The position numbers and the translations under genes are program-made. Positions 1-64,000 of a DNA stretch of 64,000 nucleotides are shown here, piece after piece (position 1 is the stretch's first letter; every line of letters starts with the position of its first letter). The notes below the pieces were generated by a model that did no database searches, was not told where the DNA came from, and saw only the letters and a list, made by a program, of their open reading frames with translations. The DNA is taken from positions 960,001 through 1,024,000 of the forward strand of contig CAVSOU010000010.1 in NCBI GenBank assembly GCA_963729625.1, in the 5' to 3' direction. The DNA comes from an uncultured bacterium (lineage in GTDB: Bacteria; Chloroflexota; UBA5177; JANWHV01).

Positions 1-2
1 AT

Positions 3-98
3 GAACTGGTCATCGAGGCGTATCTCGGCCGCAAAGCGGCTGCTCGCGCCGCGGAAATGCTCGACCGCCGTGACTCGACGGAGGTCGTCAAGCCATGA
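3..98 (+). CDS. livG: 3' end of branched-chain amino acid ABC transporter ATP-binding protein (LivG-like), partial
   Basis: Frame from base 3 reads ELVIEAYLGRK...VVKP*; VIEAYLG is the typical LivG C-terminal motif; stop overlaps the livF start (ATGA at 95-98). Confidence 0.8.
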   Translation, partial: ELVIEAYLGRKAAARAAEMLDRRDSTEVVKP

Positions 99-820
99 GC
101 ATGCTCCAGTTCAATGGGGTGCACACGCATTACGGACCTATTCACGTGTTGAAGGACGTCAACTACCGCGTCGACGAAGGCGAGATCGTGTGCCTGCTGG
201 GCGCCAACGGCGCCGGCAAGACGACGACGATGAAGACGATACTCGGCCTGGTCCGCCCAACCGGCGGTCATGTCGTCTTCAATGGAAAGATTATCGACAA
301 GATGTCGCCGAGCGAGATCGTGAAGGCCGGCATCGCGCCGGTACCAGAGGGGCGCCGCGTCTTCTCGCGCATGACCGTTGCCGAGAACCTTGAGCTTGGG
401 GCGTTTCTCCGAACCGACCATAAGGCCATAGCCGAGGATCTGGCGCGCGTATTCGATCTCTTCCCAAGACTCAAGGAGCGCCGGAAGCAGCTGGCCGGGC
501 TTATGAGCGGCGGCGAGCAGCAGATGCTTGCCATGGGCCGCGGGCTCATGGCCCGGCCTACGCTCCTGATCATGGACGAACCGTCCATGGGACTCTCACC
601 AATCTTCGTGGAACGTGTGTTCGACACCGTGCAGAACATCAACCGCCAGGGCGTCACCATCTTTATGGTGGAGCAAAATGCGAACCTCGCCCTGACGATT
701 GCCAATCGCGGCTATGTGCTTCAGACCGGCGAAGTGGTGCTCGAAGACTCTGCGGCAAACCTGCTGCGCAGCGAGCTCGTGCGGAAGACGTATCTGGGCG
801 AGACGATCGACGTCAACTGA
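95..820 (+). CDS. livF: Branched-chain amino acid ABC transporter ATP-binding protein LivF
   Basis: Walker A GANGAGKT, VPEGRRVF, signature MSGGEQQM, Walker B IMDEPSMGL, VEQNA, C-terminal YLG. Confidence 0.93.
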   Translation: MSMLQFNGVHTHYGPIHVLKDVNYRVDEGEIVCLLGANGAGKTTTMKTILGLVRPTGGHVVFNGKIIDKMSPSEIVKAGIAPVPEGRRVFSRMTVAENLELGAFLRTDHKAIAEDLARVFDLFPRLKERRKQLAGLMSGGEQQMLAMGRGLMARPTLLIMDEPSMGLSPIFVERVFDTVQNINRQGVTIFMVEQNANLALTIANRGYVLQTGEVVLEDSAANLLRSELVRKTYLGETIDVN

Positions 821-925
821 CACTGTGACCGTTTCGCACGATGGCCTAGGCTGGAAGTACGGGGAACGGCGAAGGCGGTCACAGCGGGCAGCTGACCGAT
901 ACTGTACCGTTGGCCCGACTCGTGG

Positions 926-2113
926 GTGATGAAGAACAGGCTGCTGCTATCCCTGGCGATAACGATCGTCCTGTCCGGTTTGGCCGGGCTGCGACAGGTA
1001 AGCAGCCGCTCCTTCGATCGCGTCGTCTCGCTGCCGGGCGACCCTGTCGCCGTCGCCGTGGACAACGCCACCGGACGGGCGTTTGTGATCAACGGAGCCG
1101 ACTACACTGTCGGTGTGCTTGACACTGCCAGCGGGGATCTGCTGCGATCCGTTTCCGTAGGCCGCGGCGCGCTGAGTATCCTGGTCGCCGAAAGCGCGCA
1201 CCGCGTCTTCGTGCCGAATTCAGGCGACAATACAGTCAGTGTCCTGGACGGAAGCTCCGGCCTGGCAGTCCGCACGACCGCGCTGGGCTTCACACCGCGG
1301 CTGGTCGCGGTGGACGAGCGATCGGGTCGAGTCTATGTGACGAGCGCCGGCGGCGATGTCCTCGCCACGCTCGATGCGCGTGCTGGGAACTTGCTCGGCA
1401 CTCTCCGGCTCCGGAGAGTCTTGCTCGCGTTAGCCGTGGATCCCGCGCTGCACCGTCTGCTGCTGGCGAACGCGGATAACACAGTCCAGGCAATCGACGC
1501 CGGCACAGGCAGAGTGCTGTTCGACGTGCGCGTAAGTGGCTATCCGTCCACTATAGATGTGGACGAGCAGACCGGGCGAGTGTTCGTCGGGGACGCGCTG
1601 CACGCCCAGGTAAGCACGCTTGACGCGCGCACCGGCGCAACGTTGGGTCGAGCACAGCTGGCGTCGAGTCCGGAGGCGTTTGTCGTCCTCAACGGCCTGG
1701 CCAAGGTGTTCGTCGCCTGCGTTCCCTCAATCTCCGGATCGAGCGGCGTAGCGGTGCTCGATGCTCGAACTGGGCAGCTTCTGCAGGAAATGCCGCTCAG
1801 CCAGAATCCCGCCAACATGATCGGCGACGATCGAAATGACACGCTTCTCCTCGACGTGGGCAACGCCGTCCTGGCTGTGAGAGTTGCTGACCCAAGTGTC
1901 GTCCGAACGTACCCCGTCCTCGGAGCGCGCTTCACCGCGCAGGGCATGGCGATCGATCGGCGCACGGGTCATTTGTTTGTCGTCAATACCGACAATTCCA
2001 ACGACAGCGCCACCACTTCGGGCTTTGATGTCCTGGGTCGTTGGATTCCCTGGCTGCGCTCCAGGACACTCGCCCCATACGGTAGCCTGAACGAGTTCGC
2101 GATCTCGAACTAG
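926..2113 (+). CDS. Secreted YncE/YVTN-type beta-propeller protein
   Basis: N-terminal signal peptide; repeated P-x-x-VAVD...R-V-F-V and NTVSVLD blades. Confidence 0.8.
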   Translation: MMKNRLLLSLAITIVLSGLAGLRQVSSRSFDRVVSLPGDPVAVAVDNATGRAFVINGADYTVGVLDTASGDLLRSVSVGRGALSILVAESAHRVFVPNSGDNTVSVLDGSSGLAVRTTALGFTPRLVAVDERSGRVYVTSAGGDVLATLDARAGNLLGTLRLRRVLLALAVDPALHRLLLANADNTVQAIDAGTGRVLFDVRVSGYPSTIDVDEQTGRVFVGDALHAQVSTLDARTGATLGRAQLASSPEAFVVLNGLAKVFVACVPSISGSSGVAVLDARTGQLLQEMPLSQNPANMIGDDRNDTLLLDVGNAVLAVRVADPSVVRTYPVLGARFTAQGMAIDRRTGHLFVVNTDNSNDSATTSGFDVLGRWIPWLRSRTLAPYGSLNEFAISN

Positions 2114-2409
2114 TGGGTCGATTGCCTTGCTGACGGCCATTGCCTCCGCACTCGAGACCCGGCCGCAACCGGCGGGGAGCTTCGCCGGCCGGCCTCCGGG
2201 TACCCACGTGCAGCGTGGGTCGTGACTTCAGGCCGCTCCGTCCGAACGACATCGAGCGTGGCAAGTGAGCCACCACCAGTGCGTTCGGCAGGAATGCACT
2301 GGAGAAATCGGCGCCGGCGCTTCAGCACGGAAGACCTTACGTCATCGCTCAACGGCCGGATTGAGGCCTTCGCCGACTGCGGAACCAGGGTGGACGCGGT
2401 ATATAGCGC

Positions 2410-3057
2410 TCAGTGCACGGGCTGCCGATCGAGCGGCGGCTTGAGCGGGCTCAAGTGAGACGTATCGTTGAACAGCGAGAGGACAGCGTCGTCTTCGTAG
2501 ACCTCGACGATCGAAAGCGAGGCATTGTCGAGCCGCAGCTTCCGCGCGTCACGGTTCGACATCTCGAGATACTGCGCGACCAGTGTCCGAAGAGAACCGC
2601 CATGCCCGGCGACCAGGATTGACGCGTCGTCCTCGGACTGGTGGCGCGCCAGCGAGTTCGCGAAATCGCGGACTCGCCGATCGAGATCGGCCGCCGACTC
2701 GCCGCCAAGTGGCGTCTGGTTCTCTCGATCGGCAAGGAACGACTCCCATTCCTCCGGAAACTGCGCGCGGACCTCCTGCCTTGTCAGGCCTTCCCATAGT
2801 CCGTAGCTCACCTCATTGAGGTCGGAGGATGTGTACAGTGGGCAGGACCGGCCATTCAAGAGAATCACCGCGGACTCACGCGCCCTGTCAAGCTCGCTGC
2901 AGTAGCTTGCCTGGAAGTCCTCCGTGCGCAAGCGGTCGCGCAGCCTTCGCACCTGGTCCCGTCCCTCATCGCTAAGCGGCACGTCGACCCGCCCCTGGTA
3001 CATGCCGCCTTCATTCCAGGTGGTAATTCCATGTCTAACAAGAAACAACCGAATCAT
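2410..3057 (-). CDS. Histidine phosphatase (phosphoglycerate mutase/CobC-like) family protein
   Basis: VRHG catalytic motif, SELDRA, LNEVSYGLWEG, GES, GHGG, NASLS, FNDTSHL. Confidence 0.92.
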   Translation of the reverse strand: MIRLFLVRHGITTWNEGGMYQGRVDVPLSDEGRDQVRRLRDRLRTEDFQASYCSELDRARESAVILLNGRSCPLYTSSDLNEVSYGLWEGLTRQEVRAQFPEEWESFLADRENQTPLGGESAADLDRRVRDFANSLARHQSEDDASILVAGHGGSLRTLVAQYLEMSNRDARKLRLDNASLSIVEVYEDDAVLSLFNDTSHLSPLKPPLDRQPVH

Positions 3058-3702
3058 CTACTCACGTTTCCTCGGTGCGAAGCCGTTATAGAGCAAGCTA
3101 GGGGCAATCATCAAGCGTCCGGACTGCATCAACACCGGCAGCGTCTCCTGAATGAATACCTTGACAAGCCGCCTGTCCCACGTCGTGCCGGCCTCCCTGG
3201 CAAGAATGACGAGCGCTTGAGCAAGCGGGATGCCGGCCCGGAATGGACGCTCGTGCGTCATCGCTTCGAAGCTGTCGCAGATACACAAGATCCTGGAGCC
3301 CAACGGAATACTCTCACCGCTCAGGCCATCGGGATAGCCTTTCCCATCAAATCGCTCGTGGTGGTGGCGCACGAGCTTGGCAAGGGCCTTCGTTTCCAGT
3401 CGCTCCAACAGGGACTCGGCGCCTCGCGCCGCATGGGACTGCACGATCTCCCACTCGTCCGGTGTCAACGGGCCTTGCTTGCAGAGCACATCGCGGGGCA
3501 GTCCGAGCCGTCCAATATCATGCACCCGAGCTGCATCGAGAATCAGCTGTTCCGTCTCACATTCGCTGCCAAGGCTTTTGAGAAGATACGAGACGTAGAG
3601 CGCCACTCTGCCGCCATGTCCAGGCGTCCCGGCATGCAGATCGGCGCGGTCGGCCATACTCACCAGGTTGAGCATTACATTCTCGGCAATCATGCTTCTC
3701 AT
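3058..3702 (-). CDS. Stand-alone HD-GYP domain protein (cyclic dinucleotide phosphodiesterase family)
   Basis: HGGRV, VHDIG, HHERFDGKGYP, IPLGSRI..CD motifs; abuts the phosphatase gene (operon); start could be 3693. Confidence 0.9.
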   Translation of the reverse strand: MRSMIAENVMLNLVSMADRADLHAGTPGHGGRVALYVSYLLKSLGSECETEQLILDAARVHDIGRLGLPRDVLCKQGPLTPDEWEIVQSHAARGAESLLERLETKALAKLVRHHHERFDGKGYPDGLSGESIPLGSRILCICDSFEAMTHERPFRAGIPLAQALVILAREAGTTWDRRLVKVFIQETLPVLMQSGRLMIAPSLLYNGFAPRKRE

Positions 3703-4077
3703 CCTAACGCCGGTTCCGGCCCGGCGCTAGAGCCTGATCATGCCAGTTCGACTCTGCCATATGTCACGAAGTATTCTGGCTTCGAGCTTGTTCGAGCGCG
3801 CCTGATGTACTGCCAGGAAGGCCGGACCGGCCCTCCGATCTGCTACCGTGATTGCCGTGGCCCTGCACGTAAGAGCGCGTTGCGGGGCACGGTGATCCCG
3901 GGCAATCACAGTGTGACGGGAGGATCGATTGATAAGCCCGTTGCCGGAAAGGTGCAGACTGGCGATACTGTCCGTCGTGGCTCGTGTCTGCGTCTTGATG
4001 CCATTGCGTGGAGATACACGCGGGCTGACGAGCGTGCGGTACATGGCGAATGCGTGCGAGACTAGAAGGCTGCTCAG

Positions 4078-4731
4078 TTGAACGGATTCACACCACCTGC
4101 AACGGTCGACAGACTCACGATCTTCGCCGCACTGCTGGCAGTGCTGGCGCTTGCTTCGTTTGTGTCCGGAATCACGCGCATGCTTACCGAGCGCCGCGCT
4201 CGAGTGTTCAGGCTGCTTGGAGGCCCCGCCATTCTGCTGGCGGCGCTGGCGGTCTTCGCCGTGGCAGGCTGGGCGCAGACCTATCGTGCGCTGATCCGCA
4301 ACCAGCTCGTGGCCACCGTGACCGCCGTACCTGTGCCCGGGAAGGCACAGACAATGCAGGTCGTCTTCACGCCGATGCTGGACGGCAAATCTGGACGTGC
4401 GAAGACGTTCACGATACGAGGAGACGAATGGCAGCTCGGCGGGGACGTGGTCACGTGGCAAGACTGGCTGAATATTCTCGGCGTGCACACCGGATATCGG
4501 ATTACGCAGTTGGACGGATACTACGAGAACCCGAACGACTACAAGACAAGGCCGGTCACGCGCTATGACCTCGGCAGCGCCCATGACACCGTGAGCGAGT
4601 TTCAGCACCAACACGCGAACCTGATGGCGTTCGTGCGCACGACACACGGGAACGGCGTGCGCATGCTGCCCAGCCCGGCTATCTACCAGGTGTACCTCTC
4701 AACGTCAGGCTATTGGGCGGCACAGAGCTAG
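4078..4731 (+). CDS. Hypothetical membrane protein (two N-terminal TM helices plus soluble domain)
   Basis: 217-aa ORF with coding-like composition, two hydrophobic helices and a GDEWQL motif; TTG start uncertain. Confidence 0.7.
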   Translation: MNGFTPPATVDRLTIFAALLAVLALASFVSGITRMLTERRARVFRLLGGPAILLAALAVFAVAGWAQTYRALIRNQLVATVTAVPVPGKAQTMQVVFTPMLDGKSGRAKTFTIRGDEWQLGGDVVTWQDWLNILGVHTGYRITQLDGYYENPNDYKTRPVTRYDLGSAHDTVSEFQHQHANLMAFVRTTHGNGVRMLPSPAIYQVYLSTSGYWAAQS

Positions 4732-4750
4732 GTGCACGCCCGGCTGATAT

Positions 4751-4777
4751 TTAGCAGCCCTTGATCGAGACTGCTAA
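4751..4777 (+). promoter_or_regulatory. CIRCE (HrcA operator) copy 1, variant
   Basis: TTAGCAGCC-N9-GACTGCTAA versus consensus TTAGCACTC-N9-GAGTGCTAA, directly upstream of groES. Confidence 0.85.
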
Positions 4778-4789
4778 ACGACGTATACT
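4761..4789 (+). promoter_or_regulatory. Sigma70-type promoter of groESL
   Basis: -35 TTGATC (4761-4766), 17-bp spacer, -10 TATACT (4784-4789); -35 lies inside CIRCE 1. Confidence 0.75.
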
Positions 4790-4801
4790 ACCTTGTGGAC
4801 G

Positions 4802-4828
4802 TTAGCAGTCGAGCTGCCCGACTGCTAG
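4802..4828 (+). promoter_or_regulatory. CIRCE (HrcA operator) copy 2, variant
   Basis: TTAGCAGTC-N9-GACTGCTAG just downstream of the -10 element. Confidence 0.85.
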
Positions 4829-4869
4829 CCTTAGGTTGTAAGCAGCATGGAATTCAGGAGGTTCAGGCG

Positions 4870-5172
4870 TTGGCAACGGATGTTAAGGTTCAGGTCCGTC
4901 CCCTGGGCGACCGCGTGGTGATCAGGCCGGCGAACAAGGAAGAAGTAAGCGCTGCTGGCGTCATCCTGCCGGACACTGCCAAGGAGAAGCCCCAGAAGGG
5001 CACGATCATCGCAGTTGGTCCTGGTCGCATGCTCGACAATGGCACCCGCCAGGTACCCGAGGTCTCCGTCGGCGAGGAAGTGCTGTATGCAAAGTATGCC
5101 GGCACCGAAGTCAAGGTCGAGGGTGAAGAGTATCTGATCCTGTCTGAGAAGGACATTCTGGCAATCGTCTGA
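4870..5172 (+). CDS. groES: Co-chaperonin GroES
   Basis: [45 protein letters not shown]; TTG start at 4870 behind AGGAGG. Confidence 0.97.
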
Positions 5173-5242
5173 GGCGCATCCCTGTGTTGAAGCAGGATGA
5201 GGAATGGCCGGCACGTGTGTGCCGCTGAAACAGGAGGAATGA

Positions 5243-6865
<1,623 letters not shown>

Positions 6866-6886
6866 ATCGGCAACCAACGCTTCGTG

Positions 6887-6921
6887 AGGAGCCCGGCACA
6901 ATGATTGTGCCGGGCTCCTTT
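6887..6921 (+). terminator. Intrinsic terminator after groEL
   Basis: 15-bp perfect stem AGGAGCCCGGCACAA/TTGTGCCGGGCTCCT followed by short T run, between convergent groEL and pepF. Confidence 0.85.
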
Positions 6922-7082
6922 GTCACTTCTCCTTGCCGGCCCACAGAGCCGGTGTCCTGGCAATGGGACGGCGTGTCTCACCGCATCGCGGCGACACTCG
7001 AGATAGGCCTCGAGCTCCCACGTGTTCAAGCCATCACCGTTGTCCGGGGACGAGTCGGGACAAGGCGCCGAGTCCGCCGACA

Positions 7083-8903
7083 TTACGGCGTGAGACAGAC
7101 GAGTTGCTCGAGGCGATCGATCAGACCGGCCATCACGTCGAATGTCCGGTCGATGGGCTCGGCATCGGCAAGATCGACGCCTGCACCTTTGAGCAAGCTC
7201 AGCGGGTAGTCAGACGAGCCGGATTTCAGGAAGGTCAAGTAGCGGTCAACCGCATGTGGCTTGCCATCGAGCACCGCTTGAGCCAGCACATTTCCGCCCG
7301 AGATTCCCGTAATGTACTGGAACACGTAGAAGTTGAGATACATATGGGTGGGGAACTCTGCCCAGGTAATCCCCGTCCGATCGCGATCTTCCGCCACCTG
7401 CGGACCGTAACCCTCCGCAAAGAGCGCGGCGGTGCGCTCGACCATGAAGTCGGCCGTCAGCGGCTGCCCGTGCTCGGCGCGGTCGTGCAACTCAAGTTCT
7501 AGCTGCGCCAGAATCGGCATGATGAAGAAATAGCGGTGGAAGTTATTCATCGCCTCCTCAATCACCGCGATCTGGAAGTCGCGACCGGCGGCGTTCGCCA
7601 GCAGATGAGCGCGGACCATCGCCTGATGGAAGTTCGATGCAACCTCGGCCGCGAAGATGCCGTACCAGCAGTAGATCTTCGGCTGCGTCCGCCAGGTCAT
7701 GTACGAGTGCATTGAGTGGCCGAGTTCGTGCGCCAGGGTGCTCATGCTGTAGATGTCGTCCGCGTAGCTCATCAGGATGAAGGGATGCGTACCAGGAACG
7801 CCGCTAGAAAACGCTCCAGCACGCTTACCCTTGTTTGGATAGCGGTCGACCCAGCGCTGCTCGAATACACCGCGCTGCATGGCGGATACATAGTCGTCGC
7901 CTAAGGGCTGCATAGATTCGAGGATCCAGGTCATCGCCTGGTCGAAGGTGACCCGAAGCGGGCGTGCGCTGAGCGGAGCCTTCCGGTCATATGGCTGAAG
8001 CAAGCCGGTGCCCAGCGCCTGCCGCCGGACAGCCCAATAGCGATGCCAAACCGGAAGGTGCCGTCTGAAGGAGGCGACAACCGCGTGGAATACACCTGTC
8101 GGAATATGGTTAGGGGTGAGCGCAGCATCGAGCGAACTCGCGTACTTACGCACGCGGGCCTCGAACACATGTTGCTTGACCCCTGCCGATATGCAGTTCG
8201 CCATCGTGCCCTTGAAGGCGACGTGCGCATCAGCGTAATGCTCGAACGCAGTGCGTCGCACCTCACGATCGGGGTCGGCCAACAGCGAATCGATGTTGCC
8301 ATGACTTATCTCAATCGCCACTCCGCCCGCGTTGCGCGCAGGAACGATCGGCAGGTTCGTATCGGCCAGGATGCCATGTGTGGCACTGGCCACGGTGAAC
8401 GGATCCTGCAGGAGGCCAAGCACTTCCTCGATCTCGGGCGAGCAGACGTGCTCTTGCAGCCGTCGCAAAGTGTCGAGATAGTGCACGTACACGTGAAGTC
8501 GTGGTTCCTGCTCAATCCAACCAAGCACGAAATCCAGACCTATGCCCAGTAGTTCAGGCTCGATGAAAGCCAGCGCTGCACGCACCTGGGCGAGGAGGCT
8601 GAGCGACCTGTCGCGCTTGGCGACCGCTATCGGATCGCCTTTGTCTACCTCGTAGAACATCGAGGCGTAGAGGCGCAGCCGGTCCGTGCGCAATGCCAGG
8701 TCGTCCGACATCTCCAGAGCGTCGCAGAGTGTCGAAGCGCTTTCGTGGAGGCGTCCTCTGAAACCAGAAACAGCTGGAAGTAGGGCAGTGACGTGCTCGA
8801 TCTCTGCTTCCCAAGCGCCATCGCTCTGAAACACACTCGAGGCGTCCCAGGTGTCTTCGATGGAAATCGCGCTCCGAGGCGGAACCGCTTGCCTAGCCAT
8901 CAT
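7083..8903 (-). CDS. pepF: Oligoendopeptidase F (peptidase M3B)
   Basis: GKRAGAFS, HELGHSMH zinc motif, AEVASNFH, HMYLNFYVFQY. Confidence 0.95.
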   Translation of the reverse strand: MMARQAVPPRSAISIEDTWDASSVFQSDGAWEAEIEHVTALLPAVSGFRGRLHESASTLCDALEMSDDLALRTDRLRLYASMFYEVDKGDPIAVAKRDRSLSLLAQVRAALAFIEPELLGIGLDFVLGWIEQEPRLHVYVHYLDTLRRLQEHVCSPEIEEVLGLLQDPFTVASATHGILADTNLPIVPARNAGGVAIEISHGNIDSLLADPDREVRRTAFEHYADAHVAFKGTMANCISAGVKQHVFEARVRKYASSLDAALTPNHIPTGVFHAVVASFRRHLPVWHRYWAVRRQALGTGLLQPYDRKAPLSARPLRVTFDQAMTWILESMQPLGDDYVSAMQRGVFEQRWVDRYPNKGKRAGAFSSGVPGTHPFILMSYADDIYSMSTLAHELGHSMHSYMTWRTQPKIYCWYGIFAAEVASNFHQAMVRAHLLANAAGRDFQIAVIEEAMNNFHRYFFIMPILAQLELELHDRAEHGQPLTADFMVERTAALFAEGYGPQVAEDRDRTGITWAEFPTHMYLNFYVFQYITGISGGNVLAQAVLDGKPHAVDRYLTFLKSGSSDYPLSLLKGAGVDLADAEPIDRTFDVMAGLIDRLEQLVCLTP

Positions 8904-9412
8904 GCCTCCGTCCCTTTAGGCTCACTACAAGACGCGACGAATCTCGTTGCCTAGCACGAGCGTCGGTACGGCGCCGGGTCAACTCCGGCCCAGCGCCATG
9001 TCGTACACGTTTGCGAATTCGAGTAAGCCATCACCACGTGCTCGGTTAGCGCCCACTCAGGGCCCATGCGTCGCGAGCAAGCCACATGCGCGCCGGCGCT
9101 CGATGCATCCGGGCGCCCCCGGGCGCGCGGACCGCCCGCGCTCGCGAACGAAAGCAAACCGGCAGCGGCGGCGCTCACGATCGCTTCCAATCGTACCAGG
9201 CTCACCCGCGCGGCGGCGCAAGACGCTGGAGACCAAGCTCGAACAGGCCCACGTCCGCGACAACGCTGCGACCCTCCTCGTGCCCGCTCTTGTGGGCACA
9301 TGCGGAACACCTGACGTTGCGAGCGGAGCTCGATCCGCAGGCGCAGAGGATTCGGCACCGCACCTGACCGGTCGCGCATTGATCCCGACCGCTTGCGCCC
9401 ACTTGCGATCGG

Positions 9413-10957
9413 CTACCGCGACACCCCCGCAGCCTGCACAATCCGCTGCCCGACCAGCTCCGCGGCCAGCGCTTCGACGACCTCGGCGTCAAACTGTGTG
9501 GCTGCGCAGCGGCGCAGCTCTTGCAGGCTGTCCTCCGCCGAATGGCGCTGCTGATACGGGCGGTCCGCCGTGAGTGCGCGATAGGCGTCAGCTACTGCAA
9601 CGATGCGTGCCCCAAGCGGGATCTCTCCACCAATCAGGCGGTCCGGGTATCCACGCCCGTCCCATCGCTCGTGGTGTGCGCGGATGATCGGCGACAGCGG
9701 GCGGAGGGCGGGAACGCGGCCGACGACGTCCGCTCCGATTTCCGGGTGCCTCCGCAGGATCTTCCACTCCTCATCGGTGAGCGGAGCACCCTCCTTGACG
9801 AGAACGGAGTCCGGAACCGCGATCTTCCCTATGTCCTGCAGACGGGCGGCCATCTCGACCAATCGGATCTCCTTTTCGCTCATGCCGAGCCTGACCGCCA
9901 TACCCGTGGCCAGGCTGACGACAGCCTGGCAGTGCTCGCCTGTGTAGCGATCCCGGGCGGAGACCAGCACTGCCATGGCTTCGACCGTCCCGGCAAGGGT
10001 GGCATCCTCGTGCAGATCTGAGCGAGTGTCCACCCGCTCCAGCGCACCGACCGCAGGATCGGAGGCCGATCTGACTTGGTTCCGCCCCAGACGCTTCGCA
10101 GCATACATCGCGGCGTCGGCGGCCGCCACCAGTCCATTGCTGCTCTTGGAATCATCGGGATAGACCGCGAGACCGATCGAGGAGGTCACGCGACCGGCCT
10201 CGCCCGATACAAAGGGGTGTTCGGCGATAGCGGTGCGCAGGGCCTCCGATGCTCGCATGCCACCGTCGGAGCTGGTCTCCGGCAATATGGCCAGAAACTC
10301 CTCGCCACCCCACCTGCCTGCCACGCTGGTAGGACTGAGTGTGGCGCGCACTACCTTCGCGAGCTCGACCAGCGTGTCATCGCCCGCTTGGTGGCCGAAT
10401 GTATCGTTCAGCGCTTTGAAGTGGTCGAGGTCGATGAACAACACGGTGAAGTGGCGGCCGGTTGTCTGTGCCCGTGCCACCTCGCGATCGAGCTCGTCAA
10501 CCAGCGCGCGGTGATTGAGCAGGGCAGTGAGCGGGTCCGTTGTTGCCAGCCGTTCGAGGCGCGCATTTGCGTCGGATAACGCCACGTTCTGTGCCTCGAT
10601 TTCGGCTTTGAGACGCACGGTCTCGTCGTCGAACTCCTTCAGCGAGCTGACGAAGTCTTCGAGAACCTGCAGCTCTTCCTTGAGCGCCGTTTCCTCCCTG
10701 TCCGCTTCCTGCATGCGGACTCGCAGGCCCCGAAGCTCCCGGCGTGAGCGCGCGCCACGCAAGACGCACAGCAAGAGGCCGCTCAGCGCGACGAGCATGC
10801 CAACCGCGAGCCATACGCTGCCTCGCGTCACGCAGATGACTCCGAGCCCGACCACGAGGCAACCGACCGCTGCGGCGTCCAGACTGCCTACTGCGATCGC
10901 CGTACGCCGGTACTTGACATCAGCGAGGCTTGTTTCTGCCAAGTCTATCGCCGCCAA
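9413..10957 (-). CDS. Membrane-anchored diguanylate cyclase (GGEEF) fused to HD-GYP domain
   Basis: Two TM helices, coiled coil, TDPLTALLN, DLDHFKALND, RWGGEEF; C-terminal HD-GYP with HHERWDGRGYP but QD in place of HD; start uncertain. Confidence 0.9.
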   Translation of the reverse strand: MAAIDLAETSLADVKYRRTAIAVGSLDAAAVGCLVVGLGVICVTRGSVWLAVGMLVALSGLLLCVLRGARSRRELRGLRVRMQEADREETALKEELQVLEDFVSSLKEFDDETVRLKAEIEAQNVALSDANARLERLATTDPLTALLNHRALVDELDREVARAQTTGRHFTVLFIDLDHFKALNDTFGHQAGDDTLVELAKVVRATLSPTSVAGRWGGEEFLAILPETSSDGGMRASEALRTAIAEHPFVSGEAGRVTSSIGLAVYPDDSKSSNGLVAAADAAMYAAKRLGRNQVRSASDPAVGALERVDTRSDLHEDATLAGTVEAMAVLVSARDRYTGEHCQAVVSLATGMAVRLGMSEKEIRLVEMAARLQDIGKIAVPDSVLVKEGAPLTDEEWKILRRHPEIGADVVGRVPALRPLSPIIRAHHERWDGRGYPDRLIGGEIPLGARIVAVADAYRALTADRPYQQRHSAEDSLQELRRCAATQFDAEVVEALAAELVGQRIVQAAGVSR

Positions 10958-11158
10958 CTCTCCCGCGACTCAACGCGCGGTCTCGAATGCTCTACGCCAG
11001 GACATGGTTCCAGGCGGACGCTACGCAAGCCGTGCGTATCACCTGCCGCCCGGAGTACAGCCTCGTTTTGACACCTTGCCGCTTGCAATGAGCCTATCAC
11101 GACTGATAGCACGTCGATACTCCCCCATTTGGCTGAATCAGCCCAGGAAAGGACGCGC

Positions 11159-14100
11159 TTAAGCCTTTCGCAGCACGAAGCCAACCGGTTCTCCTTCGAG
11201 TGGCGCGCTGTCATGGAAACCGTCCGCGCCCGCCACCCCAGGGTGCAGCTCCAGTGCCAGGGTCTCCGCGCGTATGTAGGCGTTCCATTTGTCAAACACG
11301 GGCCGTAGATTCTCACCCGTTTCGTGGTACACGACGATGCGGTCGGCTACGTCGAACCCAGCCGACTTTCGCAGCGTCTGCAACCGATGGACGATCTCAC
11401 GCGCCAGCCCCTCTTCACGCAGGTCAGCGGTCAGTTCGGTCACTAAACCCACCAAATAGCCGTGCTCCTCTGCAACGGCGTAGCCGGGAAGCGCCGCGGC
11501 CAGCGGTTGAACATCGTCCATCCCCAGGCTCAACTCGCGATCCCCGACGAGTACCGCGAGGCGCTCGCCTCGCCTGAGTCTCGCAACAGCGTCCCCGGCA
11601 TTCAGGGCCTTGAGCGCCCCGACAAGCTTGGGTAGATCGGGCCCGAGCCGCGGGCCGAGCGCCGGCAGATTCGGACGCAGCTCGTAGTGCGCGACTGCCG
11701 CCTCGTCCGCCAGGTACCGGACCTCCTTGACGTTGAGCTCTTCCTTTATCTGCTCGACGAACGGCAGCAGCTTTTCCCACTCCTCGACCCGTCGCGTGCG
11801 GATCAGCGCCGCGGCAAGCGGCTGGCGAACCTTCAGTTTCCCGGCATTGCGCGCCGCTCGCCCAAGACCCACCACGCGAATGGTCAGGCGCGTGGCCTCG
11901 ATGAGCCCGCGGTCCACGAGTGCCTGGTCCGCCACCGGCCAGTCGGTCAGGTGAACACTCTGCGGCGAACCGGAGACGACCCCGGCCTCAAGGTTTTGAT
12001 AGAGTTCCTCGGCGAAGAACGGCACCATTGGAGCCAGGAGGCGCGTGATGGCGGTCAGCAGTTCATAGAGCGTGGCGTAGGCAGCCGCTTTGTCCTGGTC
12101 GTCTTCGCCCTTCCAGAAGCGGCGTCGGCTACGCCGGACATACCAGTTGGAGAGCAGGTCGACGAGGTTCTCCAGATCGCGAGTCGCAGGTGCTGCCTCG
12201 TATCGTTGCAGAGCGGCCGTCACACTCTCAACGGTGGACTGCAGCTCCGCGAGGATCCAGCGGTCGAGAGCGCTTCTCTCGTTCACGACCGGGCGCCGAG
12301 CCTCCGGATCAAATCCGTCCAGGTTCGCGTAGAGCACGAAGAATGAGTACACATTCCACAGCGTCAGGAAGAATCGCCGGCGCACCTCCTCGGCGACGGA
12401 ATACCCGAAGCGCAGGTTACTCGCCGGGTTCTGGCTCAGATAGATCCAGCGCATGGCATCGGCGCCCATAGGCATGTGCTGCTTTCCCTTGAAATCTTTG
12501 CCACCGGCGTCCGCTGCCTCCTCAAATGGAATGGAGTTTCCCCACGACTTGTGCATCTCGCGGCCGGTTTCATCCAACAGTGTGGCGAAGCCGAAGCACG
12601 TCTGGAACGGCGGCACTCCAGTCAGCGCGGTACCCATCACCAGCACAGCGTAGAACCAGTTTCGGAACTGACCAGGAAAGCTCTCGGTGATGAAGTCCGC
12701 GGGAAACCACTTCTGCCAGTACTCGCGATCGTGGCGGTACTTGAGCGTCGAGAATGTCACGATTCCGGCATCCAGCCACGGCGTGCCGACGTCCTTGACA
12801 CGGGCGACAGGCGCGCCGCACTGTGAGCAGCGGATCTTGACGCCGTCAACCCACGGCCGGTGCGGAGTGTGGCCGACAAAGGCATCCCAGCCTTCAACCG
12901 CCCTGGCTTGCAGCTCGTGTTCGCTGCCGACCACCTCGAAGTGTCCGCAGGCTGCGCAGTCGTAAATCGGGAGCGCGAGTCCCCAGTACCGCTTCTTGGA
13001 GATCATCCAGTCACCCATGTTCCGAAGCCAATCGAGTTCACGATCGCGACAGAACTCGGGAAACCACGCTATCTGGTTCACGACGTCGATTAGCGGCTGG
13101 CGAAGCTCCTGCACGCTGATGAACCACTCGTTCACCAAGCGGAACACCAGCTCCGTGCCGCAGCGCCAGCAGTGCGGATAGCGGTGCCTGTACTCTTCGG
13201 TGCGGTAGAGCGCCTGTTTTTCACGCAAGGAGTGAAGAATCGGCTTCACCACTTCCTTAGCGTGCTGGCCTGTGAGGAATCCGTAACCCTCGACGTAGTT
13301 TCCGTTCTCATCGATCGGGGCCAGCACCGCCAACGATTCCGGTCCAGACAGTGAAAAGTCCTCGCGACCGCAGCCAGGAGCGATATGCACGATACCCGTG
13401 CCCTCGGTGTCGCTTACCTCCTCCCAGGCGATGACCCTGTGCTCGACTCCGTGCTGGGAAGGCAGCTCGTCGAAGGGACCACGGTAAAGCCGTCCTAGAA
13501 GATTGGACCCGCTTAGTGTGCCAAGCACGTCGTAGTCGCCGCGAAGCACGGTGAGGAGCGGCTGCGCCAGATAGTACACATCGTCGCCTTGCCGAACCCG
13601 AACATATGTGAGATCCGGCTTGACCGCCGCCGCGACATTCGCGGCAAGCGTCCATGGGGTCGTCGTCCACACCAGGAGCGCCGCACCAGGTTCGTCAAGA
13701 AGGGGAAGCTTGACATACGGGCTCGTATGCGTGGTCTCGAAGTATTGATCGATCATCTCATTCTCAGTAAGCGCCGTACCACAGCGCGCACACCATGGCA
13801 ACACATCGCGACCCTTGTAGATCCAACCTCGCTCGAAGCACGTTTTGAGAAAGAGCCAAATCGTGTAGTTGTTCTCGTCGGACATCGTGTAGTACGAGTT
13901 GTCCCAATCCATCCAGTAGCCAAGTCGAATGGACTGCTGAGTCTGGATACCTGCGTACTTGAGCACGCGTTCCTTGCATTTTTCGACGAACGCAGCGATG
14001 CCATACGTCTCGATGTCTCGCTTGGACTTGAAGCCGAGCTCCTTCTCAACCTCAACCTCAACCCAGAGTCCCTGGCAGTCAAAGCCATTCTGGTAGCGCT

Positions 14101-14362
14101 GCTCCTCACCCAACATGGTGTGAAAGCGCTGATAGAGATCCTTGTAGGTACGGCCCCATCCGTGATGCACGCCCATCGGATTGTTGGCAGTAATGGGCCC
14201 GTCGATGAAGCTATACCGTCGAGTGCTCCGGCGGTTTCGCGCCAGGTACTTGTCGACAATCCCCTCATCCTGCCACCAGCGGAGCAGCTTGTGCTCCACG
14301 GCCGGGAAGTCCGGCTGCGCGGAGACGGGCGCGAAGCGCCGCGAAGTCGATTTCCCTGTCAT
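11159..14362 (-). CDS. ileS: Isoleucine--tRNA ligase, type 2 (IleRS2)
   Basis: [45 protein letters not shown], long IleRS2 C-terminus (EEGLAREIV); ATG 14362 behind GGAGGG; Ile T-box upstream. Confidence 0.97.
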
Positions 14363-14416
14363 CCGACCCTCCAAAGCAATGCCAGATTTCACTCACTGGC
14401 TGGCAGCGCAACCATC

Positions 14417-14685
14417 AAAAAACCCCATCCCACAAAGGGACGGGGTCGGCTCCCGCGGTACCACCCTGGTTTGGCCGGCGCCGGCAGACGCAAGCCCACT
14501 CGCTCGGACACGTATACATGCCCACGCCGGGATAACGGTCGGCGATTCCGGGTACGGCTGGGGCGCCTGGCCCGCGCCACATCAACTCGGAAGTGATCTT
14601 CAATCGCCTTTGCCCGGCTTCCCTTGCACCGCCCGGAAGCTCGCTTGCGGGAGCAGACGACCTACTGGCTCCGTCAAAGTCACTG
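14417..14685 (-). promoter_or_regulatory. T-box riboswitch (Ile, ATC specifier) with intrinsic terminator
   Basis: Minus strand: stem I with AGTA, GCGAG and GGTGCAA elements, GAAG-ATC-A specifier (14597-14595), CCGTTATC, T-box AGGGTGGTACCGCG (14467-14454), terminator hairpin plus U6 (14446-14417). Confidence 0.95.
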
Positions 14686-14690
14686 CTACG

Positions 14691-14719
14691 AGTTTCCCAC
14701 ACGGCGGCCGGACCGTCAA
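14691..14719 (-). promoter_or_regulatory. Putative promoter of the T-box/ileS leader
   Basis: TTGACG-17 bp-GAAACT with TG extension immediately upstream of T-box stem I. Confidence 0.5.
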
Positions 14720-14804
14720 ACCCGATCGTTTGCGGCTGCCGAGGGCGCCCGCACCGAGTTTGGCGTGGGCTATTGAGGTATCATGCACCGTAACAAGGAG
14801 CATA

Positions 14805-15803
14805 ATGGCACGCGTGATGGAAGACGCCGGCATCGTGCCGGCGGCGGTGCAGCCGCGCCCTCCCGTGATCTCGGTAGTGGCGCCGGTGTTCAACGAGCAA
14901 GACAGCCTGCCGCACTTCTACGAGCGGGTCGTGGCGGTCATGGAGGGCCTGGGCGAGCCGTTTGAGCTCGTGCTCGTCAACGACGGCAGCCGGGACAACT
15001 CCTTCACACTGATGCGCGAACTTCACGTCAAGGATCCGCGCGTGCGCGCCATCAACTTCTCTCGCAATTTCGGCCATCAAGCGGCGATTTCGGCCGGGCT
15101 GGATCACGCGCGCGGCGACGCGGTTGTGATCATCGATTCCGATTTGCAGGATCCTCCCGAGGTCATACCCGAGATGGTCGAGCGCTGGCGAAGCGGTGCA
15201 CAGGTTGTCTACGCTCAGCGCCGCCAACGCGTGGGCGAGACACGCTTCAAGCTGCTCACGGCTGCCTTGTTCTACCGGCTGATCAATCGCCTTACCACAA
15301 TGAAACTGCCGCGAGACACAGGCGATTTTCGGCTTCTCGATCGCAAGGTCGCCAACGCTCTGATCCAGATGCGCGAGCACAACCGCTTCATGCGCGGGCT
15401 GTCTGTCTGGGTCGGGTTCCGGCAGGAGGTCGTGAAGTACGACCGACACGAACGGTTTGCCGGCAAGACCAACTACCCACTGTTCAAAATGGTCCGTCTT
15501 TCTATGGATGCAATAACCGGATTCAGCTACGCACCGCTGCAGCTTGCAACGTCGCTCGGCTTTCTCTTCGCGGGCCTGAGCCTCATAGGCATCGTGCTTG
15601 CGATCATCGCGCGTATCGTCGGCGGCGCCATTGTCGGGCAGGGCACGACGCTGATCGTTGTACTGTTCCTGGGAGGCATCCAGCTCATCTTTCTCGGTGT
15701 GATCGGAGAGTACCTTAGCAGAATCTATGACGAGGTGCGAAACAGGCCGCTCTACATCATTAGCGAGACGCTCGACAATGCGGACTGTCCTGCTCAGCCG
15801 TAG
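14805..15803 (+). CDS. GT2 glycosyltransferase, GtrB/polyprenol-phosphate glycosyltransferase type
   Basis: [41 protein letters not shown], two C-terminal TM helices, GEYLSRIY; ATG 14805 behind AAGGAG. Confidence 0.93.
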
Positions 15804-15898
15804 ACATGGCAAGCCGGCTCACGTTTGGGGACGCGTGGCTGGAGGCGCGCGGACGCAGCGATCGGTGCATCGCCCTAGAGATCCCGACGAACGATGGG

Positions 15899-17182
15899 CT
15901 AAGCGGTTGATGGCGCCGCCGTGCGCAACGCCAGGCCCACCGTCGGCGCCATCACGGCCGCCTCGATGCAACTGGCGATGAGCAGCCCCACGCCCAGCCC
16001 CACGAGGCCGTCAAGTGTCGCCCCCTTGGCGCCCATAACGAGCTTGAGCACGCTGCCTAGCAGCACCAGCGGGGCGGCGCCGGCCGGTCGCCCGTACACT
16101 CGCTGGATCGCGGCGTAGTGCTCGCGCACGCAGAGAGGAAGGTTAACCGCGGCAAATAGCTCGAGCGGGATAGTCCCATTTTCGGAATAGCTATGCCCAA
16201 ACACGCCCATCACCGGACCTGCCGCCACCGACATCAGGGCGATTGCCAGCGTGGTCAAGAGCACTGACAGGCCAAGACTGAAGCGAAACCGCTGCACCAG
16301 GGTCGCAGGCTCCGCCGCCCCAACCGCGAAGAACACAGTCGCAAGGGACGATGGCACGATGAAGACAAGTGAGCCGACCATCGAGGCAGTGTAGTAGTAC
16401 GCGTTGGCAGTGGTCGACAGAATCACGGTTACGATAAGCGGCATGGCCAGCCCAGCCAGCTGCATCGTGACGTTCAGTACGTGATGTCCGACCGCCTGCC
16501 AGCCTAACCCGCGCAAGAGCGACGGCCGCGGCCTGTGCAGGTGACGGGTGCCACCGACGAGCGGTAGGACCAGGGCCAGACACACAACGTACCCGACAAC
16601 CCACGTAGCATACAGGGCACCGCCGCCCCCGTTGACCAGCCACATGCCGGCAAGCGCAAGCGCCAGAAGCTTTGCCACACTGAACAGGCCGTTGCGCCAT
16701 AGCTGCAAAGATCCACGCAGCAAGCCGATAAAGGCCTGGTCGAGTACCACTGAAAGCGCCGTCAATGCTACTCCCAGGGCGAACAGCAGGACTTTCCACA
16801 CGCTATCACCCAGGGGTCGCAAGCTTAACGAGAAATGAGGAGCAAGCGCCGCGAAGCCGGCGCCGAGCGCGAATCCCGCTATTCCCGCCGCAACCATCGC
16901 CGTCACTATAAGTTGGCCACGTTGTCCCGGGCGTCGCGGCAGCTCGCCGATCAGCAGGCTGCCGAGTCCCAGCATGGCAAACGACCCGAGGAGACTCATC
17001 GCGGCGATGGCCGCCGATGCCAGGCCGATCGCCGAAGGGGAGAACCAACGTGCCGCCAGCCACCAGTACACGAAGCCCAGGCCGAGAGTCAGCACATTGG
17101 TGCTTGCCAGCGTCCCAGCATTGAAAAGCACCGACCAGTTCGCGCCTCCTACGCGCTTCGCGGTCTGGCGTAGGCCGAGCAT
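15899..17182 (-). CDS. Polysaccharide/oligosaccharide flippase-like (Wzx/MATE superfamily) membrane protein
   Basis: About 12 hydrophobic helices, GLGFVYWWLAAR N-terminal motif, located among glycosyltransferases; start estimated. Confidence 0.8.
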   Translation of the reverse strand: MLGLRQTAKRVGGANWSVLFNAGTLASTNVLTLGLGFVYWWLAARWFSPSAIGLASAAIAAMSLLGSFAMLGLGSLLIGELPRRPGQRGQLIVTAMVAAGIAGFALGAGFAALAPHFSLSLRPLGDSVWKVLLFALGVALTALSVVLDQAFIGLLRGSLQLWRNGLFSVAKLLALALAGMWLVNGGGGALYATWVVGYVVCLALVLPLVGGTRHLHRPRPSLLRGLGWQAVGHHVLNVTMQLAGLAMPLIVTVILSTTANAYYYTASMVGSLVFIVPSSLATVFFAVGAAEPATLVQRFRFSLGLSVLLTTLAIALMSVAAGPVMGVFGHSYSENGTIPLELFAAVNLPLCVREHYAAIQRVYGRPAGAAPLVLLGSVLKLVMGAKGATLDGLVGLGVGLLIASCIEAAVMAPTVGLALRTAAPSTA

Positions 17183-17240
17183 GGTCACGTGACATACCCC
17201 ACAGCTAGCGTGCCGATCGACTGCCGCATACATGGCACAT

Positions 17241-18461
17241 TCATGCGCTAGACCAGGAAACCGACGCGCGAGTGGGATACCATGGCCGCTTTGCCAGCGC
17301 CTCAAGCCTGAACGCTCGGTCGTCTCCGAGGATGAGCCTTGCCGCGATACCAATCATTGGTCGGTGACCGAGGAGACGGTACTCGGTCTTCAGCGCGCAG
17401 ATGACGTAGGCGCAGATCTCTCTGTTCGTCCTGGACGGCTGCTTGTCCAGAAGTGCCTTCAGATATGAGATAGCAACAACGCTCCGAGCTTGATCCGACG
17501 TGCCCAAAGCATGTCGCTGCAATAGCGATAGCAAAGGCCGACACACGTTCGGAGCCGTGTCTCGACCGGCATACGACCGGCCGAGCAGTCGCCGGCACAT
17601 ATCGTGCCACTCTGAGAGCCGGCGATCGTCGAGCAGTGAGTCCCGTAGCAATTGATCGGAAACGGCTTCGTCACCTTCGACAAGGCTCACAAGAATGGCC
17701 TCGAAAGTACTGTGCTGCACGGCGGCAGCCACCCTGAGCCGGCGCTTGGGCGGCAACGCAGGACTTGCGGCAAGCCGCCTGAGCGCTAGAACGGTTTCAA
17801 GACGATTGGTCAACCATCCCGTGGCCGTCAGTGCTGCGGGCAGCTGACGAAACGCCCCCCAAACACCGGGGAGGCGCACCAGCTTCGACCGTACGCCAAG
17901 GCGAAGCCAGAGGTCATAGTCCATTGCGTATCGCATTTCTGTGTTGAGGCCCCCAACGCCGAGCAAGTGACGCTTCCGCATGAGCGCCGACTGATTGGGT
18001 ATGATATTCGTCTCAAGGAGATCGGAAAACCGAAATCGTGTGGCATGCCACGTACCGTCAACATCCCGTTCAGGGCTTACGAAGTGGCAGCTCGCATAGA
18101 CCGCCGCGATATCTGGGTGAGACGTCATGTAGCGGGCTGCCGTGCCGAGCACGCCTGGATAGTAGTAATCGTCGGAATTCTGCCAACCGATTAGCTCTCC
18201 CTCAGCCATCGCGAGGCCCTTGTTAAAGGCATCTGACTGGCCCTGGTCCGGTTCGCTGATCCAGCGGAACCGGCCAGGATATCTCCTTCCATACGCTTCG
18301 AGGATCTCGAGCGTACCGTCTGTCGAGCCGCCATCGACGATTATGTGCTCAATATCCGACCAGTCCTGTGCTAGAACACTCTCGATCGTGTCCCGAACGT
18401 AGGCAGCGTGATTAAGCGATGGAGTTATCACGCTGATCCGAACTGTGTCATGTGACCGCAT
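17241..18461 (-). CDS. GT2 family glycosyltransferase
   Basis: ISVITPSLN, IVDGGSTDGT, SEPDQGQSDAFNKG, WQNSDD, AMDYDLWLR; ATG 18461 behind GGAGG. Confidence 0.92.
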   Translation of the reverse strand: MRSHDTVRISVITPSLNHAAYVRDTIESVLAQDWSDIEHIIVDGGSTDGTLEILEAYGRRYPGRFRWISEPDQGQSDAFNKGLAMAEGELIGWQNSDDYYYPGVLGTAARYMTSHPDIAAVYASCHFVSPERDVDGTWHATRFRFSDLLETNIIPNQSALMRKRHLLGVGGLNTEMRYAMDYDLWLRLGVRSKLVRLPGVWGAFRQLPAALTATGWLTNRLETVLALRRLAASPALPPKRRLRVAAAVQHSTFEAILVSLVEGDEAVSDQLLRDSLLDDRRLSEWHDMCRRLLGRSYAGRDTAPNVCRPLLSLLQRHALGTSDQARSVVAISYLKALLDKQPSRTNREICAYVICALKTEYRLLGHRPMIGIAARLILGDDRAFRLEALAKRPWYPTRASVSWSSA

Positions 18462-18541
18462 CAATTGGTCCTCCAGAACTCGCCCACTGCGCGCAACAGA
18501 GCGGCTCCCATCCGCCATGCCGAATCGTCACCGGCACCGCG

Positions 18542-19549
18542 CTACCAACCCGCGAGCTTGAGCAGCGCGTTCACTCCTCGAACGGGCAGGGTCCCGGCAT
18601 ACCGTTGGCTGGCGTACAGAATACTGAATACAACTCGCTCGACCAGAGATCGAGGATCGCCATAGCTTACGTCGTCTCCAGCGAGTCCACCTCTTGTCGC
18701 AATGTCGCGCCAATCCACGTCCCAAATCGCTACCCGCTTGAAATACGCCGCGCCGTGCCTCCGAAGGAGCTCGAGCACCTGAAAATCCCAGTAGTAGAGG
18801 CCCGCCGAAAACACTGTAGTCCTGTCGATCCCACGTTCCTCGTACGCCTCAACCCATTCACGAGGAATAGGGCGCCTATCTGCTGGACCAACGGAGAACA
18901 TGTGATGGTACTGCCTGAAGACGTCGACGACATGCCGCTCCGGATGATTGAGGCACTCCCAGCATTGGTACCAACGATGCTTGCTTCTCATCCGCTCCCA
19001 ATCGGCGTACTGGTAATGCAGCACGTGGATCGCAGTCAAGTCGACTGTATTGGCGTTGACCGGATGCGGAATGCGAAGCCCGTGAATGTCCTGACCATGG
19101 TGAGCGGATCCATCGTCGACGAAGCCAAGATGAAACCTCGAACAGTCCATCAGCCAGTAGGATTCTCCGTCAGGCCATATCTCGGCCCGAGTGAACGTGA
19201 TCACCGTCCCAGGCGGCGCCGCCATCGCGGTTTGCCACTCAGGATCGGTAAGCACGTTCGCACTCAGGATCTCGTCGGCATCGAGGGCGATCAAGACCCT
19301 GGGACCGCTGATGGACCGTGCGGCGTCGATCAGCAAGTCTTGCCGAGAACTCTCATTGAACGCCGGAGAAGTGTTTTCGATCAGCCTGGCCTTTGGACAC
19401 CGATCGACTATGGCGCGAGTGCCGTCATCCGACTGTTGATCAGCAACGATGATGACGTCGGCCCACAGGCTGGCAGTTGCGAGGTAGTACTCGAGAGCCC
19501 ACGCCTCATTCTTAACTGGCGCAAGGCAAACTACTGTAGGCTTCCTCAT
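18542..19549 (-). CDS. GT2-like glycosyltransferase
   Basis: PVKNEAW, VADQQSDDGT, ALDADE DxD motif, VLHY; start at MRKPTVV. Confidence 0.85.
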   Translation of the reverse strand: MRKPTVVCLAPVKNEAWALEYYLATASLWADVIIVADQQSDDGTRAIVDRCPKARLIENTSPAFNESSRQDLLIDAARSISGPRVLIALDADEILSANVLTDPEWQTAMAAPPGTVITFTRAEIWPDGESYWLMDCSRFHLGFVDDGSAHHGQDIHGLRIPHPVNANTVDLTAIHVLHYQYADWERMRSKHRWYQCWECLNHPERHVVDVFRQYHHMFSVGPADRRPIPREWVEAYEERGIDRTTVFSAGLYYWDFQVLELLRRHGAAYFKRVAIWDVDWRDIATRGGLAGDDVSYGDPRSLVERVVFSILYASQRYAGTLPVRGVNALLKLAGW

Positions 19550-20294
19550 CTCAGTATGGCACGTGTGACTATACGGCCTGGCTATGGGGTGGGACATGCG
19601 AGCAACGGGAACGGGTGGCGGCCGCAAGTGGATGCATACACGCGGAAGCCTCACGCTTGTCGCCGAGGTGAGCGCAATCTCGATGCTGTGGGATCGCCCT
19701 GACCAATACTCTCCCGTATTCTCTCGGGGTCGTCCCCGCGGTGATTGACAGTTGCCTCGTAGGGCACCTATATGTGCCATCTCCGGCGTCTCCGGCGCAT
19801 GCCCAGGTGCTCTCTCTAGTGTACCGGCCTCTCCAGCAAAGATCGGCATAGGGAATGGTGGGCGGATTCTCCTCCTGGTCGCGCTTCAGCAGACAGGCCC
19901 TTGGGCCGGTTCTGGCCTGCTGTTCCATCGCGGGGGGCGGCGATGCTCGTTCGCGTTGTTGGCGGCAAGCAGACGCGCGGGGATGTCGCCAAACTCGTGT
20001 GCGAGATTACAGCGCACACCCGATGCTGACGGAACTGCTCACTGACAGGCATCTTGGGGCCTATTTGGCTATCATTGAAAGGACGAGGCAGCTTGAACCA
20101 GGTCATCATCACCTACCCCCCAACCCTGGGGCGCACAGACGGCGTGCGAAGGAGGTCGGTGCGTGCGGCCAAAGACCGGCAGGCAGGGCATCGCTGTCGC
20201 ACGCTTATCGGGAGGCTCCTGGCGCTCGACATCGATCGTTGCCAGGCAAGCTGCTGAAGAAACACCTGGCGAAAATGATCGAGAAGGATGGGTA

Positions 20295-21398
20295 GTGAAG
20301 TCCGAACCGTCTCTCCCCCTCGTATCGATCGTCATCGACAACTACAACTACTGCCGGTTCCTGGGTGCTGCCGTTGACAGCGCGCTGGGCCAATCCTACC
20401 CGAATGTTGAGGTTATCGTCGTCGACGATGGCTCGACTGATGGATCGCGACAGTTGATTGCAGGCTACGGCTCGAGCATTGTGCCCGTATTCAAGGCCAA
20501 CGGAGGTCAGGTCTCGGCGATGAACGCCGGCTTTACCCGTTGCAGCGGCAGCATCGTATTCTTTCTCGATGCGGACGACGTGCTGAGGCCGGATATTGTC
20601 ACCAGGGTCGTGCAAGCCATGCACGAGAATCCGCAGCTCAGCAAGGTCCAATTCCGGCTGGTCGTGACGGACGCTACAGGTAGGCCAACAGGTGAGGAGA
20701 AGCCTCCGACGCATATCACGATGCTCGATGGCGACCTGCGCCGACATTACCTAACGTTCCCGGACGATGTGTGGAGGCTGCCCACCTCGGGGAACGCATT
20801 TACTCGTCGCGTTCTCGACCAGATTCTGCCAATCCCCGAAGCGCAGTATGGAACGTTGCCCGGCGATACGTACCTCACGCACGTCGCGCCGCTGTTCGGG
20901 CCGGTGCGATTCCTCGACGACGTTGGCGGCGAGTATCGCTTGCATGGTGGGAATGGCTACGAGTTGGCGGAGAACGTCCTGTCACTGGATCGAATTCGAG
21001 TCAATATTGTCCTTGCTCAGCGAACACATGTCGAGCTCAAGAGATTCGCGCGGCAGATCAACCTCGAGCTACCGTCTGCGCGAGGCGCTTTGTTGTCGAC
21101 CTCCTATCTGATAAACCGCATGATTTCCTGCAGGCTCGAGCCTGCCAAACACCCAATTCCCGGCGATACACGACTGGGAATTCTGCTTCTCGGCATCAGG
21201 TCGTCATCCCAGCGCTTCGACGTGTCGCTTCCGATGAAAGTAGTGTACGCACTGTGGTTCGCGGCGATGGCCGCTGTCCCGCGCGCGCAGGCGGCTCTGC
21301 TGGCGGAACGGGTGGTCTTTCCGCGGACGCGGCCCTGGGCTGGCCGTTTTCTCAAGCTTGTGCAGAGACCTCGGATATCACGCTCCGCCAACGCGTAG
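20295..21398 (+). CDS. GT2 family glycosyltransferase
   Basis: VSIVIDNYNY, VVDDGSTDGS, NGGQVSAMNAG, FLDADD, YRLHG; GTG start behind AGAAGGA. Confidence 0.92.
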   Translation: MKSEPSLPLVSIVIDNYNYCRFLGAAVDSALGQSYPNVEVIVVDDGSTDGSRQLIAGYGSSIVPVFKANGGQVSAMNAGFTRCSGSIVFFLDADDVLRPDIVTRVVQAMHENPQLSKVQFRLVVTDATGRPTGEEKPPTHITMLDGDLRRHYLTFPDDVWRLPTSGNAFTRRVLDQILPIPEAQYGTLPGDTYLTHVAPLFGPVRFLDDVGGEYRLHGGNGYELAENVLSLDRIRVNIVLAQRTHVELKRFARQINLELPSARGALLSTSYLINRMISCRLEPAKHPIPGDTRLGILLLGIRSSSQRFDVSLPMKVVYALWFAAMAAVPRAQAALLAERVVFPRTRPWAGRFLKLVQRPRISRSANA

Positions 21399-21741
21399 GT
21401 CAGAAGGTGGCGGCCCTGCGGCTGCGCTTGTCAGCCTGTCAGAATATCTGTGCGGACCTGGTCCCAGTCTTGCGGATAAGCTGGATTTGGTCGCCGGCTG
21501 GTGCTACGCTGGCACGCAGCGAGCTTCTGGGCTCACAGGGCAGTTCCACAACTTCCGCTTCAAAGAGATGCCGAATGTGTGCGAAGCGCGCGACGGAAGA
21601 CTCTGGACCAGAGCACGCCGATCTGTCACGTTGGTCATGCTGGACGAGATCATTCGCGAGAAATAGCTGACTTCCCGGAGGCTGCCGGTCGGCCGACAAG
21701 GGCCTTGACGACATGGCCATACGACCCGTTGGAGCAAGTAG

Positions 21742-22626
21742 ATGATCGATACGTGGGACGATCTGCTGACGCATCTGCGCCACGGTGACGTGCCGGCTAC
21801 AAGTCTCTCCAAAGACACGTTGCGCCGCATAGAGGAGATCTCACTTGCCGCCGACGGACCCGCCGGTGTCCGACCGCACCGAACAACCGGCGACGTGCTG
21901 GAAAGCAGAATGCGGACGCTCGGGGTGGTACTGCCAGTTGACATGGACGATCTGGCTTACGGCGAGATTTCGTTCTTTTGGCGAGATTTCTTTCCCTATG
22001 AAACCCCGGATTACGAAGGTCGAGTATTGGCCATTGTTTACGACGCCGTTCGGGCAGTCCACATTGGCAACATCCAATGCTCGGTCGTATGGAATGGCAA
22101 CCTGCCGGTGGTTACAATGCCGCGCGAGACGCTCCAGGCCCCGCCGGAGGCGAATATCCCACAGTGGCTTCGGCAGGTCGGGTGCGAGATACGTTTCGGC
22201 AAGCGGGCCGCCGGCTGCGTGCGCTACGATCGCATCCCACGACCGGACGAAATCCTGGAACGCGCTGTAGAGTCGCTCGACCAACCGCAGTGGAGGGATT
22301 TGCACCATGACTGGCGCTTGCTGGCCCAGCCGGTCACGTGGACGAGCGACACCGGCCTAAAGGAGACCCGCTGGTGCGTGCCGGTAGCGCCGAAGACCGG
22401 ATCGGTTCCAACGGATGACTTCGCTGTTTGCGCGTCGCGACAGGCGGCGTGTGACGGCGCAAGGAGACTCCTGGCCGCCGGACTCGCACGTCAAGCGAGA
22501 ACCACGAGCGAGCAAGAGCTGGGTGATCTGATCCTGCGTATCATGCCTGCCTGGGAAGACCTCACGAGCGACGTGGTCGCCGGTCTGATCGTCAAAGCCG
22601 TGGCATCTGCGCACGCCCCGGCATGA
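21742..22626 (+). CDS. Hypothetical protein
   Basis: 294-aa ORF with protein-like composition, GGAG upstream; no motif recognised. Confidence 0.6.
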   Translation: MIDTWDDLLTHLRHGDVPATSLSKDTLRRIEEISLAADGPAGVRPHRTTGDVLESRMRTLGVVLPVDMDDLAYGEISFFWRDFFPYETPDYEGRVLAIVYDAVRAVHIGNIQCSVVWNGNLPVVTMPRETLQAPPEANIPQWLRQVGCEIRFGKRAAGCVRYDRIPRPDEILERAVESLDQPQWRDLHHDWRLLAQPVTWTSDTGLKETRWCVPVAPKTGSVPTDDFAVCASRQAACDGARRLLAAGLARQARTTSEQELGDLILRIMPAWEDLTSDVVAGLIVKAVASAHAPA

Positions 22627-22684
22627 CGCGACTCTGCCCCGGTCGTTCTCTCGCGGCGATCCTGCACGGGGAGGAGCGTTGCGG

Positions 22685-23698
22685 CTATCGCTGCAGCTGG
22701 GCGCTGGCGAGAAGATCTCGGTACATCTGCTGCGTCTGCACATCTGGGGCGATGTTGAGTTCTCGCCGAAGAACGTCTGCAAGCTTCCGGTACGTACGGA
22801 CCGCCTCGCCAGTGCGGCCGTCCGCGACCTGGAGTCGCATGAGGCCGCGCGTCGCGGGCTCGTGGTACGGATCCTGGTCGAGAACGGCATGCAGGCAGCG
22901 GGCGGCGGCGCTGAAGGCGCCATCATGCTCGCAGAGGGCGGCCGTGTGTAGCAAAATGGCAAGATAGCGCTGGCGCAACTCTTCCCTGCGGGTGACGGCC
23001 CATTCGTCGTACAGGTCTTCCGAGAGGTAGTCGCCCTTGTAAAGCGCCAGAGCAGCACGGCAGAGCGCGATGCTCTTGTGGGCAAGCGCGTTTGTCACTG
23101 CGCGATCGAAGACGGCGGCATCCAGCCAGTCCTGCGGCGCCGGCACGTCCGGTACGGCAGTCAGGACCAACATGTCTCCCTCCGCATGGATATAGCGGAC
23201 GCCTCCCGGGGTCTCGCCGAGAATCCGGCGAAGGCGGTGCACCGTGATGCGAAGGTTGTTCGCGCCGAGTTGAGGATCTGCATTTGGCCAGAGCATCTCC
23301 ATTGCATGTTCGCGGTGTACGCGCTGGCCCGGCGCACTGATGAGACATTTGAGGAGCCCGAAAACCTTGCGCTGTCTCAGGCTCTTCGCAGGCACCCGTA
23401 TATCGCCGCGCCATATTTCGAATGAGCCGAGGGTACGCACCCGGATGCAGGGGTTCGTCGGATCCGGCGACCGTGGCGTGACCGTCGGCAATGATAGGCC
23501 GGGCCCCGCGACAGCTGGCGGCAATTGCTTGCCCAGGTAGTGAGATCGCAGACGCCGGCCTTCGCGCCAATAGGCATACCAGTAGGGCCCATGGCCGGGT
23601 GCGCCGAGGCTGCAGCAGGAGCAGTCGGACTTATTGCAGCGCCGAAACTGCCGGCTGTACGTGACATGTGCCTGGGACTGAAGGTCACCGAACACCAT
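22685..23698 (-). CDS. SARP/BTAD transcriptional regulator with N-terminal DUF6788-like Cys/His module
   Basis: RRCNKSDCSCC...HGPYWYAYW...YLGK module; RTLGSF, MLWP winged helix; ALALYKGDYL..D.Y.EW, DPYHE...LM BTAD; start estimated. Confidence 0.88.
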   Translation of the reverse strand: MVFGDLQSQAHVTYSRQFRRCNKSDCSCCSLGAPGHGPYWYAYWREGRRLRSHYLGKQLPPAVAGPGLSLPTVTPRSPDPTNPCIRVRTLGSFEIWRGDIRVPAKSLRQRKVFGLLKCLISAPGQRVHREHAMEMLWPNADPQLGANNLRITVHRLRRILGETPGGVRYIHAEGDMLVLTAVPDVPAPQDWLDAAVFDRAVTNALAHKSIALCRAALALYKGDYLSEDLYDEWAVTRREELRQRYLAILLHTAALCEHDGAFSAAARCLHAVLDQDPYHEPATRGLMRLQVADGRTGEAVRTYRKLADVLRRELNIAPDVQTQQMYRDLLASAQLQR

Positions 23699-23860
23699 CC
23701 GCCAACCTCGAAGCAGCTCGCCCGTTCTTGGCAACAGCTTAAGAACAATTATGGACTCTCGCATGAGGTTGCACAAGGGGCCTCCAGATGTACACAAGGG
23801 CCACCTGAGAAACTGTGCAGCTCCGCTGAAACGAAGATGTTACGTCGAGGCGCTAGGCTC

Positions 23861-26800
23861 ATGTGTATGGAAGCTCAGCGGTTCGACGTCTTTCTCTCGC
23901 ACAATAGCCGGGACAAGGCCGCGGTCGAGCGCTTGGCCGTGAAGCTGAAGACCGCGGGCTTGGAGCCCTGGCTCGACAAATGGTGTTTGACGCCTGGTGG
24001 TCGTTGGCAGGAGGAGCTCGTCGCTGGGTTGCGCGCATGTTCGGCCTGCGCGGTTTTCGTCGGCCCGCACGGGCTTGGCGATTGGGTGCATGAGGAGCTC
24101 GGGGTCGCTCTTGACCGTGCGGCAAAGGATCGCAGCTTTCGTCTATTCCTGGCCCTGCTACCCGGGCTGCCCGAACCGTTCGACGCGACGACGCTCCCTC
24201 CGTTTCTCAGCACCCGCACGTGGGTGGACATGCGCCCGGGAATCGAAGACACGCGATCCTTCCAACACCTGATCAGCGCGATCAAGGGAGTGCCTTTCGG
24301 CCAGCAGATGCCCTCGGAACCGAACACCGATGTCTGTCCGTACCGGGGACTGCAGACCTTTGACGAAGAGCATGCTGAGCTATTCTTCGGGCGAGAAAAC
24401 GACGTGCAGAGGCTCGTAGAAAAGCTGAAGGCGACGCACTTCCTGGCCGTGCTTGGTCCTTCAGGTAGCGGCAAGTCCTCACTGGTGCGGGCAGGGCTTG
24501 TGCCCGCACTTCGACATGGGGCGCTTTCCAACAGTAACTCCTGGACGATCACCGTGTTCGCCCCTGGCGCCCATCCCTTGACCACTCTGGTCGCGCAAGT
24601 GCTGCGCCTTGGCGGTCACGGCAGCATGAACCAGACGCTTGACGAGATGGGAACCGACGCGCGCACCTTACATCTCGCGGTGACCTTAGCGATGGCCGAC
24701 CGCGTGCCCGCGGACCGCGTGGTGTGGGTGGTCGACCAATTCGAGGAAATCTTCACGCTGTGTCGCGACGAGCACGAGCGGAGCCAGTTTCTCGCGAATC
24801 TTCTGTACGCTGCGTCGGTGCATGAGGGCCGATGTATCGTGTTGCTAACCCTGCGCGCCGACTTCTACCAGAGGTGCGCAGTATATCCTGACCTCTCCGC
24901 ACGCATAGCGGCTCAACAATTCCTGGTCAGCCCCCTCGAGCCGGACGGACTGCGACGGGCGATTGAGGAGCCGGCATGGCATGTCGGCCTGGAGTTCGAA
25001 CATGGTCTCGTGGACACAATTCTCGAAGACGTCATTCGCCAACCAGGGGCTCTCCCATTGCTTGAACACGCGCTTCTGGAATTGTGGGAGCGCCGCCGCG
25101 GCCAGATGCTGACGCTCGAGGCGTATCGCCAGAGTGGGGGAGTGCAGGGCGCGATAGCGAAGCGTGCGGACACGATCTACAGTCGTTTTAGCCAGGAAGA
25201 ACAGGCGATTGCGCGCCGGACGTTGCTTCGCCTGACTCAACCGGGCGAAGGAACGGAGGATACTCGGCGCAGGGCATCGATAGGCGAGCTGGTCACTCGA
25301 CAGGGCGCCAATCCAGAGGTAGAAGCTGTTATTCGGGCGTTGGTCGACGCCAGACTGCTGACCACGAGCGAAGACGAGCCGAGCCACGAACACATGGTGG
25401 AAGTCTCGCACGAGGCTCTCATTCGCGGGTGGCCTCAGTTGCGAAGCTGGATCGACGAAGATCGCTCTGGGCTTCGGGTGCAGCGCCGTTTGACAGAAGC
25501 AGCGCTGGAATGGCAGCGCACGGATCGAGACGAAGGCGGGCTGTATCGAGGCGCTCGCCTGGCAACCGCGCTGGAGTGGAGCGCGCAGCACGAGGGCACG
25601 CTCAACGACCTCGAACGTGAGTTTCTTGACGCCAGTGCCGCCTTCAAACTCCGCGAGGAAGAACAGGAGTTGGCGCGCCAGCGCCGGGAGCTTGAAGCGG
25701 CCCGCCGGTTGGCCGATTCAGAGCGACGCCGTGCCAGGGTGGCTCGCTTGTTCTCACTTGGTCTGGTGCTTGTCTTGGCTGCAGCACTTGTCACTGCGGT
25801 GATCGCGGTTCAGCAGCGCACTCAAGCGCAAGACAGCGAGCGCAGAGCTCAAGACAGCGCGCGAAAGGCACAGGTCGCGGAGCAAAAGGCCCAGGTAGAG
25901 AAGCGGCTGGCCGACCAACAGCGCAGCGTGGCCTTTTCGCGCGAGCTCGCGGCAAATGCCCTGGCGAAACTGCAAACAGATCCGGAACTCAGTGTACTGC
26001 TGGCCAGTGCAGCTGAGCGCGCTGCGCATACGACTGAGGCGACTGAGGCGCTTCGCGATGCCCTGGGCCAATCCGCTGTGCGAACAGTGTTCCACGGGCA
26101 TTCCGGACCGGTCTTCACCGCACTGTACAGCCCGGATGGACGTCTCGTTGCAACGGCGGGCAACGATTCGACCGCGCGCGTTTGGGACGTGCAAACCGGG
26201 CGGCTGCTCTCGGTGCTCCGCGGGCATACCGGCGCCGTATACAGTGCGGTGTTCAGCCATAACGGCAACTTCGTGGTCACCGCAAGCAAGGACGACACGG
26301 CCAGAATATGGGAAGCACGAACGGGACGCCTCATCACCGTGTTGCGAGGCGATTCTCGCCCGGTTGTCTCCGCGTCGTTCAGCAAGGACGATCGCTTTGT
26401 CGTCACGGCGAGCTACGACAACACAGCGCGGGTGTGGGACGCACGGACTGGTTCGGTGGCAGCAATACTGAGAGGACACACCGCGCCGGTCTGGTACGCC
26501 GCATTCAGCCCCAACGGGCGCTACGTTGCCACAGCAAGTGCCGATGACACCGGCCGAATCTGGGATGCAGCGACCGGTCGCGCCGTAAGCATCTTGCGGG
26601 GGCATTCGAGCATCGTCGATGACGTGGCATTTAGCCCCGACGGCAACTACCTGGTTACCGGCAGTCTGGACAAGTCGGCCCGGGTGTGGAGTGTGCCAGA
26701 CGGCAAACTCGTAACCGTGATTCGGGGGCATCAGCAGGGCTGGGTGACGACGGCCACGTTCAGTCCCAACGGAAAGTACGTACTCACTGCCAGCGCGGAC

Positions 26801-28111
26801 GGATCGGCCGAGGTGGCAGACGCGCGAACAGGCGTGCTGTACAGTTGGATGCTCGGTCAGTCGGGCATACTATACAGTGCTTTCTTCAGTCACGACGGCC
26901 GGTACGTGGTCACCGCCGGCGCCGACGGAACCGCGCGGGTGTGGGCGGTTGGGGATCCGCCAATTGCGTCGCAAGCAGGGCCGATCCTGCGGGGCCATGC
27001 CAGCGATGTGTTCTTGGCGACCTTCAGTCCTGACGACCAGTATGTCTTAACGTCTAGCAAAGACGGCACGACGCGCATCTGGGATGTCGGCGCGGGCCAT
27101 CTGGCGGCGAAGGCGCCGGCCGGAGCTTCGTTCTGGGGCGTTGGTATCAGCCCGGACGGCACCCAGCTCGCTGCAGCCGCCGATGACGGCATCGTTCGTG
27201 TTTTCGACATTCGCACCGGACGGAGCATTGCAGAGCTTCGCGGCCAGGGCGGGACAGTTTGGTCCGCAGTGTATAGCCCGGACGGAACACAGCTCGTGAC
27301 GGCGAACAGCAATGGCACGACGAGGAACGGCACGGCGTGGGTGTGGCAAACCCGGACGTGGAAGCGACTTGCGATACTGCAGGGCCACGTTGGAAGCGTT
27401 AACCGGGCGGAATACAGTCCGGATGGGAGATACATTGTTACGGCGGGATCCGATGGCACGGCACGTGTGTGGGACACACGCACCTGGAAGACTGTCGTCG
27501 TGTTGCCAGCAAACAAGGGCAACGAAGGAAATGGTGCGTTTGCGCTCTATGATGCGTCGTTCAGCCACGATGGCCGCTACGTTGTACTGGCCAGCAACAG
27601 CGTCACGATTCACGTGCTGCTCGTATGGGATACCCACACGTGGCGCCTGGTGAAGAAGATTCCAGGCCCGTCCGACATCGTGTGGACGGCCGAGTTTAGC
27701 CCAGATGGCAAGTATATCGTGACGGCCGACAGCGACGGTTCAGCGCGCGTCTGGGACACGCAGACCTGGGACGTCTCGGCGGTACTCCAGAGCGGAACGT
27801 ATGGGCTGTGGACTGCGACCTTCAGTCCCGACAGCCAGTGGATAGTCACTGCCGGCCAGGATTCGACTTCGCATATATGGCAGGTGGGCACATGGGCGTC
27901 GGTCGACGTGCTCTACGGGGACAGCAACCAAGTGCATCGAGCAGCTTTCAGTCCTGATGGCAAAACTATTGCAACTGCGAGCGAGGACGGCACCGCGCGA
28001 ATCCACCAGTGTGACGTGTGCGGATCGGTCAGCCGGTTGCTTGCACTCGCCAACACGCGAGTTACACGTAGTCTCACGCCGAGCGAACGGAGGATATACC
28101 TGCACGAGTAG
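23861..28111 (+). CDS. TIR - nSTAND1 NTPase - TM - WD40 repeat protein (NLR-like receptor)
   Basis: FDVFLSHNSRDK...WVHEEL TIR; CPYRGLQTF..FFGRE, Walker A GPSGSGKSS, VDQFEE, TLRADF, LPLLEHAL, HEALIRGW; one TM helix; 15 WD40 repeats; start 23861 or 23867. Confidence 0.93.
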   Translation: MCMEAQRFDVFLSHNSRDKAAVERLAVKLKTAGLEPWLDKWCLTPGGRWQEELVAGLRACSACAVFVGPHGLGDWVHEELGVALDRAAKDRSFRLFLALLPGLPEPFDATTLPPFLSTRTWVDMRPGIEDTRSFQHLISAIKGVPFGQQMPSEPNTDVCPYRGLQTFDEEHAELFFGRENDVQRLVEKLKATHFLAVLGPSGSGKSSLVRAGLVPALRHGALSNSNSWTITVFAPGAHPLTTLVAQVLRLGGHGSMNQTLDEMGTDARTLHLAVTLAMADRVPADRVVWVVDQFEEIFTLCRDEHERSQFLANLLYAASVHEGRCIVLLTLRADFYQRCAVYPDLSARIAAQQFLVSPLEPDGLRRAIEEPAWHVGLEFEHGLVDTILEDVIRQPGALPLLEHALLELWERRRGQMLTLEAYRQSGGVQGAIAKRADTIYSRFSQEEQAIARRTLLRLTQPGEGTEDTRRRASIGELVTRQGANPEVEAVIRALVDARLLTTSEDEPSHEHMVEVSHEALIRGWPQLRSWIDEDRSGLRVQRRLTEAALEWQRTDRDEGGLYRGARLATALEWSAQHEGTLNDLEREFLDASAAFKLREEEQELARQRRELEAARRLADSERRRARVARLFSLGLVLVLAAALVTAVIAVQQRTQAQDSERRAQDSARKAQVAEQKAQVEKRLADQQRSVAFSRELAANALAKLQTDPELSVLLASAAERAAHTTEATEALRDALGQSAVRTVFHGHSGPVFTALYSPDGRLVATAGNDSTARVWDVQTGRLLSVLRGHTGAVYSAVFSHNGNFVVTASKDDTARIWEARTGRLITVLRGDSRPVVSASFSKDDRFVVTASYDNTARVWDARTGSVAAILRGHTAPVWYAAFSPNGRYVATASADDTGRIWDAATGRAVSILRGHSSIVDDVAFSPDGNYLVTGSLDKSARVWSVPDGKLVTVIRGHQQGWVTTATFSPNGKYVLTASADGSAEVADARTGVLYSWMLGQSGILYSAFFSHDGRYVVTAGADGTARVWAVGDPPIASQAGPILRGHASDVFLATFSPDDQYVLTSSKDGTTRIWDVGAGHLAAKAPAGASFWGVGISPDGTQLAAAADDGIVRVFDIRTGRSIAELRGQGGTVWSAVYSPDGTQLVTANSNGTTRNGTAWVWQTRTWKRLAILQGHVGSVNRAEYSPDGRYIVTAGSDGTARVWDTRTWKTVVVLPANKGNEGNGAFALYDASFSHDGRYVVLASNSVTIHVLLVWDTHTWRLVKKIPGPSDIVWTAEFSPDGKYIVTADSDGSARVWDTQTWDVSAVLQSGTYGLWTATFSPDSQWIVTAGQDSTSHIWQVGTWASVDVLYGDSNQVHRAAFSPDGKTIATASEDGTARIHQCDVCGSVSRLLALANTRVTRSLTPSERRIYLHE

Positions 28112-28167
28112 CGGAACACGGCGGTCCTGTAGTCATAGCGACTAGCTTGTCGGGGGCACACGAGGGC

Positions 28168-28413
28168 ATGGCCCAGTACGATTCGTTCATTCTACGTGTC
28201 TGGCGAAGCACGGGCGACGACGGCTCCCAGTGGGCCGGGAGACTGGAGCATCTGCAGCAGGGTCAGAGCTGGAGCTTCGGCAGTCTTGAAGAGCTGCTCG
28301 AGCATCTGCGGAACGTCGCCGATGGTGGTGGTTCGACTGTTGTATCAGTGCTCGACCGGTCGGGCCCAGGCATCGCGACCGACGCGGCAGGAACGGGTAT
28401 GTCGAACGCGTGA
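28168..28413 (+). CDS. Small conserved hypothetical protein (SFILRVW...GRLEH...F.SLEEL type)
   Basis: ATG behind GAGGG; motif pattern resembles small proteins often found near BTAD regulators. Confidence 0.75.
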   Translation: MAQYDSFILRVWRSTGDDGSQWAGRLEHLQQGQSWSFGSLEELLEHLRNVADGGGSTVVSVLDRSGPGIATDAAGTGMSNA

Positions 28414-28496
28414 CAATGACCAGGGGTCATGGGCAGTGAGGAATCGACTGACGGACGACAGAGTTTGGAGGGTGGTCCGTCGAAGGGGGAGAGTAG

Positions 28497-29630
28497 ATGA
28501 AGTGTGTTCATTGTACGCATGACGTGCCCGATGGGGTCTTCTGCACGCGATGCGGTGCGCAGCAAGCGACTACGCAGCAGGCCGGGAATACCAGGATGCG
28601 AGTTTCGCATTACGCGGCACATCCGGGCGAGCACGTGTTTCACCCCGGGATTTTCACGACGCTGTTTCCACACCTGGGCCAACATAAGTTGCACGAGTTC
28701 CGCTGGGCTTTTCTTGCCGGACTCGCGGGTATCTTTGTGCTCGACGTGGCCGGGCTGATCTCGGCCGCTATTCTGTGCGCCGCGCTGCTCATTCCGATTC
28801 TCTACCTCATGTACCTCTATGAGGCGCAGGTCTATCGCGACGCGCCGGCCACCGCGTTGGGCTTCACAATTGGAGGCGGCATCCTGCTTGGCATTGTCGT
28901 CACGGCGATAGTGGACCATTTCTCGAACTCTCTGGAGCTTGGCGGTCCGTTGGGCAGCCAGACAAGCACGCTCGTCGGCTTGTGCGTCATCGTGCCGATA
29001 GTTCAGGAGGTGCTCAAGCCAATCCCAGCCCTGATCTTGCGCGAGTCGTCTGACTTTGCGGAGACGGTCGACGGATTAGTGTTCGGCGTTGCCGCCGGTC
29101 TGGGGTACAGTGTCGCGGAGTCGATCATTCGGTTTTCATCCGTGTTGGGAAATCTCCCCAATCGCGTCGACCCTGGAAACTGGATCTATCCGCTCATCAC
29201 CTTGGCTGTGACGCTGCCATTGCTTCAGGGGAGCGCGACCGGCGCGATAACGGCCGCCGTGTGGCGCCTGCGCAAAGGCAGAATCGGTGTTCGCGAAGCA
29301 GGTGCCATCGTGATGGCCATCCTCGCCCATATCGGATTCATTCTGGTGAGCCAGCTGATGAGCGACCGCGGCTTGTCGCAGCTCGTGATTCTGGCCTGGC
29401 AGGCCGCTGTCGTTGGCGCGCTTCTGATTTACATTCGGTATTTGCTGCACTATGCGCTGCTCGAGGAGGCAGTGCACATGGGCTTTGACGAGACCATGTG
29501 TCCGAACTGTCATCGGCATATTGTGGCCTCGGGATTCTGCCCCAACTGCGGCAGGTCCCTCGCAGCCACGTCGGCATCGATCAGCATGGCCCGCAAGCCG
29601 GCCACGACTTCGGCGCCGGCGGGGGGCTGA
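28497..29630 (+). CDS. PrsW-family intramembrane protease-like protein with N- and C-terminal zinc ribbons (degenerate active site)
   Basis: CVHC..FCTRCG and CPNC..FCPNCG; DGLVFGVAAGLGY..AE PrsW motif; QEVLK at the EExxK position; many TM helices. Confidence 0.85.
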   Translation: MKCVHCTHDVPDGVFCTRCGAQQATTQQAGNTRMRVSHYAAHPGEHVFHPGIFTTLFPHLGQHKLHEFRWAFLAGLAGIFVLDVAGLISAAILCAALLIPILYLMYLYEAQVYRDAPATALGFTIGGGILLGIVVTAIVDHFSNSLELGGPLGSQTSTLVGLCVIVPIVQEVLKPIPALILRESSDFAETVDGLVFGVAAGLGYSVAESIIRFSSVLGNLPNRVDPGNWIYPLITLAVTLPLLQGSATGAITAAVWRLRKGRIGVREAGAIVMAILAHIGFILVSQLMSDRGLSQLVILAWQAAVVGALLIYIRYLLHYALLEEAVHMGFDETMCPNCHRHIVASGFCPNCGRSLAATSASISMARKPATTSAPAGG

Positions 29631-29633
29631 TCG

Positions 29634-30684
29634 ATGGCTCGCCAGTGCGCGTCCTGTGGAGCACAGAACCCCGACATCGCGTCATTTTGCCAGAACTGCG
29701 GCCGCCCCATCTCGGCGGCGCCGGCGGCTGGCCAAGGGGCCCCGGTGGCGGCGCCCCAAGGCGCTCAACCGCCCGGACAATCTTCCCCCGGCACGCCCTG
29801 GCAGGGCGGCCAGCAGTATCCGGCGAGCGCGCCACCGCAGCAAACCACAAGGGATGCCGGTTCCGCCGTACCAGCAAGGGCACTCTCAAGGTGGGCAATA
29901 CGGCGGTTACTATCCTCCAGGAATGGGCAGCTCTCCATCGATGCACCGATTGCCTTTCACGTCGATAGTCGCGGTCGTGATCGGAGTTCTCGGGATATTG
30001 ACCGCCGCCGCGGTGCTGTTTCTGCACTCGTCGAATCATCCCATGCCGCTGCCGCCACTTCCGACCCTCACCGTCGTGCCGACTGTCGCTCCTGCGGTGA
30101 CCGGCACGCAACAACCCACCGCGACGCAGGTGCCGAATCCCACTTCGTTACTGAACCCCACGCAGCCGCCCAGCCCGAACCCCACGCAACCGCCGAATCC
30201 AAGCCCCACACAGCCTGCAGGCGGGCAGGTGCTGACCACACAGGGCTTCTCGATTGACGTGTTGTCTGGATGGAGCGTGTCCCAGCAGCAGAGCAATTCA
30301 GCGCTGTTAGCCCACGCTTCCGGATCGGGCACGAATGGACTGCTCTATGTGGGAGCAGGACAGAGCAGTTCGCCGACAACGGCACAAACCATCCTGCAAA
30401 ACACTTTGACTACGTTGCAGCAGCAATATCCCGATGCGAAGCAGTGCGGCGACCTGGCGCAGTTCGCCGTGGCGAACATTCCCGGCACGGCGATGCCCGT
30501 ATGCTTCACACTCACCCCCCAGGGAGGCGCCTCGTTCCAGGCGCTCAGCGTCAACTGGGCGGCAACGAACTCCGCTGGCACTACCATCTACACGCTGCAG
30601 GAGATGGGCGCCGAGAATCCGCCCGACTTCTTCAACAACGACGTACCGCCGATAGTCAAAACTGTAAATTGGACGGTGAGCTGA
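29634..30684 (+). pseudogene. Zinc-ribbon/Pro-Gln-rich/TM/extracellular-domain protein, frameshifted (+1 base near 29842-29844; may be a sequencing error)
   Basis: N-half (CASC..FCQNCG) and C-half (GMPVPPY...HRLPF-TM...TPQGG) lie in different frames; deleting one A from CAAACCA gives PQQPQGMP; intact paralog at 34816. Confidence 0.8.
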
Positions 30685-32435
30685 TGCCGCGTTTCAGATC
30701 GATGCTTCTCGTCCCGGCAGCTGTCGTGCCGGCGCTTCTCGCAATCGTCGTCGGCGAGGCTGTGCCGGCGCAGAACATGGCGTCCCCGCGGGTGGCGAAC
30801 GCCCATGCCGGCGATCCGTACGCGCTCATGGTGGACCAATCGACCGACCTCGGCGCCGTGGCGCCGGGCCTTCGTGTTTCGCTGGTGCTAGGACTAAAAG
30901 ATCCACATGCAAAGTCCAGGGCGGCGGACTATGCGGCGATCAATACGCCGCACTCGGGCCAGTTCGGACAGTCGCTCACCTCCGCGCAGGTCGCGGCCCG
31001 CTACGGGCCATCGCCGGCCACGATGGCGCGCGTGACGACCGTACTGAAGCGCTACGGCCTTAGCGCGCAATGGCAGCCTGGCAACACGTGGGCCGTCATA
31101 ACAGGGCCTGCCAGGGCTGTGGAGTCCGCGTTCGGTGTGAACGTGCACTGGTACAGATCATCTCAAGGCGTTCACTACTTTTCTGCCGATCGCGTTCCAG
31201 TTCTGCCCCCGGCGCTCTCGGACGTCGCTACCGGCCTGAGCCGAATCTCAAGCTACTTTCCACAGCCGCGCCAGTCGGTGCCATCCGGAGGGGTAACGCC
31301 TACGGACCTGGTGTCGGCCTACAACATGGCGCCGCTTCGCAACATGGGACTCGACGGCACCGGCTCGACCGTAGCATTCCTGGAATCCGACGGCGGCTGG
31401 AACCAGCAAGACTTCGATACGTTTACTCAGAAATTCAACCTGCCGCCCTTGCACCCGGTACTGGCATCGGGCCCGTCGGGCAAGCCGCCCGATGGCGAGA
31501 CAGAAATGGATCTGGAGGTCGTGCATGAGATCGCGCCTGGTGCTCGCCTGGTCGTGTACAACTTCCCGTTCCAGGAGGAAGCCCAGGCCGCTACATCCGA
31601 CAGCGCGACGCTCACCGACTGGCTAAAACTTCAAACGCAGATGCTCAACGACAACAAAGGCGGCGTGCTGAGCATGAGCATGGGCCTGTGTGAGAAGATC
31701 TGGGACCCAACGCTGGCCAAGGCGTACAAAGACGCGTATGACAACACCACGCCGTTCCGCGAGAGCGTATTCGTTTCCACGGGAGACAGTGCCGCGTACT
31801 CGTGCATCATCACTGCTCCGAAGCGCGGTACGCCGCCGGCGCCGGATTACCTGGGAGCAGAGTTGCCGTCGGCGGTTCCAGGTGTTACGGCCGTTGGCGG
31901 GACCCGCCTGAGCCTGACCACCGACCATGCCTGGTACGACGAGACGGTGTGGGAGTATCCGGTGTCGACCAATGGCACTGGTGGTGGCGTCAGCGCCTAC
32001 TACTCGATGCCAACCTGGCAAAAGGGAAACGGTGTGTTGAACGCACAGCTGAACCCCAAGAACATGCGCGAGGTACCCGACGTCTCCGCGGATGCGGACG
32101 TGGCCAGCGGCGCGGCCACCTATTATGGCGATAGCAGCGGCGGCCACTGGGACGAGGGAGGCGGTACGAGCCAGTCGGCGCCGATCTGGGCTGCCATGAC
32201 CGTGCTCATCAATCAGTATCTGCAGAAACAGGGTCTTCGTCCCGCAGGGTTTCTGAATCCCGCGTTGTACCAGATAGCGGCCAGTGATCCCAACGCCTTC
32301 CACGACGTTACCGTTGGCACGAACCTGTACTATCCGGCGACGCCGGGCTATGACATGGCTACCGGTCTGGGCACGCCAAACGCGTGGAACCTGGCCCAGG
32401 ACCTGGCAGCATACCAGCGGAGTGGCGGGCAGTGA
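30684..32435 (+). CDS. S53 family (sedolisin/kumamolisin) serine-carboxyl peptidase with propeptide, secreted
   Basis: Signal peptide, activation prodomain, ETEMD (Glu/Asp), STGD oxyanion Asp, GGTS catalytic Ser, FHDV...GYDMATGLGTP Ca site; TGATG coupling to upstream gene. Confidence 0.94.
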   Translation: MPRFRSMLLVPAAVVPALLAIVVGEAVPAQNMASPRVANAHAGDPYALMVDQSTDLGAVAPGLRVSLVLGLKDPHAKSRAADYAAINTPHSGQFGQSLTSAQVAARYGPSPATMARVTTVLKRYGLSAQWQPGNTWAVITGPARAVESAFGVNVHWYRSSQGVHYFSADRVPVLPPALSDVATGLSRISSYFPQPRQSVPSGGVTPTDLVSAYNMAPLRNMGLDGTGSTVAFLESDGGWNQQDFDTFTQKFNLPPLHPVLASGPSGKPPDGETEMDLEVVHEIAPGARLVVYNFPFQEEAQAATSDSATLTDWLKLQTQMLNDNKGGVLSMSMGLCEKIWDPTLAKAYKDAYDNTTPFRESVFVSTGDSAAYSCIITAPKRGTPPAPDYLGAELPSAVPGVTAVGGTRLSLTTDHAWYDETVWEYPVSTNGTGGGVSAYYSMPTWQKGNGVLNAQLNPKNMREVPDVSADADVASGAATYYGDSSGGHWDEGGGTSQSAPIWAAMTVLINQYLQKQGLRPAGFLNPALYQIAASDPNAFHDVTVGTNLYYPATPGYDMATGLGTPNAWNLAQDLAAYQRSGGQ

Positions 32436-33595
32436 GCGAGCAAATGTACCAGAGCAACGTGCCAAGAGTCACGTGCCCAAACTGCAGCAGATCAGTTCCC
32501 GACGGCGAATTCTGCGGCGCGTGTGGTGCGCACCTCGGAAGCGAGTTTCTTCGGGCCACCCACCGTCCTCACTCGTACGCCGCCAACCCAAACGAGCATG
32601 TGGTGCATTTGAGCGTCGTGTCGACGCTCTTCCCGCACCTGCCCCATCGCCACACGGTACCGTTTGAGGTTGGCGTGGGAGTGACCGCCATTCTGCTCAC
32701 TCTGCTTGGCCTGCTGCGCCAGACCGGCCCAAGCATTGCGGTAGCCGCGGTAGCGATCCCTTTGCTGTATCTGCTCTACCTCTACGAAGTGGAGGTGTAT
32801 GAAGACGAGCCCGTCATTGTCATTGGCCTGACGATGGTCGCGGGAGTGGCGATTGGGATTCCTTGGGCGAAGTTCACCGGACCGATCATCACGAGGCTAC
32901 TGCTCGAAAACACGACGTTTGGGGTCGTTCCCGGTCGTCTGCTGCTGGGCGCGGCTGTGCTGCCGCTCGTCGCGCAACTCTTGATGTTGTTGGGGACGAT
33001 AGCGCTGTATTTCAGGCGGCGATACGACGAGACCCTCGACGGTTTCACCTTCGGCGCTGCCGGCGCGCTCGGCTTCACCATGTCGAGCACCGTTGTCAAT
33101 CTTTGGCCTGAACTACGGCATGGCACTACCTCGACGGCGCCGGTCACGACGAACGTGCTGGACGTTCTGCAACAGGGGCTGCTCCTTCCCGTGGTGAATG
33201 CCAGCCTCACCGGCCTCATTGCCAGCGCCATATGGTTGAATCGTGGCGCGATCCGACGCTTGCGCTTCCATCGCTGGACCTCGGCGATAGGCACCAGCGT
33301 AGCGATCGCCGTCGTGCTCCGCGTGGCGCTCGGGCTAGTATCGGTGTTGGCAGTCGACCCGATCTACAGCGTCGTCGCGTACGGGTTTGCTGCGGTCGCG
33401 GTGCTCATGTGGGTCCGCGTTGCCCTTCACCATATGCTGCTGAGCGAGGCAGTAGACGTGAGCGTGGGCCCCGATTCGGTCTGTACGCATTGCCACCGGA
33501 TGGTTCCTCGCATGGCATTCTGTCCGCATTGCGGAATCGCCACCCGGGCCACGCCCAAGTCCGGGCATGGTCGAGCAAACCGCACCTTCAGATAG
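32432..33595 (+). CDS. Second PrsW-like membrane protein with terminal zinc ribbons (catalytic motifs lost)
   Basis: CPNC..FCGACG and CTHC..FCPHCG; YAANPNEHV..STLFPHL shared with 28497; DGFTFGAAGALGF; GTGA overlap with S53 stop. Confidence 0.85.
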   Translation: MSEQMYQSNVPRVTCPNCSRSVPDGEFCGACGAHLGSEFLRATHRPHSYAANPNEHVVHLSVVSTLFPHLPHRHTVPFEVGVGVTAILLTLLGLLRQTGPSIAVAAVAIPLLYLLYLYEVEVYEDEPVIVIGLTMVAGVAIGIPWAKFTGPIITRLLLENTTFGVVPGRLLLGAAVLPLVAQLLMLLGTIALYFRRRYDETLDGFTFGAAGALGFTMSSTVVNLWPELRHGTTSTAPVTTNVLDVLQQGLLLPVVNASLTGLIASAIWLNRGAIRRLRFHRWTSAIGTSVAIAVVLRVALGLVSVLAVDPIYSVVAYGFAAVAVLMWVRVALHHMLLSEAVDVSVGPDSVCTHCHRMVPRMAFCPHCGIATRATPKSGHGRANRTFR

Positions 33596-33608
33596 GAGAG
33601 CGCCATAC

Positions 33609-34793
33609 ATGCCGACAATCAACTGTAGCAAGTGCGGCGCTTCGAACGATTCGAGCGTCCCCTTCTGTGGACATTGCGGAGCGCCGCTGCAAGCTGCCCC
33701 GGCGCCCGTCCCAGAGACGGTGTCGTCGATGAGCTGCCCGCGATGCGGGCTCGCCAACCAGCCAGGAGTACGATTCTGCGGGCACTGCGGCGCGTCGTTG
33801 CAAGCATCGCCGGCACCCCTCCAGGAGCCGGCTCCGCCGACTAACTGCCCTCGATGCGGGTTCGCCAACCAGACTGGGGTGCGATTCTGCGGGCACTGCG
33901 GCGCGCCGCTTCAGTCCGCCACAGTGTCACCTCCCGAACCAGCGCCACCAGCGGGGGCTGCACCGTGCCCGCGTTGTGGTGCGGCCAACCAGACCGGAGT
34001 ACGGTTCTGCGGTCGCTGCGGCCAACCGCTTTCCATGCCGGTAACGCCTGCTCAGGGCCAAGCCATCGCGGCCTTCCCCCACCGACTTGGCACCAGAGCG
34101 GAAATCGCTGCGGCAATGCCCCGCAAGACTGGGTACCGGCAGCCGGTTTGGCCGATTCTTGTGGCCGTGATTGGGCTGCTTATGGCCGGGCTCGCGTTTG
34201 GCGCTCGCGAGCTCGAAGCAACGCCCACGCCACCCTGCGGCACGCGCTGCACGCCGGCGCCCCCGCCGATTGGTCCGCCCCTGCCGGCAGCCCATACGTA
34301 TACCAGCTCCGCGCTCGGCTTTTCAGTGGAGTACACCGACAGCGTGGTCCAGAACCTTGGCGCGCCGATCACGGACGACCATTCCCTGGGCTGGAGCGTG
34401 ACCCTGCAAAATGGCGACGCAATCCTGGTCAAGTTCCAGGGAGAAGCTGCCGGAGGACGCTCGGCGCAGCAGGTTGTGACGGCCTTACAGCAGAGTCTCA
34501 TACCCGGCGCCACACTCGTGTTCCAGATTCCTGACGCTGAGCTCGGGTACACCGAAGGATACGGCGCGGTGTACGACATCACTGTTTCGCCCCAGGGAGG
34601 CCAGCAGGTCGACGAACACTTCGTCATCGAAGCCTCGGTCAACAACGACGTCGCGGTCGAGCTGATAGGGTCGAGTGCCTTCACGCCGGACAAGAATGGT
34701 CACCCAAGCCCTGCCCAACTCGAGCCGGCGGTCGAACAGCTGTCCGATATCTTCGGAAACACCGTGATCTGGAAAGGCCAGTCGCCAAAGTAG
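33609..34793 (+). CDS. Four-zinc-ribbon single-pass membrane protein with extracellular domain
   Basis: Four CxxCG..N...FCGxCG units, TM helix, Pro-rich linker, GFSVEY...SPQGG domain; RBS AGGAG. Confidence 0.88.
   Translation: MPTINCSKCGASNDSSVPFCGHCGAPLQAAPAPVPETVSSMSCPRCGLANQPGVRFCGHCGASLQASPAPLQEPAPPTNCPRCGFANQTGVRFCGHCGAPLQSATVSPPEPAPPAGAAPCPRCGAANQTGVRFCGRCGQPLSMPVTPAQGQAIAAFPHRLGTRAEIAAAMPRKTGYRQPVWPILVAVIGLLMAGLAFGARELEATPTPPCGTRCTPAPPPIGPPLPAAHTYTSSALGFSVEYTDSVVQNLGAPITDDHSLGWSVTLQNGDAILVKFQGEAAGGRSAQQVVTALQQSLIPGATLVFQIPDAELGYTEGYGAVYDITVSPQGGQQVDEHFVIEASVNNDVAVELIGSSAFTPDKNGHPSPAQLEPAVEQLSDIFGNTVIWKGQSPK
33622..34035 (+). repeat. Intragenic tandem repeats encoding zinc ribbons
   Basis: Units at ~33733, ~33844 and ~33964 share GCCAACCAG and TTCTGCGG at DNA level (periods ~111 and ~120 bp); a more divergent first unit starts ~33622. 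Confidence 0.8.
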
Positions 34794-34815
34794 GCATGTG
34801 AGAGGGTGATGTCGT

Positions 34816-36063
34816 ATGTGCCCACGTTGTGGTGCCCAGAACCCTGAAGGATCGCTGTTTTGTCAGAACTGCGGCGCCCCATTGGCGGGCGGGCAGGCCG
34901 GTCCGCCGCCGCGGCACGACGTATTGCCGCCACCGGGCATCATCCAGCCGCCGGGTGCGCCGCCGCCACCGCCGGCAGGATCGCCGATTCCGGTGGGGGG
35001 CGTCCCCGCGGGAGGATTCCCACCACCGGGATACTCACCCTATCAGAGTCCGTATTATGTGCCGGTCGGGCCACCCGGAGCGCCGGTTCATCGGTTGCCG
35101 TGGTTCAGCATAATAGGCTTGGCACTTGGCGTCCTCGGCATCGTTGCGCTTGGCGCAACATTGCTTCTGCGGTCCAACGTACCGACAGTGCGGTCGCTCA
35201 GCCCGTTGCCTACCGCGACGGCGGTTCCCACCACGCGACCGCAGGAGACGTCGACCGCTGTCCCGACGAACACGTCCGTACCGACATCAATCCCGACCGG
35301 TACGGCTATGCCAACATCGGGCGCGACAGTCACGGCGGCGCCTACTTCCGTACCTGCCGAGACTGACACGCCCGCGTCGAGCTCCAGTCCGGCGGCAACC
35401 GACACCCTGGCCGCTACGGTCGAAGCGCCCACCGCTACGGCGGTCGTGACGGATACCCCCGCCGTACCGGAGGCCACCGCGACGACAGCAAAGCTGCAAA
35501 AGCCGGCCACGTCAAAGACGCCAACAGGTTTGCATATTCCCGCACCGACGCCCGTGCCCACGAAAGCGGCGCACACCGCCACGACGGCGTGCCGCATTAC
35601 AGCGGGCAAGGTCGTGGCGACGAACACGTTCTGCGTTGCCTTGCTCCAGGGATGGAGCGTGCTGCAAAAGGAAAACGTCGACATCATTCTCAAGGACGAC
35701 ACTGGGGGCGGGGGCTTCGGAACCCTCTACATTAACTCGGGAACCTTGAAGACACCCACCACTGCTCAGGAGTGGCTCCAGCAGGTGATCGCGGGCTATC
35801 AGAAACAGTACCCCGATGTGAAGGAATGCGGCACCGCCGCACAATTCACCGTAGGTAGCGTCACAGGCACCGGCATCCCGATATGCTACAGTGAAACCCC
35901 GCAAGGCGGCGCCGCGTTTCCGGCGGTATCGGAGCTGTGGGCTGCCACGAACGGGGGCGGAACGACGGTCTATTCGTTTGGAATGAACGCCGCAGCGAGC
36001 GACGCGAAGATGCTAGATAACACGAGCAAGCTGCTGGAATCCTTGCAGTGGTACCTGCCCTGA
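34816..36063 (+). CDS. Zinc-ribbon/Pro-rich/TM/Thr-rich stalk/extracellular-domain protein
   Basis: CPRC..FCQNCG, HRLPW-TM, PT-rich stalk, C-terminal domain paralogous to 29634 (QQYPD.K.CG, TPQGG, WAATN..GTT). Confidence 0.88.
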   Translation: MCPRCGAQNPEGSLFCQNCGAPLAGGQAGPPPRHDVLPPPGIIQPPGAPPPPPAGSPIPVGGVPAGGFPPPGYSPYQSPYYVPVGPPGAPVHRLPWFSIIGLALGVLGIVALGATLLLRSNVPTVRSLSPLPTATAVPTTRPQETSTAVPTNTSVPTSIPTGTAMPTSGATVTAAPTSVPAETDTPASSSSPAATDTLAATVEAPTATAVVTDTPAVPEATATTAKLQKPATSKTPTGLHIPAPTPVPTKAAHTATTACRITAGKVVATNTFCVALLQGWSVLQKENVDIILKDDTGGGGFGTLYINSGTLKTPTTAQEWLQQVIAGYQKQYPDVKECGTAAQFTVGSVTGTGIPICYSETPQGGAAFPAVSELWAATNGGGTTVYSFGMNAAASDAKMLDNTSKLLESLQWYLP

Positions 36064-37691
36064 ACACAACTGGAACCATCGCATACCGCCTGCGGATTGG
36101 CGTAACCGGCCATCGGTGCCTGCCAACGGACGACGCATTCGTGGCGCGCGTGAGCGAAGCCCTGGATAGAGTCAGGCGGATGGCGCCGCCGCGGCCGGCC
36201 ACGCCAGTGTATCTGGCGGTTTGCTCCGCTCTGGCCGAGGGCGCAGACAGATTGGTGGCCTCACTCGTGCTCGAGGATCGGCATGCCTGCCTGGAGGTGG
36301 TGCTCCCAATGCCGATCGCGGCGTATAAGTCGGACTTCCAGACCGAGGAGTCCAATCGAGCGTTCGACCAGCTCATGGAGCGAGCGACGCGGGTCGTGGA
36401 GCTGCCGGCGGCGGAGACGCGCGACGAAGCGTACGAGCAAGCCGGTCGATACGTGGTCGAGCGATGCGACGTATTGATTGCCCTTTGGGATGGCAATCCG
36501 GCGCGCGGTCAGGGCGGCACTGCCGACGTAGTCGAGTGGGCACGGGATCGGCAAATACCGCTACTCTGGGTGCACACGGTTGCTCCGTACGCGCTGACTG
36601 TCGATCGGCGCGCCGCAATGTCGACGGCATCGTACGAGGGGCTTGATCGTCACAATCGCGCGCGCCTTCCCCATGAAGAGTTTGAGCGAGACGTGCGGCA
36701 GCACGTAGAGCGCTTCCACACTCAGGCCACGCGTAACGGGCTGGAGCACTCCGCACTGCAGCCATACTGTGACTGGCTTATTCCAACATTCGTGCGGGCG
36801 GACCTGCTGGCGACACGCTACCAGAAGCGGTTCTTTCTGTTTAGCGATGCGATCTTTATCCTGGCAGCGCTTGCCGTGGTGGCCTCTGCCGGCACCGAGC
36901 TCGCCAGCCACGCGCCCTCGTTCGTCAGTGGGCAGATTCTGTCGCGGGTGCGCCCGCTCCCGCTGGTCGAGTTCACGGCGATGCTTCTGGTTTTGGTGGT
37001 GCTGCAGCTCGTGCGGCGCCAGGCATTTCACCGAGACTGGATCTCGCATCGCGTCATGGCTGAACGCCTGCGCTCGGCACTGTTCCTCGCGCTCGTGCGT
37101 CTCGACATAGGAGATGAGCGTGGCGTCGAAAGCGTGAGTCTTCATCAGGCGGCCGATGAATGGTTGGAGCGAGCCTACGAGGAAGTGTGGAACCAACGAC
37201 CTCCGCCCGACACGTCGATTTCAGTCGCTATTCTCAGGCGTTTCCTGGCCAAGGCATGGATTGAGGACCAGGTCAGCTATCAGCGGAAAAAGAGTCATCG
37301 GCACGAGTGGAACCATCAGCTGATCTCGAACATCACTGTGGCGATATTCCTCACCACACTAATCATTGCCGGGATGGATGCGATTGGCGCGATCAGCGAC
37401 AGCGCGCACGACGCGCCGCTGTGGACTACCACGGTGCTGTACCTCTCGGTCACGCTTCCGGCCGTGGCCAGCGCACTCGGCGGTATTGGGGCTCAGCGGG
37501 AGCACACCCGTAACGCGCATCGGAGCGGGCAAATGGCGCGCTATCTTACGAGTCTCGAGCAGCGGATGGAAGTCGCGACCGACCTTCCCACGATTCATAG
37601 CGTGGCGCGACAGGCGGAGGCCGTGATGCTGCAGGAAATCGACGATTGGTTCGTCACGATGGAGTATCGTGACGTCGAGCTTCAGGGCTGA
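36048..37691 (+). CDS. SLOG (YspA-like) nucleotide-binding domain fused to two SLATT/DUF4231-like 2TM modules
   Basis: IGVTGHR, SALAEGAD, LPMP, DVLIALWDG..GGTADVV; then AD.LA.RYQ-2TM-W..HR..AERLRS and WIEDQVSY-2TM; start overlaps upstream stop. Confidence 0.8.
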   Translation: MVPALNTTGTIAYRLRIGVTGHRCLPTDDAFVARVSEALDRVRRMAPPRPATPVYLAVCSALAEGADRLVASLVLEDRHACLEVVLPMPIAAYKSDFQTEESNRAFDQLMERATRVVELPAAETRDEAYEQAGRYVVERCDVLIALWDGNPARGQGGTADVVEWARDRQIPLLWVHTVAPYALTVDRRAAMSTASYEGLDRHNRARLPHEEFERDVRQHVERFHTQATRNGLEHSALQPYCDWLIPTFVRADLLATRYQKRFFLFSDAIFILAALAVVASAGTELASHAPSFVSGQILSRVRPLPLVEFTAMLLVLVVLQLVRRQAFHRDWISHRVMAERLRSALFLALVRLDIGDERGVESVSLHQAADEWLERAYEEVWNQRPPPDTSISVAILRRFLAKAWIEDQVSYQRKKSHRHEWNHQLISNITVAIFLTTLIIAGMDAIGAISDSAHDAPLWTTTVLYLSVTLPAVASALGGIGAQREHTRNAHRSGQMARYLTSLEQRMEVATDLPTIHSVARQAEAVMLQEIDDWFVTMEYRDVELQG

Positions 37692-37693
37692 CC

Positions 37694-38800
37694 GTGCACC
37701 TCCGGTGCCCTTCATGCGGATCATCGAGTGTGCGGCGCGCGCGGTTCTGCACGCGTTGCGGTGCGCCGCTTCCGCCGGCGCCTACCTTGTTGCAGGTGCT
37801 TTGGCACTCCCCAACGGCGATAATCGCCGGGGTTTCAGTCGCTTCCGTGGCCTTGATCGTGGCCGCGGCGGCCGCCAGCGGGCAACTGGGCGGTGCGGAA
37901 GCGCCCACCCCTGGGCCGCCGCTCACGGCCGTATCGAGCGCGGTCCCACAATTGACGGGAACGCCTGTCCCGGGAGCGACTTTCTCGGCGACGTCCGGGC
38001 CTGTTCCTACCTCCGCACCGGGCCAGTCGCCCGGTCCCATCGATACGGCTACTCCCGACAACTCCGGGTCTACTGATGCGGCTCATGTCGTCAGCCTGCA
38101 GGACTCGGTGACGTTTCCCAATCAAGATCCCAACACCACGAGCGATCCGCAGACGATTACGCTGAGCAACGAAGGCGGTACCGCCCAGGCGTTGGGAGCC
38201 CCACAGATAGGAGGCTCGAACCCAGACGCTTTTACCGTCTCCAGCAATGAGTGCGGTTCCAGCATTGAAGCCGTGACGCGATGTGATGTGCTCGTGACAT
38301 TCACTCCGTCCGGCGCGGGCGGCTACAGCGCGGAGCTGGACATAGTCGACGAACAAGGCAACACCGTGGTCTCCGTCGCGCTTGGTGGAGCCGGTGGAGG
38401 CGCTGCGGAAGATGTGTCCGTCACGGCGTACAGTCTTGACTTTGGCAGCATCAATATCGGAACGTCGACGTCACAGTCTTTCAGCGTCGACAATAATGGC
38501 ACAGCTGCCGTTACCATCAGCGCGGCCCAAAGCGGCGACTCGGCCTTTGAGCTATCCGATGAATGCTCCGGGAGCCTTGCCGCCGGTACAAGCTGCAGCG
38601 AGCAGGTCTCGTTTAGCCCGTCCGACTCGACGAGCTACTCGGGGTCGATCACGATCAGTGACGACAGCGGCAATGAGCTCGGAACTGTCTCACTCGCGGG
38701 CTCGGGCTACGACCCGAACGCGTCGAGTGCCGTGCATGGAGCGTCCACAGGGGCCGTGCCCCATGCGTCTGGCCCAAGCTCTCCGACGGCTGTGCATTGA
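37694..38800 (+). CDS. Zinc-ribbon/TM protein with two choice-of-anchor D (ASH-type Ig-like) domains
   Basis: CPSC..FCTRCG, TM helix, Pro/Thr stalk, ITLSNEG...C...C.V.VTFTP and LDFG..VDNNG...SC..VSFSP repeats. Confidence 0.82.
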   Translation: MHLRCPSCGSSSVRRARFCTRCGAPLPPAPTLLQVLWHSPTAIIAGVSVASVALIVAAAAASGQLGGAEAPTPGPPLTAVSSAVPQLTGTPVPGATFSATSGPVPTSAPGQSPGPIDTATPDNSGSTDAAHVVSLQDSVTFPNQDPNTTSDPQTITLSNEGGTAQALGAPQIGGSNPDAFTVSSNECGSSIEAVTRCDVLVTFTPSGAGGYSAELDIVDEQGNTVVSVALGGAGGGAAEDVSVTAYSLDFGSINIGTSTSQSFSVDNNGTAAVTISAAQSGDSAFELSDECSGSLAAGTSCSEQVSFSPSDSTSYSGSITISDDSGNELGTVSLAGSGYDPNASSAVHGASTGAVPHASGPSSPTAVH

Positions 38801-39104
38801 TGGGGCACGTGACGGGAAACACATGCTCGACCTGTGACGAGATCGCCGGATAGTCGCGACCGCGGGTTGCTGGCAGTCGTTCCGCCCGCACCGGGCGCCT
38901 CCTTGCGGCCCTCGCGGCTCACTTCGCGCCGTGCAAACCACGCTCCCGAACCCATCTGGCCCACCGTGACGCCCGAGGCAGCCCTGTGCAAGCGGCACTG
39001 CGCAGCGTACTCATTTCTGGCTCGAGGATCGTCGGGGGTGCCAGAGCGGCCGAAGATGCTTTGAACGAACTGTGGCTATTATTCGATGCCATCGCCATGA
39101 CAGG

Positions 39105-39113
39105 TGCTATAAT
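39105..39113 (+). promoter_or_regulatory. Extended -10 promoter of the kinase/KaiC-like operon
   Basis: TGCTATAAT (TGn + perfect TATAAT) in an AT-rich patch ~95 bp upstream of ATG 39209. Confidence 0.6.
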
Positions 39114-39208
39114 AGTGAGGATATTATACGTAGCATATCCGTCCTGGAACGAGACGCTCGCACCAGTGGCTCAAGTGGCAAGATCCTTACAAAGTGAGGG
39201 AGGTCATC

Positions 39209-40795
39209 ATGCCCAGGCCCGCTGCACCGGCCGACGCGATGGTGAGCGTTGGACTCCAAACTGACGCGACGTTTCTCATCGCCGATGTCGCGGCGCTTAC
39301 GGGCGTTGCACCACCGCAGCTCCGCTCCTGGGAGCAGGCCGGCATCCTCCATCCACGACGTTCGCCGAGCGCCACGCGATTATATGCCGTCGAAGACGTG
39401 GCGCGAGTGCGCCTCTTCAAGCGGTCGCTGCTGAACCCCGGGCGGCGAGGCAGCCTGCGCCGAATCGCGCAGGGTCTTGCCGCAGGCACCTTGGTCCCCG
39501 CGCCGGAGGATTACGCTGGGCTCCGCGAGGCGGGCACGCCCCCGATCATGAGCGATGCGGCGTACTGGCAAGCAGTGGTCGAGTCGATGGACGAGCTGGT
39601 CGTCGTCTGCAACAATTCCGGCGGCCTGACCTCGATCAACCCGGCGCTGCGCGCCTTGCTCGACCTGGAGACCGAGACGAGCAATGCCGAACTGCCTGGG
39701 CGGTCGCTTGACGGCGGGTCGCTGCCGGCCGTCTTGGAGGCACTGCCCTTGCGGTGGTCGGCGGTGACGGGTACGCAGCACCGGGATGTGCTCTTGACGC
39801 TCCTCGACCCGACGGATGCGATGGTGCAGACCGCGTGGACGGTGACACCGCTCCGCGACGAGAACGGCGCGGCGATTGGCGCCGTGGCTGTGGGGCGTAT
39901 TGTCCCGCCGGTGACCTCGCTGCTGCCCGAGGACTGGCTGGCCGTTGCCGCACATGACCTCCGCAATCCGGTCACCGCCGTCCTCGGGCGGCTGCAATTG
40001 GCTCGTCTGCTGAGCTCCTCCATGGCCGAAAGAGATAGGGCGGCACAGCAGCTCGATCACCATCTTGCCGTGGCAGAGAGCAGCATGGAGAACCTGATAC
40101 GCGTGATGGAGACCGTGCTCGACGCGTCCGAGGCCGCCAAAGGCACGCTCATTCACCATCTCGAGCCGGAAGGCGTGAATCTTTCCCAGTTGGCGATGCA
40201 GGCAGTCGAGCACGCGCAACTGCAGACATCCCGCCACAGCGTGACACTGAGCGTGCCTCCGGCGCCCCTGATCGTCGCCGGCGATCGCATCAGGCTGCGT
40301 CAGGTGCTCGATAATCTGTTGGCCAACGCGATCAAGTATTCGCCGGAGGGCGGCCCAATTACTGTTGCGCTGGAGACCGCTGCGGCGCCAACCAGCGCGC
40401 TGTCGACGCCCGATGCGCAGAGCGAAGTGCGGGTAGATAGGGCGGCAGACTGGGTGGCCGTGCGCATCGCGGATACCGGCATGGGCATTCCACAGGCCGC
40501 CCTACCCCACGTGTTCGAGCGATATTGGCGGGTGACCAGCTCTGGGCAGGGCATCCGCGGCGCTGGCCTGGGCCTGTATGTTTGCCGGGCCATCGTGGCA
40601 GCACATGGCGGCCACATCTGGGTCGAGCGAAGCGTGTCCGTCGCCGAGTCAGCGACGTCGGCGGACGGGTGGCATGGCGCCGTGCTGGCACTCGTGTTTC
40701 CGCTTGCTAACGCGCCCACACGCGCGGATCTGCCAAGCAAGCTCGACGGAAACGATAGGCTCACCACCGAGGATGCCAGGATAGTCTCGCAGTAG
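39209..40795 (+). CDS. MerR-type HTH - PAS - histidine kinase fusion
   Basis: IADVAALTGV...LRSWE..GIL.P.R...RLY MerR HTH; PAS-like VVESMDELVVV..INPA; H-box AHDLRNP, N-box NLLANAIKYS, DTGMGI, GAGLGL; RBS GGAGG. Confidence 0.9.
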   Translation: MPRPAAPADAMVSVGLQTDATFLIADVAALTGVAPPQLRSWEQAGILHPRRSPSATRLYAVEDVARVRLFKRSLLNPGRRGSLRRIAQGLAAGTLVPAPEDYAGLREAGTPPIMSDAAYWQAVVESMDELVVVCNNSGGLTSINPALRALLDLETETSNAELPGRSLDGGSLPAVLEALPLRWSAVTGTQHRDVLLTLLDPTDAMVQTAWTVTPLRDENGAAIGAVAVGRIVPPVTSLLPEDWLAVAAHDLRNPVTAVLGRLQLARLLSSSMAERDRAAQQLDHHLAVAESSMENLIRVMETVLDASEAAKGTLIHHLEPEGVNLSQLAMQAVEHAQLQTSRHSVTLSVPPAPLIVAGDRIRLRQVLDNLLANAIKYSPEGGPITVALETAAAPTSALSTPDAQSEVRVDRAADWVAVRIADTGMGIPQAALPHVFERYWRVTSSGQGIRGAGLGLYVCRAIVAAHGGHIWVERSVSVAESATSADGWHGAVLALVFPLANAPTRADLPSKLDGNDRLTTEDARIVSQ

Positions 40796-40810
40796 AAGGG
40801 AGCGATACGC

Positions 40811-42463
40811 ATGCCGGAGCAGCAGCAAGGAACCGAGGATACCGTCGTCAACGAGGCATCCTTGGCAACCGACCCCACGGGCGTGCCGAATCTGGACCTG
40901 ATTCTGGGCGGCGGGCTGGTACGCGGCACGCTGGCCATCATCGTGGGGCAACCCGGATCCGGGAAGACGACGCTGGCCATACAAATGGCGTTCGCCGCCG
41001 CGCGCGCCGGGCGGCAGGTTTTGATCCTGACCGCGCTGTCCGAGCCGCCGAGCAAGCTCCTCGGACATCTGAGCGCGTACGCGTTCTACGATTCAGCGCT
41101 CATAGGCTTGCGTGTGAAGCTGCTCAGTCTGCAGCCTTTCCTGAGTGCCGGCCTGGCCAGCGCGAGCACTGCCATGATCGACCTGGTGCGCGCCGAGCGC
41201 GCCAGCCTCGTGGTCCTCGATGGCTTCAGCGGCATGCGCGCTACGGGAGCCGATCCGCATTCGGGCCGGCAATTCATGTTCGAGGTCGGCACCGCGTTGA
41301 GCGCGCAAGGAACGACCACGGTCATCACCACCGAAGCCCAGGTGCGCGATCCCAAGTTCTTCCCCGAGGCGACCACGGCCGACACGATCATCGGCATGCA
41401 TTTTGGCGTCTTCGATGAGCGGCAGCGGCGTCGGCTGGAGGTGGTGAAGGCACGCGGCGCCACGCCCCTGTCCGGCCTGCACAGCCTGGAGCTGAGCACG
41501 GCAGGTGTCATCGTATCTCCCCGCCTGGAGGCGCGGGCGGCACGGAGACCGACTGTCCCTGACGACGACAAGGTGGTCGCGGCCGCGCCGCCGCGTCCGG
41601 AAGACGCATCGCGGGCGGTGTTTGACCTCCCGGCGCTCGATGCGCTGCTGGACGGCGGCCTGACGCGTGCCACAACCACCGTGGTGATCGGCAGCGGCGG
41701 CACCGGCAAGACGCTTCTGAGCCTGCACTTTGCTCTGGCCGGCGTGCGGGCCGGTGAGCCGGTGGTGTTCCTGGGCTTCCACGAGGATCGACGGCAACTG
41801 TTACTCAAGGCCGACACCTTCAACCTGGGCCAGGATTTGCGCGCGGGACTGGCAAACGGAGGTGGACTGACGCTGCTGCATTATCCGCCCGTTGAGCTCG
41901 ATGCCGACGCGCTCGCCGACCAGCTTCTGGATGCCCTTGACCGCACGAGCGCGCGGAGATTGGTTGTAGACAGCGTTGCCGTGATCGAGCGCGCGGTCAG
42001 CGAAGGGAGCACGCCGCGCAGGGTGCAGAACTACCTGTCGGCGTTGATCACGGCGTTGCAGGCACGGCGAATCACGGCGCTCTTCACGAAGGAGACCGGC
42101 CCGCTCGCGGGATCCGATCTCGAGCTGGAGACGGACTTGAGCTCAAGCATCGCCGAGAACGTGGTGTGGCTCCAGGGCGTCATCTATCGAGGCAGCTTCT
42201 TCCGGCTACTCTCGGTGCTCAAGATGCGCTTCTCACGCCACGACCTCAGCTTGCGCGAATTCACCATCGCGTCCCCCGCCGGCATCGCCGTGCGGGCGGC
42301 GTCCGAAAGCGCGTCGGGGCTGCTGGCAGGCATCGAGCGCGAGCAGGGAGAGTTCCGGCCGAGCGCGGTTGCGGGCGCAGTCACCAGCCACGCACGCACG
42401 CGCGTGCGCCGCGGCCGTGCACAATCGCGGCTGGCCGAAGACGCGGCCAGGGATCAGGAATGA
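40811..42463 (+). CDS. KaiC-like/RAD55-family double-domain ATPase, copy 1
   Basis: PTGVPNLDLILGGGL, GQPGSGKT, VVLDG, EVVKARG; second domain GSGGTGKT, LVVDS, SVLKMR. Confidence 0.9.
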   Translation: MPEQQQGTEDTVVNEASLATDPTGVPNLDLILGGGLVRGTLAIIVGQPGSGKTTLAIQMAFAAARAGRQVLILTALSEPPSKLLGHLSAYAFYDSALIGLRVKLLSLQPFLSAGLASASTAMIDLVRAERASLVVLDGFSGMRATGADPHSGRQFMFEVGTALSAQGTTTVITTEAQVRDPKFFPEATTADTIIGMHFGVFDERQRRRLEVVKARGATPLSGLHSLELSTAGVIVSPRLEARAARRPTVPDDDKVVAAAPPRPEDASRAVFDLPALDALLDGGLTRATTTVVIGSGGTGKTLLSLHFALAGVRAGEPVVFLGFHEDRRQLLLKADTFNLGQDLRAGLANGGGLTLLHYPPVELDADALADQLLDALDRTSARRLVVDSVAVIERAVSEGSTPRRVQNYLSALITALQARRITALFTKETGPLAGSDLELETDLSSSIAENVVWLQGVIYRGSFFRLLSVLKMRFSRHDLSLREFTIASPAGIAVRAASESASGLLAGIEREQGEFRPSAVAGAVTSHARTRVRRGRAQSRLAEDAARDQE

Positions 42464-42906
42464 GCGCGATGGAATCTGCCTTATCGACGCCGGATGCGTT
42501 AGGACCTGCCCTGGTGCTGATCGCAGAAGACGAGGAGCCGCTGGCCGAGACCGTTGCCCTCGCGGTACGTGAAGCGGGCTACACGCCACTGATAGCCCTC
42601 CATGGCCGGCAGGCCCTGGAGCTCGCGCGGGCGCGGCGGCCTGCGTTGCTCGTCCTGGACCTGATGCTTCCGTATCTCGATGGGGCAACAATTATCACCG
42701 CGCTGCGCGAGGATGCGCGCGCGACGGGCACGATGCCGCCGATAATCCTGATGACCGGGGCCAGCCTGGTGCAGGCCCGGGCAGCCGGTGCCGACGTCGT
42801 GCTACGGAAGCCGTTTCACCTGGCGGATCTCGTGCGATTCCTCCATCGCTTCTTGGCACATGCATCCAATGCCGCTGCGACTGAAGCACGCTCTTCTGAG
42901 GAATGA
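42460..42906 (+). CDS. Single-domain response regulator (receiver), copy 1
   Basis: IAEDEE, LDLMLP, MTG, KPF; ATGA overlap with KaiC-like copy 1. Confidence 0.9.
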   Translation: MSAMESALSTPDALGPALVLIAEDEEPLAETVALAVREAGYTPLIALHGRQALELARARRPALLVLDLMLPYLDGATIITALREDARATGTMPPIILMTGASLVQARAAGADVVLRKPFHLADLVRFLHRFLAHASNAAATEARSSEE

Positions 42907-43059
42907 GGCAGAATTGCATTGGCTAGCGACATGGCGGCACGACCGCTGTGGAAAGCGGGATGGTCGTCGCGAACACCTTCGCCGTCCGGCGCCCGCCACG
43001 GCACCGTCGACCAGTCCAACGTGCGAGTCTGATGAGCCGGAGAGAACCACGAGGAAAGG

Positions 43060-44628
43060 ATGGAGATGTATAGCGAACCGCATGAGAAAGTCGGCACCGA
43101 GGCAGAAGCAGCGCCGGAGTCGCTTGATCCGACCGGCGTGCCGAACCTGGATCTGCTGCTCGGCGGGGGTATGCCCCGAGGCGCCCTGGTGCTGCTGGTG
43201 GGTTCGCCCGGCAGTGGCAAGACAACTCTCGCCAGCCAGATGGCGTTCACCGCGGCGCGTGGCGGACGACGTGTCCTGATCCTCACGGCGCTCGCCGAGC
43301 CCGCCAACAAGCTTATCGCGCACCTGCGCTCCTTCACCTTCTACGACGAGTCGTTGGTAGGTGATGTGGTGCAGGTGTTCAGCTTGGCTCAGCATCTGGC
43401 GGAAGGGCTGAGCCAGGCCGCACTGCAAGTCATGGCGATGGTACGCCAGACGCGAGCCGATGTGGTCGTGCTGGATGGCTTTCGCGCTGTGATCGACGCG
43501 TCGGGCGACTCGCAAGGCGCGCGCGCCTTCCTGTATAAGGTGGGAACGGCCCTAAGCATGCCCGGCGTAACGGTGATCATCACCGCCGAGGCGACCCCCC
43601 GCGACCCCACGATCTTCCCCGAGGTCACAACCGCGGATGTGCTGTTGGGCTTGCACTACGGTCTTGAGGGTGCGCGACACCACCGGGCGATCGAAGTCAT
43701 TAAGCTGCGCGGTACAGCCCCCTTGGGTGGCCTGCATTGCCTTGCGATCTCGACATCTGGGGCTGTGATCTATCCCCGGCTGGAGGCGCGAGTGGCGTCC
43801 CTCGCCGAGCAGGCGGAAGAGGCGGCCGAATCGGATGAGCGCGCCGCGTTCGGTCTGCCCGAGCTGGACGCGCTCCTCTCGGGAGGCCTCACGCGCCAGA
43901 CCAGCACGTTGCTGCTGGGCAGCCTTGGCACGGGCAAGACGCTGCTCGGCCTGCATTTTGCCCTGGCCTGCGTTGCGGCGGGCGACGCAACCGTGTTCCT
44001 GGGCTTCCGCGAGTCGCGCGCCCAATTGCTGCGGCTGGCCGACATCTTCGCCCTGGGGCCACGCCTGCGCGCCGCGCTTGCTCAGGGAGGGGGGCTTGCG
44101 CTCCTGCGCTTGGACCCGGTAGAGCTCGACCCGGACATCGTAGCGGACGAGCTACTGGCCGCGCTCGACGCACACGGGGCACGGCGGCTGGTAGTAGACA
44201 GCGTCGCCGAGCTTGAGCGCGCGGCGGGCACTCGCGATGCACGACGCGTGGACGATTATCTGGCAGCGCTGCTCAAGGCACTGCGTGCGCGCGGGGTGAC
44301 CGCGCTTTTCGTCAAGGAGAACCGGACGCTGCTGACAGAGCAGTTGCAGTTCACAGCCGACGCGCTCGCGATCCTGGCCGAGAACGTACTGGTGCTGCAG
44401 CAGGTCACCTATCGGGATCAGCTCGTTCGCGTGCTTTCGGTGCTCAAGATGCGCTTCTCGGCGCATGATGTGGCACTGCGTGAGTTCCGCATCACGCCGA
44501 CAGGCATCATGGTGCTTGCCCCCAGGGAGACGCGTGCCGAGCTGCTGACAGGGATCGCACGCCAACAGGGAGCACCGATTGCCGCCAGTGAGAATGTCGC
44601 TGAGTCCCCACCGAAGACAACTCCGTGA
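43060..44628 (+). CDS. KaiC-like/RAD55-family double-domain ATPase, copy 2
   Basis: PTGVPNLDLLLGGG, GSPGSGKT, EVIKLRG; second domain GSLGTGKT, LVVDS, SVLKMR. Confidence 0.9.
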   Translation: MEMYSEPHEKVGTEAEAAPESLDPTGVPNLDLLLGGGMPRGALVLLVGSPGSGKTTLASQMAFTAARGGRRVLILTALAEPANKLIAHLRSFTFYDESLVGDVVQVFSLAQHLAEGLSQAALQVMAMVRQTRADVVVLDGFRAVIDASGDSQGARAFLYKVGTALSMPGVTVIITAEATPRDPTIFPEVTTADVLLGLHYGLEGARHHRAIEVIKLRGTAPLGGLHCLAISTSGAVIYPRLEARVASLAEQAEEAAESDERAAFGLPELDALLSGGLTRQTSTLLLGSLGTGKTLLGLHFALACVAAGDATVFLGFRESRAQLLRLADIFALGPRLRAALAQGGGLALLRLDPVELDPDIVADELLAALDAHGARRLVVDSVAELERAAGTRDARRVDDYLAALLKALRARGVTALFVKENRTLLTEQLQFTADALAILAENVLVLQQVTYRDQLVRVLSVLKMRFSAHDVALREFRITPTGIMVLAPRETRAELLTGIARQQGAPIAASENVAESPPKTTP

Positions 44629-45038
44629 CTATACCGACTCCGCCCGTTGTCCTGATCGTCGACGATGATGAGCCCATCGCGCAGTACGTGGCCGATGTGG
44701 TGGCCCAGGCGGGATATCACCCCGTGATTGCGATGAACGGGCAAGAGGCGATCGGGCTAGTACGGGCGCATTCGCCTGCGTTGGTCATCACCGACCTGAT
44801 GATGCCGTACCTGAGTGTTGCCGAGCTGATCGCGGCCTTGCGGGCCGAGGCGGTCAAGAACGGAGCGCGCATTCCGGTGATTCTGATCACGGCGGTCGGC
44901 CTCCCCGTTGCGCGCGCCGCTGGGGCCGACGCCATCCTGCGCAAGCCTTTCAGACTGGAATACCTGCTGGCGCTGCTGCACCGGTTTCTCGCTGCGGGCA
45001 GCTCGGAACGCACATCGCGAGCGGCGAAGGACGAGTAG
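44625..45038 (+). CDS. Single-domain response regulator (receiver), copy 2
   Basis: IVDDDE, TDLMMP, ITA, KPF; GTGA overlap with KaiC-like copy 2. Confidence 0.9.
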   Translation: MTIPTPPVVLIVDDDEPIAQYVADVVAQAGYHPVIAMNGQEAIGLVRAHSPALVITDLMMPYLSVAELIAALRAEAVKNGARIPVILITAVGLPVARAAGADAILRKPFRLEYLLALLHRFLAAGSSERTSRAAKDE

Positions 45039-45120
45039 TTCGACGTATCATTCGTAACCGGTGGACGGCGCGGCCATTGCGCCTCGCGGAGAACACACGT
45101 CTGACATTGAGACACATGCA

Positions 45121-45154
45121 TCGGCCCCCGTCTCTTGATAGAGACGGGGGCCGA
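45121..45154. terminator. Hairpin, probable bidirectional terminator
   Basis: 15-bp perfect stem TCGGCCCCCGTCTCT/AGAGACGGGGGCCGA between convergent genes; no long U tract. Confidence 0.7.
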
Positions 45155-45170
45155 CCTTGCGGAGGGACGA

Positions 45171-47768
45171 CTAGAAGACCAGGATGGCGGCCTGGGCATG
45201 ACGGCCGCTCTTGGCGCCGGTCGCCAGCAGCGTCGCCTTGACCCTATGGAATTGCGACGGCATCCGGAAGCTGGCATGAGCGAAGTTGCCATGGCTGTCG
45301 GCAGAGACCGCAAGCACCAACTGGCCGTTCACGCGCAACAACACGATCTCGCGTGCTGTATAGCCGTGTCCGGACACGGTAACAGTCCCGTTCCGCTGCA
45401 CTACCGTGGGCGACACCGAGATGCCGACGCCCGGAATCGCCGTGACGCGGACGTGCACCGTTGCGGAACGCCCGCTGCGCGCGCCGGTCACGCTCACCGA
45501 GAAGGTGCCGTAGGGGCTGTTCACGGGCACCTGGAAGCTGGCCTTACCGAAGTTGCCGTGGCTGTCGACCTCGGCAGCTCCCGCCAAACTCCCGCGGAAG
45601 CGAATCAGCACGATCTCGCCACCTTGATAGCCGCTACCGGACACGGTGACCTTGCTGCCCCGGTGCAGATTCGTCGACGACAGCGTGAGCCGCGGCGCGG
45701 CAGGCGCCGCGGCGATGATGTGCAGCGCTGCCCTGGCGCTGCGCCCACTGCGCGAGCCGGTCGTCGTGACGTAGGTGACGCCGTAGGGCGCGGTACCCGG
45801 CACCGTGAAGCCGGCATTGGCGAAGTGACCGTTGCCGTCGGTGGCGATCGCCTGTACGAGGGTGTTGCCGAAGCGGATCAGGACGACCTCGCCGGCCACA
45901 AAGTTGGCGCCACTCACCCGCACGACGGCCCCGCGATGGGCCGTGCTCGGCGCGAGCCCGATGCTCGCCGTCACCGGCTGCACCACGCGCAAGGTGGTGG
46001 AGGCAACCCGGTGGCTGATCGCCCCGGTGACGCTCAGGGTATGCGTGCCCAGCGCGGCGCTGAAGGCGCGCAGGCTGCTGAAGGTTCCGGATCCATTGGC
46101 GGCGATGATCCCCACAAGGACATTGTCCAGGCGCACGAGCACCTGCTCACCCGGCGTGAAACCAGAGCCGCTGAGCGTGGCATTCTTTCCTGGCGTAATA
46201 GTGGAGGGATTCACATACAGCCGCGGCGTGATCACCGGTGGCGCGGCGTTGACGGTCAGCACGACCGAGGCGCCGCGGCCGCTGCTGGCGCCGACTGCCA
46301 GCACCTTGTAGCGGCCGGGTCCCAGCGTGCTCGGCACGATGAAGACGCCATTGGTGAAGGAGCCTGACGCGCTGGCGGTCAGGTACTGCACCAGCACGTT
46401 ATTCACGCTGACCAGGACGGTCTCGCCGGGCTGGTAACCCGTGCCGGCCACCAGCACCTGCATGCCAATCGTGGCGCTGAGCGGGCTGATGGCGATACCT
46501 GCCACAGGCACGGGTTGCGGCGCCACCACGATCAGCGCGGTGCTCGCCGAGCGCTGGCTGGTCGCGCCGAAGGCCGTGACGTGATACGTGCCCGAGGCCG
46601 TGCCGGACGGCACGGTGAGCACCACGCCGGCGAAGTTGCCGGCGCTGTTCGCGGCGATGCCGCTCTCCAGGGTCCCGTTGAACCGGATCAGGACCGTCTC
46701 ATTCGGCGCAAAGCCACTGCCGCTGATCACCACCTGCGAGCCAGGGCTGGTGACCGCCGCGCTGATGATCACGACCGGATTGGCCGGCGGTGTCGGTGCA
46801 GGCGTCGCGCTTGCCGTCGCGGTGGCCGTGGCCGACGTCGGCGCCACCACTGCCACCTGGGTGCTTATGGAGCGCGCGCTGCTCGCGCCATACACTTGCA
46901 GCGCGTAGCTTCCGGGACCCAGATTTGCGGGCACCGGCAGCTTCGTCAAGGCGAACGCCCCGTCTCCGTCGGTCGTGACGACCACGGCGCTCACGCCGCC
47001 GTTGAGAAAGATCTCGGCCCGCTCATTCGCTTTGAAGCCGGCGCCCTTGACGCTGAGGTCCGTGCCGAACACAGCCGGATTGGGCGTCATGGAGATGGTC
47101 GGCGCCGGCGCCGGCGCGATAACGTGAAAGATCTGCACGCCAAAGAGGCCACTCTGGTTACCCTGGGCGTAGACATGATGCAGGCCAATGCTCACGCCCG
47201 TCGGGATAGGCACGTTTACCACGAGCGCGCCCTGGCCGTCGGCGACCGCCGTGAAGCTCACGCCGTTCGGCGCACTGACCGCCACGGTCTCGCCGGGTCG
47301 GAACCCGCCGGCTGCCAACGGCAGCGAACCGCCTGCCGTGGCACTTGTCTGGCTGAGGTTGAGCTGGACCGGGTTAGCCTGGATCGGAGCCCACGGCCAG
47401 ATGAGTCCGCCGGCCACGGTATGCAGGGTCAATACGGTGCCGTCCGGCAGCGTCGCGACAGTACCGGGATCCAGGTTGATAATGGTTGATGAGTCGTAGG
47501 CAAGGGCGCTGAATGTGGCGGGCGAATCGATCCAATGTCGCGCCTGGGCCCAGACCAGGTAGACCCGGCTAGACGACGTGTCGCGGATCAGCGTGCCATC
47601 GGGCAGCGTCGCCGTCGCGACGGCGCGAGCAGGCGCGGACATCACCGTGGCCGCATGCGCCGGCAGACCGGACATGCCGGGCAGCAAGAGCAGCGCGAAC
47701 AGGATACCGGCGCCAAGGCGCAGGGCAGAGCGCATACCGCGACCGGCGTCATTGATGAGTGTGGACAT
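45171..47768 (-). CDS. Large secreted protein with eight Ig-like repeats
   Basis: Signal peptide (PAHA), eight GxG(F/Y)xxxExV modules; RBS AAGGAG. Confidence 0.85.
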   Translation of the reverse strand: MSTLINDAGRGMRSALRLGAGILFALLLLPGMSGLPAHAATVMSAPARAVATATLPDGTLIRDTSSSRVYLVWAQARHWIDSPATFSALAYDSSTIINLDPGTVATLPDGTVLTLHTVAGGLIWPWAPIQANPVQLNLSQTSATAGGSLPLAAGGFRPGETVAVSAPNGVSFTAVADGQGALVVNVPIPTGVSIGLHHVYAQGNQSGLFGVQIFHVIAPAPAPTISMTPNPAVFGTDLSVKGAGFKANERAEIFLNGGVSAVVVTTDGDGAFALTKLPVPANLGPGSYALQVYGASSARSISTQVAVVAPTSATATATASATPAPTPPANPVVIISAAVTSPGSQVVISGSGFAPNETVLIRFNGTLESGIAANSAGNFAGVVLTVPSGTASGTYHVTAFGATSQRSASTALIVVAPQPVPVAGIAISPLSATIGMQVLVAGTGYQPGETVLVSVNNVLVQYLTASASGSFTNGVFIVPSTLGPGRYKVLAVGASSGRGASVVLTVNAAPPVITPRLYVNPSTITPGKNATLSGSGFTPGEQVLVRLDNVLVGIIAANGSGTFSSLRAFSAALGTHTLSVTGAISHRVASTTLRVVQPVTASIGLAPSTAHRGAVVRVSGANFVAGEVVLIRFGNTLVQAIATDGNGHFANAGFTVPGTAPYGVTYVTTTGSRSGRSARAALHIIAAAPAAPRLTLSSTNLHRGSKVTVSGSGYQGGEIVLIRFRGSLAGAAEVDSHGNFGKASFQVPVNSPYGTFSVSVTGARSGRSATVHVRVTAIPGVGISVSPTVVQRNGTVTVSGHGYTAREIVLLRVNGQLVLAVSADSHGNFAHASFRMPSQFHRVKATLLATGAKSGRHAQAAILVF

Positions 47769-47873
47769 TTGTTTCTCCTTCTGAGAGACCTTTCTCGGGC
47801 CCGCCCCAGGGCGCGGCGCTCATTGCGCCACGCGCTGGGGCGCCGATCTCGAACCTGCCCCAGTGCCTCAGCG

Positions 47874-50777
47874 CTACTGCGCCACGCCCTGGGTGCTGGT
47901 CGCCTGCTGGGTCCTGGTATTCAGCTCCGACTGCTCGGCAAGGAAGACCCGGTCGTTCGTACTCTTGAGCATTGCCCCGTAGCGGCCAGCGGATAGACCG
48001 GGAATCGCGTTGACGTTCAGAGCCGTGTCGCTGTACGGCGGAAGGTTCAGATCCTGTGTGACGGTGGAGCCGGCCGCGGTGTAGAACGTGGCATGTATCG
48101 TGGCGGTCTTCAGACCCGGGTTGAACAGGAAGATCGTGGACTGCGTGCCATCGGCCGTGCCGCCGCCGGGTAAGGCCCAGGAGAGTCCGCCGCCGTTGCT
48201 GCCAAAGACCACGCTGCCCGAGGTGGCCAGGCCCAGGTTCGCCGGTCCGTTATAGTCCGGCCGCTCCACGACCACCGGCACATTGCTCGTCAGGATAGTG
48301 GCTACTTCGGCGTTGGGCAGTACGTCGTTGAGCTTGATGTTGCCGCGCCGCAGCGCGTTGACGACAATCGTCCGCGACCCGACCGGCTTGCCCGTGCGGT
48401 CGAAGAACGTCGCGGTCACCGCGGCAGGCGCTGCCTGGTTGGGGTTCAAGATGCTGAAGAACGTCTGGTGATCGCCGGAGCTGACACCCTGGGCAAAGAA
48501 CCAAACCGTCGAGGCGCTGGTGACGCCGATCTTGTCATGTGCGCCACGACCCCCGATGCCGAAGCGCATGGTGCGTTCCACCACCACGTCCGTATTGGCC
48601 GTGACGATGGCGCTGAAAGACTGCCCGGGCATGTACTGGCTGGCGTCAATCGTGATGTTCGAGCGCGGTTGCAGCTCGAAGCGGACCTCGCGAGCCGGCC
48701 GGTCGTTGAAGGGGAGGAAGCGCACGTCGACCGCGGCGAAGGTCGTGGCCGGGTTCATCACCGCGATTTGCTCGCGGAAGCTCCCATTGGTGTAGCCCTC
48801 CGCCAGGTACCAGGTCTTCGCTGGCCCCGGCGCGCCCAGTGCGGTCGTTGCATCGCCCGTGCCGTAGCTGACACTGCTCTCAGCGCTGATCTGGCGGTCG
48901 GCCTCCAGCAGCGTGGAGACATGGCGGCCCGGCCCGGCCGCCTGCGCCAGGTCGATGGACGCCACGCTGTGCGGCGCCACGACCATCGAGTAGGTGCGCT
49001 CCGGCCCGTCCTGATAGAGGAAGGTCATCTTCACGCTAGCAGGAAGATCTCCGGGATTGAGCATGGAGATGGTGGTCCGCGTGTTCCCGGTGGTGTCACC
49101 ATTGACGAAGTACCAGCGCGTCGCAACTGGCAGCGTCGCCGTGAGGTTGGTCGAGATGCTCGCCCTGCTGCTGACGCCACTGGCTATCACGATGTTCGTG
49201 CCGTTGATCACCGTGGCGGGCGTCACGAACGTCGCGCCGAAGTGGCCGATACCGTCGGCCAGAACGGTGGTCGGCGCGGTAAGCAGTGCCGACCCGTTGA
49301 GCGCAAGCACGATCTGCTCACCAGGAGCGAAGCCGCTGCCTTGCACCGCCACGGTCGCGCCTGGCGACAGGGTGCCAGTGGAAAGCGTGAGACGGGGGGC
49401 CAGGGCCGCGACCTTAGTGTCGAGGCTGGCCACCGTCTTGCCCCCGACCATCGCCTGCAGGGCATAGGGGCCGGCAGGAGTGGTCGCGGGCAGCGTGACA
49501 CCCGCCGGACCGATGGCGCCCTTGCTCGTGGCGCCGATCGTGGCCAGTGGTATGGTCCCGCCCGGGCCGGCAAGGGTGATGGTCACCTGGCCGCCGGCCG
49601 GGAAGTTGCTCCCTGCCAGCTGCACCAGCCCGCCGGGACTGAGCAGGTAGACCGCGCCGGCTACGTGCGTGGTGTCCAGAATGCCGAGGATCGGCGCTGC
49701 CGGCGGCGGCGCCTGCACGGTAAGCGGGCTTGTTGCCGACCGGCCGCTGGTATGCCCAAACGCGGTCAACGTCAAGGAGCCGGAGGGCACGAGCGTGGGA
49801 ATCACCAGCTTGGCGATGCTGAACGCACCGCCGGTGTTGGCCACGACGGCCGCCAGAGTCAGAGCCGGCAAGGTGCCGCCTGTCAGCTGGATGGAGACCG
49901 TCTCGCCGGGGATGTATCCCTTGCCGGAAACGCTGAGGGCGTCGCCTGCCTTGATGGAGCTACTGCCAAGGGACAGGACCGCGGGCAGGGACCCGATGGC
50001 AATCTGGGCCGTACTGCTCAGGTGGCTGCTTGCCCCGGTAGCGACGGCGCTGTCCGTTCCTTGTGGCGTGTTCGCCGGTACGCTTGTGTTCAGGCTAAAG
50101 GAGCCCGCCGCGTTGGCGCGTACCGTACCCAGCTTGGCGCTGCTCGCCAGTGCCACCAGGTCGACCTCCACGAGCTCGCCGGGCTGAAAGTGGCTGCCGC
50201 TGACGCTGATCCGGTCGCCCGGCTTGGCGGAAGTGGGTGCGACCAGCAACGTGGCCACCGCGGCATGGACCGTGACCAGCACGGTCGCCCGCTGTTTGGA
50301 AAGTTGGCCGGAAGCGACCAGCTGCACCTTGCCGGCCGGGGCGTTGAAGGGCACCTGAATGGTCTTCGGTCCGAAGTTGCCCGATGTGCCGGCACGCGTT
50401 TGCCCGATCTTCACCGAGGCTGAGCCGGAGGGTGTCATCAGGTAGATGAATACCATTTCGCCCGCTGTGAACCCTGTCCCCTGGACTTTGATGCTGTCAC
50501 TGGGGGCGAAGGCTGTTGGGCTACTGCTAAGGGAAGCAGTGGGGGTCAGCGCCGCCGTGGGGGTCAGCGTCGCCGTGGCTGTAACGTCCCCTGCGCCCTG
50601 CAGCACGAGTAGCTGCTGCGTCTGGGCACCTTGCGGCACGATAGCTTGGGATGTCGACGCGCCGGCGGCGCGAACGGATCCAGCAGGGCCGCTCGTGCCA
50701 AGGGCCGCGGGTACCACGAACAGGAGCAAGAACGCGCTGGTAATGATACGCGCAAGGATCGCGTGATGATGTCGCAT
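47874..50777 (-). CDS. Large secreted protein: five Ig-like repeats plus four WY(F/L)AEG-type (DUF5719-like) domains
   Basis: Signal peptide; GxGFxxGE modules; WYFVNG, WYLAEG, WFFAQG, WALPGG each followed by xNP; ATG 50777 behind AAGGAGG. Confidence 0.85.
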   Translation of the reverse strand: MRHHHAILARIITSAFLLLFVVPAALGTSGPAGSVRAAGASTSQAIVPQGAQTQQLLVLQGAGDVTATATLTPTAALTPTASLSSSPTAFAPSDSIKVQGTGFTAGEMVFIYLMTPSGSASVKIGQTRAGTSGNFGPKTIQVPFNAPAGKVQLVASGQLSKQRATVLVTVHAAVATLLVAPTSAKPGDRISVSGSHFQPGELVEVDLVALASSAKLGTVRANAAGSFSLNTSVPANTPQGTDSAVATGASSHLSSTAQIAIGSLPAVLSLGSSSIKAGDALSVSGKGYIPGETVSIQLTGGTLPALTLAAVVANTGGAFSIAKLVIPTLVPSGSLTLTAFGHTSGRSATSPLTVQAPPPAAPILGILDTTHVAGAVYLLSPGGLVQLAGSNFPAGGQVTITLAGPGGTIPLATIGATSKGAIGPAGVTLPATTPAGPYALQAMVGGKTVASLDTKVAALAPRLTLSTGTLSPGATVAVQGSGFAPGEQIVLALNGSALLTAPTTVLADGIGHFGATFVTPATVINGTNIVIASGVSSRASISTNLTATLPVATRWYFVNGDTTGNTRTTISMLNPGDLPASVKMTFLYQDGPERTYSMVVAPHSVASIDLAQAAGPGRHVSTLLEADRQISAESSVSYGTGDATTALGAPGPAKTWYLAEGYTNGSFREQIAVMNPATTFAAVDVRFLPFNDRPAREVRFELQPRSNITIDASQYMPGQSFSAIVTANTDVVVERTMRFGIGGRGAHDKIGVTSASTVWFFAQGVSSGDHQTFFSILNPNQAAPAAVTATFFDRTGKPVGSRTIVVNALRRGNIKLNDVLPNAEVATILTSNVPVVVERPDYNGPANLGLATSGSVVFGSNGGGLSWALPGGGTADGTQSTIFLFNPGLKTATIHATFYTAAGSTVTQDLNLPPYSDTALNVNAIPGLSAGRYGAMLKSTNDRVFLAEQSELNTRTQQATSTQGVAQ

Positions 50778-51341
50778 GTGTTCCTCCTTGCAGCCGGGTA
50801 ACAGACACCGTGCTGCAGCTGCACCGACCGCCATGCCAAGCCTGAAAGGCTGATGCACGAAGTCGGGCGCCCACAAGTGGGTCAAACGCCCACGGGGCAG
50901 ATGGGACCGCGCCGGACTTGACTGGACCAGATGCCGCGCTCAGCGGCATCCTGGGTCACCTATCTTCTCCTCGCCGGACCGCTCTTGGATGGTGCGAGCC
51001 GAGTCGCCGAGCTGCAGCACTCTGGTCTGGGGTTACAAGTTTATTTGAGCTACTTCACAGAATACATCGCAATAATAGCACATATTTCGGATAATAGATA
51101 GAGCTGTTTCATGATATACTCAATGTTGGGCGGACTGGATGCTGCGACCTTGTGTCGCGTGCAAGCGTTCCCGCCATACGGGAAGGCGCACGACTCAGGC
51201 GCGGCCGGCAGTGCGCAGGGTGCTGGAGGATCCGTGCCGCCACGTCTCGCGATCGCGAATGAAGGCGCAGTGCCATCTGTCCTTGGGCGGGCTTGAATGA
51301 ACGACCGTGAGTTGGCCTTACTGTAGTGGAGGAGCGATGCG

Positions 51342-51632
51342 ATGTCCACAGGCCGAAGAACCCTGTCACAGCATGAAATCGAGCTTCTTGTCCGCGACAT
51401 CCTGGCAAATGACCTGACTACACTCGACAAAGTTCGTACGCTCGCCGTGCTACGGCAGAAAGGGTACGACGATCCTGGCACCGAGTTGGGCCGCATCGAG
51501 TCGGAATTTCGTACTCCGCACAATCTGTTGATCGCCGGCCGGAATGCCAGTGGGGCACTGGATCGGCAGATCGAGGCTGCGGACCTCCGGGTGACTGTGG
51601 AGCTCTCGGAGATGCGATTACGTCGCCAATGA
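51342..51632 (+). CDS. Small hypothetical protein upstream of ECF sigma factor
   Basis: RBS GGAGGAG; helical amphipathic composition; stop lies next to the RBS of the sigma gene. Confidence 0.7.
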   Translation: MSTGRRTLSQHEIELLVRDILANDLTTLDKVRTLAVLRQKGYDDPGTELGRIESEFRTPHNLLIAGRNASGALDRQIEAADLRVTVELSEMRLRRQ

Positions 51633-51642
51633 GGAGGATAGG

Positions 51643-52413
51643 ATGAACACACTGACACGGGACCGATCGCTGTGCACGTGCTCGCGCGTGGCCAGTGCCG
51701 GCGAATGCGATATCGCTTCTGCACGTGTGAAGCCCGAGAGCGGATCATCCGATATGTGGTCGTCTATCCACCACGCCGCCACCCTCCTGTCGCTCGACGA
51801 CGCCGATCTGGTCGATCGCGCAGTAGGAACACACGCGGGTCCCCCAGATGCGGAAGCGTTTGGCGTGCTCTACGAGCGCTACGTGCAGGCTATCTTCGCC
51901 TTTGGATTGAGCAGGCTGCACAATGTCGCCCAAGCCGAGGACATCACCTCGCAGACGTTCTTGCAAGCGCTCCAGGCGCTGCCGCGCTATCAGCAGCGGG
52001 GCATCCCGCTCCGGCACTGGCTATTCACTATTGCCGCCAACGTGATCGGCGGCCTGTATCGAGCCTCTGCTCCCGGCATATATGCGCGGCTTGGGTCTCG
52101 AGAAGAGAATGGGCGGGCTGTGCAAGGCGCGGAGCCTGAACTCAACCTGCCCGACCCGCACGCCGAAGCGGATATCGATGCCTGCGTCGGGGCGGAAGAG
52201 TTCAAGCGCCTAGTACAGATCCTGCCGCGGGAGCAGGGGACGGTCATCCGTCTGCGCTTCGCCGACGGGCTGGCGATCGCGGCGATTGCAATGCGCACGG
52301 GACGCACAGCGGGAGCAGTCAAGGCGTTGCAGTTTCGCGGCGTGCAGGCGCTGCGGCGCCGGTTGGAGCAAGAGACCTGCGTGGCTCGCTCGCTCACAAT
52401 CGGCGCCCGTTAG
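51643..52413 (+). CDS. ECF-type sigma-70 factor
   Basis: AFGVLYERY, AEDITSQTF, WLFTIAAN (region 2); LPREQ..VI.LRF..G, GAVKALQFRG (region 4); RBS GAGGAGG. Confidence 0.9.
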   Translation: MNTLTRDRSLCTCSRVASAGECDIASARVKPESGSSDMWSSIHHAATLLSLDDADLVDRAVGTHAGPPDAEAFGVLYERYVQAIFAFGLSRLHNVAQAEDITSQTFLQALQALPRYQQRGIPLRHWLFTIAANVIGGLYRASAPGIYARLGSREENGRAVQGAEPELNLPDPHAEADIDACVGAEEFKRLVQILPREQGTVIRLRFADGLAIAAIAMRTGRTAGAVKALQFRGVQALRRRLEQETCVARSLTIGAR

Positions 52414-52446
52414 CCCTGGGAACGGCCATTCTCCGCGCTCTTGGTC

Positions 52447-53610
52447 CTAGCCGGCCGGTACCGGGTCAAGCGACCATTCAATGGTGTCGGCCACGGGCCC
52501 CATCGTGGTTAGTCCGCGTCGGTCCCCCCCGATGAGCAGAACGTGGTACTCATCGACTGCCACAGCTGCGAAGGCGGCCCACGGGTCGGGTAGCGATCCG
52601 GCCGAGAGCCAGGTTCTGCCATCGAAGAGAAGACACTGCATGGTCGGCTCACCGAGCACGGAATGCCCGCTGACCAGGAGCGCGCGGCCGCCCCCCACTG
52701 CGACCAGAGTACCACCTCGGTGATCTTGACCGGTGCTGCTGGTAGTCGTCCAGGTATCGGAGGTTGCAGTATAGAGCAAGGGCCGAGGTTCCGGGGAGCC
52801 GGGGCTGTCCGCCGTCGGACGCGCGCCGGCGAATAGCACGCGGTTTGCGTCCAGTACCACCGCCTGTGCTCCGTCCGACGTGAACGGCGGTTGTGCCAGG
52901 GTCACCCACTTGAGTGTAGTCGTCAGCAAGCATGCGCGCCGCACGGTGCGAGGCTGCGAGTGTTCGTCGATGACCACCGTGATCATCATCATCATGCCTC
53001 GACCCGGCAACATGACAGTTGAGTAGCTGGCGACATTGGATACGGGAGCTCCAATCGGTGTCCACCGCCGGTTGTAGAGGTCGAAGACTGCTCCCACGAA
53101 ACCACCTAAGCCCCCGACGGCGATGATCCGCGTCGCGTCCAGCCTGTACAGGACCGGCCTGAGCAGCGGCACCGGTACGCTTGGAAGCGTCATCCAGGTG
53201 CGGCCGGTCACGTCCAGCAGCAGCGCTTTGCTTGGCGCTGCGAGCGCACCACTGGCGAAAGACGGCGCGACAACCATGACCATCTCAGGCGTCAGGGCCA
53301 GTGCGGCAGGAGTGCCAATGTCGACCGGTGCATCCGGATATCGCGTCCAGCTCGCCGCTCCGGGCAAGAGAAGCGCTGCCAGACGGATATTCGATGTTTC
53401 GCCGCCCAGGACCACAACCGAGCCACCCCCCAGTGGAGCAGCCGTCAGCCAGTCGGCGGCGGTAGGCAAAGACGCACCGGCACGCCAGGCGCTGGTACCG
53501 ACGGCGGCACCGGACGCGGCGTGCGACGGGAGCCCTGGCAACAGCAGCACGAGGCCCGCTAGCGCAGCCACATACCATCGAAGAAACAAACGCGACATCG
53601 CAGCAGACAC
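52447..53610 (-). CDS. Secreted Kelch-repeat beta-propeller protein
   Basis: Signal peptide (PSHA), repeated VVVLGG/IIAVGG/LLIGG and Y....TW motifs. Confidence 0.8.
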   Translation of the reverse strand: MSAAMSRLFLRWYVAALAGLVLLLPGLPSHAASGAAVGTSAWRAGASLPTAADWLTAAPLGGGSVVVLGGETSNIRLAALLLPGAASWTRYPDAPVDIGTPAALALTPEMVMVVAPSFASGALAAPSKALLLDVTGRTWMTLPSVPVPLLRPVLYRLDATRIIAVGGLGGFVGAVFDLYNRRWTPIGAPVSNVASYSTVMLPGRGMMMMITVVIDEHSQPRTVRRACLLTTTLKWVTLAQPPFTSDGAQAVVLDANRVLFAGARPTADSPGSPEPRPLLYTATSDTWTTTSSTGQDHRGGTLVAVGGGRALLVSGHSVLGEPTMQCLLFDGRTWLSAGSLPDPWAAFAAVAVDEYHVLLIGGDRRGLTTMGPVADTIEWSLDPVPAG

Positions 53611-55099
53611 GACACCACAGTCCCCTCGCTGGGCGAAAGAGACGACAACCAGCGCCAGACTCGGGCCGGCGCGCGGTGCGCTTCAAGCATGGCCAGCGAA
53701 GCTCAGCCCGCTATCCAGTATGGGCGCTGCCCCCACCGATGTCAAGCATAAGTACAATTTAATATCATTATCTGGATCCACAGGCGCATATTGACGTTAA
53801 CTACCTAATAGTATTTGCGCCATCCACGAACACGCTTGATCGCGGGCGCGCTATCGGCAGGCTATGGACGACCAGCAGCGCGCTCCGAAGTGGGCTGGCG
53901 GCAGTCGAGGATCGGCACGCCATCCTGGTCAGTGCCTTGAGCCGGCGGCGACGGGAGATCGACGAGCAGATCCGCATCGTCCGTCATGGCCAGGAGCTCC
54001 TGTGGCTATAGCCGTACCCAGAAGCGGGCGAACACGGCCATGCCATTGGTGGAGGCGGTCAGATAGAGCTAGCGATGGATACGGCTACGAACTTGGGCGA
54101 GCCTATACGCGGCGGCGCACACAGCCTGATCCGGCTGGTCGTCCAGTAATGCGCCGACTTCTTCGCCGTCACGTTGCAAGCGCGATAGCTTGCCGCTGTC
54201 CGGACAAGTGTGACAGCAGTTTATGTGATGATATTAACAACGATTGGACATCTATCTAGAATATCACTCCAAATAGGGAGAGCAAATTATGTATATCGTT
54301 GACACCAACATCGTTGGGGCGCATACTGCATTCAAGTGGCCGGATCGCAAGTATGCGTGTTCTCATCATGCCGCTGGCGGCTCGGTGTGCCGCCGCGAGA
54401 GGGGAGTGCCCACGTGCCCATCCAACTCGAGACACAGCGAGGCGAAGCACAGTATCAGCCGGGCCGCTCGATTGATGCCTTGGTCCTCAATGGCTCGGAT
54501 CCGACGGCAACATGGCGGCTGCACATGCAGAATCAGACAATGGCCCGGCAGGCAGCTGAGCAGCGTTATGCGAGGCAAGCCCGTTCGGTAGAATTCGACG
54601 GTCCGCAGTCGAAAGAGGATGCGCGACGGCGCGCTGCGGGACTGCGCGCGGAAATGGCACGGATCAGTGCCGAGCATAGGGCATGGCTGCGGGAGCACCA
54701 GTCGGATGTCATCGATCGCCCGCGACGTACGCGTATCACGCTTACGGCAGCGCACCAATAGCCCGCGAATCTGGTTCGCATGCTGTGCTGTTGGAGACGT
54801 GGACTTCCGGGCATGCGGTGATGGCCGCGTGTCCGGCGGCAAAGGTGAGGATGAATCCTGACGATCATGCCCCATTGCGTCGCTTCGGACAGGCTACTCC
54901 TGGCCGGCCGGGGACGGCAATACGGATAGCCTCCTCGCTCCCGGCCATCGGCCCGAGCACGCGTAGCAAGCAAACACGCGATCAAGTTGAATTCCGGTAG
55001 AATCTGATTCTTGGCGCCGGGGCCACGGCATCGTGGGGTGCCGACCACTCCAAGTGCGCGGTAAGTCCGGGCACATGACAAACGAGAAGGATTGAATCC

Positions 55100-56815
55100 A
55101 TGCGAAACTATCTCATCCGGCTCCTGATATTCGCGGTACTTGTTTCAGCTCCCATCTCCACGTCCGGATGGCTGTCCGCCGGCCAGGCGTCCGCGGCTCA
55201 CGCCGCGCGCCCAGTTTCCGTGGCGATGGATACTTCCACCGAAACGGCTACTGCAACCGTCACCCAGACAGCAACAGCCACGCAGACTGCCACTGCCACT
55301 ATGACCGCAAGCGCGACCGTGACTCGAACCCCCACGATCACATCGACGGTCGCAGCACCAACTGCCACGGTCACCAACACGAGTACGGCGACAGTAACCG
55401 CTGCCGCCACGGCAACCTCAACACCGGTGACGGTACCGGGCGGCACCAGCGACTATTTCGCCGAGGGATTCACGGGCTTGGCCGCCACGAATGGGCGTGC
55501 GACGTTCACTGAGGTGCTCAACATCCTCAATCCCAGCCCAAGCGTTGCCAGTGCCACCATCACCTACTACATTCAGGGCGTCGCGGCACCTGTGGTGGTC
55601 ACGCGCAGCCTCGCGCACACCTCGGTCCTGACTGAGTCAGTCAATGCGGATGTCGGCGCGGACAAGATCGTGGCGGCCGTAGTCACCTCCCCAGAGCGCA
55701 TATATGTGACGCGCACGATCAGCCGTGTCGCTCCCGGCGGCAGCCGTCTAGACAGCAGCACCACCCTGCCGGTACGTGCCCCAGCCACTTCATGGGGCTT
55801 TCCCGAAGGCTATACTGGGGCGACGTTCCAGGAATACCTGACGGTGCTTAACCCCGGAAACACGCCGGCCAACGTAACCATCTTGCTCGCTCCTCAGGCA
55901 AGCAGCGCCGCGGGGGCGCGCACCCTGGCGCTTGTTGTGCCGGCGCTGAGCCGCACCACGGCCAACATTCGCAGTCTCAACCTGGCGGGCTCCGCGAAGT
56001 CGGTAGCCATGCTGATCGGCAGTGACCAGCCGATCGTGCCGGAGCGCGTGATTTACTTCGGCGATGGCTCCGGTTCAGGAAAGTTCGGATCTACGGTGAG
56101 CAGCGGCATCGCCGCGCCCTCGACTGCGCTGCGCTTCGCCTTCGGCAGTTCCGGTGGCTCCGGGCCGACCGGCAATCAGGACTTCATTACCCTGCTGAAC
56201 CCCAACACCACCGGCAACCCGGTCGTGGTGACCGCGTCATTCTCCGATGCGTCTGGACATCCGGTCGGCAGCGCCGCGACGGTGACCGTCAGCCCGGGCA
56301 CACGGCAGACCATTGTCGCCAACAACTACCTCGGTGCGGCCGCGCTGCAGGTATTCAGCGTAGCCCTGACCGCGACCGGCCCCATAGAGGCCGAATCCGC
56401 GCAGTACTTTAGCGGATCTCCCAACATCGGCCAGCATCCGGGCGTGGCCTTTCCCGCGCAGACGGGCGCCGCGACCGACGCTTTCCTCACGGACCTCTCC
56501 ACCAGACTCGCCGACAATGGCGCCACGGTTGACCGGTCCGTGTATCTCTACAATCCCGGAAGCGCGGCCAACCAGGTCGTCGCGACCTACTTCGGCGGCA
56601 ACGGCGCCACCTCGTCCGCGAGTTACATCGTGCCGCCGGGTGGTATCCGGGTGGTCGACGCGGACCAGGATTCACAGGCAACTATTCCACCCGGCCCGTT
56701 GGCGGCCGAGTTCACGCTAGCCGTCGGCAGCAGCGGTGGCTTTATCGCCTATGCCGTCGGCCTATCGGCCGATAATCTCTCGGCCACCGAAGACGTGGGC
56801 AACCCCGCGTACTAG
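55100..56815 (+). CDS. Secreted Thr-rich protein with YFAEG-type (DUF5719-like) domains
   Basis: Signal peptide, TATAT stalk, YFAEG..LNP, WGFPEG..LNP, ..LLNP, ..YNP modules; RBS AGAAGGA. Confidence 0.87.
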   Translation: MRNYLIRLLIFAVLVSAPISTSGWLSAGQASAAHAARPVSVAMDTSTETATATVTQTATATQTATATMTASATVTRTPTITSTVAAPTATVTNTSTATVTAAATATSTPVTVPGGTSDYFAEGFTGLAATNGRATFTEVLNILNPSPSVASATITYYIQGVAAPVVVTRSLAHTSVLTESVNADVGADKIVAAVVTSPERIYVTRTISRVAPGGSRLDSSTTLPVRAPATSWGFPEGYTGATFQEYLTVLNPGNTPANVTILLAPQASSAAGARTLALVVPALSRTTANIRSLNLAGSAKSVAMLIGSDQPIVPERVIYFGDGSGSGKFGSTVSSGIAAPSTALRFAFGSSGGSGPTGNQDFITLLNPNTTGNPVVVTASFSDASGHPVGSAATVTVSPGTRQTIVANNYLGAAALQVFSVALTATGPIEAESAQYFSGSPNIGQHPGVAFPAQTGAATDAFLTDLSTRLADNGATVDRSVYLYNPGSAANQVVATYFGGNGATSSASYIVPPGGIRVVDADQDSQATIPPGPLAAEFTLAVGSSGGFIAYAVGLSADNLSATEDVGNPAY

Positions 56816-56825
56816 GAGGCAGATA

Positions 56826-56867
56826 TCAAGGAGCCGCCGGGCGTCCGGTTGCCCGGCGGCTCCTTGA
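56826..56867. terminator. Hairpin terminator after 55100 gene
   Basis: 17-bp perfect stem TCAAGGAGCCGCCGGGC/GCCCGGCGGCTCCTTGA. Confidence 0.75.
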
Positions 56868-57031
56868 CGAAATCTGGCCACGCCCCGCCGGCACCGAGGC
56901 CAACGGGGGGGGGACCGAAGTCCACATTTGGCGACTCCCGCACGTGTGTTGCGCGCGCCTGAGGCTCCCTGGGATCTTTCCCAGGGCATCCTATCTGCGG
57001 CACGGCCTGCAGATCCCGACGCGGCTTGGCT

Positions 57032-58660
57032 CTAGATCTGCTCCGGTATCATGATGATGGCACCGCACGGACACTCCTGCATACACATGCCGCATCCTTT
57101 GCAGAAATCGAGATTGAAGGCAAATCGCTGGCCCTGGCCCAGCTTGATCACCGCGTTGTCCGGGCAACATCCGAAGCAGTTATCGCATTCGAAGCAGTTG
57201 CCGCAAGAGAGGCAGCGGCGGGCTTCGTAGAGGGCATTCGATTCGTCCAGTCCGCCCGTAACTTCCTCGAATGTCGTGTGCCGGCGTATCATGTCCAGTT
57301 CCGGCTGCACTGTCTTTGGAGCGTCGGTGTAGTACCACGTGTTCAGCTTGTCAAACGACGCGAGCTCGGCTTTGTCCGGTGCCTCATAGGTCGCACCGTG
57401 TAGATACGCGTCGATGCAGCGGGCGGCATGTTTGCCGTGGCCCACGCTTACCGTGATCGTACGCTCTCCGGGAACCATGTCGCCACCTGCGAAGATGCCC
57501 GGGTAAGCTGTCATGAGCTGACCGTCTACTTCGACGACTCCGTCCTTCCCATACTTCACGCCGGGAATGCGCTGCACGACAGTGGAGTCGACATCCTGGC
57601 CAAGCGCCAGCACCAGGCTGTCACCCGCGATGGCCTCAAACTCTCCTGTCGGCTGGGGCCAACCGTGTTCGTCGAGCACCATCTTCTCGATGATGAGCGC
57701 GTCTTCATCCATCTGCCGTATCGTGCTCAGCCAGCGCACGGTTACACCTTCCTCGAGCGCCTCCTGCACTTCGAAGTCGTGCGCAGGCATACGATCGCGC
57801 GTGCGCCGGTACACGATCACGGCCTCGGAACCCAGGCGCTTGGCCGTGCGAGCGGCATCCAACGCCGTATTGCCGCCACCGTACACGATGACTCTGCGGC
57901 CCAGCTGGGATGGCTCGTCTTCCGACTCGACACCTCGCAGCATGGTGACGGCATCCAGGATCCGGCTGGCGTCCACCGTGGGAATGTCAATGCGCTTGGC
58001 GAGCTGGGCGCCAATCGCAATGAAGCACGCGTCATATCCGTCCACTCTCATCGCGGCCGGTATGTCCTGTACTTTGGACTCCTGGATGATCTCGACACCC
58101 AGGTCGCGAATTCGCTGGATCTCAGCGTCCAGCACCTCGCGCGGGAGGCGGTAGGCAGGGATACCATAGCGCATCATGCCGCCCGGCTCCTTCTCGGCGT
58201 CCATGATCGTCACGGAGTGCCCTAGACGGGCCAGATGGTACGCGGCCGCCAGACCGCTGGGTCCCGCCCCAATGACCAGGATCTTCTTGCCGGACGACGG
58301 CGCCGTGACGGAAACGTTCCAGCCCTCGGCAATTGCCAGATCGCCCAAGAAGCGCTCTACGGCGTGGATATTCACCGCCGTGTCGAGTTGAGCCCTGTTG
58401 CAGGCTCCCTCACAGGCGTGATAGCACGCGCGGCCCATGACGGCAGGCAACGGGTTATCCTGCATGATCTGTTCCCAGGCGCCGCGATAGTTGCCCTCTT
58501 CGGCGTGGTAAAGCCAGGCCTGGATGTTCTCGCTCGCCGGGCACACGTTGTTGCACGGAGGCAATCGATCCACGTAGAGCGGCCTGTTGGTTCGCCAGGC
58601 GCCAGTGCGATTGGCGAGGCTCGTGCCAACGTCGAGTGTGGTGGCAAAGGGCTTATTCAC
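57032..58660 (-). CDS. GltD-like FAD/NAD(P)-binding oxidoreductase with C-terminal 2x[4Fe-4S] (PorD-like) domain
   Basis: PPCNNVCP, GRACYHACE, GAGPSG, GGGNTA, AGGD, RCLSCGNCFECDNCFGCCP, CKGCGMCMQECP; GTG start 58660 overlaps porB stop. Confidence 0.92.
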   Translation of the reverse strand: MNKPFATTLDVGTSLANRTGAWRTNRPLYVDRLPPCNNVCPASENIQAWLYHAEEGNYRGAWEQIMQDNPLPAVMGRACYHACEGACNRAQLDTAVNIHAVERFLGDLAIAEGWNVSVTAPSSGKKILVIGAGPSGLAAAYHLARLGHSVTIMDAEKEPGGMMRYGIPAYRLPREVLDAEIQRIRDLGVEIIQESKVQDIPAAMRVDGYDACFIAIGAQLAKRIDIPTVDASRILDAVTMLRGVESEDEPSQLGRRVIVYGGGNTALDAARTAKRLGSEAVIVYRRTRDRMPAHDFEVQEALEEGVTVRWLSTIRQMDEDALIIEKMVLDEHGWPQPTGEFEAIAGDSLVLALGQDVDSTVVQRIPGVKYGKDGVVEVDGQLMTAYPGIFAGGDMVPGERTITVSVGHGKHAARCIDAYLHGATYEAPDKAELASFDKLNTWYYTDAPKTVQPELDMIRRHTTFEEVTGGLDESNALYEARRCLSCGNCFECDNCFGCCPDNAVIKLGQGQRFAFNLDFCKGCGMCMQECPCGAIIMIPEQI

Positions 58661-59672
58661 TGGCTGTCTCCAATGTTCGCAGCAATTGGTAACGCTCGAT
58701 GTTCCGGTCCGCGATCCGCTGCAGCGCGGCAATTGTGCCTTCTGCTCGCTTTCCGCCCTTGAACAGGTGCCCGAATCGCTTCTGCGCCTCAAGATACTCA
58801 TCGACCGGCACAGCGCGCCGGATCGGAGTGCTCCCGGTCACCACGCCGTACTCGGCCTCAAAGAGCGGAAACATTCCACACTCCTGGGCCAGTCGCGCCA
58901 CCCGGATGGTGTCCTTCGGCTCGGTGCCCCAGCCAAGTGGGCACGGGACGAGAACCTGGATATAGCGGGCGCCCCGAAACTGCATGGCTCTCGTGACCTT
59001 CCGTTCCAGGTCGTGGAGGTCGGCCACGCTAGCAGTCGCCACGTACGGGATCTCGTGTGCCATGGCGATACGCGGCACATCCTTGCCGGCGTGGAAGGCG
59101 TTGCCCGGCTCGCTACCGACAGCCGGAGTCGTAGCGGTCCAGGCCGCGGGCGGAGTGGCGCTCGAGCGCTGCACGCCCGTATTCATGTAGCCCTGGTTGT
59201 CGTAGCAGATGTACAGCACATCGTCGTTGCGCTCGAACATGCCGGAGAGGCAGCCGAAACCGATGTCCGTCGTGCCGCCGTCGCCACCCTGCGCGACCAC
59301 GCGTATGTGCGTGCGCCCGCTGACGCGCAGCGCTGCCGCCACGCCGGAGGCGACGGCCGCGGCGTTGCCGAATAGCGAGTGAAGCCACGGCAACTGCCAT
59401 GAGGTCTCGGGATACGGCGTCGTGAACACTTCCAGGCAACCCGTGGCGTTGACCGCCACGAGCTGGTTGTTCGTGGCACGCATCGCGGCATCAAGGGCAT
59501 AGCGCGCGCCCAGCGCTTCGCCGCAACCCTGGCACGCGCGGTGACCGGACGTGATGGCGTTCGTACGATTCATCGAGGCTTGCACGGTCCTGATCGCCGG
59601 ATCGATGAGGCGGTTCCCGACCGTCAGCGTGCCCTTCTGGTAGAACTTGACCCGCTGGCCCGATTCACTCAT
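58653..59672 (-). CDS. porB: 2-oxoacid (pyruvate):ferredoxin oxidoreductase beta subunit
   Basis: GHRACQGCG, NATGC, GGDGG TPP motif, YDNQGYMNTG, PCPLGW. Confidence 0.93.
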   Translation of the reverse strand: MSESGQRVKFYQKGTLTVGNRLIDPAIRTVQASMNRTNAITSGHRACQGCGEALGARYALDAAMRATNNQLVAVNATGCLEVFTTPYPETSWQLPWLHSLFGNAAAVASGVAAALRVSGRTHIRVVAQGGDGGTTDIGFGCLSGMFERNDDVLYICYDNQGYMNTGVQRSSATPPAAWTATTPAVGSEPGNAFHAGKDVPRIAMAHEIPYVATASVADLHDLERKVTRAMQFRGARYIQVLVPCPLGWGTEPKDTIRVARLAQECGMFPLFEAEYGVVTGSTPIRRAVPVDEYLEAQKRFGHLFKGGKRAEGTIAALQRIADRNIERYQLLRTLETASE

Positions 59673-60937
59673 TGCTCTGTCCTCCCTTGGCTTTGGCGGA
59701 CGCGGCGCTCAGGTCCCGCAGGATGTTCTCGGCGATAGGCCCCGACCGGCGCTTGCCGTGCATGCGAGCGATCTCGCGGTTGACAACGTCCCAATTCAGG
59801 TCAAGGAAAGTGACATCGTCGAGCTCATCCCGCTCCGCCTGCTCGAAGAGGCGCGCGAAGCGATGCTTCGGTGATCGGGCGGCCTCCCAGACCGGCTATG
59901 GTCGTGAAGACGGGGATACTGCTACCGCGAAGCGCCATACGTACGTTGGAGGCAACAGTGCCGCCCAGGCCGACCGCAAGGCTCTTTTCCACGACGACGA
60001 TGCGCCGGGCACGTGCGAGCGCCTCGCGCGTCTCCTTCAATGGAAATGGGCGGAACGTCGTGATCGCTACGGAGCCGATCGAGTGGCCTTCTTCGCGCAT
60101 GGCGTCGATGACGTCCTTAATGGTCCCGTTCACTGAGCCCATTGCCACGATCAGCATATCGGCATCCTCGGCCCGGTAGCTGTGCAGCAGGCCGCCCGAC
60201 CTGCGGTCAAACTGCGCGGCAAACTCAGCGCCTAGCTCCGGAATCACCGAAAGCGCCTCCATCTGCTTGTAGTGCGCGAGATAACGGACTTCGCTGAAGG
60301 CGTCTGGCCCGACCATTGCGCCGATCGAGACCGGGTCCGAGGGATCGAGCACCTGAGCCGGCACATACGGCGGAAGGAACGCATCAACCTCAGCCTGGCT
60401 GGGTAGATCCAGCCGCTCAAATGCGTGCGTCAAGATGAAGCCGTCCACGCAGACCATCACGGGGCAACTCAGCTGTTCGGCCAGGCGGAACGCCTGAATA
60501 TGGATATCGATTGCCTCTTGATTGTCCTCCGCGAAAAGCATGATCCAGCCGGCGTCTCGCATCGACATCGCATCGCTGTGGTCGTTCCATATGTTGATTG
60601 GCGCGCCAATGGCGCGCGTCCCCAGGGTCATCACGATAGGCAACCCGAGTCCGCTCGCGTTGTAGACGGCTTCGGCCATGAACAGCAGGCCCTGGCTCGA
60701 GGTCGCAGTATAGGAGCGCGCGCCGGTGGCAGACGATCCGATGGCCACACTGAGGGCCGCGAACTCCGACTCGACATTGATGAACTCGCAAGCGGTCAGC
60801 GTCCCGTCCTTGACGAGCTCGCTGAGGCCTTCGACGATGTGCGTCTGCGGCGTAATCGGATACGCGCATATCACCTGTGGCCTGCACATGGCGACAACCC
60901 GCGCAAGTGCACGAGAACCCTCGATCTGCTTCAACAT
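59665..60937 (-). CDS. porA: 2-oxoacid (pyruvate):ferredoxin oxidoreductase alpha subunit, frameshifted near 59850
   Basis: AYPITPQT, VESEF, TATSSQG, FRPFP, GLGGR; given ORF stops at 59825 but another frame continues LFEQAERDELDDVTFLDLNW...SNE* to 59665, overlapping porB start (1273 bp = one extra base). Confidence 0.9.
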
Positions 60938-61515
60938 GCCGCGATCTCCTTTGTCTCTGCGCCCGTCACGGCGTCGAAGGCCGCGGTAGCAGCGGCGATG
61001 TTCAGCTCAGCCACTCTGCCGGTAAATCGCTCGCGCAGCGCGGCGCAGACAGACTCCAGGCCGATGACGTCGGTCATCGCCGCGAATGCTCCGAGCAGCG
61101 TCGCGTTTGGAATTGGCCGGCCGGTCAACGCCAGCGCCAGCTCAGTGGCCGCCACAGTCCTCACGTGACCCGCCGGAAACCCCGCCACGAACGCGTCGAT
61201 GCCGAGGGCCGCGTAGCTCCTGGAGGAGTTGATCAGCAGGTAACCGTCGCTGGATATGCCCTGCAGCACGTCGACCGAGCTGAACAACGTCGGATCTTGT
61301 ATGACCAGTGCGTCCGGCTGCATCACCGGTTCTCTGGTCCGGATCGGCCTATCGTCTATGCGGCAGAACGCGACCACCGGAGCGCCCATGCGCTCGGACC
61401 CGAAGCTAGGGAAGGCTTGAGCGTACTTGCCTTCCATGAATGCGGCGATTGAGAGGAGCTCGGCGGCCGTCACGACGCCCTGTCCGCCTCTTCCGTGCAC
61501 TCGAATCTGAAACAT
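60931..61515 (-). CDS. porC: 2-oxoacid (pyruvate):ferredoxin oxidoreductase gamma subunit
   Basis: IRVHGRGGQGVVT, FPSFGSERMGAPV, PNATLLGA. Confidence 0.93.
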   Translation of the reverse strand: MFQIRVHGRGGQGVVTAAELLSIAAFMEGKYAQAFPSFGSERMGAPVVAFCRIDDRPIRTREPVMQPDALVIQDPTLFSSVDVLQGISSDGYLLINSSRSYAALGIDAFVAGFPAGHVRTVAATELALALTGRPIPNATLLGAFAAMTDVIGLESVCAALRERFTGRVAELNIAAATAAFDAVTGAETKEIAAC

Positions 61516-61711
61516 TGCATCCCCTTTGGCGCTGAGCGATCCGGGCCTGCGGGCAGGGCTCGCGCGGGGCCCGCAACTTGAGTTCCTGCGTATCAGTCAC
61601 TTGTAATGATCGTGACAGCCGTGGAGCCTAGCAAGTGCCGCATGGCCCGGCGTTTAAGGCCGACCCGCAGGCTGCACTCAACCTCGGGGCGGCGAACGGC
61701 AATCATTCGTT

Positions 61712-62770
61712 TCAGACCTGCGGACTATTGCCGCGGAGCTCGCGCCAGGCGGACGTGCCCACGGCCTGCAACAAACCCGCCAAGGGTGCGGCAAAAAGCG
61801 CGCCCCAGATGCCAAACAGCTCGCTTCCCGCCACGAGTGCGATCAGTGCGGTTGCCGGGTGGATGCCCACGGCCTTTCCCATCACGCGCGGGCCGACCAC
61901 GTCGCCCTCGATGACGTGCACAACGGCGAAGTAGGCGAGCACGACGAGCGCAAGGACCCATCCCTGGAACAAGGCGATCAGAACGCACACGGCGCCGGAC
62001 ACCAGCACCCCGATGATCGGGATGAACTCCATGAAGAAGGCCAGGACACCCAGCAGGATAGCGTACGGGACGTGCAGGATCAGCATTCCGCCGGCAACCA
62101 ACACCCCAATGAGCAGCGCCATCGTCAGCGTGCCCCGAATATATCCGCCCACGACCTGGTTCACGATGCCGAGGAGCATGGTTGTACGCCATCGCTGGGC
62201 GCCTGGCGTCTCGCGGCGCAGCCGTTGCGCGATCTTTGGGCCGTTGGCGGTGAGATAGACGCTGAGGATCAGAATCAGAATCAGGTCGATGACGGTGCTG
62301 ACGATCCCCGAGACTATGTCCAGAGATTGCGTTGCGGCTGTCGTGCCGGCGCCCTGAATATAGCTGGTCGCTTGCTGCTGGGCGTGGTCGAGCTTGGCCT
62401 GCGTGACCCCGAACGGCTTGAGCGCGGCGATCAGCTGTGGCTCAAAGCGCTTGAGCTGAAGCTGATAGCGAGGGAGGTCGTGAACCAGGCTGGTGACCTG
62501 GTTTGCCGCAGTGTCCACGATGAGTGCGACCAGCCCGAGCAGCATAGCGAAGCCGAGCGCATAGGCCACGGCGATCGCGAGCGCTCGAGGCATCCAGCGT
62601 GAGAGCAGCGAGACGAGCGGCGTGAGGGCAAACGCCACGATGCCGCTCAGTAGCAACACCAGAATTGTCTTGGTGATATGGGCTAGGAGCCATACCCCAA
62701 CCACGAGGACGCCGAGCCAGGCCAGGATAATGAGAGGGAGATAGAGCGCTCGCTGCCAGGACGCGGGCAT
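61712..62770 (-). CDS. AI-2E family transporter (PerM-like)
   Basis: AFALTPLV, GGYIRG, EFIPIIG, IEGDVVGPRVMG, GIHP, GIWGALFAAP; start estimated at MPASWQ. Confidence 0.92.
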   Translation of the reverse strand: MPASWQRALYLPLIILAWLGVLVVGVWLLAHITKTILVLLLSGIVAFALTPLVSLLSRWMPRALAIAVAYALGFAMLLGLVALIVDTAANQVTSLVHDLPRYQLQLKRFEPQLIAALKPFGVTQAKLDHAQQQATSYIQGAGTTAATQSLDIVSGIVSTVIDLILILILSVYLTANGPKIAQRLRRETPGAQRWRTTMLLGIVNQVVGGYIRGTLTMALLIGVLVAGGMLILHVPYAILLGVLAFFMEFIPIIGVLVSGAVCVLIALFQGWVLALVVLAYFAVVHVIEGDVVGPRVMGKAVGIHPATALIALVAGSELFGIWGALFAAPLAGLLQAVGTSAWRELRGNSPQV

Positions 62771-63051
62771 CGGCAGGTCACCCCTTTCTTGCATTTCCGC
62801 CGACTCGTCTCTTGCCAAACAACGCGGTCTCGGAATCGGCAATACACGCTGCCCGCTCAGCATACCACGCGCTGTGCCGAGGGCCCGAAGTGCTACGGGC
62901 GCTTGCGCAACCACCCTTAGTCCGAAAACGAACTGACTTTGGCCATACGACCTGGAGCGTGTACGCTCACACATATATGCTGGCTCCAAGCCGCCACAGG
63001 CTCTCCTCCAGCAGTTATAGCTTCGCCATGGAAGCGCAAGGAGGTTGTACG

Positions 63052-64000
63052 ATGCCTCGCCAGCCCGGGTCGTCCGCCCGCACGTGCGCAATCAGTATGC
63101 TTCTCCTGTCGTTGCTCCTCGCCATTGCCCCTCAGACGTCGGCCGCTCCCAGCCGGCAGCCAGAGGCAGACTGGACTATGTACCACGCCAATCCAGCGCG
63201 CACCGGCTTCGTCGCCGGCACCCGAGACCCCGCGAGCCTCACGAGCCTGTGGACGTCTACGCTCGATGGGGCGGTCTACGCCGAGCCACTTGTGGTCGGC
63301 GGCAGTGTGCTGGTTGCGACGGAACATGATTCGATCTATGCGCTTGACGAGCGGAACGGGCACGTGCAGTGGAGGCTTACCGTCGGCACGCCGGTGCCGC
63401 AATCCGCGCTCCCGTGCGGCGATATCTTTCCCCTCGGTATCACCGGAACGCCGGTGTACGACCCGCGAACAGGATTGATCTTCGCCGTCGCCGAGACTAG
63501 CGGCCCCTCCCACGTATTGTTCGGAGTCGACGTGAAGACCGGACACGTCAGAGTGCGGCGCTCCGTCGATCCCTCTGGCACGGATCCTCGGCCCCTTCAG
63601 CAGCGTGGCGCCCTGGCACTCTCGGGGAATATGGTGTACGTCGCGTTCGGCGGCTTGACTGGCGACTGTGGCAACTATCACGGCATGGTGGTCGGATCGC
63701 GTACCGACGGATCGGGAGCATTGCTCCGCTACCAGGTGCCGACCCCGCGCGAGGGCGGTATTTGGGCCACCCCGGGGCCAGTCATCGACAGCCAGGGCAA
63801 CCTCTACGTCGCCGTCGGCAACGGCGCCGTCACGCAAGGGAACTGGGACTACAGCGATTCCGTACTGCGTCTGTCTTCCGCGCTCCATTTGGAGGATGCC
63901 TTTGCCCCTTCACAGTGGCAGAAGGATAACGCGTCAGATGCCGATTTGGGCTCCATGGGGCCGGTGCTCCTGCCCAATGGCTTGCTGTACGCCGACGGGA
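63052..64000 (+). CDS. Secreted PQQ-binding-like beta-propeller protein, partial (runs off window)
   Basis: ATG 63052 behind AAGGAGG; signal peptide, DWTMYHANPARTG, LDGAVYAEPLV, YALDERNG..W, QRGAL, DADLGS. Confidence 0.88.
   Translation, partial: MPRQPGSSARTCAISMLLLSLLLAIAPQTSAAPSRQPEADWTMYHANPARTGFVAGTRDPASLTSLWTSTLDGAVYAEPLVVGGSVLVATEHDSIYALDERNGHVQWRLTVGTPVPQSALPCGDIFPLGITGTPVYDPRTGLIFAVAETSGPSHVLFGVDVKTGHVRVRRSVDPSGTDPRPLQQRGALALSGNMVYVAFGGLTGDCGNYHGMVVGSRTDGSGALLRYQVPTPREGGIWATPGPVIDSQGNLYVAVGNGAVTQGNWDYSDSVLRLSSALHLEDAFAPSQWQKDNASDADLGSMGPVLLPNGLLYADG

Follow-up and report, generated by a model that had tools for sequence, protein, structure and literature searches.

A Chloroflexota locus in which a TIR-STAND and SLOG-SLATT gene pair encloses a module of PrsW-like, zinc-ribbon and S53 peptidase genes

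The locus described here lies in a 64,000-nucleotide stretch of DNA from an uncultured Chloroflexota bacterium (the whole stretch is referred to below as the window) and appears to consist of two modules, each of which is found alone elsewhere: module A, made up of a TIR-nSTAND1-WD40 gene (G1) and a SLOG-SLATT gene (G8), and module B, made up of the genes G2 to G7, which encode PrsW-like membrane proteins, their zinc-ribbon partners and an S53 peptidase. Our preferred explanation, to which we give slightly better than even chances, is a composite locus of two standalone modules, with B placed between the A genes in one Chloroflexota clade and neither needing the other. The parts of the locus are of known kinds: module A is a Thoeris-like variant of the NLR type, and module B is undescribed in the literature that we searched. 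Functional coupling of the two modules is possible.

Gene models were taken from six-frame ORFs. Nine co-oriented genes, G1 to G9, occupy positions 23861 to 38800 of the window on the forward strand (+), and their tight junctions are as an earlier sequence-only reading had described them, except that 29634 to 30684 (G3) is frameshifted and not one ORF, and that a gap of 385 nt separates G1 from G2. G3 and G4 meet in an ATGA overlap, with the G3 stop at 30684, G4 and G5 in a GTGA overlap at 32432, and G7 and G8 overlap by 16 nt. In this genome G1 and G8 are 7.9 kb apart with six genes in between. A scan of the locus for promoter-like and terminator-like sites gave counts equal to those of shuffled sequence, which leaves gene spacing as the basis for the claim of a single operon; G1, B, and G8 are probably co-transcribed in the clade that shares the nested order.

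Most domain calls of the sequence-only reading hold (TIR, nSTAND1, WD40, PrsW-like, S53, BTAD, and zinc ribbons, which a domain search places in G2, G3, G5, G6 with four copies, G7, and G9); the SLOG call holds by fold, and the SLATT call on G8 falls below the profile cut-offs. That reading had also counted as part of the system a SARP/BTAD-type regulator gene divergent from G1 (22685 to 23797, minus strand; BTAD 6.3e-18, Trans_reg_C 2.9e-08). Conservation does not extend to the regulator: a phmmer search of 92 related loci returned no relative of it, and the genes upstream of the locus in genome G003 are instead a GGDEF-EAL and a DsbH-like gene. It probably belongs to neither module, and we rejected BTAD, MerR-kinase, and KaiC genes alike as system parts on the ground that they are not conserved with the locus.

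At the far end, G9 (37694 to 38800) encodes a zinc ribbon, one helix, and two Ig-like domains, the last with a choice_anch_D match at 1e-28 and further matches to Cep192_D4, HYDIN, and ASH. Its place varies among related loci: relatives lie between the WD40 gene and the PrsW-a gene in contigs L134, L135, and L166, phmmer found none in G003 or G004, and in these two genomes a patatin gene follows the SLOG-SLATT gene. The partner proteins G7 and G9 vary in both number and place, as accessory sensor genes often do.

The TIR-STAND and SLOG-SLATT pair

G1 (23861 to 28111) encodes a 1416-residue protein in which a STAND NTPase core sits between an N-terminal effector domain, here TIR, and C-terminal repeats, here about 12 WD40 repeats. 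Profile searches gave TIR_2 at 1.1e-22, nSTAND1 at 4.4e-134, and WD40 at 1.7e-113, with the nSTAND1 match spanning profile positions 1 to 378 of 379 and WD40 matching in 12 stretches, and the translation contains the Walker A motif GPSGSGKS. In alignment, Glu79 falls on the W..EL-motif Glu of the NAD hydrolase AbTIR (8g83) and of PdTIR (3h16), which we take to be the catalytic residue of the TIR domain. Orthologues are present in G003 (55% identity) and in the congener G001 (L130:11608-15879), and the window's own genome, of 5.4 Mb, holds 22 nSTAND1 and 11 TIR_2 matches. As to catalogued defense models, PADLOC returned only weak TIR-domain matches for G1, the best being PDC-S66 at 2.6e-09, with ThsB at 2e-3, and no model matched G8 or any module B protein.

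G8 (36048 to 37691) is predicted to carry an N-terminal domain of about 190 residues (1-190) followed by four membrane helices, as judged from hydrophobic segments, which would correspond to two SLATT units. The N-terminal domain has no Pfam match, and a PDB profile search with the SLOG-SLATT alignment gave chance-level matches only (E 0.9), so that the SLOG call needed a fold search. In the AF2 model of G8 (pLDDT 86) this domain has a SLOG fold, with YpsA (2nx2; E 8.3e-05, target TM 0.63) as the leading Foldseek match, followed by DprA, LOG, and ShosA; its conserved residues include the motifs GxxGHR and AEGAD. The SLATT_3, DUF4231, and SLATT_1 matches of G8 itself are all below the curated cut-offs; among the 120 listed of its 526 relatives at E<=0.001, most are full-length and many carry precomputed SLATT_1, DUF4231, or SLATT_3 matches.

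Genes of the two kinds are recurrent neighbors. In G001, the SLOG-SLATT orthologue (L130:9903-11639), which at 60% identity is the closest to that of the window, directly abuts the G1 orthologue in the same orientation, without an intervening gene, and SLOG-SLATT in genomes G011 and G067 is divergent to TIR genes, one TIR-WD40 and one TIR-NB-ARC-TPR. Among the 77 metagenome loci in which SLOG-SLATT has a relative, 18 hold a TIR-domain gene, at a distance of 500 nt or less in 11 and of 3 kb or less in 17; where 2 kb or more of flank is visible, the count is 16 of 57. The TIR genes that adjoin SLOG-SLATT carry varied sensors, including WD40, PQQ propeller, Sel1, NB-ARC-TPR, and nSTAND1-WD40.

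From the observed domains, fold, conserved Glu, and gene adjacency we infer a chemistry and an outcome for module A. The WD40/STAND part of G1 would sense a trigger, upon which the TIR domain would cleave NAD+ to yield an ADP-ribose-derived signal; this signal would be bound by the SLOG domain of G8, whose four-helix SLATT part may then damage or gate the membrane. A TIR to SLOG-SLATT logic of this kind had been put forward in the sequence-only reading, and it is supported by the aligned Glu, by the SLOG fold and four helices of G8, and by the recurrent TIR/SLOG-SLATT neighborhood. If true, a TIR domain on an NLR-type sensor would signal to a separate SLOG-SLATT membrane executor and not only burn NAD+, which would be the logic of plant TNL immunity, testable with two genes.

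The PrsW-like proteins, their partners and the S53 peptidase

Module B contains two PrsW-like polytopic membrane proteins with zinc ribbons at both ends, G2 (type a, 28497 to 29630, at least five hydrophobic segments) and G5 (type b, 32432 to 33595). G2 matches the Pfam PrsW protease family PF13367 at 7.7e-11 and 42.3 bits, above the cut-off of 23.5, and G5 at 20.9 bits, below it; against NCBIfam NF033739 the pair scores 19.5 and 22.6 bits relative to a cut-off of 225. As a reference for the canonical motifs (EE, a Glu after a GxGF motif, and HxxxD/N) we used a Pfam-confirmed PrsW, L022:7580-8506. In aligned b-type proteins, EE is replaced by A/S-Q in nine of nine; one of nine keeps the second-motif Glu, and one of nine the His. 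The a-type proteins have QE in five of six, the second-motif Glu in all six, and the His in five of six, and have lost the D/N in all six; G2 itself carries QE in place of EE and retains both the Glu of the second motif and the His. The sequence-only reading had spoken of a pair of PrsW pseudoproteases, which fits G5 and not G2, where three catalytic-motif residues are kept: judging by these motifs, G2 appears to be a partly degenerate protease and only G5 to be clearly dead. PrsW-b, with 82 confirmed relatives in genome contigs, is the anchor of module B.

Between the two lies G4 (30681 to 32435), a sedolisin/kumamolisin-type S53 serine-carboxyl peptidase with a prodomain (Pfam Pro-kuma_activ, 1.7e-21). 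Its residues 52 to 575 can be aligned to pro-kumamolisin (1t1e) at 3.5e-39, and its GE.E.D, GDS, and GGTS motifs, to which we presume the catalytic Ser, Glu, and Asp belong, line up with those of kumamolisin. A hydrophobic segment at residues 7 to 25 represents a signal or an anchor. Single-linkage clustering of ORFs was applied solely to the S53 position and was partly swamped by low-complexity ORFs.

The remaining genes encode single-pass proteins that join zinc ribbons, through one helix, to a PsbP-like domain. G6 (33567 to 34793) has four zinc ribbons (DZR, 1.4e-29), a helix at residues 194 to 212, and a C-terminal domain without a Pfam family match, which in the AF2 model (pLDDT 91) appears as a PsbP/Mog1-like alpha-beta sandwich, a likeness of fold only: PsbP (1v2b) is matched at E 2e-04 and Tsi3 at a target TM of 0.65, alongside EagT6, DcrB, Apa, and Mog1. 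The zinc ribbons of G6 are cytoplasmic and the PsbP/Mog1-like domain is extracytoplasmic. G7 (34816 to 36063) has a zinc ribbon (Zn_Ribbon_1, 6.7e-09), one helix, a Pro/Thr-rich linker, and a PsbP-like C-domain. In its paralogue G3 (29634 to 30684), which has a zinc ribbon, a single helix, and a PsbP-like C-domain, the assembled sequence contains a frameshift, with the zinc ribbon in one frame (ORF 29634-30257) and the helix and C-domain in another; the frame switch falls at about 29835 to 29855, and tblastn with intact orthologues (L017, L019, L015) and with G7 matches both frames. DNA contigs aligned to this region leave 29456 to 29819 uncovered in X1 and none of them crosses the switch, so that it may be an assembly error. 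A profile of the G6 C-domain aligns with that of the G3/G7 C-domains at a probability of 91% and an E of 1e-6 (hhalign).

Gene fusions and modeling link PrsW-b to G6. By strict count, PrsW-b and a G6-type domain share one ORF in nine of 80 genome loci, the G6-type domain lies within an ORF of at least 500 aa in up to 18, and a fused protein of 608 aa is present in the database. A model of the G5-G6 complex scored 0.69 (runs 0.73, 0.69, and 0.67; best control 0.00), a mark attained by 116 of 157 solved complexes compared with 2 of 215 mismatched pairs. The runs share at least 86% of contacts, with a partner pLDDT of at least 71, and set the partner helix and a conserved loop (residues 338 to 350) against PrsW-b, the loop meeting PrsW-b loops 146 to 163 and 219 to 247. 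The complex model supports G5-G6 binding.

Building on the conservation, the fusions, and this binding model, we infer S53 cleavage, a substrate, and signaling for module B. The module would be built around an exported S53 peptidase, with two tandem pairs that each join a PrsW-like protein to a partner of the zinc-ribbon/one-helix/PsbP-like type. The catalytically dead PrsW-b would scaffold its partner in the manner of client-holding pseudoproteases, S53 probably acts by trimming the exposed PsbP-like domains or else a ligand that they bind, and the state of the ectodomains would be passed to the cytoplasmic zinc ribbons. Literature searches on PrsW with zinc ribbon, sedolisin, or S53 found no description of module B. 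Should the proposal hold, a module widespread in soil Chloroflexota/Dormibacteria and Actinomycetota would be a bacterial example of a pseudoprotease that scaffolds a defined partner and is served by an exported peptidase of its own.

Separability of the two modules

The PrsW-b profile retrieved 80 genome loci, from Dormibacteria, from other Chloroflexota, and from Actinomycetota; 73 of them include S53, and 73 a G6-type domain. Most of the 80 have no TIR or SLATT gene, the neighbors of module B are ordinary (for example cation efflux, LysE, and GT87), and the SLOG and SLATT profiles match only the window, G003, G004, and G011 among these loci. From the side of module A, B genes stand beside SLOG-SLATT in 7 of the 77 metagenome loci, leaving 70 in which A occurs without B. 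In G001, a full B block lies about 690 kb from the adjacent A pair on the same contig. The nine-gene integrated system of the sequence-only reading, with a protease block feeding a nucleotide arm, is not sustained by these distributions.

The order G1-B-G8 is nested in this genome, in the congeners G003 (where the G1-G2 gap is 18 nt) and G004, and in metagenome contigs L133, L134, L135, L147, L149, and L166. All of these cases fall in one 10-row clade of a quick version of the SLOG-SLATT tree (SH-aLRT 98) and hence may reflect one event, although the order has been kept while the SLOG-SLATT proteins are only 46 to 53% identical to that of the window. In a second family, represented by the G011-like contig L153, a stretch of about 12 kb holds B together with SLOG-SLATT, patatin, a TIR-WD40 gene, and a SLATT-only gene, ordered differently from the nested loci; the extra SLATT-only gene of L153/G011 (Pfam SLATT_3, 4.3e-33) directly follows B. 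In L035 a TIR protein is encoded 2.3 kb from B. The nested order with its tight junctions, the L153 arrangement, and the L035 TIR gene favor a functional link between A and B. A 351-aa gene after B in L020 was considered as a further SLATT gene and rejected, as it shows no resemblance to the SLATT protein of L021 and has no Pfam match. By its own terms the sequence-only reading is half refuted: the protease block does co-occur with both arms in relatives, but the TIR and SLATT/SLOG arm matches the catalogued logic of Thoeris types I and VII. If the composite explanation holds, B nested in A would be a natural experiment on the recruitment of envelope modules by defense operons.

These arrangements bear on whether the locus is one integrated system, with the PrsW/S53/zinc-ribbon platform recruited as envelope input, regulator, or guarded target of the TIR-STAND and SLATT proteins, which we regard as rather unlikely. 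Its proposed working, equally improbable in our estimation, is that a surface event such as phage contact or envelope damage would be read by the PsbP-/Ig-like ectodomains, and that a cut by S53 would tune the TIR/SLOG-SLATT response. Integration draws on the nested order with tight junctions, on the other A-B arrangement of L153/G011 with its SLATT-only gene after B, on the TIR gene of L035, and on the partner genes G7 and G9, whose variable number and place resemble accessory sensors. It is opposed by the loci that have one module alone (most of the 80 for B, 70 of 77 for A), by G001, whose SLOG-SLATT is the closest and whose A genes are adjacent with B far off, and by the possibly single origin of the nested cases; in addition, the genome has 11 TIR_2 matches, which makes it no rarity for a locus to have a TIR gene nearby, and the B proteins match no PADLOC model. 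More specifically, the envelope platform (dead PrsW, PsbP-/Ig-like partners, sedolisin) could have been captured as the outside input or guarded target of the immune pair, which we hold to be unlikely; if true, this would be a Thoeris-like system reading surface events, in which several TIR-NLR paralogues converge on one SLOG-SLATT executor, similar to the convergence of many plant TNLs on a small number of helper channels.

Other readings concern one module at a time. G1 alone could act as an Avs-/NLR-like abortive-infection protein that depletes NAD+, with G8 answering a different nucleotide and the vicinity of the two reflecting the clustering of defense genes. At least five full-length TIR-nSTAND1 paralogues in the genome against a sole SLOG-SLATT copy, and the absence of a TIR gene from the 14 kb of L139, a member of the same SLOG-SLATT clade, speak for such independence, and a recent Thoeris survey, which removed Avs-type TIRs, treats STAND-borne TIRs as NAD-depleting (bioRxiv 10.64898/2025.12.03.692087). 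The same survey, however, has SLOG sensing the TIR signal in type I Thoeris and SLATT as the effector in type VII (bioRxiv 10.64898/2025.12.03.692087), and TIR genes with diverse sensors recur beside SLOG-SLATT, within 500 nt in 11 of 77 loci, so that we consider a solitary G1 very unlikely. Module B, for its part, could perform active regulated intramembrane proteolysis in the manner of PrsW-RsiW, in which PrsW-a would cut single-pass partners, S53 would trim the stub, and the zinc-ribbon heads would be released. The residues retained by PrsW-a (QE, the second-motif Glu in 6/6, the His in 5/6) are consistent with this, as are partners that are single-pass with cytoplasmic heads, like anti-sigma factors, and a G010 partner with an FHA head that lies next to a kinase and a PP2C phosphatase. 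We nevertheless judge it quite unlikely: the widely conserved core uses PrsW-b, in which all three motifs are lost, PrsW-a itself lacks the first EE glutamate as well as the Asp/Asn that follows the His, and the loci scanned showed neither a sigma factor gene nor a site-2 protease gene next to B.

Comparison with known systems

As described in the Thoeris survey, type I comprises the TIR protein ThsB and the SIR2-SLOG protein ThsA, in which SLOG is the sensor, and type VII comprises a TIR protein and the SLATT effector ThsH, with cADPR as the signal (bioRxiv 10.64898/2025.12.03.692087). Module A resembles Thoeris in the pairing of a predicted TIR enzyme with a putative effector having signal-sensing and killing parts. 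It differs in that SLOG and SLATT are united in one protein (G8), that TIR is borne by a 1416-aa STAND-WD40 protein and not by a ThsB of small size, and that 7.9 kb separate the two genes here, although they are adjacent in G001 and close in 11 of the 77 metagenome loci. With the bacterial NLR-like STAND proteins (Avs/bNACHT, and the nSTAND families of Kaur et al. 2020, eLife, PMC7159879), G1 shares an N-terminal effector, a STAND NTPase, and C-terminal repeats, and also the large number of diversifying paralogues that single genomes of filamentous or soil lineages contain; passages of that paper mention SLATT in connection with GTPase-centered systems and not with a TIR-STAND/SLOG-SLATT pair. 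Unlike bacterial NLR-like STANDs, G1 has a conserved partner gene, SLOG-SLATT, which suggests that its TIR domain signals rather than only depleting NAD+. In plant TNL immunity, a TNL produces a small molecule that acts through EDS1 and a helper NLR membrane channel. Module A would share with it, as an analogy only, many TIR-NLR sensors, few membrane executors, and an NAD-derived signal as the link; the downstream protein is SLOG-SLATT and not EDS1 with a helper NLR.

For module B, the nearest relatives are proteases. Bacillus subtilis PrsW (MEROPS M82) is the site-1 protease of the anti-sigma factor RsiW; the PrsW-like proteins belong to the same membrane-domain family, with weak matches to PF13367 and NF033739, and their partners are likewise single-pass with a cytoplasmic head. 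In contrast to PrsW, and by the motifs of L022:7580-8506, PrsW-b is without the catalytic motifs and PrsW-a keeps part of them, zinc ribbons are present at both ends, the partner ectodomain is PsbP-like, and no sigma factor gene was seen nearby. G4 resembles kumamolisin/sedolisin (MEROPS S53) over its full length, including the prodomain and catalytic motifs, and differs in that its gene belongs to a constant set that also encodes membrane proteins, and in its N-terminal hydrophobic anchor or signal. Finally, iRhoms and Derlins are inactive relatives of intramembrane proteases that keep client binding and hold a single-pass client. PrsW-b, of an unrelated fold family, would resemble them in its way of working only, as a pseudoprotease scaffold for a single-pass partner.

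Composition of the nine-gene locus

Nine open reading frames (G1 to G9) in the same orientation span 23861-38800 on the + strand of the window, and a divergent gene at 22685-23797 (- strand) encodes a BTAD domain (6.3e-18). Several junctions are tight on the + strand: G3/G4 meet in ATGA (30681-30684) and G4/G5 in GTGA (32432-32435), G5/G6 and G7/G8 overlap by 29 and 16 nt, and gaps of 2-3 nt lie at 29630/29634 and 37691/37694; G1 (stop 28111) and G2 (start 28497) are separated by 385 nt. Pfam annotation matched the TIR, STAND, WD40, PrsW, S53, zinc-ribbon and BTAD calls of the sequence-only reading, with TIR_2 (1.1e-22), nSTAND1 (4.4e-134) and WD40 in G1, PrsW in G2 (42.3 bits, cut-off 23.5) and, under that cut-off, in G5 (20.9 bits), Pro-kuma_activ in G4 (1.7e-21), and zinc ribbons in G2, G3, G5, G6 (four), G7 and G9. 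G9 also carries Ig-like ASH/HYDIN domains and a choice-of-anchor D match (1e-28). G4 can be aligned over its entire length with pro-kumamolisin (1t1e, 3.5e-39), and it retains the catalytic motifs. The locus would end at a promoter-like site (39086-39113); just downstream (39194-42463) lie genes for a MerR-PAS histidine kinase and then a double-domain KaiC-like ATPase.

The co-oriented genes and junctions described earlier are confirmed except at G3 (29634-30684), which proved not to be a single reading frame: its zinc ribbon and remainder lie in different frames, with a switch near 29835-29855. Both frames are matched by intact orthologues in three relatives (genomes G001, G003, and G004) and by the paralogue G7. 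Either G3 is a pseudogene or the split is an error of assembly, the public contigs being without coverage of the site. For G6 (33567-34793), the database entry P0122 has only 225 aa and lacks all four zinc ribbons, starting after them. With these ribbons in frame and strongly matched in Pfam, the 408-aa ORF appears to be the actual gene. Below, G1 and G8 are called module A, and G2 to G7 module B.

The TIR and SLOG-SLATT pair

For G8, 526 relatives pass E<=0.001; among the 120 listed, most are full-length, and 43 of these 120 were aligned. In an AlphaFold model of G8 (pLDDT 86), the N-terminal domain matches YpsA (2nx2, E 8.3e-05, target TM 0.63), DprA, LOG, and ShosA, and is hence of SLOG fold; a PDB search with the sequence profile of the SLOG-SLATT alignment found nothing. 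Four hydrophobic helices follow this domain. Many of the 120 listed homologues carry precomputed SLATT_1, SLATT_3, or DUF4231 matches, the scores of G8 itself for these families lying under the cut-offs. Fold match, helices, and homologues thus bear out the SLOG-SLATT identity first proposed from sequence. In the TIR domain of G1, Glu79 aligns to the glutamate of the W..EL motif in PdTIR and the NAD hydrolase AbTIR.

Full-length G8 relatives occur in 6 of 401 genomes of the phylum: that of the window (G000), G001, G003, G004, G011, and G067. The G001 protein is closest (60%), and a TIR-nSTAND1-WD40 orthologue directly abuts its gene on the same strand. The SLOG-SLATT gene of G011 has a patatin gene after it and a TIR-WD40 gene facing it; in G067, the facing gene is TIR-NB-ARC-TPR. 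Among 77 metagenome loci collected with a SLOG-SLATT profile, 18 contain a TIR-domain gene, the distance being at most 500 nt in 11 and at most 3 kb in 17; of the 57 loci with 2 kb or more of flank visible, 16 contain one. The sensor parts on these TIRs vary, including WD40, a PQQ-type propeller, Sel1 repeats, a double zinc ribbon, and a STAND NTPase with TPR. The double zinc ribbon is C-terminal in a TIR protein (L170:2556-4184) lying 458 nt from SLOG-SLATT.

A patatin-like phospholipase gene directly follows SLOG-SLATT at L017:15732-16886, L019:7636-8769, L131:5892-7073, and L140:1682-2848, a position occupied by G9 in the window; these proteins match NCBIfam CBASS_lipase (2.7e-25, under its cut-off). 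The window's genome encodes five or more full-length TIR-nSTAND1 paralogues (~1470-1540 aa) plus several broken copies (contigs C8, C9, C10, C11, C14, and C17), one of which, on C11, has an internal TAG.

A membrane module around PrsW-like proteins

Module B is a separate, widespread, undescribed membrane module, for which literature searches found no relevant paper. Two PrsW-like genes ~3.9 kb apart recur in three congeners among 41 related genomes searched, and tblastn over 12 regions from relatives distinguished two layers of conservation: S53, a G5-type PrsW (PrsW-b), and a G6-like gene at six loci from other families, and the longer order PrsW-a (G2 type), G3-like, S53, PrsW-b, G6 in G001, G003, G004, and G006. 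Searching genome contigs with a PrsW-b profile built from nine proteins gave 82 relatives that were confirmed. The top 80 of these lie in MAGs labelled Dormibacterota, Chloroflexota, and Actinomycetota, and in some with other labels suggestive of binning errors; 73/80 loci contain an S53 relative and 73/80 a G6-type C-domain by profile, with six of the seven lacking the latter ending at or just past the PrsW-b match. In a first ORF clustering, the S53 cluster has a median position of -1475 nt relative to the PrsW-b ORF start (75 of 85 non-duplicate loci), on the PrsW-b strand in 79/80 ORFs. The genes flanking module B at 14 varied loci are unremarkable (cation efflux, LysE, GT87, dehydrogenases, and transporters). 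Bare two-gene pairs of PrsW-a and a G7-like partner also lie amid sugar-metabolism genes in G001 (L014 and L016), one of them the best match (73%) of the window's PrsW-a.

A Pfam-confirmed reference PrsW (L022:7580-8506, 5.8e-27) has the motifs EE, GFAAFED, and HALWD. Aligned to it, the b-type proteins (n = 9) have A/S-Q in place of EE and keep Glu and His in one case each, and the a-type (n = 6) have QE in 5/6, Glu in 6/6, His in 5/6, and Asp in none. Because of these lost residues, PrsW-b is a dead protease and PrsW-a at best an impaired one.

The C-domain of G6, modelled from 42 of 53 stretches found plus the G7 and G3 domains of the window (pLDDT 91), has a PsbP/Mog1 sandwich fold, matching PsbP, Tsi3, EagT6, DcrB, Apa, and MTC28 (E from 2e-04); the G3/G7 C-domains are distantly related to it (hhalign probability 91%, E 1e-6). 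Two of these matches, the M. tuberculosis proteins Apa and MTC28, are secreted proline-rich glycoproteins. Long Pro/Thr linkers are present in both G3 and G7, and genes for PMT-type protein mannosyltransferases are found close to module B at L020:2658-4505 and L025:15743-17464.

PrsW-b and the G6 domain are fused in one ORF at nine loci by strict count, the G6 domain lies within an ORF of at least 500 aa at up to 18, and the database also holds a 608-aa fused protein. Modelled as a complex, PrsW-b and G6 residues 125-408 scored 0.69 (runs 0.73, 0.69, and 0.67; best control 0.00), by a mark reached by 116/157 solved complexes and 2/215 mismatched pairs, with contact agreement between runs of at least 86% and partner pLDDT of at least 71. 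In this complex model, the G6 helix packs on PrsW-b helices, and G6 loop 338-350 lies on PrsW-b loops 146-163 and 219-247, beside the degenerate second motif. The model supports a predicted binding of PrsW-b to G6. At one locus (L023:9156-10580, genome G010), an FHA domain replaces the zinc ribbons of the partner, in frame with the G6-type C-domain, and genes for a Ser/Thr kinase and then a PP2C phosphatase follow, which hints that the partner's cytoplasmic head is a signalling adaptor.

How the modules meet, and known systems

Among all module B loci, SLOG/SLATT profile matches occur only in the window, G003, G004, and G011 (SLATT only), and module B genes adjoin SLOG-SLATT in 7/77 metagenome loci. 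Module B is nested between the A genes at L133, L134, L135, L147, L149, and L166, with the order WD40 gene, G9-like, PrsW-a, G3/G7-like, S53, PrsW-b, G6, SLOG-SLATT at L134, L135, and L166. An adjacent arrangement is found on L153 (69.5 kb), a contig with a SLOG-SLATT identical to the one in G011: S53, PrsW-b, G6, a SLATT-only gene, TIR-WD40 (opposite strand), SLOG-SLATT, patatin. The SLATT-only protein of this lineage (L021:9945-11000 = L153:2358-3443), directly after module B, has SLATT_3 and SLATT_1 without SLOG. In a further lineage (L035), a TIR protein lies 2.3 kb from module B. G000 has 11 TIR_2 and 22 nSTAND1 matches and one SLOG-SLATT gene, so that it would be no great coincidence to find a TIR gene close to any one locus.

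Quick maximum-likelihood analysis of 61 SLOG-SLATT proteins places all nested cases within one 10-row clade (SH-aLRT 98), which also includes G001 (A genes without B between), L139 (SLOG-SLATT amid unrelated genes), and L140 (visible from SLOG-SLATT onward). Given this single clade, nesting would most simply go back to a single old event that G001 has since reversed. G011/L153 and G067 branch just outside, and the G011 arrangement would be either a relic of older vicinity or a second event.

The sequence-only reading had proposed one integrated nine-gene system. Its TIR to SLOG-SLATT arm stands, whereas the "envelope-sensing" block is a separate module that mostly occurs alone; the co-occurrence it called for is found in the nested clade and G011/L153, the modules being mostly apart elsewhere. 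Because they mostly occur singly, and G001 keeps a complete module B ~690 kb from its A pair on the same contig, we lean slightly toward two autonomous modules, B nested in A. Conserved gene order, junctions that overlap, and the further A-B arrangement of G011 would fit a real functional link; set against each module being far commoner alone, and both kept apart in a congener, we consider such a link rather unlikely. The A-B union is clade-specific, its meaning unproven.

Networks of TIR, SLOG, and SLATT were reportedly first predicted by Burroughs et al. in 2015. In the parts consulted of a Thoeris survey (bioRxiv 10.64898/2025.12.03.692087), a SLOG domain senses the TIR signal in type I, type VII pairs TIR with a SLATT effector and cADPR as signal, and Avs-type TIRs are excluded. 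STAND-based conflict systems are treated by Kaur et al. 2020 (PMC7159879), where, in the sections consulted, SLATT is mentioned with GTPase-centred systems. The arm formed by TIR and SLOG-SLATT represents a Thoeris-like variant, its TIR being of NLR type.
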